Below are positions 1 to 64,000 of a stretch of 64,000 bases of DNA, one piece after another; the first letter of the stretch is position 1; the number at the start of each line of letters is the position of its first letter. The notes beneath the pieces were generated by a model. The model was not told the origin of the DNA, did no database searches, and saw nothing but the letters and a program-made list of their open reading frames with translations. The position numbers and the translations under genes are program-made. This DNA comes from Mobula birostris (taxonomy: Eukaryota), in contig NC_092391.1 in the NCBI RefSeq assembly GCF_030028105.1, forward strand, positions 4,995,223 to 5,059,222, in the 5' to 3' direction.

Positions 1-597
1 GCATGAGAGAGGAGTTGGCTAGAATTGATTGGGAAAAAAACACTGGCAGGGATGACGGCACAGCAGAAATGGCTGGAATTTCTAGAAGCAATTCGGAAGG
101 CACAGGATATACACATCCCAAAGAAGAAGACGCATTCTAGAGGAAAGATAGCACAACTGTGGCTAACAAGAGAAATCAAAGCCAGAGGATTGGGAAGCTT
201 TTAAAAACCACCAGAAAGCAACTAAAAACTTATTAGGAGGGTAAAGATGGAATACAAAGGTAAACTAGCTAATAATATTAAAGAGGTACCAAAAAGCTTT
301 TGGATCAGTGCAATTTGGTTAAAAGCACATTTTTCATTTTGCCAAGAAAGTGGTCTATTTCCTAGGGTCGAAATGTCTAATATCAGAGGTCATGTATTTA
401 AGGTGAGAGGTGGTAATTTCAAAGGAGATGTGAGGGGCAGGTTTTTTTTTAATACAGAGTGGTGGGTACCTGGAATGTGCTGCCTGGGGTGGTGGTAGAG
501 GCAGATGCATTAAGGACTTCTAAGAGAAGCTTAGCTAGGCACATGAATATGAGGAACATGGAAGGGTATAGATATTGTGCAGACATAGTGGATTAGT
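1..597 (+). mobile_element. CR1-clade LINE fragments (ORF2 middle plus 3' end)
   Basis: EYKGKLANNIKE and LFPRVEMSNIRGHVFKVRGGNFKGDVRGRFF resemble CR1 ORF2; similar to other CR1 copies in the window. Confidence 0.75.
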
Positions 598-1405
598 TTA
601 GTTGACCATTTGATTGTTAATTTGGTTCAGCACAACATTGAGGCCTGAAGGGACTGTTCCTGTGCTGTACTGTTGTATTTCAGTTTGTTTCCTTGCTTTT
701 CCTTGCGACCTCCCAGTCAAGTGAACTAAGAATTTCTCATTTCTTTTGTTGCGATTTATCTTGGCCATCTCCCTCTCTCTACCTTTCTGCATTGCCCCAT
801 CACCACTGTGCCTAAGATATTTGAAGATTTCATTTATAATGCTGCAAATGCCAAAAGCTAAAAATAATCAGTGTTAATAGCAAAGTTAAGAATCATTTAA
901 CATCCTTGTCAAAGTATTGACTGTTCAGTGGATACATCTTAGGAAATGTCAAAGCTGCTTTATCTTGTATTCCCAGTGAAACTAAATCTTGATTTGTACC
1001 TGGCAAATGTTGCCTGGCACCTAAAGATAAGGCTAATGACTTTTATATCTTTTGGAATGCATTTTGAATTTGATTTCTTTCCTAAGCATGGAAGAAAATA
1101 GAAATATTATTATGAGCCTCAGAATTCTTTTTCTTCAATGTAAAATAAGAAATACAGTAATGGAAAAACATTGCATTGACTATATGAGAGGGATTGTTGT
1201 CAATTTACTTTTGGTCTCAGGCTGCTGTTCTTTGTGTGTGGATTTGAATGTCTTGTTGCTGCTGAGCTGCCTGTGAGTGACAGATCGTGAGGCCTGTCAC
1301 CTACAGCTTGCTGCTGTCAAAGGTCTTTCAAAGAACTTTAAATGTTTTGGTCAGAGAAAATTCAATGCAGTTAAAGAGAACCAAAAAAATCCTTGCATCT
1401 ATTTA

Positions 1406-1650
1406 AGCACAAACGAGAAAATCTGCAGATGCTGGAAATCCAAGCAACATACACAAAATGCTGAAGGAACTCAGCAGACCAGGTAGCATCTATGGAAAAG
1501 AGTACAGTTGATGTTTCAGACCGAGACCCTTCAGCAGGACTGGAGAAGGAAAGACGGAGTAGAGTTAAAAAGTATGGGAAGAGGTAGGAGAAACACAAGG
1601 TGATGGGTGAAACTGGCTGGGAGAGGGGTGAAGTGAAGAGCTGGGAAGTT
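1406..1650 (-). mobile_element. Penelope-like element terminal (pLTR) fragment with degenerate hammerhead
   Basis: Same family as the GIY-YIG-bearing copies; minus strand reads CAGTC-CTGCTGA-A-GGGTCTCGGTCT-GAAACATC-AACTG (1505-1542). Confidence 0.75.
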
Positions 1651-2118
1651 CATTTTCATTGTAACATTAAAGATAATTGGTGATGCCTTAATTCTTTGTA
1701 GTTTCTAACTTGCTGAAGTAGTGAAATCATTTCAGTTTCACTCCTGGCTGTTTCTAGCATTTCCAAGCTTGAATCTGCAGTGAGCACAACAGTTCTGAAT
1801 GATCTTGCTGCTTATTTCTCATCAGCTATCAGTGACTTAAAAGAATCAGTGACTTTTGAACATAAATATCTGCAACTGACACTATTTAAAAACTTTGCTG
1901 TAACCACGGTGTAGTGTCTTAACAGCCACACAGGTGCACACGACTGATGCTGGTTAGAAACTGATTGGCAAATCTCCAGTCCCAACTAAGTGGCATAGTG
2001 TCCCAAATAAGTGAAGGGAGTCCTGGCTATTTTCTCGATTAGTTATTCTTTAAGAGTTTTCTCAAATAAATGGCTGTCCTGATTAACCAATGGCCCAATT
2101 AACTGGAATCCACTCTGT
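1650..2118. mobile_element. Tigger/pogo-like non-autonomous DNA transposon, partial
   Basis: Homologous to 5688-6498; ends in TIR-like ccaattaactggaatccac. Confidence 0.65.
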
Positions 2119-2690
2119 TAGTTAATTGAAGCATTAAGTAAAATTAAGACAAACGCAACACTTGTTAACCTTGATTGAAAGTGAAGGTAACTCTGTTCAA
2201 GTAAGCAAGCTACATGTGTCTGCCATGTAGCCTGTTACAGTCACAGCGCCAGTTACAGCATCATAGAGCTTGTCTGAAGTACTGACTGTTCATCCCTCTC
2301 CATAGAAGCTGTCTGACCTGGTGAGACCCTCCAGCATTTTGTGTGTGTTTCTCTCTCCCACCATCTGTGGCCATGAATTTCACTGATACACCACTCTCTG
2401 GCTAAAGAAATTCCTCCTCATCTCTGTTATAAAGGGATGTCTCTCTATTCTGAGGCTGTGCCCTCTCTAAGCAGAGGTTCCCACTGTTTTTATGGCACTT
2501 ACCATACTGTTGAGCAAGGGGTCTGTGGAACCCAAGGTGGGAACCCTCATCTTCGAGGAAAGACGTGAATACTGAGAGCAAGCATAGACTTGCCAGGCTG
2601 CATAGCCGCCTCCTGTGTAACAAGGAGATGTGAAGTGTTAAAGTTGCATTCATGAGATATTAAAACGTTCTTTTGGATTTTGTTTGACAG

Positions 2691-2801
2691 TGCAGTCCCC
2701 AAAGATAAAGATAAGCAGTGCTTCAAACTCCGACAGGGAGTGGAGAAGAAGATTGTAATATATGTTCAGCAGGTGTCCAACAAGGAGCTCATCATTGAAA
2801 G
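2691..2801 (+). CDS. RABGAP1: RABGAP1 internal coding exon (111 nt, phase 2-2)
   Basis: tttgacAG acceptor, GTacta donor. Translates (S)AVPKDKDKQCFKLRQGVEKKIVIYVQQVSNKELIIE(R), matching the vertebrate RABGAP1 sequence as I recall it; frame continues into the next exon. Confidence 0.95.
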
Positions 2802-4670
2802 GTACTAAGCTGTTAATGCAAATTTTTATTTTAATAAAATAGTTATGTTCAGCTATAATTAACTTGTGGAATTGTTCTGCTTCTAAGAGTACTTCCTGTT
2901 GTTCTGGTTTTGGCATGGTGGTGTGCATTTAAATCTGTTAAGGTGATAGCTGATATCTGAACTCTATTATCAAAGTATGTATACTATATGCAACCTTGAA
3001 ATTCATCTCCTTGCAGGCAGCCACAAAACAAAGAAACCAATAGATAATCCCCATTAGAAAGAAGACCGTCAAATACAAGATGTGCAGGGAAAAAAAATTG
3101 TGCAAGCAATAATAATAAGCAAATAATATTCAGAACTGAAGGTAACGGAAGTGAGTCCACAGCCATGAAGCCAGTCACAACCGATGCAGGGGGCTGTTAT
3201 TGCAGACCACAACCTTAATTCAGTGCAGACAAGTAAACCTTACTGAATAGCAAGCCTGACGCCATCCTGTCCCTCTACTCCGGCCTTGACACCCTTACCT
3301 TTTCATTCTGATCTAGCGCTTAAATCGGCTGAACAGCAAATTGCTCCTTACTCTCGGACCTGGGCCCTGCTGCCTTGATATGCTTTTGGGCCCAGGAGCT
3401 GCCAGCTTGATTTGGCCTGTACCTGCCCTTTGCAAGCTGGCCTGGCACTTAATTTGGTCAAACACTGGCTTCTTCCCCACTCTTGGGCATAGTCCCAGCT
3501 GCCTCAGTTTGCTTCACTTCGGTTCTCTGCTTTGAGTTGGCTCCAAATCCACTGCACAATGGCCAAACATTGGCTTGTTTCTCTATCTCTTCGACCCAAG
3601 CCCCGCTGCCTCGATCTGGCCCATACATACCACATTGCATCTATACCCTCATACTTGTGAGAATTATTTCTTGTTTGTGGTGTTGGAATAAAACTCCCAT
3701 TTGATTCTTTGTGAGATTTGGTACAATTGATCTTTTAGAATTGGGATCTAGACAATTTTCTTGTACTCTTGAGCAGCATTTTTACTGGCACCAGTGAGAG
3801 AATATAAGCCAGTCTGATTTGCGTTGAGAGCTTTGCACAGCAAACTTCTCTCAGGATAGGTCCTACTTTGGCCTTGTCAAAATTAAAATTAAATTGTGTT
3901 CCAAGAGAAGAATATAGAATTTCACCCCAAATCTATGTCTAATACCTAAACTTTTTCTTTAACTGTAAAATGCCATTTCGCAAAAGAATTACCTCTGGGC
4001 TTCTCATTAACTCCTGCATAGTGTTGTACCATACCAGTTGTCTTGGTAATGCTGCATCTGACCTGTTTTATTTCACTTTTCTCTGACACACAGACTTTTA
4101 AAGTTAAACATAAGTTAAGAAAAGAACATCTGGAACAAAGAAGAAGCCTGTCAATAATGAGGAAAACAGGATTCTTTAGATCTATTAAGCTACATTTACC
4201 TTTTCCCAATATTGATCTGTAAATGATTTCCACTTTGTTCCGAAGTTGGATGTTGGAACAGAAGTCTAGGGGGCAGTGTAGTACTATGGGAACATTTGTT
4301 GAGTGGTTGGTTTATTAGTTTCAGCTTACTATTCTGCAGTACGTCCTAATAATTTGCAGAGATCCAGTGATTTTGTTACTGGAACCTTTAGCGCAACAAT
4401 TGACCTTGCTTTCTTGTACCAACAAATACCTCCCACGTGCGTGTCCTCATTAAATCTTTCCAAACTTTTTTCCCCTTTGTATTGCACATTGAAACTCTTT
4501 AGTTATTTCCCTTGAGACTTGATATCGTTTTGTGGAAATCCTCATAGTTTTCGTTAAACTTTTCTCATCATTCCCCGTTGTACCCAAATACCACTCTTAT
4601 ATTTAAGTCTTATTACCATTGTTATCTTCTCAAAATATTTCATGCTCTTTTTAGATTCCTATACTACATT

Positions 4671-5580
4671 AGGGTGATGGGGTGGAGATGCATCTCTACC
4701 AAAGGGGGTGTAAGGCAAGCCTACAGGTCACCTTGGGCAAGGTGTAGCACCTGCTTAGCCCTCCGACCAGGGTCACGTGAAGCCATGTGATCAGGTGGTG
4801 GATGGTCGTATGAGCAGCTGGTGCATATCACAAGTCCTGGTTCTGTGACCACTGACTCCAGGCAGGCAGTCTCTGAAGAGTACAGATTTCCCCCGCTATC
4901 TGAAGGTAGAGCGTTCCTATGAAACCGTAAGCTGAAATGGTGTAAAGCGAAGAAGCAATTACCATTAATTTATATGGGAAAAATTTTTGAGTGTTCCCAG
5001 ACCCAAAATATAACCTACCAAATCATACCAAATAACACACAAAACCTAAAGTAACACTAACATGCGGTAAAAGCAGGAATGATATGATAAATACACAGCT
5101 TATATAAAGTAGAAATAATTATGTACAGTGTAGTTTCACTTAACAGAATCAGGAAGATTGAGCCAAAACAGATTTGTAGAAAAAAAATCGGCACATACAC
5201 GCATACACACGTCACGCACGCGCACGTACACGCATGCGCACACACCTGCCCGAGCAAGGCTTCATGGTCATGGTAGTCTTTCTCAGGGTAAACACAAGTT
5301 TAAAGCGGGCATCTTTTCTCGTAAAAGCGAAAGTCCTCTTTCGGTTAGTGAAAACAGGTACTAATGTAGGTCTTTTGTAAAAGCGAAATGTCATAAAGTG
5401 AACGTTCGAAAGCGGGAGAACACCTGTATTGATAGTGCCTAGGGCCACCCTTCTTGTAAGGACACTCCCCAGAAGAAGGCAATGACAAACCACTTTTGTA
5501 GAACAATTGCCAAGAACAATCATGGTCGTGGAAAGACTATGATCATCTGCATCATATGACATGGCACATAATGAATGAAC
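4671..5580 (+). mobile_element. RTE-tailed SINE-like element, interrupted by a MITE
   Basis: Same family as 33741, 44915, 48541 and 54072; contains the gaagaaggcaatg(g/a)caaaccac motif and a ...ggcacataatgaatgaa tail; split at TA by 4883-5426. Confidence 0.7.
4883..5426. mobile_element. Tigger/pogo-type MITE with TA target duplication
   Basis: TA|cagatttcccccgct ... agcgggagaacacctg|TA imperfect TIRs; removing it restores the host sequence ctctgaagagTAttgat seen in other copies. Confidence 0.8.
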
Positions 5581-5687
5581 ACAGCATTACTGTCAGGTTC
5601 TTTGCTTTCCTATGGCAGCTTTGTAATAATTTTCACCACACTTTCAAATTCTTATTACATCTGAGGAGTTTAAAATTTTACTGAACT

Positions 5688-6498
5688 CAGTGGATTCCGG
5701 TTAATTGGACCGTATCGGGACTGGTTCATTTTGGCCCAATTAAGCGGCTGCTTCATTTAAGCTGAGGTTTCATGAAAATTGTTAAAAAGTTACAAAAAGA
5801 CAAACTACCATTTAACTGAGTAACAACTTATGTATTTAAAAGAAAAATGAGCAAATTAGAACACTATCAATACTACTTACAGTACTATAAAACTGTATTA
5901 GTTATGGACAGAGGAATTCATCCAGTGAACACTAATGTGCTTTTTTCTGATTGACTGTAAATGAACAAAATCAGTGTAGACAATGTAGATAATGGACTGC
6001 CTTCATACAATGTTTTCGACAATTGCATCCTCCAAGTCATCTTTTTCATTGTAACATTGAAGATGCTTGTTGGTACCTTAATTCTTCATAGTACCTAACT
6101 TGCTGAAGTAGTGAAATCATTTAATTTTCACTCCCGACCATTTCTGGCATCTCCAATCTGAATGCTTGAAAACACAGTGAACAAAACAGTTCAGAATTGT
6201 CTAACTGCTTATTTCTCACAAACTATCAGTAGCAAAATCACTGCTTTTCGAACACAAAACGCATGCAACTGACGCTATTTAAAAACTGTTCACTCTAATC
6301 ACTCTGTAATGTCTAATGGCCATGCAAGTGCATGTGACTGACAGAAGTTGTTTGGCAACAGTCTCCTATCCTAATTAAGTAGTATAGTGTCCCAAATAAA
6401 CAAAGAAAATTTTGGCTATTTTCTCAATTTTTGTTGTTTAAGAGTTGGCCAAATAAGCAACTGGCCTGATTGATGGCACAATTAACCAGAATCTATTG
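5688..6498. mobile_element. Tigger/pogo-like non-autonomous DNA transposon
   Basis: TIRs cagtggattccggttaattgg / caattaaccagaatctattg followed by TA; further copies at about 1650, 16670 and 59528. Confidence 0.75.
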
Positions 6499-6670
6499 TA
6501 TTTCATTCATTTTATGAAAAGTTGACAGCAAGTGTGCATTTATTCATGTGAAAATTGTTCTATTGAATTGTACAGTATTACATTGCAAGTAAATATTAGT
6601 GGACTAGTAGTTAATATTATTTAATCTATCCATAATTGTGTTAACATTTCTAGTTGTGTTCTTTCTTAAG

Positions 6671-6737
6671 GTGTTTCGGCCTTCTTCTCAGTCCAGGCAA
6701 AGATGTCCGCAACAGTGACATGCATCTGTTGGATTTG
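6671..6737 (+). CDS. RABGAP1: RABGAP1 internal coding exon (67 nt, phase 2-0)
   Basis: ctttcttaAG acceptor, GTaaga donor; (R)CFGLLLSPGKDVRNSDMHLLDL. GKDVRNSD fits RABGAP1 rather than RABGAP1L. Confidence 0.96.
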
Positions 6738-7400
6738 GTAAGACTTTGGCTCAATAAGCAGCTCCCTTTTTGTTTAGCTTTTCTCCTTACAAAGCTAGAG
6801 TCTGCATAGTTTTAGTTGAAGAATGTTAAATTCATATTATCCAAATTATTCATGGTAAAGTGATGTAATATGTATTTCCTTCCATTTTTAGTCTTTGGGA
6901 GAGTCAAGGGTTATGGGAACTAGAACACAGAAACATAGAAAAGGACAGCACAGTACAGGGCCTTCAACTCGTGATATTCAGCCAATCTTTTGACCTACTC
7001 TACAAGCAATCTAACCCTTCCCTCCCACATAACTCCCCAATTTTTTTTTTCTTTTATCCATGTGCTTATCTAAGAGTCTCTTAAATGTTCCTCATGTATC
7101 TGCATCTACCACCACTCCTGGCAGGGCGTTCCGTGCACCCACCACTCTTTTGTTTAAAAAAAACAACTTGCCTCTGATACCTTAAGGTGTCCTCCAAACA
7201 CCTTAAATTATGCTCCCTTGTATTAGCCATTTGCTCCCTGGGAAAGCATCTCTGACTGTCCACTCGTTCTGCCCCTCTTATCTTGTACACCTCTGTGACG
7301 AGTCCTCTCATCCTCATTCGCTGGTACATAAAAAAAATATGGAATTGCTGCAACATCAGGTATCTGGGACTCTTGCCTTTTATCAGTATGAGTAGAAAGT

Positions 7401-7968
7401 CTGAGCAACACAGACACAATCCTGGAGGAACTCAGTAGGTCAGGCAGCCCCATCATCGGGACTGGAAAGGAAGGGGAAGATGCCAGGATAAGGTGGGGGG
7501 GTGGTAGAGAGTACAAGCTAGAAGGTGATGGGTGAAGCCACGTGTTTGGGGGAGGGGAGATGAAGTCAGAAGCTGGGTGGTGATAGATGGAAAAGGTAAA
7601 GGGCTGGAGAAGGAAGGAATCTGATAGAGGATGGTGAACCATGGGAGAAAAGGAAGGAGGAGGCGTACCAGGGGAGGTGACAGGCGAGTGAGCAGAGCTA
7701 AGAGGCCAGAGTACATAATTGGGAAAGGGAGGGTGGAATACTGGAACAGCCATCAGGCTGGAGGCTACTACCCAGATGGAATATGAGGTGTTGCTTCATC
7801 ATCCTGAGAGTGGCTTCATCTTCACCGGCACGTTGAAATCGGAATGGGGATAGGAATTAAAGTGATTGACCACCCGAAGATCCATCTGTTTGTGGATGAC
7901 ACGGAGGTGCTCAGTAATGCAGTCTGCTAATCTATGTCAGCTCTCACCAATGTAGAGGAGACTGCATC
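7401..7968 (-). mobile_element. Penelope-like retroelement remnant with GIY-YIG endonuclease C-terminal half
   Basis: Manual minus-strand translation gives CSLLYIGES*HRLADCITEHLRVIHKQMDLRVVNHFNSYPHSD, then after a frameshift EATLRMMKQHLIFHLGSSLQPDG. This matches the YIG motif and the EH..HFN..L.P.G.N pattern of PLE endonucleases, followed by a pyrimidine-rich region and the pLTR. Confidence 0.85.
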
Positions 7969-8069
7969 ACTTCAGAGCTTGCATCCGGAGCTCCGTGCAG
8001 CCTCCCCCACCTACCTGTTTCACCTCTTTCCCCACCAATCTGTCTTTTGAGAGAGGACTGTGGCAGTAC

Positions 8070-9190
8070 TTAAGACCATTAGACCATTCAATCATGGCTG
8101 ATCCAATTCTTCCAGTCATCCCAACTCCCCTGCCCTCTCCCCATACCCTTTGATGCCCTGGCCAATTGAGAACCTATCTATCTCTGCCAAATGACTGAAC
8201 TCCACAGCCACTCATGGCAACAAATTCCACAGATTTACCACCCTCTGACTAAAGTAATTTCTGCACATCTCTGTTCTAAATGGATGTCCTTCAACCCTAA
8301 AGTTATGCAGTCTTGTCCTAGACTCCCCTACCATGGGAAATAACTTGGCCGTATCTAATCAGTTCAGGCCTTTTAACATTTGGAATGTTTCTATGAGATC
8401 CCCCCCGCCCCCCCCCCCCCCATTCTCCTGAACTCCAGGGAACATAGCCCAAGAGCTGCCAGACATTCCTCATATGGTAACCTTTTCATTCCTGGAATTA
8501 TTCTAGTGAATCTTCTCTGAACTCTCTCCTATGTCAAAATATCCTTCCTAAAATAAGGAGCCCAAAACTGCACACGATACTCCAAGTGTGGTCTCACGAG
8601 TGCCCTATAGAGCTTCAACATCACATCCCTGCTCTTATATTCTATACTTTTAGAAATGAATGGCAACATTGCATTTGCTTTCTTCACTACCAACTCAACC
8701 TGGAGGTTAACCTTTAGGGTATCCTGCACAAGGACTCACAAGTCCCTTTGCATCTCTTCATTTTGAATTCTCTCCCCATCTAAATCTGCCTATTTATTTC
8801 TGACACCAAAGTGCATGACCGTAAACTTTCCAGCATTGTATTTAATTTGCCTCTTCTTTGCCCAGCCCCCTAAACTATCTAAGTCTGTGTGCAGGCTCTC
8901 TGTTTCCTCAACACTACTTGCTCCTCCATCTATCTTTGTATCATCGACAAATTTAACCATGAATCCATTAATCCCATAGTCCAAATCATTGACATTCATC
9001 ATCAAAAGCAGCGGTCCTAACACCAACCCCTGTGGAACTCCACTAATAACCAGCAGCCAGCCAGAATAGGACCGCTTTATTCCCACTCACTGCTTTCTGC
9101 CGATCAACCAATGTTCCACCCATGCTAGTAACTTCCTTGTAATTCCATGGGCTCTTATCTTGCTAAGCAGCCTTCTGTGTGGTACTTGTC
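8070..9190 (-). mobile_element. CR1 LINE 3' portion (RT C-terminus plus 3' UTR)
   Basis: ORFs 8790..9086 (GVPQGLVLGP, KFVDDTK) and 8529..8729 (LYRALVRPHLEY). Confidence 0.9.
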
Positions 9191-9489
9191 AGCTCAGGAA
9201 ACTTAAGTTGTGGTGAGTTTTTTTTTCAATGGTTACTGCTGCACAGTGGAAAGTATAGTTAGACACTATCATTAGACCTACACCAATAAGGAACTCCAAA
9301 ATAGACATTGGTTTAACTGGCATAATTGATTAGCTGTCACTGGTCAGGTCTGACATAGGTTCATTAACAAAGCATTTCTAAATTTTGAGGAACTCTCTTG
9401 TGTAAATGTTGGGATGCAGAGAGATTTTTAAAGAAAATCCATAACTTGGGAATTCTGTGAAGCATTTTTTAAGTAAAGAAGAGTTGGTT

Positions 9490-10392
9490 TAATGTATAAC
9501 CTAAAAAGAATCGGTCCCAACACAGACCCCTGTGGAAAACCACTAGTCACTGGCAGCCAGCCAGCCAGTAAAGGCTCCCTTTATTCCCACTCTTTGCCTC
9601 CTGCCAATCAGCCACTGCTTTATCCATGCTAGAATCTTTCCATTAAATACCATGGGCTCATAGCTTGTTAAGAAGCCTCATGTGTAGCACCTTATCAAAG
9701 GCCTTCTGAAAATCCAAGTACACAACATCAACCGATTCTCCTTTGTCTGTCTTGCTTGTTATTTCTTCAAAGAATTCCAGCAGATTTGTCAGCAAGATTT
9801 TCCCTTGAGGAAACCATGCTGACTTCAGCTTTTTTTTTATCATGTGCCTCCAAATGCCCCAAAACTACATTCTTAGCAATCGATTGCAACATCTTCCCAA
9901 CCACAGAGATCAGACTTACTGTCCTGTAGTTTCCTTTCTTCTGCCTCCCTCCCTTCTTGAAGAGTGGAGTGACATTTTCCATTTTCCAGTCTTCCAGAAC
10001 CATTCCAGAATCTAGTGATTCTTGAAAGATCATTACGAATGTCTCCATGATCTCGTCAGGCACCTCTTTCAGAACTCTGGGGTGTACACCATCTGGTCCA
10101 GATGACCTGTCTACCTTAAGGCCTTTCAGTTTCCCAAGAATGTTCTCTCTATTTATGGTAACTTAACACACTTTGTGCCTCCGACACCTGGAACTTCCAC
10201 CATACTGCTAGTGTTTTCCACCATGAAGACTGATGCAAAATACTTATTCAGTTGGTCCGTCATTTCGTTGTCCCCCATTACTACCTCTCCAACATCGTTT
10301 TCCAGCGGTCCGATATCCACTCTCGCCTCACTTTTACACTTTATGTATCTGAAGAAACTTTTGGTATCCCCTTTAATATTATTGGCTAGCAT
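9490..10392 (-). mobile_element. CR1 LINE ORF2 internal fragment
   Basis: ORFs containing DVVYLDFQKAFDKV, VTPLFKKGGRQKKGNYR and KSFFRYIK. Confidence 0.9.
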
Positions 10393-10549
10393 ATCCAGTG
10401 CATTTTAGTCCAAACAGGTTGTTGATGATGAAGGTCATGCAAGTAATCTCAGCTTTTGACACTAAAGAACAAAATAAAGCTGACATCAGTGGCTTCATGA
10501 GAGGCCAATGTGGTGTACAACTGATGAACAAATTTTGGGCTGTGGTCAT

Positions 10550-11085
10550 AAGATCATAAGACATAGGAGCAGAATTAGGCCTTTCAGCCCATCAAGTCTG
10601 TTCCACAATTCACTCAAAGCTTATTTGTCATCTCTCTCAACCCCATTCCCTTGCCTTCTCCCTGTAATCTTTGATGCCCTTACTAGCGAAAAATTTATCA
10701 ACCTCCACTTTAGATGTACCCAATAGCTTGACCTTCACAACCATCTCTGGCAATTGATTCTACAGATCCAACACTCTCTGGCTAAAGAAATTCCCCCTCA
10801 TTTGTTACCTAAAGCAATATATTATTCTGAGACTGTGCCCTCTGGTCCTAGACTCTTCCACTATTGGAAACATCCTATTCACATCTATTCTATACCTTTC
10901 AATATTTGATAGATTTCAATGAAATCTCTCATTCTCTTGCATTCAGTCAGTACATGCCCAGAGCCATCAAATACTCTTGATAAATTAACCCAATAATCCT
11001 AGGATCATTCCTGTGAACCTCCTTTGGACACTCCAATGCCAGCACACCTTTTCGTAGATGAGACCCAAAACTGCCCACAATATCC
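10550..11085 (-). mobile_element. CR1 LINE 3' end
   Basis: cataagacataggagcagaattaggc terminus and ctggctaaagaaattcc motif shared with other CR1 copies. Confidence 0.8.
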
Positions 11086-11227
11086 AGTCTAACCTGGGAT
11101 GAAAGTGTCACATTTTGCTGTTAGGATATCCAGCAACCTCCTAGAAACAATGATGGGTAATGGCAAGGCTGTCTGTTCTGGTGATTTTGATTAAAGGATG
11201 AATGTGGAAAACTATGGATAGAATTCC

Positions 11228-11630
11228 TAAACACAGGAGATTCTGCAGACGCTGGAAATCTTGAGGAACACACTCAAGGTGCTGGAGGAACTCAGCATGT
11301 CAGGCTGGAAATGAATAAACAGTTGCTGAGATCCCCATCAGTACTGGAAGGGAAGAGGGAAGATGCCAGAATAAGAAGGTGGGGGAGGGAAGGAGTACAA
11401 GCTAGAAGATGATAGGTGGGTGTGAAAGGTTAAAGGGCTGCAGAAGGAATCTGATAGAAAAGGAGGGTGGACCATGGGAGAAAGGAAAAGAGGAGAGGTG
11501 CCAGTGGAGGTGATAGGCAGGCGAGGAGAAGAGGTAAGAGGCCATAGTGGGGAATAGAAGAAGAGGGAAGAGGAGGGGAGGAGAAAAATGAAAATAAAAA
11601 ATACTGTGAGGTGAAACCAATGTTCATGCT
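11228..11630 (-). mobile_element. Penelope-like element 3'/pLTR fragment
   Basis: gctggaggaactcagc family; ends near an MNIGF-coding segment equivalent to the MN(I/V)(D/E) end of the PLE ORF. Confidence 0.75.
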
Positions 11631-11984
11631 GCTAATATTCCTAATTCTTGCAGACAATGTCTTAACTGCAGAGAGTGAGACTTGTATGTTCTTTCTAAAT
11701 AGGAAGAGAGAGGTATTGAAGTCATCTGGATCAAAGGATAATCTGATTAACTAACTGACACCAGAAACAAATGATAGCTGGCAGACTGTCATTTAATAAT
11801 TTAACTAGTCATTAAGGAGAGAAATTTGGTTTCCATCAGATAATGGTACTTGACGCTTGCAATCTTGTTCTGCACAGTTAAGTATGAACAGCAAACTTGC
11901 TCTGGCCGAGGCCAGCTGTGCCCTTTGAACTGGTTTAAATGTAAAGCTTATAAAAATTTGAAAAATTAATTTCACATTGGGTTC

Positions 11985-12402
11985 AGAATCAGGTTTATTA
12001 TCACTGGCATATTTAGTGAGATTTGTTTTTTTTATAGTGGCAGTACATTGCAATACTTAATAAAAGCAATAAATTACAATGAGAAGTTAATACTACCTTA
12101 CTTTCCATTTTCCTATTTTCTATTTATGATTTATAATTTAAATTTTTAATATTTACTAATTTTTGCTATTTTTAATATTTAATATTTGTAATCCAGGGAG
12201 CGGGAAGCGCAGAATCAAATATCGCTGTGATGATTGTACGTTCTAGTATCAATTGTTTGGCGACAATGAAGTATAAAGTAAAGTAATATAAAAAATAAGT
12301 TAAGTAAGTAGTGCAGAAAGAGGGGGAATACTGAGGTTCTGTACAAAGGTTCATTGTCCATTCAGAAATCTGATTGCACAGGCTGTTCTCAAAGCATTGA
12401 GT
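11985..12402 (-). mobile_element. Rex1/Babar-type LINE 3' tail, interrupted at about 12090-12285 by another AT-rich LINE tail
   Basis: agaatcaggtttattatcactggcat terminus and ttcattgtccattcagaaatctgat (IRFLNGQ*) as in ORF 22240..22542. Confidence 0.65.
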
Positions 12403-12699
12403 TAACAGTTTTCATGTGCTGAACTTTTCCAATTATAGTCCTTAATGCATACTTAATAAAGGAGGAAAACTTGCTTTATATAATTTATAAGCACAAGAGA
12501 TGCTGCAGGTGATGGAAATCTTGAGCAATACACACAAAATGCTGGAGGAACTCAATTCGATCAGGCAGATTTATGGAAGGGAATAAAGCTCGGTGTTTTG
12601 TGCTGAGACCCTTCAGGGCAGATAGAACACTGGCAGGCTGATGGAAACAAATGGGTATTTCTCTGGTTGACAAGATGTTTGGTACGGGAATTGCAAGGC

Positions 12700-13130
12700 A
12701 TCTGACCACAAGCCCCTACAAATGATTGTGAGTATTACTGAGAGGATCCCCAGGGTCTCTCTTCCACCCATTAGAGATATTTATCAGGAGCGCTGTATAT
12801 GCAGAGCCCTTAGCACTGTCAGTGATTCCTCCATCCGTCCAACAATCTCTTTGAACTCCTACCATCAGGCAAGAGGTGTCATAGCATTAGGACAAGAGCT
12901 GTTAGGATGGGAAACAGCTTCCTCCCCCAGCTTGTAAGACTGCTGAACTCCCTGCCACCACCCACATCTCATCATGCACGAAGCACCAGTATTGTTAACT
13001 TGTCATAAATGCATTTATTAGTTGTTAATTTATTTGTGGTAATATTACTGTGTGTGAGTGATATGTGCTGTGTTGTGCACCTTGTTCTGGAGGAATGTTG
13101 TCTTGTTTGGTGGTATGTGTACGGTTGAAT
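12700..13130 (+). mobile_element. Rex1/Babar LINE C-terminal fragment
   Basis: ERIPRVSLPPIRDIYQERCICRALSTVSD resembles the Rex1 post-RT region. Confidence 0.7.
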
Positions 13131-14605
13131 AATCATTTATATACAGCATAAAAAGAAGTGGTCCCCTATGGAACACTCCCCGTCACTGGCAGCCAACCAG
13201 AAAAGGATCCTTTTATTCCACTCGATGCCTCCTACCAATCAGTCAATGCTCAAACCATGCCAGTAACTTTCCTGTAATACAATAAACTTGAACTTGAAGA
13301 GTTGTTTCCCCCCCCACCCCCACACATTCTTAGTCTGGCTTCTGCCCTCTTCCTTTCCAATCCTTATAAAGTGTCTCAGTCCGAAATGTTGACTGTGTTT
13401 TTTCCCCCTCCGTAGATGCTGCCTGGTCCAGCATTTTGTGTGTTACATCTTTGATCGTTTTATATATCAACAGTTTTTTGTTTAAATTGTGATAATGCCT
13501 TTGTATGGTACTGCTCACACTCAACATATTCAGGCACTTGTGAACAAGCAAAAGCAATGAGGTGAAAAGTGGCAGAGGAATTCTGGGAAAAGTTTGCAGG
13601 CATGGTGTTTTTATTTATATAAATGATAGAAAGCAGAGACCCCAACACTGATTACTGTTGACAACTGTCATTCCCTTGAAAAAAAAATTTGTCCACTGTT
13701 TATTCTCCACCTGCTGAGTTCCTCCAGTATTTTGTGTGTGTTACCCTGGATTTCCAGCATCTGCAGCATCATCATGTTTAAGAAATTTGCAGCTCAGTTT
13801 GATGGTGTGTTGAGGAGAATGGGAAGGGTGGGGGGGAGGTTTACATGACTTCTTGCAGGACAGGCTGAGCCCCTCAATGTTTTACCATGTGTTCATGCAG
13901 TGAGATTGCCTTTTGAAGAGCCCGTCAGATTTTAGACCACAAGACATGGGGACCGAATTAGGCCACTCAGCCCATTGAATCTGCTCCCCCATTTGATCTT
14001 GGCTAATTTAAATCATAAGACATAGGAGCAGAATTAAGCCATTCAGTTCTGCCATTCTGTCATGGCTAATCCTGGATTGCATTTAACCCTATACACCTGC
14101 CTTCTCACCATAACCTATGCTGCCTTGACTAATCATGAAACAATCAATATTTGCTTTAAATATACCCACAGTCTTGGCCTCACAGCTGTCTGTGGCAGGG
14201 CATTCTACAAGTTCACAAATGACACAAAAGATGTTACGGATGCAGTGCGATCAGAACGAGATGCTTAATTTCTGTCATCCTGGTGTACCTATTTGATTGG
14301 ACATCTCATCAGGCAGATAATGCTGTGATAACAGTTGATAGATCTCTGGTTTCTCAGTATTGATTTTTTGTGAATTATGCTCAAACAGCTTCAAATCTTC
14401 TTTCCCTCATGTGCCTTAGGCACAAAAATAAGCCACTGGATTGAACAGCAAAAACTTGTGATGGAAATTGGACATAACAAACACAATGCTGGGTATACCC
14501 AGCTGATCAGGCAGTGTTCCGAGTAAATTTATCATCAAACTACGTCTATGTCACCATGTACTACCTCAAAATCTTTTTTTTGGAGGTATTTACAGGAAAA
14601 TACAA

Positions 14606-14871
14606 GGCACCACAGTGCATAGTGGTTAATGCGAGACTGTTACAGCATGGGGTATCAGTGTTCAGAATTTCGAGTCCGGTGGCCTCTGTAGAAAGTTTGT
14701 ACGCTCTTTCCTGTGCACACGTGTGTTTCTTCTGGGTGCTGTAGTTTCAACTCACAATCCAAAGACACATCGTTTAGTAGGTTAAATGGTGATTGTAAAT
14801 TGTCCTGTGATCAGACTGGGGTTGCTGGGCGGTGTGACTCAGTGGGCCGGAAGGACCTGTTCCACACTGTA
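14606..14871 (+). mobile_element. tRNA-derived V-SINE (HE1-like); 3' end continues after the Tc1 insertion
   Basis: A-box-like tagtggttaa and V-domain gtgtgtttcttctgggtgctgtagtttc; tail tgtctaaataaataaaa resumes at 16444. Confidence 0.75.
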
Positions 14872-16441
14872 CTGTGGTACTAGGGAGTTTGTGAAGCCTG
14901 CAGAATTTTCTCTGTTTCTGACCAAAAATGTGATTGGATCTTCACGCAAGTCCTTAAACTATATAAAGAGAACCAATTAAATAACACAAAAAAATTATAC
15001 TTGTTTATTTATTTATTGAGAAAAATAATCCAATACTTACATGTATTTGGTGGAAAAAGTGTGAGAACCTTTGCTTTCAGCAACTGGTGTGACCCCTTGT
15101 ATAGCAATAATTTCAACCAAATGTTTCCTGTAACTGTTGATCAGTCCTTCACCTTGGCTTGGAGGAATTTTACGCCATTCCTCCTTACAAAACAGCTTGA
15201 ACTCTGGGATGTTGGTGGGCTTCCTTGCATGAACTGCTTGCTTCAGGTCTTTCCATAACATTTCTATAGGATTTGGGTCAGGACTTTGACTCAGCCATTC
15301 CAAAACACTACTTTTTCTTATTTTTAAACCATTCTGTTGTTGATTTACTCTTGTCTTTCAGATCATTGTCTTGTTGTATTATCCAACTTCTATTAAGTGT
15401 CATGTTACGGACTGCTACACTGACATTCTCCTGTAAAGTGCCTTGATACGATTTTAAATTCATTGTTCCCTCAATGATTGCAAGCTGTTTAGGCCCTGAG
15501 GCAGCAAAGCAGCCCCAAACTATGATGCTCCTTCCACCGTGCTTCACAGTTGGTTTTGGTGTTGGTGTGCTGTGCCCTTTTTCCTCCAAACATAGCAATA
15601 TGCATTTCTGCCAAAAAGTTTAACTTTTGTCTCAATCTGTCCACAGAATATTGTCCCAGAAACATTGTAGAACATCCAGGTGGTCTTTTGCAAACTTGAG
15701 ACATGCGGCAATGTTTTGTTTTTTGGAGAGCCATGGTTTTTTTTCCATGGTGTCCTTCAATGAACCCCATTCCTATTTAGTGTTTTTCATATAGTGGATA
15801 CATGAACAGGGACTTGAGCAAGTTCTAGAGATTTCTGCAGGCCTCTTGTTGTTACCTTTGGGTTCTGTTTCCACTTCCTTCAGCATTGCATACTGTGCTC
15901 ATGGGTGATCTTTGCAGAATGCCCACTCCTAGGGTGTGTTTCCTCTGTTTGTAGACAATTTCTCTTGCTGTGGACTGATGAACACTCAAATGCTTTTGTA
16001 GTCTTATCCAGCTTGATGCATCTCTATAATTCTTCTAAGGTCCTCTGGAAGTTTTTTGGACTGAGGCATGGTGCACAAAAGCAGATTTTTCTTGAGAAGA
16101 GCAGGTGCTCTCAGTAACCTGACTTTGTGTATCTTTTCTATAGGGCAGGGCACCTCTGCAACTCTCACTTCCAAAGTCATCTCATTGATTGGAACATCTG
16201 ACTCCAAATAGCTTTTGTAGAAGGCATTACCCCATACTTTTTATGGCAAATACATGTAATATTGGATCATTTTTCTCAGTAAATAAATGAATGAACAAGT
16301 ATAAGGTTTTTTGTGTTAGTTCTTTAATTGGATTCGCTATCTAATTTTAGGACTTGTGTGATGATCTGATCACACTTTAGGTCATACTTGTGCAGAAATA
16401 GAGAAAATTCTATGGGGTTCACAAACTTTCTAGTACTTCTG
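14872..16441 (-). mobile_element. Full-length decayed Tc1-family DNA transposon
   Basis: About 190-bp imperfect TIRs flanked by TA at 14870-71 and 16442-43. Frameshifted transposase: MPQSKKLPEDLR (N-terminus), PTVKHGGRSIIVWGCF, QQDND, WLSQSPDPNPIEMLW (DD34E-type motifs). Confidence 0.93.
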
Positions 16442-16669
16442 TATGTCTAAATAAATAAAAATATAACAATTTATAAAAACTATACTTAACTGGACTGACA
16501 AACATCTGATGCGCAAAAGAGGGCAAATGTGCCAAAATAAATTTTGAAAATGTAAATAAACAACACTGAAAACATGAGCTGTGGAGTCGTTGAAAGTGAA
16601 TCCGTAGGTGTAGAGTCATTTCAGTGTTGTTCATGTTGCTTCAGGAGCCTGATGGTTAGAGAGCGTAAT

Positions 16670-17349
16670 ACAGTATAGGTTCTGATTAATTGGGGCAGCT
16701 GCTTATTTGGGACAACTCTTCAAAGGACACAATCTAGTCGAAAATAGCTGTGATTTCCTTTGTTTATTTGTGATGCTATTGGGACAGGAGACTGTTGCTG
16801 AACAGTTTCTAATGCGTCAGTTGCACGTGCAATTGGGTGGTCGTTAGAAACTACATTGTGCTTCGAGTGAACAGGTTTTTAAATAGCGGTAGCTGTGTGT
16901 GCTTGATTTATGTTATCCATTTGAGTTGAAAAACAGCAATTCAAAAACCAGTGGTTCTTTTTTTATCATTTTCTGCCAGGAAATTTATTGTTAATAATGA
17001 CACTACTTGCAGGAAGGCACTGAAGGCAGTCCATTATTTGCACTTGGTGTCAGAGCTGATTTTGTTCATTTACAGTCAATTAAAAGAACATGGCAGTGCA
17101 CACTGAATGAATTCCTCTGATAACGATTAGTGACTAATACAGTTTTATAGTACTGTAGTAGTATTGGTAGTGTTCTGATTTGTTCCGTATTTCATTTAAA
17201 TTCGTAATTTGTTACTCAGTTAACCAATGGTTGTCTTTTTTAAAATACTTTTAAAAATTATTTCCATGAAACTTCAGCTAATTTGGGCAGCTGGCTAGTT
17301 GGGCAAGATGTAGTGGTCTTGATGTGTCCTAATTAACCGGAATCCACTG
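16670..17349. mobile_element. Tigger/pogo-like non-autonomous element, opposite orientation to the 5688 copy
   Basis: ta|cagtataggttctgattaattgg ... aattaaccggaatccactg|ta. Confidence 0.72.
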
Positions 17350-17454
17350 TATTTCAGGTGGATTCTGTGGACCCGGTAGACTGATAAGCAGATTAATAAA
17401 CAGGTTAACATCTTTCTGAGAGGAACTGGTTTCACCACTTCCTGGTTAAGTGCT

Positions 17455-17835
17455 GAAAGGTTCATGAATATCAGATGGAACTGAACTCTTTATACCTATG
17501 GCACGCTCGTAACATCAATAAAGACCCATCCCATCCTGTCTGTTCAATCTCCTGCTGTATGATAGGAGATACAGAAACATCATAGTTAAGACAATAAGAC
17601 TGGAAAAACAGCTTCTTCCTAAGGGCTGTTGTGCAGCTGAATAATGCTACACCCCGGCTTGCCAATGACCTTTGAGCGTTTATGTACTATCAAAGTCACT
17701 TATCGCATGTAAATATGGGATTTTTAAAAAATTAAGTCATACTGCATGCAGTGTAAATATGTTTTGCAGGGAGTGGAATAGCACTGCAATCTCGTTGTCT
17801 TGGAAGCAATCACAATAAAATTCTATTCTATTCTA
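17455..17835 (+). mobile_element. Rex1/Babar LINE 3' fragment
   Basis: catcaataaagacccatcccatcc and agactggaaaaacagcttcttcc (KDPSHP, NSFFP-like); aataaaattctattctattcta tail. Confidence 0.6.
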
Positions 17836-18091
17836 GATATTTCTAATTATCCTCTATTTCTGCCTTCTCTTAGCAATCTAAGCAAATGGCCCAGATGTAA
17901 TAGAACAGCAAAAAAAAATTCCAATAGAAATCTGATAAAACAATGCTAAAAATACACAGTAGATCAGGCAGTGTTTGTGAAGAGAATAATGACTGTGTAC
18001 TGGGTAGTGATTATGTACTGCTGTAGTGAATTGATCTGTATAAACAAAGTTCCAAGTAAATTTATTATCAAAGTACATATATGTCACCATG

Positions 18092-19441
18092 CAGTACTGT
18101 GCAAAAGTCTCGAGCACATGTTAAAAAAAAATTCTGTAAAGTGAAGATGCTTTCAAAAATATTGAAAAGTTTCTATCAAAGAATACTATAAGGAACAGTA
18201 AACAGTGTGTTAAAAAAAAACAAACAAAAACACCCACCAAATCAAATCAACATGTGGTGTGAGCACCCTTTACCTTTAAAACGGCATCAATTCTCTTGGG
18301 TACAGTGTCGTGCAGCTTTATAAATAAATTGGCTTGTAGGGTGTTTCATGCTTGTCTGAGAACTTCAGTTTCAGTGATTTCATTTAACGTCAGAGAAATG
18401 TACGCAATATACATCCTGAAATCCTTTTTCTTCGCAAAGATCCACAAAAACAGAGGAATGCCCTAAAGAATGAATGAGAGTTAAATGTCAGAACCCCAAA
18501 GCCCCACCCCAGCTCCCCACCCACTCACAAGCAGCAGCAAGGCAACGACCCCCCCCCACTAGCAAAAAAAATATCAGTGCCCCTCATTGAGCACTCAAGC
18601 GTGCAGCGAAGTATCAGTAAAGACACAGACTTGCAATACCCCAAAGACCACTCATTCTCCTGGTAATTCGACATACCACAGTCTCAGTCTCTCTACCCCC
18701 CCCAACCCTTTCTGCACCCCCACCCTCTCTCCTCCCCCACCCTCTCTCCTCCCCCACCCTCTCTCCTCCCCCACCCTCTCTCCCCCCCCCACCCTCTCTT
18801 CCCCCCCCACCCTCTCTTCCCCTCTCTCTAATAAGGGAAAAACAGGTGTCCCCATTTCACAGTGAGAGGGGAGACATAACAAACAACTCGTTGATTTAGG
18901 ATATTAAAGTCTCTTGTGTCACTTTTCTGAGCTCTGAGAGCTTGGGTCTCTGGACACACTACAGCAGCTAACCTGCTGCTCCCCATGTTCCATGTTCTCC
19001 TGCGACGCCTCAGTCGGGGACACCAGCCTTGAATCAGCCTGTCTTCAGAACCATGAAAATCCGGCACTCTGAGGGTGCACTAGTCTTCCAAGGCCGCATC
19101 CTTGGGATATGAAAAAGCAGCCAGTCATGAGGCTCTGAGAGCAGGTCCCATTCCCACAAAGAGCCAAAGTCAGAGTGTAACTCCAGGTCCTGGTCTTCCA
19201 AAGAACCTTAAAAAGAAAAAAAAGAGATATCAAAGATAGAAATAGAGCTGTTTACAAAATGCAAACAAAGGAGTTGCCATTTAGCACCATCATCGCTTCG
19301 CTCTGCCACAGTTCTTCTGCAGACTTTGGTTGTCTTACGTGCTTCTGTTTCGCCGGGTAATCCCAGACATCCTTAATGATGTTGAGATCAGGGCTTTGTG
19401 GAGATGAAAGCATATTAAAAAATCTAGGGTGCACAGCACTG
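18092..19441 (-). mobile_element. Internally deleted Tc1-like element carrying a nested non-LTR insertion
   Basis: TIR ends cagtactgtgc / gcacagcactg|ta; ORF 19252..19479 SPQSPDLNIIKDVWDY is a Tc1 C-terminal motif; it interrupts a Rex1-type tail. Confidence 0.75.
18364..19300 (-). mobile_element. Non-autonomous non-LTR element with internal C-rich tandem repeat
   Basis: LINE-like tail tcagtttcagtgatttcattt...aatatacatcctgaaatcc; splits the Tc1 sequence; (ccccaccctctctcct)n at about 18695-18825. Confidence 0.55.
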
Positions 19442-20034
19442 TATACAATCCCGACATTCATTTTCTTGCGGGCATTCACAGTAAATACAAAGAACGAAAT
19501 AATAAATAAGCAATAAAGATCGAGAACATGAGATGAAGAGTCCTTGAAAGTGAGTCCATAGGTTATGAGAGCAGGTCAGTGTTGGGGTGAATGTAGTTGT
19601 CCCCTCTGTTCAGTAGTCTGACTGAGGGGTAATAACTGTTCCTGAACCTAGTGGTGTGTGTACCACCCTCCGATGGCAGCAGCTATAGGAGAGCATGGCC
19701 TGGATGGTGGGAGTCGTTGATGAATGGTGTTGCTTTCCTCCAACAGCAATCCACGTAGGTTGTGCTCAATGGTGGGAGGGCTTTAACCATGATAGACTGG
19801 GCTGTATCCACTACGGTATGCAAGACAAGCTTTTCATAATATCTCTGGACGTGGAACAATAATAAACCATTTTCAATATTGGGGATGATTTTACAGGTTG
19901 ATGCCCTTTCATCCCAGTTTTTCTCTCTCTCAAAGCTGCCTGTCGTGAGTTACTTACAACACTGTGTTTATATTGTCTAAAACGTGAGATGGTCATTATT
20001 ATTGCACTGAAATTCTGTACCATATCCTTTGATA

Positions 20035-20207
20035 CTTCCCCTCTGCCCACCCTCTTATTCTGGCATCTTCCCCCTTCCTTTCCAGCTCTGATGAAGGTTT
20101 TCGGACTCAAACATTGATTGCTTATTTACTTCCATAGATGCTGCCTGACCAATGTTTTGTGCATGTTGCTTCGAATTTCTAGCATCTGCAGAATCTTCTG
20201 TGTTTAG
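20035..20207 (+). mobile_element. Penelope-like pLTR fragment
   Basis: ccagctCTGATGAaggttttcggactcaaacattga...gatgctgcctgacc...gcatctgcagaatc. Confidence 0.7.
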
Positions 20208-20571
20208 AAAACACCCAGGCGAAGTTTACCTTTTTGCTTTTATGAGGGTCGTTTTTGCCGATAGAAAGCTGTTTTTCACGTTTCCCCAATCTTTCAATAA
20301 AGTATAAAACTACAATAAATTTACCAAGCAAATACAGTAAAACTAAAATATAGAATTTCTTGTGTTTATCCTTTGATGTTTGACAGTTTTTAACACAAAG
20401 CCCTGCACAAATGTGAGGAAGGAGTGCATGAGTGTGTACCAGTCCTTTGGTAACTGTGGCTTCATAGTGTGAAGTTTCACCCACAGACACTGAAGGAAGT
20501 TTTGTAACACAGGCTGTGTATTAGTTAATTCAGCAGTAAACACCGGTCTGTTGCAATACTTTCATTTGCAG

Positions 20572-20674
20572 GAATCGATGGGTAAAAGCTCAGATGGCAA
20601 ATCTTACATAATCACAGGCAGCTGGAATCCCAACACGCCACATTTCCAAGCTGTCAATGAAGAAACGCCTAAAG
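20572..20674 (+). CDS. RABGAP1: RABGAP1 internal coding exon (103 nt, phase 0-1)
   Basis: ttcatttgcAG acceptor, GTaata donor; [34 protein letters not shown]. Confidence 0.96.
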
Positions 20675-20832
20675 GTAATAAAATATGCTTATTTTAGAGA
20701 TTTGGAATTAAGATTATAATTTAAAATAATGCTTTCTTGTGGATTACCTCTAGGTTTTAATAAATAATTTGTTAATGGCAACACCAATTGTTTCATCTAC
20801 TTTTGGATGCATAAAATCAATTGCTGTTATAT

Positions 20833-21433
20833 ACACTCACATTATTAGGTATACCTGTACACCTCATTAATATAAATTCAATGCATAAAAGCATTGCAGA
20901 CGTGGTCAAGAGGCTCAGTTGTTTGTTCAGACTAGACATCAGAATGGGCAAAGAAGTGTGCTATAAGTGATTTTGACTGTGGAATGATGGTGCCAGACAG
21001 GATGGTTTGAGCATTACATAAATTACTAATCTCCTGGAATTTCCATACACAGCAGTCTCTAGAGCAGGAGTTTCCAACCTCTTTTATGCCATGGAATTTC
21101 AACATTTAACTGTTGGGAACTCCCGGTCTCGAGTTTACAATGAATGGTATGAGAAACAAAAAAAAGAATCCAGTGAGCAGCAGTTCTGTGGGTGGAAATG
21201 CTTGTTAATGAGAGAGGTCGGTGAGAATGGCCAGACTGGTTCAAGCTGACAGGAAGGCGACAGTAACTCAAATAACCAAGTGTTACAAAAGTGGTCTGCA
21301 GAAGAGCATCTCTGAATGCATAGCATATCAAACTTTCAGGTGAATAGGCTACAGCAGCAAAGGCCACAAACACATACTCAGTAGCCACTTTATTAGGTAC
21401 AGGAGGTGCCTAAATAAAGTGGCCTCCATGCGT
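20833..21433 (+). mobile_element. Tc1-derived non-autonomous element (N-terminal DNA-binding region only)
   Basis: Ends cactcacattattaggt / cctaaataaagtggcc; decayed GKK.DLSDFD.GM..GAR..G.SI and MARLVQADRKATVTQIT Tc1 N-terminus; small hAT MITE nested at about 21065-21126. Confidence 0.7.
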
Positions 21434-22089
21434 AGCAATTTAATTCTTCTAAAGTTATTGGATTAAAAGATCTCTTCTGCTTTATACTTTCCCTTATAAT
21501 TCCATTGTGTCATGGCAGAATGACCTACTTATGACAGAGCATTGCACATACATAAAATAACAGCATGTCCCAAGGCAATTACTTTAATTGCTGACTGAAA
21601 GCTTAAAGAAGATTGAAAGTATTTCAAAATTGAGTGATAGAGCAAAGATCATGCCCCTTAGCTCAAATAGTCCATGCTGACAAAGATTTCCATCTAAACC
21701 TGTCCCACCTTTTTCCTCAGATTCAGATTTATTTATCACAGCTACATCGAAGCAGACAGTGAAATGGGTCATTTATGTTAACAAGCAACACATCCAAGAA
21801 TGTGCTGGGGGCAGCTCCCAGTGTTCACCTGTATGCATGTGTTCAGCTCATATCTGTCTAGACCTCTCCTTTCCACGTCCGAGTACCTTTTAAATAGTTA
21901 ATATACCTGCCTCAACCACTTTGCCGGCTGCTCATTCTGGGCGGGTTGAAGGTTTTTCGAAGTGAATTTCATAGTTAGGGGTTTGGTGGTGAAATAAAGG
22001 AGATGTATTTCAGGAAGAGAGGGGGACATCCGGTGTTTGAATGATTGTAGCCTGAGAGAAGTCGAGCAGGAAGAGTTTCAAGATTGGGT

Positions 22090-22525
22090 AAATGTCGTGA
22101 AACTTGTGTTTTGTGGCTGCAGTACATTACACATAATTTTCAAAAATTAAATTACAACAAGTATATATAAAATTAAAGAAATAGTGCAAAAAGAGAGCAA
22201 GGAAAGAAAAAAATGTGTAGTGAGGTAGTATACATGGTTTCATTGTCCATTCAGAAATCTGATGACAGAGGGGAAGAAGCTGTTCCTAAAAACATGAGCG
22301 TGTGTCTTCAGGCTGCTGTACCACCTCGATGGTAGGAATGAGAAGAAGGCATGTCCTGGGTGATGAGGATCCTTAATGATGAATGCCACCTTTTTGAGAC
22401 ATCGCCTTTTGAAGATATCCTTAATGCTGGTTAGCACCCGTAATGGAGTTGGCAGAGTTTTCAACTTTCTGCAGCATTTCCCAATAATGTGCACTTCCCC
22501 CTCTATACCAGACGGTGATGCAACT
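22090..22525 (-). mobile_element. Rex1/Babar LINE C-terminus plus tail
   Basis: ORF 22240..22542 contains RCLKKVAFIIKDPHHPGHAFFSFLPS...FRNSFFPSVIRFLN. Confidence 0.8.
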
Positions 22526-22814
22526 GTCGAAAGATTCAACATGACATACAGAGTAGAGCTGATGCCCCACAGCTCTAGTGCTCCTGGTTTAATCTAGACC
22601 TCTGGTGCTATCCAAGTATTTCCCTGTGACTGTCTGGATTCCTCCCATATCCCAGAGTAGTGCAGGTTGGTTAATTGTACAATGTGTAGATAAATGGTGG
22701 AATCTGGAGGGAGTTAAAGTGTATTTATTAACAGTATTTATGTGTTACCATATACTACCATGTGATTAATTTTGTTGCAAATCTACAAGAAAAGCAAAAC
22801 AATAGAATTTGTGT

Positions 22815-23025
22815 GGTGGCACAATAGCCTAGTGGTTAGCATACAGTGCTAGCAGTCAGAGTTCAATTCTCATTCCTGTCTGTAAGGAGTTTGTACATTC
22901 TCCCTGTGAACATGTGGATTTCTTCCAGGTGCTCCAGTTTCCTCCTACATTCCAAAGACGCAAGTTAATTATCTGGATGTAACTGGGCAGTGTGGGCTTA
23001 TTGGGTCGGAAGGAGTTACCATGTT
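22815..23025 (+). mobile_element. V-SINE
   Basis: tagtggttagc A box, gttcaattc B box, V-domain tggattttcttccaggtgctccagtttcctcctac. Confidence 0.75.
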
Positions 23026-23027
23026 AA

Positions 23028-26000
23028 GACCATAAGACATAGGAGCAGGAATTAGGCCATTCAGTCCATCGAAGCTGCTCTGCTATTCCATCCTGGCTGA
23101 TCCCAGATCCTACTCAACCCCATACACCTGCCATATCGCCATATCCTTTGATACCCAGACCAAGCAGGAATCTATCAACTTCCACTTTAAATATACCCAC
23201 AGACTTGGCCTCCACCGCAGTCTGTGGCAGAGTATTTCACAGATTCACTACCTCTGGCTAAAAAAATTCATCCTTACTTCTGTTCTAAAAGGTCGCCCCT
23301 CAATTTTGAGGCTGTGCCCTCTAGTTCTGGATACCCCCACCATAGGAAACATCCTCTCCACATCCACCCTATCCTTTCAATATTTTGTAGGTTTCAGTGA
23401 GATCCCCACACATTCTTCTAAATTCCAGTGAGTACAGGCTTAAAGCTGCCAAACACTCCTCATATGTTAACCCCTTCATTCCTGGAATCATCCTCGTGAA
23501 CGTTCTCTGGACTCTCTCCAATGACAACACATCCATTCTGATATGTGGGGCCCAGAACATGAGTTGACAATACTCCAAGTGCAGCCTGACTAGTGTCTTA
23601 TAAAACCTCAGCATTATCTCGTTACTTTAGTATTCTACTCCCCTTGAAATAAATGCCAGCATTACATTTGCCTTCTTTACCACCGACTCAACCTGAAAAT
23701 TAACTTTCTGGGAGTCTTGCATGAGGACTCCTAAATCCCTCTGCATCTCTGATGTTTGAGCCTTCTCCCCATTTAGATAATAATCTGCTCTATTGTTCCT
23801 TTTACGAAAATGCATTATCGTACATTTTCCAACACTGTATTCCATCTGTAATTTTTTTGCCCATTCTTCCAATTTGTCTAAGTCCTGCCGCAATCGCAAT
23901 GTTGCCTCAACACTGCCTACTCCTCCACCTATCTTCGTATCATCCGCAAACTTTGCCACAAAGCCGTCAGTTCTTTTATCCAAATCATTGACAAACAATG
24001 TGAAAAGTAGCAGTTCCAATACTGACCCGTGAGAAACACCAATAGTCACTGGCAGCCAACCAGAAAAGGCCCCCTTTATTCCCACTCGCTGCCTCCTACC
24101 TGTCAGCTATTCCTCTATTCATGCCAGTATCTTTCCTATAACACTATAGGATTTGATCTTGAGCAGCAGCCTCGTGTGGCACCTTATCCAATGCCTTCTG
24201 AAAATCCAAGTAAATGACATCCACTGCTTCTCCTTTGTTCACCCTGCTTGTTACTTCCTCAAAGAACTCTTAACAGATTTTTCAGGCAAGATTTCCCTTG
24301 ACAGAAACCATGCTGACTTTGATTTAGTTTGTCATTAGTCTCCAAGTACCCTGAACCCTCATCCTTAATAATGGACTCCAACACTTTCCCAACATTGAGG
24401 TTAGGCTGACTGGCTTATAATTTTCTTCCTTTTGCCTTCCTCCCTTATTAAAGAGTGGATTGACACTTGCAATCTTCCAGTCCTGTGGTACCATGCCCGA
24501 ATCAAATGATTCTTGTACGATCATGACCAATGCATCTGCTATCTCATCAGCAACCTCTGTCAGGACTCTGGATGTAGTCCATCTGGTCCAGGTGACTTAT
24601 CCACCTGAAGGCCTTTCAGTTTGCCTAGAACTTTTTCCTTTGTAATAGCAATGGCACTCACTTCTGCTCCTTGACAGTCTTCTACACTGCTGGTGTCTTC
24701 CACAGTGAAGACTGATGCAAAGTACCCATTAAATCCATCTGCCATTTCTTTGTCCCCCATTACTACTTCACCAGTGTCATTTTCCAGTGGTCCAATATCA
24801 ACCCTCATCTCCCTTATACTCTTGATATAACTGAAAAAGCTCATATAATCCTGCTTTATATTAGCTAGTTTGCCCTCATTTCATCTTTTCCCTCCTTTTT
24901 TAGTTGCCTTTTGTTGGGTTTTAAAAACTTCCCAATCATGTAACTTCCCACTCACTCTTGCTGCCTTATATGCCCTTTCCTTGGCTCTTATGCAGTCCTT
25001 AATGTCCCTTGTCAGCCACGGTTGCCTAGCCCTGCCATTGGAGAACTACTCCTGTGGGACATAACTATCCTGTGCCTCATCAGCTATTCCCAGAAGCTTC
25101 AGCCATCTCTGTTCTGCCATAATCTCTGCCAATATCCTCCTCCAATTCACCTGGGCAAGTTCCTCTCTCATGGCCCTGTAATTCCCTTTATTCCATTACA
25201 ATACTGATACATGTTACTTATATTTCTCCCTCTCAAATTGCAGAGTGAATTCAGTTATATTATGATCACTGACTCCTAAGGGTTCCTTTACATTAAGCTC
25301 CCTAATAAGATCTGGGTTTTTACAGAACACCCAATCTTAGATAGTTTTTCCCGAGTAGGCCCAAGCACAAGCTGCTCTGCTGTTTACCCTTGCAGTTTCT
25401 TAACTCCACCCTCAAAGATTCAACGTTCTCTGACCCTATATTGCCTCTTTCTGAAGATGTAATTCCAGCTCTTACCAACAGAGCCACATCATTGCCCATG
25501 CCTTCCTGCCTGTCCTTTTGATATAAAGTATATCCTTTGATGTTAAGCTTTCAGCCACGACTCAGTGACATCCACAATGTCATACCGACCAATCTCTAAT
25601 TGCGCCACGAGTTTGTCCACCTTATTCCGAATGCTATGTGTATTTAAACACAGCACCTTCAGTCCTGCATTCTTTGCCCTTTTGAATTTTTCCTCTGTGG
25701 TACAATTTAACTCTTTGCTCTGTCTGCATTTGTACCCAATTATTGGCTTGTCCTTCCTTACGTTCATGTTACACCCATCATCTACTTGTAAACCCGCTGG
25801 CTCATCCTCAGCTCTGTCATACTGGTTCCCATTCCCCACCATATTAGTTTAAACCATGCTCAACAGCTCTAGTGAACCTGCCCACAAGAATATTGGTCCT
25901 CCTCAGATTCAAGTGCATCCCCTTCCTTTTGTATAGGTCACACCTGCCCAAGAAGAGATCCCAATGATCCAGAAATCTGAATCCCTGCTCCTTGCTTCAA

Positions 26001-26685
26001 TTCTTCAGCCACGCATTTATCTGACACCTCATTCTATTCCTATCCTCACCGTTGCGTGGCACTGGCTGTAATCTTGAGATTACTGTCCTTGAGGTCTTGC
26101 TTTTCAGCTTCCTTCCTAACTCCCTATATTTTTTTCAGGACCTCCTTCCCTTTTCAACCCATGTCATTGGTACCAATATGTACTATGACTTTTGGCAACT
26201 TGACCTCCCTTTTCGGATATTGTGAATGTGTTCAGAAACATCCCTGGCACCTGGGAGGCAAACTGCCATTAGTGTTTCCTTCTTGCATCCACAGAATCGC
26301 ATGTCTGTCGCCCTGACTATAGTGTCCCCGATTACTGCTGCCAGTTTCCTAACCTTCTGAGCCACAGGGCCAGATGAGTTATAGAGGCACGGCCACTGTT
26401 GCTTCCCCCAGGTAGGTCATCCCCCAGCAGTACTCAAAATGGAGAACTTATTGTTGAGGGGGATGGCCACAAGGGTGTTCTCCACTATCTGACATCCTCC
26501 CTTTCCTCTCCTGACAATCGCCCTTTGTCTGTCTCCTGTAGACTTGGGGTGACTACCTCCCTGCAGCTCCTGTCTATCACTGCCTCACTTTCCCTAACAA
26601 GCTGAAGGTCATCAAGCTGCAGCTTCAGTTCCCTGACATGGTCTTTAAGGAGCTGTATCTTGATGTACCTGGTGCAGTTGTATCT
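23028..26685 (-). mobile_element. Near full-length decayed CR1 LINE (ORF1 esterase; ORF2 AP endonuclease and RT)
   Basis: ORF1 VIGDTIVR...CLPGAR (GDSL/SGNH esterase); endonuclease LKVLCLNTHSIRNK...VTESWL; RT KFADDTK; C-terminus YKTLVRLHLEYC; 3' end at the cataagac repeats. Confidence 0.92.
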
Positions 26686-26754
26686 CTAAATTAAATTAAA
26701 AAGTTATTGAATTTGTGGAAAATGATACATAAACAGATAGGCAAATAACTAATC

Positions 26755-26975
26755 ATCTTCTTCATGTGCCTTGCGTGTTACACGCTTGGGCGAACATGGC
26801 TTTCCACATCGAACGATCCCATGCAGCGTCAATGTTATCTCGCACACTTAGATCTGTTAGTTTTTTCACAGTGTCCATGTATTTTCTTCTTTGCCTTCCT
26901 CTCCCACGTTTCCCAGGCATACAGCCTTGTAATGTAAGGCGTTCTATTTCTCCCTTTCTGATGACATGGCCCACT
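26755..26975 (-). mobile_element. RTE-clade LINE 3' end
   Basis: GHVIRKGEIERLTLQGCMPGKRGRGRQRRKYMD...DRSMWKAMFAQACNTQGT* followed by a short gaagaagatgat tail. Confidence 0.85.
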
Positions 26976-27616
26976 AATCTAAGGATTATAAAATGAGATT
27001 GGTGTAAGGTGATCAATAATGCAGGGACTTGGTTCAAAGAGTCTGCTTCCATGCTGTAACGTTTGGATGATGACAAAAATACAAAAGTGTGGGATTGATC
27101 GCTAAGAGGATGATGGGTAATTCCCATTTAGAACAAAATTGGGATACTGTACTGTTACCTTTGGATGAGCTTGTTAACATCAATGGAAGTGCAAACCATA
27201 AAACATAGCAGTGTTAGGCCATTCTGCCCATCGAGTCTGCTCTGCCATTCCATCATGGCTGATTTATTATCCCTCTCAATTCCATTCTCCTGCCTTCTCA
27301 TCATGTCCTTTGACAGCCTTACCAATCAAGAACCTATCAACCTCCGCTTTAAATATACCCAGTGACTTGGTTTTCACAGCTGTTTGAGGAAATGAATTTC
27401 TCTGGCTAAAGAAATTCCTCCTCATTGCTGTCCAAGTGGAATAGTGTTTAATGAAAATCATGGGAAGCTGTGTGGAGTGTTTGTGTTGTGTATTTTCGAT
27501 TATTTGTGAAATGGAGGTAATTTCTTGCCAACACGTTTAACAAAATGTTGTGGAAGTAGTTTTACTGATAACACACTTAGATTTCAGTGAGACTGGATGT
27601 GCTGATGTTATAACAA

Positions 27617-27997
27617 CTCCCTGGTTCCACTGCGGTTATCGCGGCTCCCAGGTTCCACTGCGGTTATCGCGGCTGCCAGGTTCCACTGCGGTTATCGCGG
27701 CTCCCAGGTTCCACTACGGTTAATGCGACTCCCAGGTTCCACTACGGTTAATGCGACTCCCAGGTTCCACTGTGGTTATCGCGATGCCCAGGTACCACTG
27801 CGGTTATCGCGGCTCCCTGGTTCCACTGCAGTTATCGCGGCTCCCAGGTACCACTGCGGTTATCGTGGCTCCCTGGTTCCACTGCGGTTATCGCGGCTCC
27901 CTGGTTCCACTGCGGTTATCGCGGCTCCCAGGTTCCACTGCGGTTATCGCGGCTCCCAGGTTCCACTGCGGTTATTGTGACTCCTGGGTTCCACTGC
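27617..27997. repeat. 28-bp minisatellite, about 13.6 copies
   Basis: Unit CTCCCAGGTTCCACTGCGGTTATCGCGG; 13 complete units (27617-27980) plus 17 nt, exact 28-bp period. Confidence 0.97.
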
Positions 27998-28676
27998 TTT
28001 CTCTGCTTCTCCAAAGCTCTGTTATTTTTAGCCTCATCTCCTAATGTCCAAAGTGTCAATCACAATTGGAGAACAATTCAAACAAAAACTCTGGAAATCT
28101 GGAATAAGAGAATTGCTAGACACACTCAGCAGGTCAGGAGAGAGAGAAGCAGTTCACATTTCAGGTCAAGGCTTTCACCCGGTCTGGAGTTGTGAGGAAA
28201 CGAAAGTACTTTGAATAGTCACATTGAGCCACAGTGAGTCATATTCAGTCACAGGAAGAGTGGCTTCCTATTAGGCTTTTGTAGTCGAATAAAGGCTGAG
28301 ATAGAGGGAGCATTGACCACCACTCTACTGCTTGCTGTTATTCTAATCCAGTACTGGTGAAGTTTTTGATACCGTTTGATCTTGAAAATTTATAGTGATA
28401 TTTGATAGTCCACTAATACTGTGAGAATATGATGATGTAGATTTGCATATTAACTAAAAACAAAATGATTTGTGCATTGCAGTGTGCTCTGTTTATATCA
28501 CTGAGTTTTCTCCAAGCTTTTCTAGTTGTGTTATTTCTCCAAAAGGGATGGCATGCTAACAGAACGGTTAGCATACTATTGTTACCCCTGGTAGCACATT
28601 CCACTCACCTACCATTCCATGTAAATAAAACCTTCTTCTGACATTTCCCCAATACTTCCCTCCAATCATCTTAAAA

Positions 28677-28733
28677 CAGGGGTTCCCCTATCATTAACTG
28701 AGGAGTCCATATACTCCCAGTTGGAAACCCCTG
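28677..28733. mobile_element. Tiny hAT (Charlie-like) MITE
   Basis: caggggttccc...ggaaacccctg TIRs, flanks tcttaaaa/ccttaaaa (8-bp TSD, 1 mismatch); family copies at about 2472, 21065, 32619, 45979 and 51981. Confidence 0.75.
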
Positions 28734-29102
28734 CCTTAAAATTATGCCGCCTTGTTTTAGCCATTTCTGACCTGAGAAAAAAGTCTCTGGCTGTCTATTT
28801 GATTTATGCTTCTTATCATCTAGTACACCTTTTAACCTCCTCCACAGTAATTATGCTGGAAAAATTAAAGTTACTGAGCACAGTATTCCAAATGTGTGTA
28901 CAAGGTCTTGAAAGGAGTAATAGAACTGTGTAATTTTGAGTAGCCTAATTTTAATAATGAGTTAGATTTTTTAAAGAAAATGCAGTGATTTGTTTTGTGA
29001 TCTATAGAAAACCAGATGTAGGTCTACAAAATGTATATAATATTGGGTGCGTCTGTCTGTCTTTTGGTAGCATGCTATTAAACAGCATTGTTCCTCTTCC
29101 AG

Positions 29103-29272
29103 ACAGGTTGCTTTTCATGACAACAGCAGTTGATTTGGTTGTCACTGAGGTGCAAGAGCCAGTCCGGTTCCTTCTGGAGACCAAAGTGAGAGTGTGCCCA
29201 CCTAGCGAGCGAATGTTCTGGCCCTTCAGTAAACGAAGTTATACAGAGACATTTTATTTGAAACTCAAACAG
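29103..29272 (+). CDS. RABGAP1: RABGAP1 internal coding exon (170 nt, phase 1-0)
   Basis: ttcctcttccAG acceptor, GTaact donor; [57 protein letters not shown] (inside ORF 28985..29353). Confidence 0.96.
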
Positions 29273-29334
29273 GTAACTATTTGGACATCACCTTTTGTAA
29301 TAAGAAGATATTGGGAAAGTATTGTTTGTTACTT

Positions 29335-29975
29335 GGGTGACACAGTAACATAATAGTTAGTGGAACACTATTGCAGCATCAGCGGCCTGTGTTCAGTTCC
29401 CACTGGTGTCCGTAAGGAGTTTGTACATTCACCCTGTCACCGTGTGGATTTCCTATGCTGCTCTGGTCTCACCCCCACCCCCACCCACAGTCCAAAGATG
29501 TGCAGGTTAGGGTTAGTCAGTTGTGGCCATGTTATGCTGGCGCCAGAAACATGGTGAGACTTGTTAGGCTGCCCCCAGAACATCCTTGGACTGCATTGGT
29601 TGTTGACTGAATTCCACAGTATGTTTTCATGTAAGTGTGACAAATAAAACTGATCTAATACATTGCTGAAATTTGCTATAGATTGCTTTATCAAACACAA
29701 AGCCAGTTCATATACTAGAGGGGAGCTTGACAGTGTAGAGAGGTAGAGTAGTGGTTAGTGTAACACTATTATAGTATCAGTGACCTGGTTTCAGGTTCCC
29801 ACCACTGTTTGTTAGGAGTCGGTGAGTGTGTGGGTTTCCTCCAGGTGCCCTGGTTTCCTCCCACATTCCAAAGATGTATGGGTTAGTCGGTTAATTGGTC
29901 ATGAGCGTAGTTGGGTGGCGTGGCCTAATTAGACCGGAAGGACCTGTTGCTTGCTGTATCTCCAAATATAAATAA
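29335..29975 (+). mobile_element. Two tandem V-SINE copies
   Basis: Two gtggttag/gttcc heads and gggtttcctccaggtgccctggtttcctcccac V-domains. Confidence 0.7.
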
Positions 29976-30349
29976 CAGCGAGCAAGCTTGCCCAAAAGCT
30001 CCATCCAACTAGCACGGTGATTTAGGCATCAAATCAAATTTCTTTTTTGCATTGCCTGTGGACCACAAGCTACTTTGTCAGAACATGAGCCCATGTGGGA
30101 AGGTCACAATGCTTTTGCAAGCAAGCCCTCAGTTAAAAGCCAAACATTACTAGAAAATGCTGATTTGTGAACTTTGTCCTATCGTAAGCATACCCTCAAT
30201 CTTACTTTGACTTCAGATCAGCGTGGCTGAGGTCTGGAGATCAAAAGATTTGGGTATTTTTGCTTTATTCTGTGAGTCAACATCCAATTAATTCAGCTTC
30301 CTGAAAAGCGTCTGTCTTAACTCATCCACTGCGTGCACACTTTGTGTGT

Positions 30350-30640
30350 GGAATGGTATCGTAGCAGCTAGCTAGTGCATAGGTTTTCACCATTAGCTGT
30401 AAGATTGGAGTTCGATTCCCACTGTTGCCTGAAAGGAGTTTATACCTTCTTCCCTTGACCACATGGATTTCCTGTGGATGCTCTGGTTTCCTCCCACACT
30501 CTAAAAGATACATGGTTAAGGTTAGTGAGTTGTGGGGATGCTATGTTGGTGACACTCGCAGGCTGCCCAGCACAATCTTCGCTGATTTGATTTGATGTAC
30601 ATGACATATTTAACTGATGTTAAATGTAATCTTTAATCTG
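30350..30640 (+). mobile_element. V-SINE
   Basis: gttcgattccc B box and ctctggtttcctcccac V-domain. Confidence 0.7.
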
Positions 30641-30879
30641 TTGCCACATGTATTTCACTGGTAAAACTCTTTGTGAGAGTTTACTTTGGTAGTGGTGCAC
30701 AAATGCAGATTGTACAACCTAGATTAGGAACGGTCAAATGGAACTGTGCTTTTTAATTTAGCTGATAAAAATATACTGAGTTCAGATACCTTGTGGTTTT
30801 TAACATGGAAATGTAATTAAGTCCAACTGCCGAGTTGTTGAATGTTGTTGGTTACTCAGGGTACATGGTGTATCTAGCG

Positions 30880-31416
30880 TAACACACACAAAATGCTGGA
30901 GGAACTCAGCAGGTCAGGGACCATCTATGGAGGGGAATAAACAGTCAAGGTTTTAGGCCGAGGCCTTGCATCAGGACTGAAAAGGAAGGGGGAAGATGCC
31001 AGAATAAGAAGATCAGGGGTTGGGGAAGGAGTACAAGCTGACAGGTGATAGCTGAGACCAGGTGAGAGGGGAAGATGGTTGGTTGGGGGAGAGGGCGGTG
31101 AAGTAAGAAGCTGGGAGGGGATAGGTGGAAGAGGCAAAGAAGAATGAATCTGATAGGAGAGGAGAGTGAACCATGGGAAGTTGGGAATAAGGAGGGGCAC
31201 CAGGGGGAGGTGATGGTCAGGTGAGGAGAAGAAAAGGGTAACCAAAATGGGGAATGTCAAAGGAAGAAGTGGGATGTAATACTGGAAATTAGATAACTCA
31301 ACATTCATACTGTTAGGTTGGAGGCCAGACAGACAAATACGAGGTGTTGCTCCTCCAAGCTGAGAGTGGCCTTATCATTGCAGTAAAGGAGGCCATGGAC
31401 TGGCATGTCAGAATGA
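30880..31416 (-). mobile_element. Penelope-like element 3' part (endonuclease C-terminus plus pLTR)
   Basis: HSDMPVHGLLYCNDKATLSLEEQHLVF and MNVELSNF; degenerate hammerhead cagtcCTGATGCaaggcctcggcctAAAAccttgactg. Confidence 0.85.
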
Positions 31417-31447
31417 GTATCTGAGCAACCTTTGAATTGTTTTACAG

Positions 31448-31622
31448 ATTGATCAGAAGGAAAGGAAGAGCAATAGTGATACACTGTATGAGGTTGCAAG
31501 TTTGGAAAGCGAGTCTGAGCGCGAGCGAAGAAAGACGACGGCAAGCCCAACCATGCGCTTGCCCCACTATGGGTCGCAGGGGTCCATCATCCCTTCACCA
31601 CCCGAGGATGATGAAGAGGAAG
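31448..31622 (+). CDS. RABGAP1: RABGAP1 internal coding exon (175 nt, phase 0-1)
   Basis: ttgttttacAG acceptor, GTtggt donor; IDQKERKSNSDTLYEVASLESESERERRKTTASPTMRLPHYGSQGSIIPSPPEDDEEE. Confidence 0.95.
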
Positions 31623-32204
31623 GTTGGTTCACTCAAATTCTGGGATGGCTTGTATTTCTCTCTGAAGTTTGTGCAATTAGCAATTTTATGATTTTAAAAA
31701 TCTCCTGCTTTTACAGCTGTGTCTAATGGCTTCTTTGCTACACACATGAAACACCAGTGGGTCAGGCAACATCAGTGGAGAGGAATAAACGGTGTATGTT
31801 TTGGGGCAAAACCCTTCATCAGGGTTGGTTTCTTTGCCAATAGTTCACTTGAGCATATAAATCATTTTGAAATGTAATAATAGAACCAATAAAAATTAAA
31901 CTACACCTCTCCCTTTTAGTGGCTCTTGCCCAGTGTTAACACGGATGTTGATTCAAGGATAACTTGAGCCATGCCAAATCCACACTAAAAGTGTGTTAAT
32001 GTAGGAAATAGGACAGAATTTAAGAACAGCATGGAGTTCACCTTTCATAGTTAGTGTGTTATTTGTTGTTACTGGGGAATGTTTAATACAGTCATACATC
32101 ATGGATTCGGCCCATCTCACCGATGCTGACCATGGAACCTTTAAAGCTCTTCTATTCACGTACTCATCCAAATGTCATTTTATCATGTACTCATCAAAAT
32201 GTTC

Positions 32205-32430
32205 ACCTTTTGTGAACTACGCTCCTAAACTCTGGAATTCAATACCTAAAGGACACAGACTCAGTTGATACTTTTAAACACCAGCACAAAACCCATTTAT
32301 TTAACCTTGATTTTAACTAACATATTTTTGTCTTCTATTATCACGTTTGCACTTTATTCCATTGTAAAGTACCTTGATCTACATTGTCTGTTTGAAAAGT
32401 GTTCAAATGTTGTTGTTGTTATTATTATTT
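32205..32430 (+). mobile_element. L2-clade LINE 3' fragment
   Basis: FVNYAPKLWNSIP...SVDTFK...KTHLF and a tgtaaagtaccttga tail typical of L2. Confidence 0.6.
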
Positions 32431-33740
32431 ATTGTATTGGACTCAACTATTGCTTCTGGCAGCTTATTCCACATCTCTACCACTTTCAGCCCAAGTCATT
32501 TGACTTCACAGAATGTAGCCCCTCACACTTAACCTGAACTGAAAGCCATTTGCCTAATCTCAGCCCACTTACAGTACCTATCTGTTCAAGATCCCCCTGT
32601 AATTTTTCATAACCTACATCAGGGGCTCCGGACCATTGTTTTGCCGTGGACCAATACCATTAAGCAAGAGGTCCATGGATCCCTGGTTGGGAAGTCCTGT
32701 TCTGCACTGCCTGTTTTAGTATCATCCTCAGACTCACTAACCAGGATTGTACATGAGGCATAGGTATTGACCTTGCATTTTTGTTTACTATTAGCTTTTA
32801 TCCCTTGGGGGATAAGGTTTCATACAAACCAAAAGAATCAGGATCGGGTTTAATATCGCCTGTATACATCGATAAATTTGTTGCTTTGCAACAGCATTGC
32901 AGACACTACATAATAAAAACTATAAATACAATAAGAACTGTATATAAAAATATAAATTAAATAATTAGTGCAAAAAGAGAGAGAAAATATACTGGGCAAA
33001 GTGTTCATGAATTCATTGTCCATTCAGAAATCTGATGATGGAGGGGAAGGAGCTATTTCTGAAACGTTGAGTGTGTGTCTTCAAGCTCCTGTTCTGAAGG
33101 CTGATCTGCCAAGCATATGTTTCTGCTGTTAAAGCCATTTTCAAGTCCTCCCTAATGTTTTCATTGCTGGCCACTTGCAAGTTGCTGCTGACGTGGAGCC
33201 TGTCATTGGGGAGGTTAATGTAGAGCTTGAATGGTGTTTGTTTTGTCAACCCCAGACCCCTGTCATTGTTTTATCTATTTTCTTTAAGGATTGTTCAGTT
33301 TGAAAAGATCTGTGACACTACAGTGATCAACTACCCCTAGAGAACCTCTGATGTTTTAAGCAATCAGATCTTGCATCATCTGCATTTTAAGTAGATTAGA
33401 AAGCAACTGTTGAGCAAATAATAAGTGCGGTAATAAATCAGGATCAGGTTTAATATCACTGCCACGTGTCATGGAATTTGTTGCTGTGCAGCAGCAGTAC
33501 TTTGCAATACATAATAAAAGCTATTAATTACAACAATAGGAAATATTTTTAAAAAATTAAATTGAGTAGTGCAAAAAGGAGCAAAAAAAATGGAGGTAGT
33601 GTACATGGGTTCATTGTCCATTCAGAAATCTGATGGCGGTTGGGTGGGGTGGGAATAATCAGTTCCTGAAAGTGACCATGGAACCCACCTACATTTGGCC
33701 CATATCCCTCTGAAGCTCTTCTATCCGCGTAGTTGGCTGG

Positions 33741-34095
33741 CAGGATGGAGATGCGTCTCTACCGAAGGAGGGGTATGGCGCTCCTTCCCTCTGCTGGCCT
33801 ACAGGTCACCCTTGGCAAGTTGTAGCACTGCTTAATCCTCCAATCAGGGTCATGTGAAGCCATAGGCACAGGTGGTGGATGGTGGTATAAGCAGCCGGAG
33901 CATATCACAAGTCCTGGTTATGCGACCACTGACACCCAGCAGACAATCTCTGAACTGTATTGATAATGGCTGGGGTCACCCATCTTTGCCCAGAAGAAGG
34001 AGATGGCAAACCACTTCTGTAGAAAAACTTACCAAGAACTATCGTAGTCAAAGACCATGATCACCCACGTCATACAACACAACACATAATGGTAA
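33741..34095 (+). mobile_element. RTE-tailed SINE-like element
   Basis: Full-length family member; ends atgatcacccacgtcatacaacacaacacataa. Confidence 0.7.
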
Positions 34096-35350
34096 CGATG
34101 CTGATAATCCATGTGCTCATCCAAGTGTTTGAATGTTGTTATTGTACCTGCCTGAACCACTTCCTCTGTCAGCTCATTCCATATGGCCTATATGCTGTCC
34201 TGGTTTGACTTTATGAAATGTATCATCTTGCATTTACCTAATTGAAAGCCATTTGTCAAACCGAGATTAAAGATTAAGGTTAGCTTTGTTCGTTACATGT
34301 ACGTTGAAATATATAGTAAAATGCGTTGTTTGTGTCAATGTGCTAGGCCTGTTTGGAAGTGTCGCTGTGTTTCCAGCAGCAACATAGCAGGCTTATAACT
34401 TACTAACTCTAACCTGTACATCTCTAGACTGTTGGGAGGAAACTGCAGCACACGGATGAAACCTATGTGATCACAGAGAATGTACAAACTTCTTACAGGC
34501 AGTGGCGGGAATTGAACCTAGGTCACTATTCTAGTGTCATGTGCCACCCCATTTACCTATATGATCAAAATCCCCCCTCTAATTTTTCATAACCTTCTAC
34601 ACCATCTACAACTTCACCTGTTCTAGTATCATCCTCAAACTTAACCTACCATGCCTTGTACAATCAGAATCAGGTTTAGTATCACCGGCATGTGACGTGA
34701 AATTTGTTAACTTAGCAGCAGCAGTTCAATGCAGTACATAATCTAGCAGAGAGAAAGAAAATAATCCAAATTGTTTATATAAATAACAAACAACAAAGTT
34801 CTCAGCATAGCCCTATAGAATGTAACTAGTGACAGGCCTGAGATCCCAGCACTGCCCCATGGCACATGACTGATGACAGGCCTGCAGTCTGAGAAATGAC
34901 ATTGGACTATCATTTTCTGCTTCCTACCCTTGAGCCAATTTCAAATCCAATTAGTGTTCTCTCCCGGGATCCCATGCCGTCTTACCTTCTGGATTAGATT
35001 GCCATGAAGGACCTCATTAAAGGCCTTGTTAAAGTTCATCGAGACAATGTCTACTGCCCTACCCTGGTTAGCTCTTCAAAAAAGTACTTAAGTGATCTGT
35101 CAGACACAGTTTCCCACATACAAAGCATGCTGGCTATCCTTAATCAGATCATGCTTATCCAAATGTTGATAGATCATATCCCTCACAATCCTCTATAATA
35201 ATTTATCCAGCACACACATCAGACTCACTTGCTTAGTTTCTGGATCAGAAAAACAATATTTAACATTTTGGCATTCATAAGTCAGTAGGATTTTGGTAAA
35301 TGGAAGGAAAGTCATTTTCACGCATTTAGTTCTGTACTCTCTTTCTTCAG

Positions 35351-35444
35351 ATAACGATGAGCCTCTCCTGAGTGGCTCTGGTGATGTGTCCAAAGAATGT
35401 GGTGAAAAGATTTTGGAGACTTGGGGTGATCTACTGTCAAAATG
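35351..35444 (+). CDS. RABGAP1: RABGAP1 internal coding exon (94 nt, phase 1-2)
   Basis: ctttcttcAG acceptor, GTgagt donor; DNDEPLLSGSGDVSKECGEKILETWGDLLSK(W). Confidence 0.96.
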
Positions 35445-35741
35445 GTGAGTAGGAACACCATCTTTGAGATGTGTTGAAGTTTCTATGATGGAGTTGTTTA
35501 GTCTGGTTTAGAAATCAGTATCTGTGGAATCAGCTTGATTTTAAAATATTGCAGTTTTGTTCAGAATGTTTATGTGGGTGTTGCAGAAATTTCCAGATTT
35601 AAACTTGGCAAATATGCTCAGCAAATGATGGAGAAGGGTTAGGGGGCTTGATGGCCTGCTCATTTTCTTGTGTTCCGAAAGAACCTTGACTCCCCAATAC
35701 AAGGGCATTTTCTCTTGTCTCTTTGTCATGTATTTCAGCAG

Positions 35742-36730
35742 AACACATAGAAAAATAGAAAATAGATGCAGGATTAGGCCATTTGGCCCTTCGAGCCTGC
35801 ACCACCATTCAGTATGATCATGGCTGATCATCCAACTCAGAACCCTGTAACTGCCTTCTCTCCATACCCCCGATCCCTTTAGCCACAAGGGCCATATCTA
35901 ATTCCCTCTTAAATATAGTCAGTGAACTGGCCTCAACTGTTTCCTGTGGCAGAGAATTCCACAGATTCACCCACTCTCCGTGTGAAGAAGTTTTTCCTCA
36001 TCTCAGTCCTAAAAGGCTTCCCCTTTATCCTCAAACTGTCACCCCTCGTTCTGGACTTCCCCAACATCGGGAACAATCTTTCTGCATCTAGCCTGTCCAA
36101 TCCCTTTAGAATTTTATATGTTTCAATAAGATCCCCCCTCAATCTTCTAAATTCCAGCGAGTATAAGCCTAGTCGATCCAGTCTTTCATCACATGAAAGT
36201 CCTGCCATCCCAGGAATCAATCTGGTGAACCTTCTTTGTACTCCCTCTATGGCAAGAATGTCTTTCCTCAGATTAGGGGACCAAAACTGCACACAATACT
36301 CCAGGTGTGGTCTCACCAAGGCCTTGTACAACTGCAGTAGTACCTCCCTGCTCCTGTACTCGAATCCTCTTGCTATGAATGCCAGCATACCATTCGCCTT
36401 TTTCACCGCCTGCTGTACCTGCATGCCCACTTTCAATGACTGGTGTACAATGACACCCAGGTCTCGTTGCACCTCCCCTTTTCCTAATCGGCCACCATCA
36501 GATAATAATCTGTTTTCCTGTTCTTGCTACTAAAATGGATAACCTCACATTTATCTACATTAAATTGCACCTGCCATGAATTTGCCCACTCACCTAACCT
36601 ATCCAAATCATCCTGCATCGTCTTAGCATCCTCCTCACAGCTGACACTGCTGCCCAGCTTCGTGTCATCCGCAAACTTGGAGATGCTGCATTTAATTCCC
36701 TCGTCTAAATCATTAATATATATTGTAAAC
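35742..36730 (-). mobile_element. Young 5'-truncated CR1 LINE
   Basis: Long open RT C-terminal frames 36484..36777 (KFADDTK) and 35933..36472 (LYKALVRPHLEYCVQFW); CpGs retained; 3' end at aacacatagaaaaatagaa. Confidence 0.93.
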
Positions 36731-36774
36731 ACATCTTTATTTAATCTTAATTCAGTGGAAATGATCTTGCTACT

Positions 36775-37260
36775 CATAATCAGGCTTATTATCAGTGATG
36801 TAAGTTGTGAAATGGGTTGTTACGAGGCAGCGATACAGTACAATACCAAAAAAATTACGATGTTACAATAAGAGAGCAAAGTAGCAAGGTAGTGTTCATG
36901 GACCATTCAGAAATTTGATGGTGGAGGATAAGCTGTACTGAAGACATTGAGTGTGTTTCTTCGGGCTCCTTTACTTCCTCCAAGATGGTAGCAGTGAGAA
37001 GAGGGCATGTTCTAGATGGTGAGAATCCTTAATGATGAATGCTGCCTTTTTGAGGTGCCTCCTTATGAAGGTGTCCTTGATGATGGGGAGGATGTGCCCA
37101 GGATGCAGCCCTTTTAGAGCCTACCATACCAGACAGCGATGCAACCAGTCAGAATGCTCTACACAGTGCATCTGGGAAAATTGCGAGTGGCTTTGGTAAC
37201 ATACCAAATCTCCTCAAACTCTTAATGAAGCATAGCTGCTGGTGTGCATTCTTCATAATT
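36775..37260 (-). mobile_element. Rex1/Babar LINE 3' fragment
   Basis: aatcaggcttattatcagtga terminus; gaagagggcatgttctagatggtgagaatccttaatgatg (KDSHHL.HALF) region. Confidence 0.7.
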
Positions 37261-37317
37261 CCTTAAAAGTAGATTTTCCTCTCACATTGAAATTTTGCAA
37301 GTGTTTGCCTATTTTTT

Positions 37318-37977
37318 TTAGATTAGATTATGAGGACTCTCAGTCCTCGTTTATTGTCATTTAGAAATGCATGCATTAAAAAAATGATACAATGTTCCCC
37401 CAGTATGATACCACAGAAACACAAGACGGACCAAGACTAAAACCGACAAAAACCACATAATTATAACACATAGTTTCAACAGCGCAAAGCAATACTGTAA
37501 TTCGATAAGAGCAGACCATGGGCACGGTAAAAAAAAAGTCTCAAAGTCCCGATAGCCCATCATCTCATGCAGACGGTAGAAGGAAGAAAAACTCTCCCTG
37601 CCATGAACCTCCAGCGCTGCAAACTTGCCGATGCAGCATCCTGGAAGCATCCGACCACAGTCTGACTCTTGAGTCCGTCAGAAAACTTCGAGCCTCCGAC
37701 CAGCTCTCCGACACATCTCTGCCAAGTGCTTCGACCGTGGCCCCGGCCGCCAGGCAACAAGCAAAGCCGAGGACTCGGGGCCTTCCCCTCCGGAGATTTC
37801 GGATCACACAGTAGTGGCGGCAGTGAAGCAGGCATTTCAGAAGTTTCACCAGATGTTCCTCCGTACTCTCACATCTGCCTCCATCAAATCAGAATTGTGC
37901 ATGGTATCCTACTTGGCAGATAACAGATATCATCACCGGAGAGGCCGCGCGCGCTGTGTCGCACAGCCATCTTCTCC
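37318..37977 (-). mobile_element. Young, apparently complete non-autonomous non-LTR element
   Basis: Minus strand starts GGAGAAGATGGC, has a CpG-rich body, and ends AATAAA, 7-bp stem-loop GAGGACT-gag-AGTCCTC and a (TAATC)n tail. Confidence 0.65.
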
Positions 37978-38616
37978 TTCTGCAAAAAATTTTGACAGCT
38001 TTTGCTGTTTCCCATAAGTGTTCAATTCAGCAGAGCTGAGATGCATTCCAAAAATAATTTGTATATAAAATAATGGCTTCCCCTGGGTAGTAAAATCGCC
38101 ATCTATGATTAGGATACTGCAATACTCTCAGTAAGTGTTTTAGCAATTATACTGCTCACTTTAATTTATTCATCTAATGAGGTTATCTGTGTTTGGAATG
38201 GTGGAAGTGGGAGATGAGGAGTAAGAGCTTTTACATTCACAAACTAATTAACTAATTATCTGACTATGTAAAAGAGTGTACACATTTGAATTTTAATTGC
38301 ACAGATGCCAAATGGCTGCCTTTCCCTTTGTCAGATTAAATTACATGTAACATTGATTTTCAACATCGTTTACTAAAGCTATGTTTCCTGTCTCTTCCTC
38401 ATCCTGTAACTCTGTGAACCATGACCTGTTTTAGTGGAAGTCACTGCTGGTAGTTGGACTCCAAGGTTCCTAAGCTGTTCTTTTAATTCTCTCTTCCTTG
38501 GCCCAGCATACCAAGGTTAATTGTATTCTCTTAGCAAGGGAGAAGCAGATTGAGCTGAGACCAGGAAATTTGTGGTATTGTGAAAACTTCAATTGAAACT
38601 ATTGGTAGATTGATCA

Positions 38617-38752
38617 ACAAACAAGAGAAAATCTGCAGATGCTGGGAATCCACGCAGCACACACAAAATGCTGGAGGAACTCAGCAGGCCAGGCAACATC
38701 TATGGAAAAGAGTACAGTCGACGTTTCGGGCCAAGACCCTTCAGCAGGTCCT
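38617..38752 (-). mobile_element. Penelope-like pLTR fragment with hammerhead motif
   Basis: Minus strand gacCTGCTGAaGGGTCTTGGCCCGAAACGTCgactgt. Confidence 0.8.
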
Positions 38753-38969
38753 GAACTCCTTACAGACAGCAGTGGGAATTGAGCCCTGATCTTCTGATCA
38801 CTGGCATTATGCTAACCGAAAATGGTGCTGCCCTATGCTACCGTGTTGTCTGTACAATTACCACCATTGCAATGGAGACTAGATTTCCTAATTACTATCT
38901 CCTTTTGTTCACAGCTTGTGTAACACCCCTAGTCCTAACTCTACCATGCAGATGTAGTTATAAGGTGAT

Positions 38970-39618
38970 TAGACCACAAGGCATCGAAATAGAATTAGGC
39001 CATTCAGCCTATTTATTATCCCTTTCAACTCTATTTTCGTACCTTAACCCCATAGCCTTTGATGTCCTGACTATTAAAGAACCTATCAACCTCCGCTTTA
39101 AATATATCCAGTGACTTAGCCACCACAGCCGTCTCTGGCAGTGAATTCCACAGATACCCAAACCTCTGGTTAAAGAAATTCCTCCTCGTTTCAAAGTGGA
39201 TGCCCCTCTATTCTGAGACTGTGCTCTCTGGTCCTAGGCTCCCCCACTATAGGAAACATCCTCTCCATGTCCACATGCCTTTCAATATTCGATAGGTTTC
39301 AATGAGATCTCTCTTCTTTCTTTGAAACTCCAGTGAGTACGAGCCCAGAACCATTAAACACTCCGGATACATTAACCCTTTCATTCCTGGAATCATTCCC
39401 ACGAACCTCCTCTTGTCCCTCTCCAATGCTAGCACATCTTTTCTGAGATAAGGGGCCCAAAACTGCTCACAATACTCCAAGTGCAGTCTGACCAGTGTAT
39501 TATGAAGCTTCAGCCTTAATTCCTTGCTTTTATATTCTAGTCCTCTCAAAATGAGTGCCAGCATTGTGTTTGCCTTTCTTACCACCGACTCAACCTGAAA
39601 GTTAACCTTTAGGGAATT
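38970..39618 (-). mobile_element. CR1 LINE 3' end
   Basis: ORF 39247..39585 contains LVRLHLEYCEQFWAPYLRKD. Confidence 0.88.
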
Positions 39619-40570
39619 ATCTGTTCATAATTCGATCAAATTGAGTCTTAACACATGAAGGTTTTCGTTAACTTGTCGTTAATTGTCTCAAAGTTGATTT
39701 TTAAATTAAGCCAGTGTGATTAATTGCTCACCTCGAAAGCTGTTGCAGCGGCTTGCTTTGCCATGGGATTTTGAGCAGCACTTGTAATCTGGCCTTTGCT
39801 ACCTATTTCTCTTTGAACTACAAAGAGCAGAGTTTGATCATTCCTTGTCTCCAAGGGAAATTGCATCATTTTAGCTGTAGCAGTTTTTATTACATGAAGT
39901 GAGATCTTCCCTGATGTGCTTTTATCCGAAATGAAGGATGAATATCTCTCTGTGTAAGACTCAGAATTATATTTATTATCACTGACTTACACGATGCGAA
40001 ACTTGTTTTGTGGAAGTAGTACTCTTCAAAGACGTAAAATTACTGTAAATTTAAAAAGTGCCAAAAATTGTAGTGTTCATGGACTAGCAAGAAATCTACT
40101 AGCAGAGGGGAAAAAGCAGTTTCTACATCATTGAGTGAGGGTCTTCTGGTTTTTGTACCTCACCCTGATGGCAGTAGTGAGAAGAGGGCATGTCTTGGAT
40201 GGTGACGGTCCTTAGTGATAGATGCCACGTTCTGAATATGGGTCGGCTACTGCACAGGATTGAAATAAGCTGCAGAGAGTTGTAAACCGTCTTCTCCGTC
40301 ACAAGCACTAGCATCCATAGTATCCAGGACATCTTCAAGGATGCCTCAAAAAGGCAGTGCCCATTGTTAAGTAGCCCCATCACCCAGGACATGTCCTCTT
40401 CTCATTGCTACCATCAGGAGGGAGGTACAGGAGCCCGAAGACACACACTCAACGGTTCAGGAACAACTTCTTCCCCTCTGCCATCGAATTTCTGAATGGA
40501 CATTGAACCCACAAACACTACCTCACTACTTTTTTATTTCTCTTTGTGCACTACTTACTTAATTTAACTA

Positions 40571-42006
40571 CACTCATGCTGAGGATGTGTTCCTCGGAGG
40601 TGGAAAGCTATGTAAGTATGCAGGGTTATTGTAACATTGTATAAATGGACATGTGTGCCTGATTTTTTAAAAATCAAGCCTAAGATGTATGATGTATTAT
40701 TTTATGTATACACAGTATTTCCTGGAGTAACAAACACCCAAATAGGCCTACCCTGTACATCAGTGGAGCAGCAGCACATTACGGCTGCAGTGGAGGGAAG
40801 TGGGTGGTGGTTACATCTTAAAGGAGGGGCCGGGCTGTGGGTGGTCCTCTAAATTTGCCGGCTACTTCAAGTAGATGTCAAGATTTGACTGCCTTATCTT
40901 AAGTTTCCTCACACAAATCAGTTCTTGTTAGTAGGAATTCATGTTGAGAACGCCTCTCTTTGCCTTATTGCTTCACTCCCAGTCAGAGTCATTATCGATG
41001 AACTGGTCTGTGATTTGTAAGATCGTGCCGATACTAGTGCTGAGGAATTTTGTGGTTAATCGGTCCTTTGCAGCCTTGAAGCCAGTTGCATGTTTCTGTG
41101 GGGGATGAAAGTACGAGAAGGCATTCGTTTCCAGAATAGCCCCGTTTCATCCATATTGAAGACAAGCTTGGGAGGATAATCTTCCTTTTCGATTCTGGCC
41201 TTCAGTATTGCAAGAAAATCCTGGGCTGCCTTGCTGTCTGCTCTAACCGCTTCACCAGCAATACGTATGCTATGGAGGTTACTGCACTGTTTAAATTGAT
41301 CAAAGAAACCTCTGCTGTCTGTGAATGTTACCGACATATCATCATCTTCTTGAATATGATTGAAGATGTTTATTGCCTTTTCCATTATCCTCAGCTGGCT
41401 TCAGGGCATGTTTCATTGTGTTTGGTCATCCACCCATAAATTTAGTCTATTTTCTATTTTTCAAGCAATTGAAATAATTCTTGAACTGATCACCTTCGTT
41501 GATGATAACTTTGAGGTCGTTGTTGCAGAAACTTTTATCTTGTCTGCATTTTTTATAATTGTTCTGATCATCAATGTGGTTGATTTCAAAGAGGCACCAA
41601 CATCAACCTGACACTCACCACCTTCCAAACGCAGTGTCACTTGCAGTTTCACATCCATGCTAGGGCTTTTCCAAGCCATCTTGGATGTACTGCCCTCACT
41701 GGAAGTTGCAGAATGTTTTCCAGACATCATGGGTGGAAAAAAAAAATGGAATAAATTGGTGAGGAAGCAAGTATGTTTACAAATGCAGAGGAGGCAGAGT
41801 GTCAACTAATACATGATTGGTTGTGAGTGGCTCAGACCATATGTAGAGCACTCTCATTGGCTGATTGAATGTTGACTGTAATGCCAGCCACTCGAAGTTT
41901 GTTTAGAATGAATTTTTGTAATTTTTAAACATTTCAATAAAGAATTGAATACCCATGTTGTAATGAATCAATGCTCTGCAGGGTAGCATTATGCAGTGTC
42001 TGAGTG
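40571..42006 (-). mobile_element. Tigger/pogo DNA transposon remnant with transposase fragments
   Basis: HTH region KSPSMDVKLQV...RTIIKN (41461..41805) and CENP-B/DDE-like SRGFFDQFK...VFNMDETGLFWKRMPSRTFI (41056..41385). Ends TA|cactca ... tgagtg|TA; inserted in a + strand Rex1 tail. Confidence 0.85.
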
Positions 42007-42753
42007 TATTTAATTTGTATATACTTTCTGTAATTCAGTTTTTGCTTCTGTTATGTATTGCATTGTACTGCTGCCGCAGAGACAAAAAATTTCACGATAT
42101 ATGCAGGTGATAGTAAATCTGATTCTGAAGAGGGTATGTCCTAGATGGTGAGGGTCCTTAATGATACATTCCACGTTCTTGAAGAGTAGCCACTTGGTGA
42201 TGCCCTCTGTGGTGGGGAGGCCAGACGGGGCTGGCTGACCCTACAACCTTCTGCAGCCTCTTGTAATCCTGTGTGTTGGAGCCTCCTACCAGGCTGTGAT
42301 GCAGCCAGTCAGAAAGGTCTATTTAAAGAGTATTTGGAAGTCTAAACTAGAAGAGTAGAGACCAAGTTCTTGGAGGTGTGATTTGGTGGATAACTTCCAG
42401 TTTTGATGAATTTGATGGACTGAACGGCCTGGGTGTGTGACATAAACATGACTCTTTTCCAGGCAGCTAGTTAGTATCAGAACAATGGAGAATTGCCCTC
42501 TTCCATAATGCGACATTGATTTGGGAGAACTCGCCAGAGTAGCTATTTCCATTGTGACTTAATTTAGAACAAAACATCATGTATTAAACATACGTTTAGT
42601 TATAGTAGTGCAGAAAAATTAATTCTACATAGTTTAGGTAAAATTGTTATCAATAATTTCATATTGTGGTTTTATAAAAATAGATCATTATGTGACACTT
42701 ATTTGTGAGCACAGTTTTTCTTGAAATTTCTAATCATCTCATATTTTATATAG

Positions 42754-42904
42754 GCATCTAAATTTGAGTGTAAGACCCAAGCCTCTGCCGGCTTTAGTGA
42801 GAAGCGGTGTTCCTGAGGCTCTTCGAGGTGAGGTGTGGCAGCTTCTTGCAGGATGTCACAACAATGACCAGATGGTAGAAGACTACAGACTCCTTATCAC
42901 AAAA
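42754..42904 (+). CDS. RABGAP1: RABGAP1 internal coding exon (151 nt, phase 2-0), start of TBC Rab-GAP domain
   Basis: attttatatAG acceptor, GTaagt donor; (W)[50 protein letters not shown] contains the TBC G(V/I)P..LR..VW motif. Confidence 0.96.
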
Positions 42905-43364
42905 GTAAGTAATTTTGCAATTAAGCAAATTTGTGTGCCTGGCTTCTACTGAATAGAATATGCTTATTTGGTTGATGGACAGGATTGTTTCTACATCTTG
43001 CCTGTACTTTGTCGTCTTGTGTCGGTTGCAAAATTTAATTTTGAAATCAATCTAGTTAAATGGCAAGCAATTGTTCCAATTGGTGAATTGTCCAGGAAGT
43101 GCTTATGCAAGTAATCTCTCAGTCCTAGTTGGATTTCAGCCAAATGCTTTATAGTTGTTGCTTAATCTCTTTGCCATCCATTAAGTTATCCGTATATGAA
43201 TAATATTACAAGTAATCTGGGTTTATAAATGGTTTATCAGGGGCTGTTATGAAACATGTCAGGTTCTGATTAATTGTTTAGTGACATTCATTAATCTTTG
43301 GAATTTTTTGATCTTTGGAGCTTGCTTCCATTTTTAATATTGCCAATTTTTCTGAGGTGTCTCT

Positions 43365-43825
43365 TCAAAGTTCAAAGTAAATTTATTATCAATATACATA
43401 TATGTCATCATATACAACACTTAGATTTGTTTTCTTGCAGGAATTCACAGTAAATACAAATAAACAATAGAATCAATGAAAGCCTGTACATGATAGATAA
43501 ATGACCGATGTGCACAAGACAACAAACTGCAAATACAAAAAGTAAAACAATAACAAATAAATAAATAGTAAATATTGAGAATACGAGATGAAGGGTCCTT
43601 GAAAGTGAATCTGTTGGTTGTGGGAACAGTTCAGTGGTGGGCTGAATGAAGTTGAGTGAAGTTATCCCCTCTGGTTCAGGAGCCTGATGGTTGAGGGGTA
43701 ATAACTGTTCCTCAACCTGGCAGTATGGGCCCTGAGGCTCCTGTGCCACATCCCTGGTGATAGCATTGAGAAGAGAGGTGGTGGAGGTTCTTGATGATGG
43801 ATGCTGCTTTCCTGTGATAGCTGCT
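43365..43825 (-). mobile_element. Rex1/Babar LINE 3' end
   Basis: RSLRAHTARLRNSYYPSTIRLLN; ttcaaagttcaaagtaaatttatt terminus. Confidence 0.75.
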
Positions 43826-44159
43826 TTTTTGGGCTGCAGTATAGTACTTGGAAGAGTTTGTGCTCTTCAAATAACTCAAGCATTTATTGTTAAAATGCCC
43901 TTCTGAAGCTGACCCATGGGGAAATCGCCATTTTCTTTCCTAAAGCATGGATACCAGTTTCCGTATTGACATTTCAGATGCCAGATATTTTAGAAGTTTT
44001 AATTCAATAAAGAAATTTCAAAGCTAGGCATTTAATTTCTCTTTTGCAATAGAAGTACCCAATTTCCCTGGGGATCAATAAAGTATATCTATCTATCTAT
44101 CTATCTAAATAATTGTGAAAAATAATAACCTTTATCAGGTCAAGTAATTTAAACTGGTC

Positions 44160-44362
44160 ACTCTCTACTTTGTACATAGTTTTCTTCTTTCGATTGTTCT
44201 TTCTTTCCTCTCCTTTCTATAGGTGTTTACCTCAGATAAATATTATGTGGAGATTTGTGACAAATATGACTATATGATATATATGTACAGTATCTGAAAT
44301 ACATCTTATGGAAAGTTTTGTTTGATGATGAACTTCAATAAAAAATAAATTACAAAAAAAAA
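44160..44362 (+). mobile_element. Poly(A)-tailed retroelement 3' end (L1/Tx1-like)
   Basis: T-rich UTR-like sequence, then ttcaataaaaaataaattacaaaaaaaaa. Confidence 0.5.
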
Positions 44363-44914
44363 GAAAATCTTTTCTCCTGTTCAAAATGCCATTAATTCAC
44401 CAGCACTTGCATTGGGTACTTGTAACAGGACAAATGTAGTTCCTATTGGTTCTGTGTTCTTGATTTGAAATGTACATTGAGGATCAGTTTACATCACCAA
44501 TACAGTGTTTCTGGTAAAAAAAAAATAAGGAACTGTGGTAATTAAAGATTTGTAGAGTCATTGAGTAATACAGCAGGGAAACTGGCCCTTTGGCCCATCT
44601 CGTTCATGCCAGCCGCTGCTCACCAAACCAGTCCCATATACCTCTAAACCCACCCCCCAAAACCAAATGTACAGGTATCTTTTGAATGTTATTGTACCTG
44701 CCTCAACCACTTTATTTGGCAGCTCTTTCTGTCTGTTGTATGCACACCCTCTGTGTGAATAAGGTCCATCCTTGGTCCCTTTTAAATCTTTCCCCTTGCC
44801 TTAAGCTTGTGCCTTTTGAGTTTTTAGTTCCCCATCCCTCAGGGTGGGGTGAAAGACTGTGCATTGACCCTGTCTACACCCCTCATTAAACTTACAGAGG
44901 TGCATAGTGGGTGT

Positions 44915-45285
44915 CGAAGTGGAGGTACGTCTTTACCAAAGAAGGTGTAAGGCACTCCTTCCCTCTGCTGGCGTACAGGTCACCCTTGGGCAAGGTATAG
45001 CACCTACTTAGACCCTGATCAGGGTCACGTGAAGCCATGGGAGCAGGTGTTGGATGGTCATGTGATATGCACCAGCTGCTCATAAGTCCTGGTTATGTGA
45101 CCACTGATGCCAGGCAGGCAGTTTCTGAAAAGTATTGATAACGGCTGGGGACACCTGTCTTGTAAAGACACTGCCCAGAAGAAAGCAATGGCAAGCCATT
45201 TCTGCAGAAATATTTGCCAAGAACAGTCATGATCTTTGAAAGACCATGATCACCCATGTCATATGACACGGCACATAACAAACAA
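44915..45285 (+). mobile_element. RTE-tailed SINE-like element
   Basis: Full-length family member; tail atgatcacccatgtcatatgacacggcacataac. Confidence 0.72.
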
Positions 45286-45978
45286 TCGAAGAGGTCCATA
45301 AATAACGAAATTCTCCACATTCTACACTGCAGCCTGAAGAGGCATCTCAGAAACTGGAAATGTAAAATAAAAAGCATGGTCCAAAGATTAAAAACTTGAT
45401 GACAGTCACTAAAGAATTAGTCAGAACCCAACATATTTCAGAACAGTTTCTGGTAAACCTAATAACAACCCAGATTACCTGTATCTTGTAAAATGTTATT
45501 CCCCTATGTACCAAGGATGAAAGTCGTAGCCTGCCCAACCTGTTCCAATAACTTAGGCCTTCTATTTCACCCTTTTTGTTGAGAGTAAGCTGTTTTGGTA
45601 CGGTCAGCTGAACAGCTTCTTGCGTTGGAAGTGTTTATAATTTTGTGATAAATATATACTGAGAATAATCCACAAAGGAATGAGACTATTTGGGTAGTTT
45701 TACCAAAGACGCAACACAGGTGAATGGCTTCCTGTGCATTACATTTCTGTGCCTCTGTTACCTGTTTGGAAGTTGCTATGGTTTTCCTTGCCTTTTTAAA
45801 AATTCTATTTGTGCTTGTACCTGAGCTTCAGGTTAATTTATAAAATTTGATTGCAAGTCCCATTTCTGGTATTAGTGATTAAGCAGATATTGACAGCATT
45901 GATGTGTAGTTATTTTCCAAAAGTTGCAGTGTGTACAAATTGGAGCTTCAATCTGAACCCTTGGATTACTGTCCAGAA

Positions 45979-46061
45979 CAGGGGTTTCCAACCTTTTTTT
46001 TGTTGCCACGGACCTCTACCATTAATCGAGGGGTATGTGGATACCAGGTTGGAAACCCCTG
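45979..46061. mobile_element. hAT MITE
   Basis: caggggtttccaacct ... aggttggaaacccctg perfect 16-bp TIR; flanks gtccagaa/gtttagaa. Confidence 0.82.
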
Positions 46062-46197
46062 GTTTAGAATTAAACAGCAAGGTCCTGTAGGGAAGAAAAA
46101 ATTAACTTCTATTTGATGTTAGTATAACATTGGCTGAAAGCTAAAATGATGTAAATGTAGTGTTATGCATCTTTAATTTATTTGAGACCAGTATGTT

Positions 46198-46505
46198 GGG
46201 CGGCATGGTAGCGTAGTGGTTAGTGTTACGCTTTACAGTGCAAACGATCAGCGTTCAGTTCCCAACACTGTCAGTGAGGAGTTTGTACATTCTTCCTGTG
46301 ACCATGTGGGTTTCTTCCAGGAACTCTGGTTTCACCCACATTGCAAAGACGTTCAGGTAAGTTGTAGGCATGCTTGGCACTGGAAGCATGATGACACTTG
46401 TGGGCTGCCCCCAGCACATCCTTGGACTATGTTGGCCTTTTTCACAAGTGACACATTTCACAATTGTGTTTCGATGTCCATGTGACAAATAAAGCTAATT
46501 TTTAA
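46198..46505 (+). mobile_element. V-SINE
   Basis: gggcggcatggtagcgtagtggttag tRNA-like head, V-domain, gacaaataaagctaat tail. Confidence 0.8.
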
Positions 46506-47914
46506 TTCTTTATGGTAGAACACCTGAAATTAATATTTTGTAGTTTTGATTGAAATGGAATTTTTGATGTTTAAGTTTGATTCTTATTTCTGATCATGAT
46601 GTATTGTTGGCAATGGTGTCATAATGCTTATTCCCTTGTGCTAGATTAGCTGGTGTTGGTTCCATTTGGTTTAGACTTGTTTTATCAGATAAAATGCCCC
46701 AGCACCGGAGCCCAGAAACCATTTTAGATTTGTGACCAGGAGATTTCCATGAGAATTAGCTTTAATATCTTTATGTTTCTTAATTCTGAGCTAGATCGTT
46801 ACTGTTCTAATAAGTGAGAAAGAAAAACAAGTAGTGCTTTTTAAGCATGTTTAATGCCATTTCCAGTACTCTAGTGTAAAGGAGAACTAAATAATTTTGT
46901 GTGTGTACTCATATTCATAAAATGAGGCTAGGCACAGGAGTGTCTGTACATAAACTGACTGACAGGAAATAATAAATAGTGCTGGTTGGGGGTGTGGAGG
47001 GGTGGGTTAGTAGGTGAAGGTGTTGATCAGCCTTACTGTTTGGGGAAAGTAACTGTTTCTGAATTTGGTGACCCTGGATTAGATGCTACATAGCCTCCTC
47101 CTTGATGAGAGTGGAGTGGGACAAACAGGCTAATTTTAACATAGCCACTGCCACAACCTGACTGGAATTGACGGCACTGATAGAGCATACATTGAACTTG
47201 AAGTTTCTGATCCATGTGCATTTATCCAGCACTGTGGACTGAACAGTTCAGGGGAAAAATTAAATACTGAAAAATACTTTACAGAAAAATGGATTGTCTG
47301 TTATCCCAAAGGAAATCGTCTATTTACTGTTTACTAGGAAAAGTAAATTATTCTGTCATGTTCACATCTTTCTCAGGTGGGTTTTGAAATTGCTCCATTT
47401 TGGGTGCTTGCTTTGTAATCTGAGATTAACCTTTTATGTGTCCTATTGTGATGGATGAGTCTGTGGGATTTGGAGAGGGCAGAAGGCTGAGGAGAAAGTG
47501 GTAAACTCTGGTTTGGAAGAATAATTGCACAACTCTCAATACTCACAATGTCGCATCGGTCTGCTTGCTCCATGAAGGTTAGACCACATGCTCGCTTCTG
47601 AGCTCAGCTCTGGGTCTTAAGCTTAGGTTTCTAATAACTATTCTTCAAGTTGTACCATTCTTGACCAGGTGTCGTTAGATTAATGTCTAATAAAGTGGGT
47701 TTTTTCAAGGCTGTCACCTCATTTTGGTCACAAGATGTTTCAGTTGACTATAACATACATAGCCTCCTCACTGCATCTAGATCAGTGCTGACAAGCAAAA
47801 TAAAAATAAAAAAATAAAATTAGAACTCATATTGTATTTTTATATTCCTTTCTGAACTTTGATCGTCTGGAAACCAGAACTTCAAGGATATTGAAATATG
47901 AAATTTAAAAATAC

Positions 47915-48205
47915 CTTTTACCTTTTCCACCTATCGCCTCCCAGCTCCTTATTTCATCTCCCCTCCCGCACACACCCGCCTTCCCCCTCATCTGTTCTCA
48001 CCTATCACCTGCCAGCTTGTCTTCCTTCCCCTCTTTCCCCCACTATACTTATGGGTTCTTCCCTCTTTCCAGTACTGATGAAGAGTCTCGGCCTGAAACA
48101 TCAACTGTTTATTCCTATCCATAGTAGCTGCCTAACCTGCTGAGTTCCTCCAGCATTTTATGTGTGTTGCTCTGGATTTCCAGCATCTGCAGAATGTCTT
48201 GTATT
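47915..48205 (+). mobile_element. Penelope-like pLTR fragment
   Basis: Pyrimidine-rich region, hammerhead motif, then gctgagttcctccagcattt...gcatctgcag. Confidence 0.8.
48070..48107 (+). ncRNA. Minimal hammerhead ribozyme motif (intact core boxes, weak stems)
   Basis: CAGUA-CUGAUGA-A-GAGUCUCGGCCU-GAAA-C-AUC-AACUG. Confidence 0.5.
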
Positions 48206-48540
48206 TATTATTTTAAAATGCAAGTTACACAATTTAGCAAATACCTTTTGTGGCAAGGGATACAGATTTCCCAAAATTTATGCTGCTTTCATTAATTGGA
48301 TGTGAACAAAATGTTCTATGGACAAGTTTAATTTGTGTCAGTAATTTGATTTTTATTTAGTGCAGAAAGCAAAGGTTAATATCTCTTGTTTGGTGTGTAA
48401 ATGCTTCTTGGATAACTGCAGATTGTAGAGCTTCGCAGAATCAGTGGGATAATATTTCTGAGAGGATTATGATTTTTTTTCCCCAAGGGAAATGTTGGAC
48501 TATTCAGATTTATTTATCACATGTACATTAAAACATAGAG

Positions 48541-48885
48541 TGATGGGATGGAGGTACATCTCTACCAAAGGAGGTGAAAGGTGCTCCTTCCCTTCACTAG
48601 CCTGCAGGTTGCCCTCGGGCAAGGTATCACATCTGCTTAGCACCCCAATCAGGGTCACGTGAAGCCATGGGAGCAGGTGGTGGATGGTCTTATAAGCAAC
48701 TGGTACATATCCCAAGACCTGGTTATGTGACCACTGACACCAGGTAATCTCTGAAGAGTTTTGATAATGGCTGAGGTCGACCACCTTGTAAAGACACTGC
48801 CCAGAAGGTCAAAACATTTGCCAAGAACAATCATGATCATAGACCATGATTGCCTATGTCTTGCAACACAGCACATAACGAACAA
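48541..48885 (+). mobile_element. RTE-tailed SINE-like element
   Basis: Same 5' start and tail (gcacataacgaacaaac) as the other copies. Confidence 0.7.
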
Positions 48886-48899
48886 ACATTGAAATGTAG

Positions 48900-49650
48900 T
48901 GAAGGCAGCAGTGGAGGCCAAGTCATTGGGTGTATTTAAGGCAGAGATTGATAGGTATCTGAGTAGCCAGGGCATCAAAGGTTATAGTGAGAAGGCGGGG
49001 GAGTGGGACTAAATGGGAGAATGGATCAGCTCATGATAAAATGGCGGAGCAGACTCGATGGGTCGAATGGCCGACTTCTGCTCCTTTGTCTTATGGTCTT
49101 ATGGTTTTATGGAAATGCATCATGGGTGTGTTGGGGATGTGTCACCATATATTCAAGCACTGACATAGTATGCCCACCATGTTCAGCAGAGCAATGCAAA
49201 GCACAACAATGCAGAACAGATGGTCAAAGAGACATTAGGTTAGATCATCCAAAGCTTGTTCTTTAAAATGCCATTATGGTAAAAAGAGAGGCTGTTTCTG
49301 GCAACTGAACAGAGTCAAAAAAAAAGTTAGGAGATGTCGTGGGAGAATCTAGGACCAGAGGACACAGCCTCAGAATAGAAGGAATACCCTCTAGAACAGA
49401 GATGAGGAGGAAATTCTTTAACCAGAGGTTGGTGAATCTGTGGAATTCATTGCCATGGATGGCTGTGGAGGCCAAGTCATTGGGTATATTTTAAGGGGAG
49501 ATTGATAGGTTCTTGATTAGTCAGGGTATTACAGGCTCTGAGGAGACAGTGGAGAATGGGGTTGACAGGGGAAATAAATCAGCCACGATTGAATGATAGT
49601 GCAGAGTCAGAGGGCCAAATAGCCTAATCCTGCTCATATGTCTTATGGTC
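48900..49650 (+). mobile_element. Two CR1 3'-end fragments (48900-49090, 49340-49650)
   Basis: gtggaggccaagtcattggg motif and tcttatggtcttatgg tails. Confidence 0.8.
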
Positions 49651-50337
49651 TTGTACTGTTTCAAAAAAATATGTACTTTATTCCTGGATTATGAAAAGCT
49701 TTAGTCATAATCACCTGGAGAAAATAGTTCAGTTGCAGAATGTGTTTTCAGCACAGTAACAATGATGGCACATATCTGTTTACACACTGATTCCTGTCTG
49801 AAATGTATAAATCTCCTGCCATTTTGGGCTTGTAATTTATTTGGACTTTGCATGGAAGTTGGGAATCATATGACTACAAACTGCTTCAAGTATGATTAGA
49901 CAATTTACTCATTATATTTTCAAAATAAGGTAAGTTCATATCAGTGTCTTTACATTTGATATAGATTATTTGATTTATTTTCCATTTGTTATTGAAACAA
50001 GTCATTTGCCTGAAAGGGAGATTTGCAATTCCCAAGTTCTTATTGAGACTTTTCTTCATAACACAGATGTATCATATTAATTTTTCATATTAAGTTTTAA
50101 TTACAATTCTATTTTACATTTTACTTTTAATTTTTTTTACATGTCCACAAATCTTCAAAATGAGATCTGGAATAAAGTCATGCAAAAAGTCATTTGAATA
50201 TTCATGAAGCATTTTAATTTATTTCTAATTAGAGCCCAACTCTGATAGTTATGCACATATTCAAAACAGTACTCAGCTTTGTAATATTGTGCTAATTTAA
50301 AAACATTCTAACAACACATTTAGTTATATTGATTTTA

Positions 50338-50437
50338 GGGCATCACAGTACCATAGAGGTTAGCACACTGCTATTACAGCTTGGAGTGTCAGAGTTCAAA
50401 TCCAGTGCTGTCTGTAAGGAGTTTCTATGTCCTTCTC

Positions 50438-50481
<44 letters not shown>

Positions 50482-50625
50482 AGTTCCTCCGGTTTCCTCC
50501 CACTTTCCAATGGTCTATCCATTAGTGGGTAAGTGCTCATTGTAAATTGTCCCATGATTAGGCTAGAGTTAAATAGGTGTGTTGCTGGGCGGTGTGGCTT
50601 GTTGAGATGGTATCTCAAAATAAAA
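50338..50625 (+). mobile_element. V-SINE containing a (TG)n microsatellite at about 50437-50479
   Basis: tRNA-like head and V-domain with the TG run expanded at the gcgtgg position. Confidence 0.75.
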
Positions 50626-52132
50626 ATGAGAAAAATAATAAGTGGGAAAATATCTGAGATGGAATGGAAATTTGGCTGTTCTAGGACAGCATTGGCACAG
50701 CTAATAGGTCTACTGCCTCATTCCAGTGTCTTGAGAACAGTCCTCTCCACCGGTGCTGTCTTTGTGAAGATTGGGTGTTCTCCTGTGACTATGTGGGTTT
50801 CTGTCCTGTGCTCCTATTTCGTCCCACATCCCAGAGTCATAATTGGCTGCTGTAAATGTGTCAAGAGTGAACGAACAGTTAAATCTGATGAAGTCAATGG
50901 GAAAATGGGTCTATAAAATGAGATTAGTGTTTGATGGACTTTTGAAGTTTAGCATGTACTTGATGGGCTGAAGGATCTGATTTTGTCCGTGTGACTTTGG
51001 TCCATAGCAGCGTGGAGAGCTGCAAGGGAGCAAAATTATCTGACATTTTGTAATGTAATAGTCATAGAGCAATACAGAATTGGATCCAGGCCCTTCAGCC
51101 GGAAAAGCCTACACTAGCCACTACGGTCACACCACTGGCCCCAGTTTCCTGCATTTGGCCCAAATCTCACTCCGTTCTGCCCCTCCATTTACCTACTAAA
51201 TATTTGCTAAAGGATACCGTGATACCTCCCTCAACCACTTCCTCTGGCAGCTCATTCCAATGCTCAACACCATCTGCATGGAAAAAGTTGTCCCCTGGGT
51301 CCCTTTAAATCTTTCCCCTCTCACCCTAAGCTTATGCTCTCTAGGTTTGAGCTCCTCTATCCTGTGGGAAAAGACTATTACTAATTTCCTTATCTATACC
51401 TTTCATAATTGAAGCACTTGTATAATGTTGATCTCATTCCTCTATTTTTCAAGGAATAAAGACCCAACCTCATCAATCTCTCCATTTAACTCAGGCCCTC
51501 GAGTCCTGGTTAAGCTATTAACTATTTGCCAACTTGTTTCTTGTAAACTCATTGGTGTTGCAGCATTTAATAGAGGTCCTAGAATTTAGTTCCATTTTTC
51601 ACAGAGGTTAAATACATTGGTTCCTTTTTGTTTGTAATACTTCTATGAATATAGTACATTGGAGAAATGTAATTGGATCTAAAACAATGCAGGCATTAGA
51701 CTTTGAGTAACGTTCATTTGTGATAAAGATGGTCTTGGTTTCCTTCAAGACAACATGGAAATTGACATTGCATCAGAGCTTTGCTCCTTGAATTATTACT
51801 GTACCGCTGACCACAAAATCCATGGTTATGTACTCACCAAAGATGTGGGGGAAGGCAGCTCACAAAGACTCCGCGATCCCTATTGCTCCAGTTTCACTGT
51901 TTCAGACTGCTGTCAGGCTTCAGTTCTGGACCATCTGCAGTCCAGCCATGATACTGCCAATGTTGCAAAATCCCATAGTTCAAAGGTTCCCAATCAGGGG
52001 TCCACAGACCCCTCAGTTAATGGTAGGGCTCCATGGCATAAAAAAAGTTTCGGAAGGCCTGCCATAGAGAGTAAAGCAGGAAGCTTAAAAATTACAACAT
52101 GTTCTGGGCTGTGAAATAAAGATTGGGAACCA

Positions 52133-52430
52133 CTATGCTACCGTGAGCGTAGCAGTTAGTGTGATGCTATTACAGCTCAGGTCATTGGAGTTTGGAGTTC
52201 AATCCCAGCTTCTCAACGTACAAAAGAGTTTGTCTGTTCTCCCAGTCGAAGGAGTGGGTTCCCTCCAGGTGTTCTGGTTGGCTTTCTTAGTCCAAGTAAA
52301 AAACCTACCGGTTAGTAGGTGAATTGGTCATTGTAAATTGTCCTGCGATTATGTTAGGGCTAAATCGGGTTTGTCGGGCATTGCTGGGCAGCATGGCTCG
52401 AAGGGCCAGAAGGACCTGTATCTCTAAACA
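52133..52430 (+). mobile_element. V-SINE
   Basis: gtagcagttag, gttcaatccc and the V-domain. Confidence 0.7.
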
Positions 52431-52464
52431 AAGAAAAAGATGAAAATAAGCTTGAAAATGACAT

Positions 52465-52770
52465 GTGGATCTCACCTATCACTTGCTGGCTTGTATTTCT
52501 CCCCACTCGCCTAGGTGTACCTATCACCTGCTAGCTTGCATTTCTTCCTCCTCACCTGGGTCAACCTATCACCTGCCAGCTTGTACTCCTCCTCTCCCCC
52601 CCACCTACTTATTCTAGCTTTTGCCCCCTTCTTTCCAGTTCTGATGAATGATCTCCTGAGATGTCAATTGCCTATTTTTTTTTCCATAGATGCTGCCTGA
52701 CCTGCTGAGTTCCTCCAGCATTTTTTGTGTAAGGCTCTGGTTTTGAGCATCTGCAGAATCTCTTGTTTCT
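52465..52770 (+). mobile_element. Penelope-like pLTR fragment with triplicated cacctatcacctgc segment
   Basis: Three cacctatcac(c/t)tgc..gcttg units, then ccagttCTGATGA and the gatgctgcctgacctgctgagttcctccagc tail. Confidence 0.7.
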
Positions 52771-53781
52771 AGTTTTGCAGGTTTTATTTCTATTTGTGGG
52801 AATGTTAATGTGCATATTAAGAGCTGAAGGTGCTGTGCTGTACTAGAACATAGAGCAGTACAGTGCTGTAAGGCCCTTCCACATTCTGTACTGTTCTATG
52901 TTTATAACCTTGCAAAAGAAAGACAAGTAGAGAATGCTATGGACTCCTGAAGCATGCTGTGCTGATCTCCTCAACACCTTTTGCCGTCTTATCCCCAATA
53001 TTTCTGTAAACAAGGATTTAAGCAGTAATTATTGGGCTAGTAAGCAACTGAGGAGCTAGCTTGTATCTCCTGAAACAAAGTGCAACTATTTCAAGCATTT
53101 AACTTGGTGGACATATTGAAAAACACTGGAAATTCTCTTTGGATTCTCTTTGAAATTCTCTTTGAAGGTTGTGCTGGAGAAGGTGACTAGAATGCCTCCT
53201 GGTAGTGGAGAAATCCATAGGTCACCCTCAGCAATTCCCTGCTCCATCACCGGGTACAGAAGCTGCTATCAGTTTTCCACCATTAAAGAAAATGAATACT
53301 GATAACCTCAACCTTCTCTCTCATTAGGGACAAGCATGGTAGTGTAGCAGATAAAGTAACACTATTACAGTGCCAGTGACCCAGATTCAAATCTGCCACT
53401 GTCTGTAAGGAGTTTGTATGTTCTCCCCATGACCCTGTGGGTGTTCCAAAGACGTACAAGCTTTGGGCATGTGATGTTGGCAATGGAAGCAGGGTGACAC
53501 TTGCGGACTGTCTTCAAAACGACGCATTTCACTGTAGGTGTCAATATACGTGTGAGGAATAAAGCTAATCTTTATCTTCATTGTCTTATCTGGATTGTAA
53601 TGTTTATATCATTATGGCAAGTGCCACAATGATGCAAGAACACTATCTGCAGAAGTCGAGCGTGGACTGGGAGGTGTTTTGTCAGGTAAGTGACCTGGGT
53701 GTGCAGTATTGTGGCAGTTCCAGGACTCATTTTCTTAAGTTATCATCCAGCTTGTGTTAACCATAGAACTGTTATTAGGAG

Positions 53782-53983
53782 CATGGTTCCCTCTAAGCTG
53801 CACGGGTGCGTGGCTGCACAGTAACTGAAATGCTCCCCAGACATAGCCGTTGTCGCCAAGCTGCTGGAATTTTTTATATAATGCTGATATGAAGTGCTGT
53901 GCAGTTTTCAAGCCATGTAAAAATTTCTTGCTCAGAGCAATGGTGGGTCCACACAGCTGTAAAACAAATTAGAGGGAACATTG
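53782..53983. mobile_element. hAT MITE with perfect 8-bp TSD
   Basis: ATTAGGAG at 53774-81 and 53984-91; TIRs catggttccctctaa / ttagagggaacattg (13/15 match). Confidence 0.88.
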
Positions 53984-54391
53984 ATTAGGAGGATTCAGCA
54001 GAGAAAGTGTAGTTTCTGATCTCTTTTCCTGAGTTATTTCTTGAAATCCACTTATAACTACAGTGCTCTAGTTGCTGATGCCAGGCAGACTTTCTCTGAA
54101 GAGTATTGATAATGGCTGGGGTCACCTGTCTTGTAAAGACTCTGCCCAGAGGAAGACAATGGCAAACCACTTATGTAGAAAAATTTCCAAGAGCAATTAC
54201 GGTCAAAGACCACAATTACCCATGTCGTGTAATATGGCACATAATGAACTCTCTGTGTGTGTATTTGTGTTATGGATCCTTTTCCATCCATGGAAGAAGA
54301 AGTGGGGTGGGGTGGGGGGAAGAACCACCAGAGGGAGGCGATGGGTGAGCAAAGAAATAACATGAGAGGGGGACAAGGGGATGGGAAATGG

Positions 54392-54745
54392 TGTACTTTT
54401 TCCATAGATGCTGCCTGGCCTGCTCGGTTCTTCCAACAGTTTGTGTGACTCCTAACCCCCCCCCCCCTCGCCCCATGGCCTCCTTCACCAATCAACTTCC
54501 TAGCTCTTTGCTTCATCCCTCCCCCTCCAAGTTTCACCTATCTCCTGGTGTTTCTCTCTCCCCTTCCCCCACCTTTCAAATCTACTCCTCAGCTTTTCTT
54601 CCCCCCCCCCAGTCCTGCCAAAGGATTTCAGCCTGAAACGTCAACTGTACTTTTTTCCATAGATGCTGCCTGGCCTGCTGAGTTCCTTCAGTATTTTGTG
54701 TGTGTTGTTCAGGTTTCCAGCATCTGCACTTTTCCCTTGTTTGTA
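54392..54745 (+). mobile_element. Penelope-like element with partial tandem pLTR duplication
   Basis: tgtacttttt(t)ccatagatgctgcctggcctgct occurs at about 54392 and again at about 54646. Confidence 0.75.
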
Positions 54746-54934
54746 TTTTTAAAACAATGCATTCCCTTTGCCATTAAAGAGTGCCCCAGCGAAGTTAGCC
54801 AGACTTTCCTTTTGAAAACCCTTTTAGAGTTCATCAAATACATTATGCAGAATTTCGGAGCAATTTTGCCAAATGATTTTGGCAATCAAGTTACAAATTT
54901 GTAATCAAGAGGAAAAGGATTTATTAAAAATCAT

Positions 54935-55372
54935 GTTACACACATCAAAGTTGCTGGTGAACGCAGCAGGCTAGGCAGCATCTCTAGGAAGAGGTACAGT
55001 CGACGTTTTGGGCTGAGACCCTTCGTCAGGACTAACTGAATGAAGAGTTAGTAAGAGATTTGAAAGTGGGAGGGGGAGGGGGAGATCCAAAATGATAGGA
55101 GAAGACAGGAGGGGGAGGGATGGAGCCAAGAGCTGGACAGGTGATTGGCAAAAGGGATATGAAAGGATCATGGGACAGGAGGCCCAGGGAGAAAGAAAAG
55201 GGGGAGGGGGGGAAACCCAGAGGATGGGCACGGGGTATAGTGAGAGGGACAGAGGGAGAAAGGGGGGGGGAGAGAGAGAGAAAGAATGTGTGTATATAAA
55301 TAAATAACAGATAGCATACGAGGGGGAGGTGGGGCAGAAGTTAGAGAAGTCAATGTTCATGCCGTAAGGTTG
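54935..55372 (-). mobile_element. Young-subfamily Penelope-like element 3' part
   Basis: Minus strand QPYGMNIDFSNF (end of PLE endonuclease ORF), pyrimidine-rich region, hammerhead motif, tail ccagcaactttgatgtgtg. Confidence 0.85.
54998..55033 (-). ncRNA. Minimal hammerhead motif, G12->A variant (probably inactive)
   Basis: AGUC-CUGACGA-A-GGGUCUCAGCCC-AAAA-C-GUC-GACU; stem I is perfect. Confidence 0.55.
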
Positions 55373-55811
55373 CAGTTTGGAAACTAGACGTGCATTAAAA
55401 AGTAGCAGAATTGTACTGTACTTGTAATTTATCTGTATTTTTGTATTTTATGTTTTGCCTTTTGCACATTGCTTACTGGTGAGTCTTTGTGTATAGGCTT
55501 CATTGATTCTATTGTATTTCATTATTCTACTGTGAATGCTTGCAAGAGGATTAGGGCGGCATGGCACCGTTGCAGTTAGCACATCACTTTACAAATCCAG
55601 CAACCCGGGTTCAATTCCCACCTCTGCCTGGAAGGAGTTTGTACATTCTCCCTGCCAACATGTGGGTTTTCTCCGGCTGCTCTGGTTTCTTCCCAATGGG
55701 TCACTGCAGATTGTCCTATGATTAAGCTAGGGTTAAATTTGGGTTGTTATATCTCAGTAAATGAATCTCAGGGTGGTATATGGTGACATATACATTGATA
55801 ATAAATTTACT

Positions 55812-55975
55812 CTGAGCAACACACACAAAATGCTGATGAACGCAGCAGGCCAGGCAGCATCTATAGGAAGAGGTACAGTCGACGTTTTGGGCTGAGACCT
55901 TTCGTCAGGACTAACTGAAAGAAGAGATAGTAAGAGATTTGAGAGCGGGAGGGGGAGATCCAAAATGATACGAGA
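55812..55975 (-). mobile_element. Penelope-like pLTR with hammerhead motif (55877-55912)
   Basis: AGUC-CUGACGA-A-AGGUCUCAGCCC-AAAA-C-GUC-GACU. Confidence 0.8.
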
Positions 55976-57169
55976 TAAGGTGTTGTTTTGTACTCCACCT
56001 TCCGGGGTGATTAATGGAGTTACCATTATATGTTGAAGAATGATTGTTCTCACTGTATTTGTATGAAATTAGCAGTTTGATAGGAATTGTGGATTTATTT
56101 AAATCAAATGCTTTATAGGGATGGAACACTTGAATTTATTAAACTAGTAATCCAGAGGCCTGGATTATTAAAGAATCATTACATCTGTCCAAATGCCCCC
56201 ATGGCAACTATAGATCTTACTCCCGTTGTTTAATAATAGACTCATCACAGTACTGCCATGTTGTAAAAGCTTATTTTGGCAATTGACTGTCCTCCACAAC
56301 ATGTACAATCCAGGGGCAATTTAACAAGTCAGACAGCAGCATCTGTGAAGGGAAGTAAATATTTGACATTTCAGGCCAGGATTCTTCATCAGGACCCAAC
56401 GTGTGAGGCTGGCCTCTTGTTCTGTTCCTTGGCAATGTGCATGACTCTTCATCGAAGCAATATTGGTTAATAGGTTTAGTGCTGTCACATGTACTGAGGT
56501 ACAGTGAGAAACTTTGCATACAGTTCATACAGATCAATTCATTACGACACTGCAGGCCTTTTAACACAAATACCTTTTAACCAGTAATGGATAAATAGTT
56601 CAAGGGTGATGGGCCAGAGCCAGCATAAGGGTGCTCATGATAAAATGCTCATGTTCTGAAGACAAAAAAAAAATCACCGTGAATTCAGGACTTGCTTTTT
56701 CCTTTAATTTAAAACTTTATAATTGTGAAAATCCTACCTTTAATACTAGGTTTGAATGAAACATTTTCCTTGATATTCTTTCTATAGCCTCTGCAACTAA
56801 TGAAGGCGTTTGATACAGAGTTGTTTTGTTCACAGTACTAATGGTTGGATAATCTATGTGGTGAAAAGCGAAAAAAAAAAATACCCTCTTGGAAATCTGA
56901 AAAAATCACAGAAAATGCTGGGGATTCTCTGCAGCTCAGACAATGTTTGTGGGGAGAGGAACACCATCAACCAGGGTTGATTTACCCATTACTAGTTTAA
57001 AGGAGTTTGTGTTTAAAAAGCCCACAATGTTGTAATGAATTGACGTGTATGAACAGTATTCAAGACAAGTTGCTCTTTGTACCTCGGAGCATGTGACAGT
57101 AACAGCTGTAGGTCTGAGGGTTAAATACTGACCAGGACCCCTCCCCTTTTTCAGTGAGTCCCTCCTTAA

Positions 57170-57742
57170 GTCACTCTCAAAGCAGATGCTGAGGCTTTAT
57201 ATAGCATTGGTTAGACTACACTTGAATATTGTGAGCAGTTTTGGGCTCCTTATCCTAAAAGGTATGCTGCCTTTGGAGAGGGTTGAGAGTAAGTTCACAA
57301 GAATGATTCCAGGAATTGAAATGGTTAACATATGAGGAGAGTTTGATAGCTCTGGGCCTGTACTCACTGGAGTTTACAAGACAAAGGGAGGGGTCTCATT
57401 GAAACTTATCAAATTTTGGAAGGCCTTGATAGAGTGGATGTGGAGATGATGTTTCCTATTATGGGGAGTCTAGGACCAGAGGGTATCCATTTAGAACAAA
57501 GATTAGGAGGAATATCTTTAGTCAGAGGGTGGTGAATCTGTGGAATTCATTGCTATAGACAGCTGTAGATGTCAAGTCATTAAGTATAGTTAAAGCAGAT
57601 GTTAATAGGTTCTCGATTAGTAAGGGCATCAGAGGTTATGGGGAGAAGGCAGAAGAATGGGCTCGAGAGAGATAATAAATCGGTCATGAGGGACTCGATG
57701 GACAGAGTGGCCTAATTCTGCTCCTATTCCTTGTGCCTTATG
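57170..57742 (+). mobile_element. CR1 LINE 3' end
   Basis: Decayed LYIALVRLHL...FWAPY coding region and cctaattctgctcctatt tail. Confidence 0.8.
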
Positions 57743-58319
57743 ACAGTTGGGCGTTGGTTTTCATACCTCATCCACTGATGCCATTGGCTTTTCTGTGCAG
57801 GGTTGTCACATGAGTAATAGTAACGTGACAAGTACAAGATATGCTCAGCCTCCTGGAATGGGACAGCCTGTGACAGATTCACATGCATTGCAGCTGAAGT
57901 TTAAAGCTTTTCCAGTTACTGTAAAAGTTGACAACATTGAGTCTGCTTTAAAATGTGCATTGCTTAGATATCAGAGCTCAGTTTATAAATGCATGAAAGA
58001 ACTCACTAATGTATGCAGCGTACTCATTTGCATTGGTGTAATTCACTTGTGTGAGAACCAGTATAACATGCCAACAGATTGTAACAATGATTAAACATAA
58101 TTTTGTAATTGTCACTGAGAGATTATCTCAACTCTGCCACAGTTGTCATCAGGCACAGAGGGTTCATTAATTGCCGGGCCACAATACTGAATTATCTGCC
58201 AGAGTTGGGGATTGGTCATTACTGCCAGCTGATTGGAGCTATAAGAAGTATCTCTACTTTGCTCATTTCCTTAGACATAAGAGGCAATATTTCACTACAT
58301 TTTACTTAAGTCCATAATC

Positions 58320-59255
58320 ATATGTCATAGGAACAGAATTAGGCCATTCAGCCCATCAAGTCTGCTCCACATGCCATCATGGCTGATTTATTATCTCCTT
58401 CATCCCCATTCTCCTGCCTTCTTCCCATAAACTTTGATGCCCTGACTAATCAAGAACCTCTCAACGTCTGCTTTAAATATACCCAATAACTTGGCTTCCA
58501 CAGCCATCTGTGGCAATGAATTCCATAGATTCACCACCCTCTAGCAAAAGAAATATCTCCTCATCTCTGTTCTGGCAGCTTGTCATTGTATTCAGAGGCT
58601 GTGTCCTCTGGTCCTAGACTCTCCCACTATAGGAAATATCCTTTCCCAGTCCACTCCATCTGTCCTTTGAATATCAGAATTGGGTATAATATCATTAGCA
58701 AGTGCCGTGAAATTTATTTTGTAGCCACAGTACTTTGCAATACATAATAAAAACTATAAATTGCAGTAAGAAGTACTCATTCAGCAATCTGGTGGAGCGG
58801 AAGAAGCTGTTCCTAAAAGGTTGGGTGTGTGTTTTCAGGCTCCTGTACCACCTCGTTGATGGTACAATGAAAAGAGAGCATGTTCTAATGATGGTTGCTG
58901 TCTTTTTGAGTTATCGCCTTTATAAAATGTCCTCAATACTGGGGAAACGAGTGCCTGTGATGGAGCTGGCTCAGTTTACAACTTTTTGCAGCTTTTCCTG
59001 ATCCCGTGCAGTGGCCCCTCCATACCGTTTTTCATATCAACATTCTATATCATATTGGATAGGTTTCTATTTCAATATTGATTCCATAATCAGCATTTGA
59101 AAGGTTTCAATGAGATCCACCCTCATTCTTCTAAGCTCCAATGAGTGCAGGTCTAGAACCATCAAACGCTCCTCATGTGTTAATCCTTTTATTCCTGGTG
59201 CCATTGTCATGACCCCCTCTGGACTCTTTCCAATGCCAACACAACTTTTCTTAGG
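58320..59255 (-). mobile_element. CR1 3' end split by a Rex1-type insertion (about 58675-59030)
   Basis: cataggaacagaattaggcc terminus; resumes at about 59075 with HEERLMVLDLHSLELRRMRVDLIETF. Confidence 0.72.
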
Positions 59256-59527
59256 TGAAGAGCCTGCGTGCAAGTAACTGTTTGTGCACGTAGCTGCTGA
59301 AACGTGATAGAATATTTTCTGCTGCTCCCATGGTAGAAGTGAAGGGTGAAGCAGCAATGAAAGAGATGGATCTACTTTTACAAATTCTACTACAAAGTGA
59401 ATGTGACCCGGTAGCTAGCAGTTAGCGCATCACTTTACAGTGCCTGCAGTTCCTGCCATTTTGTGTAAGAAGTTTATATGTTCTCCCCGTGACTGTGTGG
59501 GTTTTCCTCTGTGTGCTTATCGACACC

Positions 59528-60049
59528 ATCGGGACCAGTACATTTTGGCCCAATTAGCTGAAGTTTAATACCTTTACAGTACAATAAAGCTGTATTAGTC
59601 CCTAATAGGTGTTGACGGAGAAATTCATCTCCTGTGTTTGATTAACTGTAATTCTTAACTTGTTGAAGTAGTGAAGTTGTTTCATTTTCACTCCAGGCCA
59701 TTTCTGACATCTCCAAGCTTGAATGCTTGAAACTGTAGTAAGCAACACAGTTCTGAATTGTCTTAATGCTTATTTCTCGCCAAATAACAGTGACAAAAAT
59801 CACTGCTTTTTGAACACAGCACATGCTATTTAAAAACTGTTTGCTCTGAGCATGGTGTGGTGTCTAATGTCCACGCAAGTGCTCGTAACTGACGCCAGTT
59901 AGAAACTTTTCAGCAACAGTCTTCTTCTCCAAGAGAACAGCGTAGTCTCTCAAATAAACAAAAGGAATCTCGTCTAATTTCTTGATTTAGTTTTTGTTCT
60001 TTGAGTTGTCCCAAAATAAACGACTGTCCCAATTAAATAGAATCCACTG
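59528..60049. mobile_element. Tigger/pogo-like non-autonomous element, internally deleted
   Basis: Homologous to 5688-6498; ends aatccactg|ta. Confidence 0.7.
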
Positions 60050-60532
60050 TATTTGTTCTATAAAACCAACAACTAGACTATAACTTCTACATTAAAAAAA
60101 TTAAAATTGTCTTGCTGATAGATCATTTTTTTCCCTATCTGTTTCATCAAACTCGTCTGTTTAAAGCCCTAAACTTTATGTATTGTATTTTTCTATTGTC
60201 CGTGTGCTTATCTAAGAATTTCTTAAATATCCTTAATGTATCTGCCTCTACCCCCACCCTTAGCAGGGCATTCCATGCACCTACTACTTCAAATTCAAGT
60301 TTGTTTATTGTCATTCAACCATACACCAGGAACAAAACCAGGATCTTCAGGGACTGAGGTGCAAAACACAGTAGGTATAGAACATACAGCACATAAAATA
60401 ATAACAATAAAAAAGTATTTTGTAGATATACAAGTTGACATGGTAGTGTACTGGTTAGCACAATGCTTTATAGTACCAGTGAGTAGGGTTAAATTCCCGG
60501 AGCTTCCTGTAAGGAGATTGCATCTCTCTGTA

Positions 60533-60572
60533 ACAGTCCTGACGAAGGGTCTCGGCCCGAAACGTCATCTGT
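60533..60572 (+). ncRNA. Minimal type I hammerhead ribozyme motif, best-preserved catalytic core in the window
   Basis: CUGACGA (60539-45), A, stem II GGGUC/GGCCC, GAAA (60559-62), C-GUC with predicted cleavage 3' of 60566. Stem I ACAG/CUGU has two core-proximal mismatches. Confidence 0.7.
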
Positions 60573-60632
60573 ACCTCTTCCTAGAGGTGCTGCCTGGCCT
60601 GCTGCGTTCACCAGCAACTTCTATGTGTGTTG
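60538..60632 (+). mobile_element. 95-nt Penelope-derived insertion with 14-bp TSD
   Basis: CTCTCTGTAACAGT is identical at 60524-60537 and 60633-60646. Confidence 0.88.
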
Positions 60633-61524
60633 CTCTCTGTAACAGTATGGGTTTCCTCTGGGTGCTCTGGTTTCCTCCCACCTTCCAAAGCTGTACTGTT
60701 GGTAAGATAATTGGTCCTTGCAAACTGTCCTATAATTGGCCTAGGGTTAAATTGGGGGTTTGCTGCATCGTGCGGCTGGAACGGCCTGTTCTGTGCTGTA
60801 TTTCAATAAACAAATTGACATAAGTACACCTAGTTAAATATACAACAGTATTACTGCTACTGGCCCTGTCATAAATAATGTGTTCTGGGTGAAAGCAAAG
60901 TTCAAAAGTCTCACAGCCTGGGGTAAGGAAGAAGCTGTTACCCAGCCTAGCTGTCCTTGTTCTTGTATGGTGGTATCTTCTACTTGGTGGCAGGAGGTCA
61001 AAGAGGTCGTGGGTTGGATGGGAAGTGTCCTTGACTATGCTGAGGGCTCTGCGAATGGCAGTCCTGATGTATGTCCTGGATGGGGGGGGTGGGGGGTGTG
61101 AGGGAGACCCCCTATGATTCTCTCAGCAGGCCTTCTGTTCCTTTGCTGGATCATGAAGTATGTCTGCTCTCTCAGGCGGTACTTCTTCAAAGGGAAAAGT
61201 GGGCATTCTCTCTGAGCTCCTAATATTTATCTCAGTCGTCGTTCTGCTCATTATCACTTTGCTGTAGTGAGAGTTTGCACTGTGCAAATTGACTGCTGCA
61301 CTTCCTGAAACAGCAGCTTTTCAAAAGCACTCAAGGACATCCTGAGAAGGTGTAAAATATCAGGCACTTTTACTTTCTATTTATTCCAAACAGTAAGGCT
61401 GCAGTTTTATTTTGAACCTGATAATTAAGCACATGACCAGTAATACCCCGTTTCTTAAGGAGCAGATTGACAACAGGGAATATGCAGACTGAGAATCAAA
61501 TTGTACACAGTCTTTATCACCTTT

Positions 61525-62005
61525 TCAAGATTCAAGATCGTTTAATACGATTCCCAGTACAAAAATGTAAAAGAGAATGAAATTATTATTACTCGAGCTG
61601 ATGCAGCACAAAAAATTCACACACTAAGATAAAGGACACAATAGATATATATGTATAACTTAGTTTCTATGCATAGATTGATTGTATGTCCATAAAGTGA
61701 CACTAGGCACAGGTGTATCAGTACTTAAAGTGACTGACAGGAAATGATAAAGTGGTGGTGGTTGGGGAAAGGAGGGTTAGTGGGTGGAGGTGTTGATCAG
61801 CCTACTGCTTGGGGAGAGTAACTGTTTTGAAGTCTCGTAGGCCAGGTGTGGATGCTACGTAGCCTCCTCCCTAATGGGAGAAGGACAAACAGTCCATGAG
61901 CAGGGTGGGTGGGATCCTTCATGATGTTACTGTACCTTTTCCAGCACCTTTCTGTACTTCTGTGCTAGATGGTGGCTAGGCTGCTGCTGGTAATGCATTG
62001 GGCAG
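61525..62005 (-). mobile_element. Rex1-type LINE 3' end, subfamily also at about 46915-47130 and 63140-63395
   Basis: ttcaagattcaagatcgtttaat terminus; decayed KDPTHPAHGLF.LLP.GRRLRSI coding region. Confidence 0.65.
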
Positions 62006-62574
62006 TGCATAAATGGGAGAAAAAAAGCAATTTTGATTCAAAAAATGGTCAGATCTTTTCAGAATAATTCTCTGATTAACTTTATATTTGCTCTGCCAGC
62101 CAGTTAATTTAACATGTAGTACTTAAAGGCATCAGGATTGGAATGGCCAAACTTGGTGTCATCTGTTCACTGTGATTCAAGGTCATTCCATCAATGTGTT
62201 GCAACTTTTAAAGTCTTTAACCACATACAACCTGTTAACAAAGTGTGCTTATGTCACCATCTACTGCCTTAACATACATTTTTATGAAAAAAATCCTTTG
62301 GAATTTACAAAAAAAATCTATGCATAAACAGGCAAAGATTGACAAACAACCAAAGTGCAAAAGAAGACAAACTGTGCAAATAAAAATAATACTGGAACAT
62401 GAGTTGTAAAGTGTCTTTGAAAGTGAGTGTAGGTTCTGCTCTGGTTTCCTCCCACAGTGCAATTGGTGATTGTCCTGTGATTAGGCTAGGCGTAAATCGG
62501 TGGGTTGTTGGGCAGCGTGGCTCAGTGGCGTGGAAAGGCCTGTTAAGTGCTGTATCTCTAAATGTAATTTTTTA

Positions 62575-63117
62575 AACTCAGCAGGCTAGGCAGTATCTAT
62601 AGAGCGATGTTTCGGGTCAAGACACCTCACCATGACTCTGCATCTGCACTGATGAAGAATCTTGGCCTGAAACCATACGACCATAAGATATAGGAGCAGA
62701 ATTAGGCCATTTGGCCCATTGAGTCTGTTCCACCATTTCATCATGGCTGATCCAATTTTCCTCTCAGCCCCAATTGGCTACTGTATCCCTTCATGCCCTG
62801 AGCAATCAAGAATCTATCAATCTCTGCCTTAAGTATACATAAGGACTTGGCCTCCACAGTTGCCTGTATGAACAAATTCCACAGATTCACCACTCTCTGG
62901 CTAAAGAAATTCCTCCTCATCTCCGTTCCAGAAGGACACCCCTCTATTCTGAGGCTGTGTCCTCTGGTCTGATACTCTCCCATCATAGAAAACATCCTCT
63001 CTGCTTCCACGTTGACTGTTTATTCCTCTCCATTGATGCTGCCTGACCTGCTGAGTTCCTCCCAACATTTTGTGTGTTACTCTGAATATCCAGCATCTGC
63101 AGAATCTTCTGTGTTTG
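62575..63117. mobile_element. Inverted pair of Penelope-like pLTR fragments; the + copy is split by CR1
   Basis: Minus copy at 62575-62636; plus copy CTGATGAagaatcttggcctGAAAC (to 62673) resumes as gttgactgtt at 63011. Confidence 0.75.
62674..63010 (-). mobile_element. CR1 LINE 3' end
   Basis: ORF 62741..63010 contains TRGHSLRIEG...RRNFFSQRVVNLWN; ccataagatataggagcag terminus. Confidence 0.88.
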
Positions 63118-64000
63118 ATAGGAAGATTAGCTTGATTCAGGATTCAAGATCGTTTAATATCATTTCCAGTGCACAAGAGTAAAGGAGACGAAATAATTGT
63201 TACTCTGGATCTGATGAAGCCCAAAAAAAAATAAGATGAGGACACAATAATAAAAAAAACATAGTAGATATAAACACATAAGATAGCTTATATGCATAGA
63301 TTGATTGTATGTCCATAAAGAGATGCTAAGGCACAAGGATGTCTGTAAATAAGGTGACTGACAGGAAATGATAAAGTAGTGGTGGTTTGGGGTGTGGTAC
63401 ATGATATTTTAAAAATAGTATTGAAATAGATGATCTTTCAAATTTTTGTTAAGTAGTTTCTCAGTAATTTAGTAGAAAATGGAATGTCAGAGTTTGGTAT
63501 GTCTCATGTGAATATTTGAATTCCCTTCAGCTAAGTCTAAATAAATTTATTATCACAGTGCGAATATGTTACCGTATTTTTCCTAGAGATTCATGAACTT
63601 TACCTGCTGACAAGACAGTAATGTTGGTCAGTGTTGTACAGAACATACAGTGAGCTGACCACAGAGGATTTAAAGTTATCCAATACCAAATGAGGAAAAT
63701 GACCGATAGCTTTTCCTAGATGCTGCCTGGCCTGCTGAGTTCCTCCAGCATTTTGTGTGTGTTGCTCGGATTTCCAGCATCTGCAGATTTTCTCTTGTTT
63801 GCTTCGGCCACTAGACGTTAGTGGTTAGCACAGACTTAGGATTGTAGTCTTATAGAATTGAATTTATGCTTTCATCTTTATATTCCTTGGCAGGTAGCAG
63901 GAGGGCCACACAGCCCTATAGTTTTATCAGGTTGTTGGTGATACAATCATAAATTAAGTATCAGTATAGAGAGGAGGGCTTTGGGGAGGACTAAGAAGAA

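Follow-up and report, generated by a model that had tools for sequence, protein, structure and literature searches.

The short repeats dispersed through the window (the whole 64,000-nucleotide stretch of DNA that was analysed) are very probably 5'-truncated insertions of a Neptune-type Penelope-like element (PLE) with a minimal type I hammerhead ribozyme (min-HHR) in its pseudo-LTR (pLTR), and the copies in the window are decaying. Repeats of this kind, dispersed min-HHRs from truncated vertebrate PLEs, are already known: a previous study describes massive numbers of dispersed single min-HHRs from such elements (PMC4209133).

Copies of the repeat in the RABGAP1 window

Searching with a profile made from natural copies in the window gave 27 family copies between 1422 and 63787, 12 on the plus and 15 on the minus strand, and none in the reversed window. 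The host gene was identified as RABGAP1 on the plus strand (top match 98%, named RABGAP1). By tblastn, exons for residues ~304-598 lie inside the window and those for residues 1-309 and 600-914 in the flanking stretches; the whole window is therefore intragenic, and the initial annotation's observation of about 20 dispersed repeats in RABGAP1 introns is borne out. The features are as follows.

2656-2802, 6669-6737, 20572-20685, 29102-29270, plus strand: RABGAP1 coding exons (approximate tblastn bounds)
31445-31621, 35350-35445, 42755-42874, plus strand: further RABGAP1 coding exons (approximate tblastn bounds)
1422-1644, minus strand: subfamily B copy with A6C core, motif 1542-1505, 3' UTR to ~1644
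7393-7966, minus strand: old copy with GIY-YIG remnant (7749-7966), 3' UTR, motif deleted after A9, and tail
30867-31436, minus strand: old subfamily C copy with GIY-YIG end (31285-31436), UTR, decayed motif and tail
38632-38757, minus strand: short subfamily B copy with A6C core (motif 38752-38715), starting within stem I
48060-48193, plus strand: subfamily C copy, core boxes intact, CpG-type changes breaking the stems and AC/GU
54385-54728, plus strand: tail fragment and subfamily B copy, motif 54610-54647 with A6C and G8A
54935-55375, minus strand: young subfamily A copy with last ORF codons, ~300-nt UTR, motif 55034-54997 and short tail
55808-55975, minus strand: young subfamily A copy with G10.1A and G12A
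60535-60634, plus strand: ~100-nt young mini-copy from a start in stem I to an end at the +68 tail site
62574-62674, strand unspecified: degenerate copies in a head-to-head pair with its junction at the motif (profile)
63672-63787, plus strand: copy with motif lost and long tail intact (profile)
2269, 11242, 12502, 13343, 13690, 14455, 17940, strand unspecified: other decayed dispersed copies (profile; within 2269-63104)
20067, 28088, 31732, 52623, 56271, 56887, 63009, strand unspecified: further decayed dispersed copies (profile)

The copy at 30867-31436 has its start immediately upstream of a RABGAP1 exon. The mini-copy at 60535-60634 is flanked by a target-site duplication with up to 14 nt in common. 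Linkage to GIY-YIG coding sequence, previously claimed for three window copies, was recovered when a natural PLE frame was compared with the window by tblastn, at 7749-7966 (E 3e-13), at 31285-31436 (E 1e-11) and at 55334-55375, where only the last ~14 codons of the frame match (E 9e-4); the DNA of this last copy (54935-55375) is 87% identical to a long copy across 454 nt. None of the window copies passed the full min-HHR descriptor. About 15 of them span the motif, each with at least one core or stem lesion: G12A is the sole lesion of the motif at 55034-54997, that at 60534-60571 has an intact core with both core-proximal stem I pairs broken (3' strand of stem I), and in the copy at 7393-7475 nothing is left beyond A9. 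The window copies are decaying leftovers in which cleavage has probably been lost.

The parent element and its hammerhead motif

In a natural genomic unit (L146), two motif-complete min-HHRs spaced by 3,735 nt enclose a stop-free frame of 1,116 codons. The order of the unit is cut site, tail, ~140 nt, ATG, the RT/linker/GIY-YIG frame, a ~300-nt UTR and the min-HHR, repeated head to tail; in this and two other loci (L069, L072) the repeat stands at either end of a ~3.7 kb unit, i.e., a partial tandem whose pLTRs each carry a hammerhead. Pfam matches of the frame were RVT_1 (E 2.9e-5) and GIY-YIG (E 0.0011), both below the curated gathering cut-offs, and its translation contains DKG, YIDD, CKRNRCYTC and GVIYCVRCSRCGLLYIG; a single ORF with RT followed by a C-terminal GIY-YIG with CCHH was read directly from these motifs. 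The ORF also has a ~200-aa Pro/Ser-rich repeat region before RT. All 20 loci chosen by a window copy run upstream into GIY-YIG and RT, and the repeat lies 3' of the ORF in each of the 10 best RT matches, in agreement with the PLE origin proposed initially. Between RT and endonuclease is a CX4CXXC linker (CKRNKCYTC or CKRNRCYTC); a CX(2-5)CXXC linker is a trait of the Neptune clade (10.1101/2021.04.23.441226), shared with Nematis. This linker motif is the basis on which the element would be assigned as Neptune-type, and its homologue matches include no named reference elements.

The motif has a stem I (CAGTC/GACTG, with TAGTC in the young subfamily), a CTGANGA core, a single unpaired A and a stem II of 4 bp closed by a 4-nt loop, together with GAAA, a loopless AC/GU and a GUC triplet. 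The architecture of the consensus first proposed was as described, but that consensus merged at least three subfamilies and no window copy of it is intact. Its identification as a min-HHR stands at the level of the masters of subfamilies A and C, which have CUGANGA, GAAA and UH, stems I and II, and the palindromic 15.2-16.2 pairs; the youngest masters have U11.1 (a G-U or shifted A-U pair) in contrast to the conserved G10.1-C11.1. No hammerhead family was returned by Rfam, either for the window (E up to 1) or for a complete unit carrying two motif-complete copies (E up to 10), which is a gap in the library and no evidence against a hammerhead.

In distant relatives (ORF matches ~43-50% identical), the core, the unpaired A, G10.1-C11.1 and ACGU are kept 99-136 nt after the ORF, and stem I is wholly different in sequence with its pairing kept. 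Among 10 motifs, 6 of the 9 pairs change on both sides, and 91% of cells are paired compared with 20-43% in slid controls. These motifs were picked by a descriptor demanding stem I pairing (reversed control 0), so this evidence is partly circular. The expected stem covariation was thus found for stem I across distant relatives, with that circularity, but not among the ray subfamilies themselves, where stem changes are one-sided only. In predicted monomer folds the core G5-G8 pairs with C15.2-C17, the motif's minimum-free-energy z-scores (-0.3 to -1.8) do not stand out, and the predicted co-fold is an extended duplex and not a hammerhead dimer; folding therefore neither shows nor excludes an active dimer.

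Subfamilies, copy ends and a proposed insertion cycle

The family numbers ~1 million copies in the genome (sampled), with 38,817 exact motif-complete matches and ~1e5 descriptor hits, consistent with the very high copy number first suggested. It comprises at least three subfamilies: A is young, B is of intermediate age (older than A) and C is old. Core position 6 is A in 41/43 subfamily A and 29/30 subfamily C copies, and C in 27/28 copies of subfamily B, which numbers roughly 50,000 copies genome-wide, is common to several related species and is also linked to GIY-YIG. Three window copies were assigned to it by the A6C motif (1542-1505, 38752-38715 and 54610-54647). Exact C6 motifs number 555 genome-wide, against a G6 plus T6 background of 483; this is only ~2x the per-letter background, and therefore the exact count alone shows no subfamily. 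By eye, the flanks of 13 of the 15 C6 matches that were fetched belong to subfamily B and those of the other 2 to subfamily A. The endonuclease tree, from which 54 of 83 segments, all young, were left out, does not separate a derivation of the young A6 copies from the C6 group from other origins (support 60/88).

In other hammerheads, the A6C change cripples cleavage in Mg2+ and permits good cutting only in Mn2+ (PMC3088659; PMC7151607). A6C would likely cripple normal self-cleavage in subfamily B. Since this subfamily multiplied with C at core position 6, its spread probably did not require full-strength cleavage in Mg2+. Neither the ray family nor a retrotransposon with A6C turned up in our literature searches, and a prior listing in a repeat library or supplement is possible. 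The A6C subfamily, and the pile-up of 5' ends at the 5' edge of the ribozyme and not at its cut site, appear to be undescribed as far as these paper searches go.

The 3' ends of 42 young copies fall at +67 to +75 (16 copies), +100 to +108 (17) or elsewhere (9), giving two end sites ~34 nt apart, ~70 or ~103 nt 3' of the predicted cut. Two end sites a tail-length apart are a PLE tail signature (two-start, PMC11167929). Target-site duplications of at least 7 nt flank 8/11 stand-alone short copies compared with 4/110 mismatched pairs, and are 7-14 nt long. There are 51 head-to-head pairs among 282 copies, so that about one third of copies have such a partner, as do 16/38 young copies. The optional 30-40 bp tail, inverted 5'-truncated partner and variable target-site duplication characteristic of PLEs are therefore all present; no microsatellite target preference was seen in the junctions inspected.

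The 5' ends vary by the nucleotide, from -2926 to +33 relative to C3, the short copies being continuous in sequence with the autonomous element, and coverage along the unit is ~70 at the 3' end compared with 0-4 across the 5' half. Among young copies, 23/47 begin within -18 to +19 of C3, with a cluster at -8 to +7. This pile-up at the motif is stronger than plain random truncation would produce, and a short dedicated template may be involved. Cut-site run-off was looked for and not found: the interval +20 to +67, in which cleaved templates would end, holds the start of none of the 47 young copies.

Reasoning from the anole PLE, we propose that the element-encoded protein nicks DNA and that reverse transcription begins internally at one of the two tail sites. 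It would then copy back across an uncut ribozyme and stop or switch strands, usually no more than ~20 nt from the ribozyme's 5' edge, which would yield mini-copies of 100-140 nt and, rarely, read on into the ORF. Cleavage would be confined to master transcripts and would need either dimerisation (through the palindromic AC/GU) or help from the PLE protein; for a lone intronic copy the predicted fold is an inactive hairpin, and its CpG-rich core is lost by mutation. We tentatively suggest that the motif may serve in this cycle mainly as a folded RNA/protein signal at which reverse transcription stops or is diverted, mass-producing the 100-140 nt mini-insertions, cleavage being optional, protein-rescued or metal-gated.

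A variant differing from this scheme in one step, for which the chances also appear limited, holds that the mini-copies are run-off ('strong-stop'-like) cDNAs: reverse transcription would begin at the tail, close to the 5' terminus of a transcript whose start lies just upstream of stem I, and drop off that terminus, so that the pile-up would mark a transcription start and not a stall. The tail does sit at the 5' end of the unit, right before the ORF, reverse transcription of the anole PLE starts internally near the ORF start (PMC11167929), and the tight part of the 5'-end cluster would fit; however, the cluster is ~40 nt wide overall, some starts lie inside the core, and a strand switch terminates many short copies (the young copies with an inverted partner), which stalling fits equally well. 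The initial annotation proposed a possible SINE/retrozyme-like family; as a rival reading, this would be a separate non-autonomous family whose small, possibly circular, ribozyme RNA is mobilised by the PLE protein. Such a family would suit the half or so of young copies whose start lies no further than 20 nt from the 5' edge of the motif, the short copies' own target-site duplications and the 3' skew in coverage, and a 2026 preprint traces animal non-LTR retrozymes to pLTRs, with one chondrichthyan among its entries (10.64898/2026.07.22.740005). Yet the 5' ends shift base by base, with no break between short and long copies, and short and long copies have subfamily diagnostics in common, the GIY-YIG-linked A6C subfamily included. 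Moreover, 0/26 tandem arrays (TRF, period at least 45) in 994 kb overlap the repeat, and the window likewise has none; the motif-plus-tail region of one natural copy has no match to a Pol III A or B box; the motif is minimal, unlike the canonical hammerhead of retrozymes; and doubly cut monomers would start at +28, where no young copy does. With variable 5' ends and no tandem array of the repeat in this sample, a distinct family is unsupported, and we regard it as unlikely.

It is more improbable still that intronic copies are ribozymes retained by the host to cut or regulate RABGAP1 pre-mRNA. Motif-complete copies are abundant genome-wide, one of them (L143) in sense orientation in a downstream RABGAP1 intron, and chance same-strand pairs exist, e.g., two motif-complete copies 202 nt apart (L283). 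Against this, the window holds no motif-complete copy, copies within RABGAP1 show no strand bias (42 sense, 48 antisense, p 0.6), and single min-HHRs in published work were without cleavage (PMC4209133). Core columns also decay at a neutral rate: outside CpG, core and tail columns depart from the commonest letter in 3.7% and 3.1% of cases in subfamily A and in 7.8% and 8.9% in C, and CpG sites do so in 9-36%. Inserted copies thus decay neutrally, CpG fastest, and no purifying selection on inserted cores was found: non-CpG core columns change as often as tail columns.

Relation to known elements and meaning

The motif resembles the pLTR min-HHRs of metazoan PLEs (Xena, Poseidon, Neptune; Cervera and De la Pena 2014, PMC4209133) in being type I with a short stem I, an unpaired base between 9 and 10.1, G10.1-C11.1 and a palindromic 15.2-16.2 without loop 3. 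As there, most motifs are single and dispersed from truncated copies, some lie close together on opposite strands, and a few full elements have it in both pLTRs. Unlike the S. mansoni families (stem II of 7-8 bp), the ray motif has a 4-bp stem II; its youngest subfamily has U11.1 and one subfamily A6C, the only core variant reported in the sections consulted being U3-A8. The same study gives ~4,000 motifs for coelacanth and ~9,000 for Xenopus, against the exact matches and descriptor hits in the ray, by methods that differ; canonical retrozymes reach 120,000 in axolotl (PMC7229834).

The single ORF, the C-terminal GIY-YIG with CCHH and the linker match Neptune-clade EN+ PLEs (Craig et al., 10.1101/2021.04.23.441226), as do the partial tandems, the inverted 5'-truncated partner, the optional 30-40 bp tail and the pLTR hammerhead; it differs in the Pro/Ser-rich region and the lack of an observed microsatellite preference. 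Copies of the ray element, like those of PAc, the Poseidon element of Anolis (Frangieh et al. 2024, PMC11167929), have their 3' ends at two sites separated by the length of a tail; these lie downstream of the hammerhead near the ORF start, and cut RNA is not indicated as the main template. In the anole element the hammerhead was dispensable for insertion in vitro. PAc belongs to a different clade (Poseidon being without the linker zinc finger) and has its ATG at stem II, whereas the first in-frame ATG of the ray element lies ~140 nt after the cut site (PMC11167929). Non-LTR retrozymes (PMC7229834; Li et al. 2026 preprint) also have a type I hammerhead, a relation to PLEs and short non-coding copies; they form tandem 150-450 bp units, typically with canonical hammerheads and circular RNA, unlike the ray copies, which occur dispersed, singly or in head-to-head pairs. 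The natural A6C hammerhead of phage Bcep176 (PMC3088659; PMC7151607) likewise has C at core position 6, but is a single phage motif, whereas in the ray a whole animal retrotransposon subfamily carries it in a predicted minimal dimer-type ribozyme.

A ray-type genome of 4 Gb contains some 1 million dispersed repeats that are 3' ends of a PLE and go unseen by Rfam, and it tolerates at least 38,817 motif-complete min-HHRs, including in sense orientation in introns. The A6C subfamily, standing beside A6 subfamilies both older and younger, offers a new handle, and the natural A6/A6C variants make the in vivo role of the PLE hammerhead testable with 40-nt RNAs. If the motif does act mainly as a folded signal, the ray lineage would be a natural experiment on why PLEs retain the hammerhead, and its A6C subfamily would bring the first description of such a core variant in an animal retrotransposon.

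Relic copies in RABGAP1 and abundance across the genome

To catalogue the repeat, we searched the window with an iterated profile seeded by six natural window copies, which returned 27 copies (12 plus, 15 minus; span 1422-63787), and none from the reversed window used as a control. Reading of these copies confirmed the hammerhead motif as the initial annotation had described it, and its three proposed links to GIY-YIG remnants hold, with the third covering the last codons only. No copy in the window satisfied a minimal hammerhead ribozyme (min-HHR) descriptor that called for the two core boxes, a stem I ≥4 bp long, a stem II ≥3 bp long, pairing at 15.2-16.2 and UH, and a position-by-position listing of the motif revealed a lesion in every window copy. 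The window copies are relics.

The host gene, RABGAP1, lies on the plus strand with more exons flanking the window on both sides, and its best homologues, as those of the Penelope-like element (PLE), are in rays and sharks, which marks the genome as that of a ray-like cartilaginous fish. Copies showed no strand bias relative to RABGAP1 (42 sense vs 48 antisense). The 5' truncation point of an antisense copy falls ~30 nt before a RABGAP1 splice acceptor (31416-31445), where the copy may overlap the branch-point region. A fully canonical min-HHR, sense to RABGAP1, occurs in an intron downstream of the window (L143:2521-2558). Other repeats in the window were as follows.

Other repeats in the window
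27617-27997: 28-nt GC/CpG-rich minisatellite, 13.6 copies, 90% matches, in a RABGAP1 intron
22861-22962, 29391-29477, 30410-30511, 46253-46354, 53393-53447, 55609-55695, 59453-59507, 60636-60695: short repeats of a second abundant family (D16, D18, D19), probably a SINE
8116-8785, 10553-10898, 23079-23778, 35752-36504, 38973-39680, 58317-59212: LINE 3' ends, CR1/L2-like in appearance, that make up the other large family of repeats
41059-41805, minus: frames similar in appearance to a Tigger/pogo transposase remnant

PLE mini-copies at 60535 and 38632 sit inside copies of the D16/D18/D19 family. Elsewhere in the genome, a 371-codon open frame that resembles a Tc1 transposase adjoins a PLE copy (L009:62-1174).

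Abundance was estimated from 73 fixed 10-kb stretches (730 kb) of chromosome-scale contigs. These held 178 copies, 118 of them spanning the motif, and 19 descriptor matches, of which 18 were family members; reversed controls gave 0. Scaled to the 4.01-Gb genome, the family amounts to some 0.98 million copies (0.84-1.13 million by Poisson, clustering ignored), about 99,000 of them descriptor-complete (59,000-156,000). G10.1-C11.1 and C17 were both kept in only 4/19 matches. Exact counting over the whole genome gave 29,379 matches to one 33-nt pattern; a 34-nt pattern tolerating loop and wobble variants gave 38,817 (controls 0).

The autonomous element and its class

When 20 loci picked by the 54935-55372 copy were compared upstream, homology faded gradually, and the longer loci reached GIY-YIG and reverse transcriptase (RT). 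In long copies from RT searches, the repeat lies ~300 nt past the stop codon. One locus, L146, is a complete natural unit:

G000:C16, about 43,236,296-43,240,145, minus: L146, complete PLE unit

Its open frame runs for 1,116 codons without a stop, has its first Met at codon 28, and is flanked by two identical motif-complete min-HHRs spaced 3,735 nt apart, and a partial tandem precedes the unit. The frame contains DKG, YIDD, a CX4CXXC linker and GIY-CXXC-YIG; Pfam returned RVT_1 and GIY-YIG, both under their cut-offs. The 20-locus extension, the RT searches and L146 thus bear out the proposed linkage of the repeat to a PLE RT/GIY-YIG ORF. Relatives reach 91-94% in other rays, about 70% in sharks and about 50% in marine invertebrates, and the same sharp 3' boundary of the repeat recurs in contigs from other organisms. 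Two ray proteins annotated as a kinase-domain or chitinase-domain isoform (P0145, P0168) align with the PLE frame across 50-60% of the query; either misannotation or exonisation has absorbed PLE sequence into these gene models.

The ray element is a member of the endonuclease-bearing (EN+) PLEs and, judged by sequence against the definitions in the available text of Craig et al. (10.1101/2021.04.23.441226), belongs with C-terminal EN+ PLEs of Neptune/Nematis type; its placement in the clade Neptune is putative. Subfamilies A and C (young and older, respectively, with an A6 core) are members of the min-HHR class. The initial annotation had suggested a SINE/retrozyme-like family. In the portions available of a preprint by Li et al. 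(10.64898/2026.07.22.740005) and of PMC7229834, retrozymes are recognised by arrays, and SINEs by a fixed head and a promoter; the repeat failed the array test over the window and a 994-kb sample, the fixed-head test and, in the motif-plus-tail region of one natural copy, the promoter test, and neither identity is supported. The repeat is real, its PLE identity correct and its kind already known.

Ribozyme conservation and insertion anatomy

Scanning 80 metagenome loci with related ORFs gave 12 descriptor matches (reversed 0), 6 of which lay on the same strand, 99-136 nt past the ORF end, out of the 35 loci whose sequence continued for 300 nt or more beyond the ORF. An alignment of 7 of these 12 motifs with 3 ray copies showed the core, the unpaired A and ACGU unchanged throughout. 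The expected covariation was seen as two-sided changes in 6/9 pairs, a result that is partly circular because the descriptor demanded pairing; it placed no demand on position after the ORF or on the shared extras. Thus, master lineages retain the min-HHR under selection. Inserted copies do not: non-CpG core columns were as variable as tail columns, and CpG sites (G8, G12, 15.2/16.2, C17/1.1, loop) were altered in 9-36% of copies vs 3-9% for tail columns. Close to metagenomic PLE relatives, hammerhead-like motifs carry different palindromes, AGCU, CAGCUG and CCGG (L200:120-165, L237, L264).

Fold prediction hides the core of the monomer in a hairpin. In the available text of PMC4209133, single min-HHRs show no cleavage and dimers weak cleavage; that of PMC11167929 describes an anole PLE hammerhead that needs protein and is dispensable for in vitro insertion. 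Ray min-HHRs are predicted to be expressed and to cleave in master transcripts, as dimers or with the element's protein. At L283 (G000:C1:3,182,850-3,183,190, minus), nested insertions have left a pair of motif-complete min-HHRs in the same orientation, separated by 202 nt, as a natural candidate cis dimer.

Among young copies, 3' ends fell 67-75 nt (16/42) or 100-108 nt (17/42) past the predicted cut, a two-site tail signature as in the anole PLE, where, in the portion available of PMC11167929, it is explained by internal RT starts. The 5' ends spread from -2926 to +33 relative to core position C3, with 23/47 young copies within -18 to +19 and 0/47 in the +20 to +67 interval expected for run-off from a cleaved template. 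In the full set of 282 copies, 9 began within the ten profile columns spanning the cut, with no peak. The insertion of the ray PLE would include a putative RT-stop step. Target-site duplications were present in 8/11 stand-alone short copies vs 4/110 mismatched control pairs; therefore, these copies are insertion events, not deletions. Of the adjacent pairs among the 282 copies, 51 were arranged head to head, 10 were arranged tail to tail and 15 shared a strand, and no tandem arrays overlapping the repeat were found in the window or in the 994-kb sample.

The A6C subfamily

Clustering of the 170 of 282 copies that were near-fully covered gave young group A (43), group B (12) and older C-type groups (31), with 84 unclustered. 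U11.1 was present in 12/12 long copies of the youngest A type. Core position 6 of group B was C in 11/12 and T in 1. Using a query ending before the motif, we took the 29 nearest other loci, in which position 6 was C in 27/28 with a letter, T in 1 and A in 0; GIY-YIG remnants sit 5' of the repeat in all of them. Cores beginning CTGC made up 9/116 of a random sample, or about 50,000 genome-wide (23,000-94,000). Counting against the subfamily, exact C6 matches in the whole genome numbered 555, only about twice the per-letter background, a figure that fits an old, CpG-decayed B. On the endonuclease-end tree, C6 copies radiate as a star whose age is intermediate (tips at 0.06-0.10) between old A6 (0.18-0.28) and young A6 (under 0.01), with weak support for C6 monophyly. 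Over a B copy, contigs from four runs and four organisms had every other letter at position 6 below 5%, the neighbouring base being variable, which suggests, short of proof, that C6 copies are present in those organisms too.

The available text of PMC3088659 gives low activity for the A6C hammerhead of phage Bcep176, and that of PMC7151607 reports that, with A6C put in another hammerhead, cleavage at 0.3 mM was >10,000-fold faster with Mn2+ than with Mg2+. Literature searches found no report of A6C in a retrotransposon. B could be mobilised in trans by A6 elements; even so, its ribozyme would still act in cis on B's own RNA. With its copy number, its A6C subfamily and the pattern of its 5' ends, this family makes the role of the PLE ribozyme testable.

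Follow-up and report, generated by a model that had tools for sequence, protein, structure and literature searches.

A 95-nt hammerhead-bearing insert in an old SINE of Mobula birostris, very probably the truncated 3' end of an abundant Penelope-like element

Penelope-like elements (PLEs) that carry an endonuclease (EN+) have a single reading frame, in which a reverse transcriptase (RT) is followed by a C-terminal GIY-YIG endonuclease, and pseudo-LTRs that contain a hammerhead motif. Partial tandems, solo pseudo-LTRs, inverted 5' pieces, heavy 5' truncation, an optional tail of 30-40 nt, short target duplications and microhomology joints have all been published for them (PMC8557442 and PMC3846280, cited here, like the other papers, for the portions of their text that were available). 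A CX2-5CxxC linker between the RT and the endonuclease is the criterion for Neptune, and what the hammerhead does in PLEs is described as unclear (PMC8557442). The hammerheads of metazoan PLEs are minimal type I motifs with a bulged base before stem II, a short stem I and a loopless palindromic helix III. They are dimer-dependent, weak in vitro and mostly solitary, in copies from truncated PLEs (PMC4209133). For Poseidon of Anolis carolinensis (PAc), the tail signature has been tied to two internal RT start sites about 35-40 nt apart, 3' of the hammerhead; the RNA template is uncut and the hammerhead is dispensable for insertion in vitro (PMC11167929). Non-LTR retrozymes are non-coding, hammerhead-bearing kin of the PLE pseudo-LTRs and consist of tandem units bounded by hammerheads (10.64898/2026.07.22.740005; PMC7229834).

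The insert described here lies in the window, a 64,000-nt stretch of contig NC_092391.1 of Mobula birostris (positions 4,995,223 to 5,059,222). Unsigned coordinates are those of the window, and signed numbers count along the family sequence, whose position 0 is window position 60538. The features of the locus are as follows.

60436..60815 (ends approximate), + strand: old SINE that took the insertion, located by paralogous hits
60524..60537, + strand: left target-site duplication, of which the final 3 nt, AGT, also correspond to element positions -3 to -1
60533..60538, + strand: 5' arm of stem I (ACAGTC), of which the target duplication supplies five bases and the insert one
60538..60632, + strand: very probable 5'-truncated PLE 3' end of 95 nt, family positions 0 to +94, without the optional 35-40-nt tail
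60539..60566, + strand: minimal type I hammerhead (CUGACGA, a bulged A, GAAA and a loopless palindromic ACGU), with a predicted cut after C 60566
60547-60550 paired with 60555-60558, + strand: hammerhead stem II, 4 bp, as read from the sequence
60567..60572, + strand: 3' arm of stem I (ATCTGT; GACTGT in the family), with a G-to-A CpG transition and a sporadic A-to-T transversion
60633..60646, + strand: right target-site duplication, of which the initial 2 nt, CT, also correspond to element positions +95 and +96
42755..42904, + strand: nearest identified upstream RABGAP1 exon, start of the TBC domain, located by a RabGAP1 structure match

The sequence CTCTCTGTAACAGT is present exactly at 60524-60537 and again at 60633-60646, directly abutting the 95-nt insert on both sides, as an earlier note on this DNA had described. 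Chance alone would produce about 0.08 pairs of identical 14-mers within 200 nt of each other in 64 kb, and the same arithmetic gives about 1e-6 for copies at both borders of a known repeat. The locus matches the element from -3 to +96 if the bases shared with the target are included. The insert has neither a promoter region nor a reading frame. It had been called hammerhead-only, which does not hold: 66 of its 95 nt are ordinary element 3' end, downstream of the cut site. Nor does it keep all of its CpGs, because the family sequence GTCGAC reads GTCATC in the insert and one of six CpGs is lost. The insert differs from the near-identical copies L003 and L009 at three of 95 positions (60567, 60568 and 60587), one of the differences being a CpG transition. 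The insertion is recent relative to the host SINE (about 3% against about 24% changed), but it is not pristine.

Microhomology at the 5' joint had been proposed to consist of a target CAGT that mimics the element consensus. Three nucleotides of it, AGT, are in register, but the young family reads CAGTTAGT immediately 5' of the core in 35 of the 36 copies that reach -10. CAGT is found at this position in older subfamilies and in one sibling, L153. The microhomology is taken as 3 nt, or as 4 nt for a template with CAGT. The CAGT immediately before the core was seen in L153 (the same place as L010), L152 and L017; that of L153 is apparently not target-derived, which suggests either a 4-nt slippage within CAGTTAGT or a template of the older type.

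A genome search with the insert returned at least 40 near-full matches, 96-100% identical, on many contigs, and the window contains ten element hits besides the insert. Several of the 30 matches that were fetched, copies of 96-97% identity, continue upstream into a reading frame that has RT and GIY-YIG motifs. In a natural frame of 935 aa, RVT_1 (E 2.3e-5) and GIY-YIG (E 0.004) were detected, both below the Pfam curated cut-offs. The RT is followed by the C-terminal GIY-YIG in one frame, contiguous with insert-type sequence, and the catalytic motifs are visible in the translation. A shorter protein, P0001, had no Pfam hit, and P0002 had no match to solved structures in a PDB sequence search. 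P0002 carries CKRNKCYTC, which is a CX4CxxC linker between the RT and the endonuclease. By this linker motif alone the family may be placed among the EN+ PLEs as Neptune-like. It shares with those elements the frame, the pseudo-LTR with its hammerhead, and the tandems, inversions, truncation, tail, duplications and joints listed above (PMC8557442, PMC3846280). This copy retains 95 nt only, and the pile-up of 5' ends described below is absent from the available portions of those two accounts.

The family is very abundant. In the whole genome a 51-mer has 20,603 exact matches and a 27-mer has 44,846. In 440 kb sampled blind there were 38 hits of at least 40 nt, 17 of them young, which extrapolates roughly to 350,000 pieces, 155,000 of them young, in 4.0 Gb. 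The upstream RT and GIY-YIG frame and this abundance identify the insert as the 3' end of a very abundant PLE. It is very probably the last 95 nt of the element, copied by the element's own enzymes and cut short just past the hammerhead. The description as a minimal ribozyme cassette has to be given up, since the insert is the truncated end of an autonomous element with more than 100,000 estimated young pieces, and the starts of its siblings range from +18 to beyond -1400. The template could be a short non-autonomous RNA instead of the full transcript.

The hammerhead retains CUGACGA, stem II, GAAA and GUC, and with its palindromic helix III it has the parts of a minimal type I motif; the earlier note likewise had all core nucleotides kept. 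That the 5' arm of stem I comes from target DNA is also correct for five of its six bases. The pairs of stem I next to the core are lost: the first two are C-A and U-U, and four of six pairs remain compared to five of six in the family. The core boxes, the bulged base, the short stem I, the loopless helix III and the solitary state are those of metazoan PLE hammerheads; unlike them, this copy has a stem II of 4 bp, two broken stem I pairs and a 5' arm composed mostly of target DNA (PMC4209133). An Rfam search of the window at the gathering threshold gave no matches. The minimum-energy fold of 60520-60646 has a non-hammerhead structure (z -1.68; 11 of 200 shuffles fold as well). A hammerhead without loop III could cut only as a dimer, and PLE hammerheads reportedly do cleave as dimers according to a paper from 2017. 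The hammerhead of the insert is likely to be inactive. The target-derived arm together with the family GACUGU would form six Watson-Crick pairs, so that some early self-cleavage as a dimer, before stem I changed, is possible.

Two mismatches were earlier suggested to have neutralised the ribozyme. Both core-proximal pairs of stem I are indeed broken, but there is no sign of selection. Whole-genome counts are 21 for GTCATC, 70 for GTCGTC and 29,016 for GTCRAC, and the A-to-T change is present in 91 of the 29,107 copies counted. The 20 GTCATC loci that were fetched have mixed subfamily backgrounds, which indicates recurrent mutation and no lineage. An inherited ATCTG subfamily, considered because the variant occurred in five of the first 30 loci (a query-biased sample), is ruled out by the same counts and backgrounds. 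Copies in sense orientation are not scarce either (11 on the + strand and 4 on the - strand in a 104-kb block). The only hint of selection, at this single locus, is that two of the three changes fall on adjacent stem I bases. The stem I changes fit neutral decay.

The host SINE is presumably of the V-SINE/HE1 type; V-SINEs are characterised by an 80-bp V-domain. HE1 is a SINE named for sharks and rays (PMC4824008). Identity between the right flank of the SINE and 17 paralogous hits does not exceed 82% and has a median of 76%. In six paralogues with both flanks aligned, the offsets between the flanks are 0, 3, 3, 4, 8 and -22, compared to 109 at the locus. The flanks project onto one site in these paralogues and the 14-mer would thus have been single before the insertion and duplicated by it; from the paralogous SINEs we infer an empty site with one 14-mer. 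An older copy of the same element, at 38617-38748 on the - strand, likewise starts at the core and is apparently inside another copy of the same SINE, near the same SINE position. Among the 24 public runs listed, all of them contigs, five contain at least half of the sampled words of the stretch, under two organism labels, and one, possibly the source sample, contains 0.78 of them; such shares are uninformative on the empty allele either way.

The exons of RABGAP1 found in the window span 2692 to 42904 on the + strand, and the insert is on the same strand, in agreement with the sense orientation claimed earlier. The exon at 42755-42904 matches the RabGAP1 structure 4nc6 with E 8.5e-23, compared to 1e-17 for RABGAP1L. 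DUF3694 was detected with E 6.6e-6 in one of four exons and weakly in a second. The next exon was not found within 61 kb downstream in a motif-based search. The TBC domain is unfinished at the last exon found, so the insert would be intronic. The RABGAP1 span includes further family members that differ in age, at 54938-55375 (-), 55815-55970 (-), 54488-54746 (+), 48071-48206 (+), 1400-1541 (-) and 63707-63801 (+).

The ends of the family were mapped at 60 loci anchored on sequence 3' of the hammerhead (30 of 41 rows of matches and the first 30 of the 20,603 51-mer matches), three pairs of which are less than 1 kb apart and perhaps not independent. No 5' end is in +19..+33, 11 are in +2..+18, 12 in -10..+1, 9 in -11..-70, 10 in -71..-250 and 18 further up. 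Thus 23 ends fall in -10..+18, compared to 4.3 expected from the upstream rate (P 3e-10), and the two halves of the sample contribute 11 of 30 and 12 of 30. The rate peaks at -10..+1 (12 of 49 copies at risk, or 2.4 per 100 nt, against 0.23-0.45 upstream); simple-sequence stretches may place some upstream ends too short, which makes the contrast conservative. Nested whole-genome counts give the same picture. The segment -3..+48 has 5,461 exact copies; 4,354 of them (79.7%) continue 7 nt upstream and 4,895 (89.6%) continue 7 nt downstream, the control. The excess upstream loss of 11% corresponds to about 600 copies of one variant. The start of the insert exactly at the core is real, but it is a common outcome and not special to this locus.

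Inversion junctions make up 14 of the 23 ends in the hotspot, a 15-fold enrichment, and the other nine are plain. Five of the nine plain stubs have duplications of 11-16 nt, like this insert, and the 5' joint commonly shows an overlap of 1-4 nt. Duplications of 10-16 nt were found at 11 of the 60 loci, five of them hotspot stubs, in a scan that covered the borders of direct pieces and missed those around inverted inserts (none in 49 of 60). A further hotspot stub with such a duplication was present in the blind sample, in the C8 block. Starts at -3 in the blind sample were considered as truncations and left uncounted, many being older subfamilies that diverge upstream of the core. At 20 of the 60 loci the insert is inverted head to head. 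The two arms frequently start in the interval -6 to +19 and the tail is present on one of them, an arrangement that agrees with priming on both strands of the target. Among the main texts searched, few of which were subscription papers, no published report of a truncation or 5'-end hotspot at a PLE hammerhead was found.

Across the cut site (+22..+28), 39,519 of 44,846 copies (88.1%) are retained, close to the control. This retention and the lack of starts at the cut site argue that cleaved RNA is seldom if ever a template, and uncut RNA is likely to be the template. At the other end of the element, 26 of the 60 loci end at or below +104, none in between and 34 at +126 or beyond, in a sample half of which was selected by a match up to +94. 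The family therefore has two 3' ends separated by an optional tail of about 30-40 nt, and the right end of the insert is one of the two, with 2 nt shared with the target. The two start sites of PAc are similarly spaced, and its uncut template, with no ends at the cut site, agrees with the family. The PAc frame starts in stem II, whereas the young family has ACG instead of ATG in the core and its long frame begins further downstream; the family also has a CxxC linker, which is not reported for PAc in the available part of that study (PMC11167929).

A sequence of events consistent with known PLE biology can be proposed. The GIY-YIG endonuclease would have made staggered nicks 14 nt apart in the old SINE. 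With uncut element RNA as its template, the RT would then have started at the inner one of the two internal sites (about +95, with 2 nt shared with the target), and synthesis would have stopped in the family's termination hotspot, on the 5' side of the hammerhead. The 5' end would have been joined via the 3-nt microhomology AGT, and fill-in would have produced the 14-bp duplication. Three neutral substitutions, two of which break core-proximal stem I pairs, would have followed. The identity of the element, the two ends of the insert, the duplication and the end distribution across the family are observations, and the steps are proposed to connect them. The target-primed insertion with short 5' microhomology that was first suggested for the locus is supported and is standard for PLEs.

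The peak of 5' ends at -10..+1 might also be expected if the insert were a complete copy of a short RNA, with its 5' end just before the hammerhead at a start site or a splice-related end in the pseudo-LTR, and if the stubs were run-off products of the strong-stop kind and not random truncations. The sequence upstream of the core has the look of a 3' splice site (the branch-point-like CTTACTAAC, a pyrimidine tract and CAG), also in older subfamilies. In Drosophila virilis, the Penelope intron ends at helix I (PMC4209133) and a start site is positioned about 120 nt upstream (PMC2377424). The ends are scattered over about 29 nt, however, and do not fall on a single base. The inversion junctions account for most of them, and the plain stubs are only 2.6-fold enriched (9 against 15, P 0.02). 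In a test for a spliced template, 24 hotspot junctions compared with a full-length copy had no common upstream exon sequence and no sense-oriented upstream element sequence, and a canonical splice donor was not seen by eye in the pseudo-LTR. We consider a short-RNA origin improbable.

It is very improbable that the insert is a dedicated ribozyme cassette or retrozyme monomer, which cut the RABGAP1 pre-mRNA until two selected mutations silenced it. The core is intact and sense to RABGAP1, two of the three changes are on the two core-proximal pairs, and vertebrate non-autonomous retrozymes derived from pseudo-LTRs exist (10.64898/2026.07.22.740005). But the insert is a single, sub-unit piece, there are no tandem units at the locus, and the ends (-3 and +96) are at PLE start and stop sites and off the cut site, unlike those of a cleaved monomer; the family has no spike of ends at +29. 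By the tandem criterion a retrozyme identity is rejected (10.64898/2026.07.22.740005). Furthermore, each of the two stem I changes is found again elsewhere at a background rate, the RABGAP1 region has many sense copies, the predicted fold is not a hammerhead, and no monomer activity is expected without loop III (PMC4209133). That a longer insert was later shortened by deletion, or that the repeat arose by chance or by an assembly error, is scarcely credible: the duplication exactly abuts both borders, sibling stubs match in length and microhomology, the SINE is contiguous when one 14-mer is counted, and the public run with 0.78 of the sampled words argues against an assembly error. The locus is most likely a real but ordinary fossil of PLE truncation and an inert passenger. 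The insertion spot is ordinary, because hundreds of similar stubs are present in the same genome.

This dead stub, in what would be a RABGAP1 intron, matters little in itself. The tens of thousands of near-identical young copies form a large natural record of where a PLE RT starts and stops, and the genome counts agree with the in vitro result of two start sites and an uncut template. The interest lies in the family-wide hotspot of 5' ends, inversion junctions above all, in the 5' half of the hammerhead, which the published reconstituted system could test. In 38% of the young copies sampled the end lies within this 5' half, and none start at the cleavage site; we tentatively suggest, as a reading that is on balance doubtful, that the family's hammerhead might act as a stop and fold-back signal during reverse transcription rather than as a cutter. 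The excess of inversions at the hotspot fits fold-back on the stems, and palindromes at inverted PLE junctions have already been read as self-priming (PMC3846280). Such a signal, if real, would explain why PLEs retain a nearly inactive ribozyme and how head-to-head inverted pseudo-LTRs arise, and the 95-nt insert would be one of hundreds to thousands of such fossils.

Several long copies deserve description. L149:1053-4660 and L150:1436-4243 are near-intact, with frames of 869-946 aa, and in L149 a full-length copy follows a partial tandem. These copies indicate that the family expanded recently in the Mobula birostris genome. In L006, L009, L149 and their relatives, CTTACTAAC, a pyrimidine tract and CAG or TTAG are positioned directly 5' of the core, from about -30 to -1. 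Older subfamilies have AG at the same place; the arrangement resembles a conserved 3' splice site, as in Penelope of D. virilis, with no donor seen. A stop-free frame at L148:1246-4056 joins a LINE-type RT region, which we take to be CR1/L2-like, to a truncated PLE RT, and probably arose by in-frame insertion of a PLE into a LINE. L004 and L005, about 645 kb apart on C24, are 99.3% identical over 3.1 kb including their flanks and represent a recent segmental duplication or an assembly duplicate.
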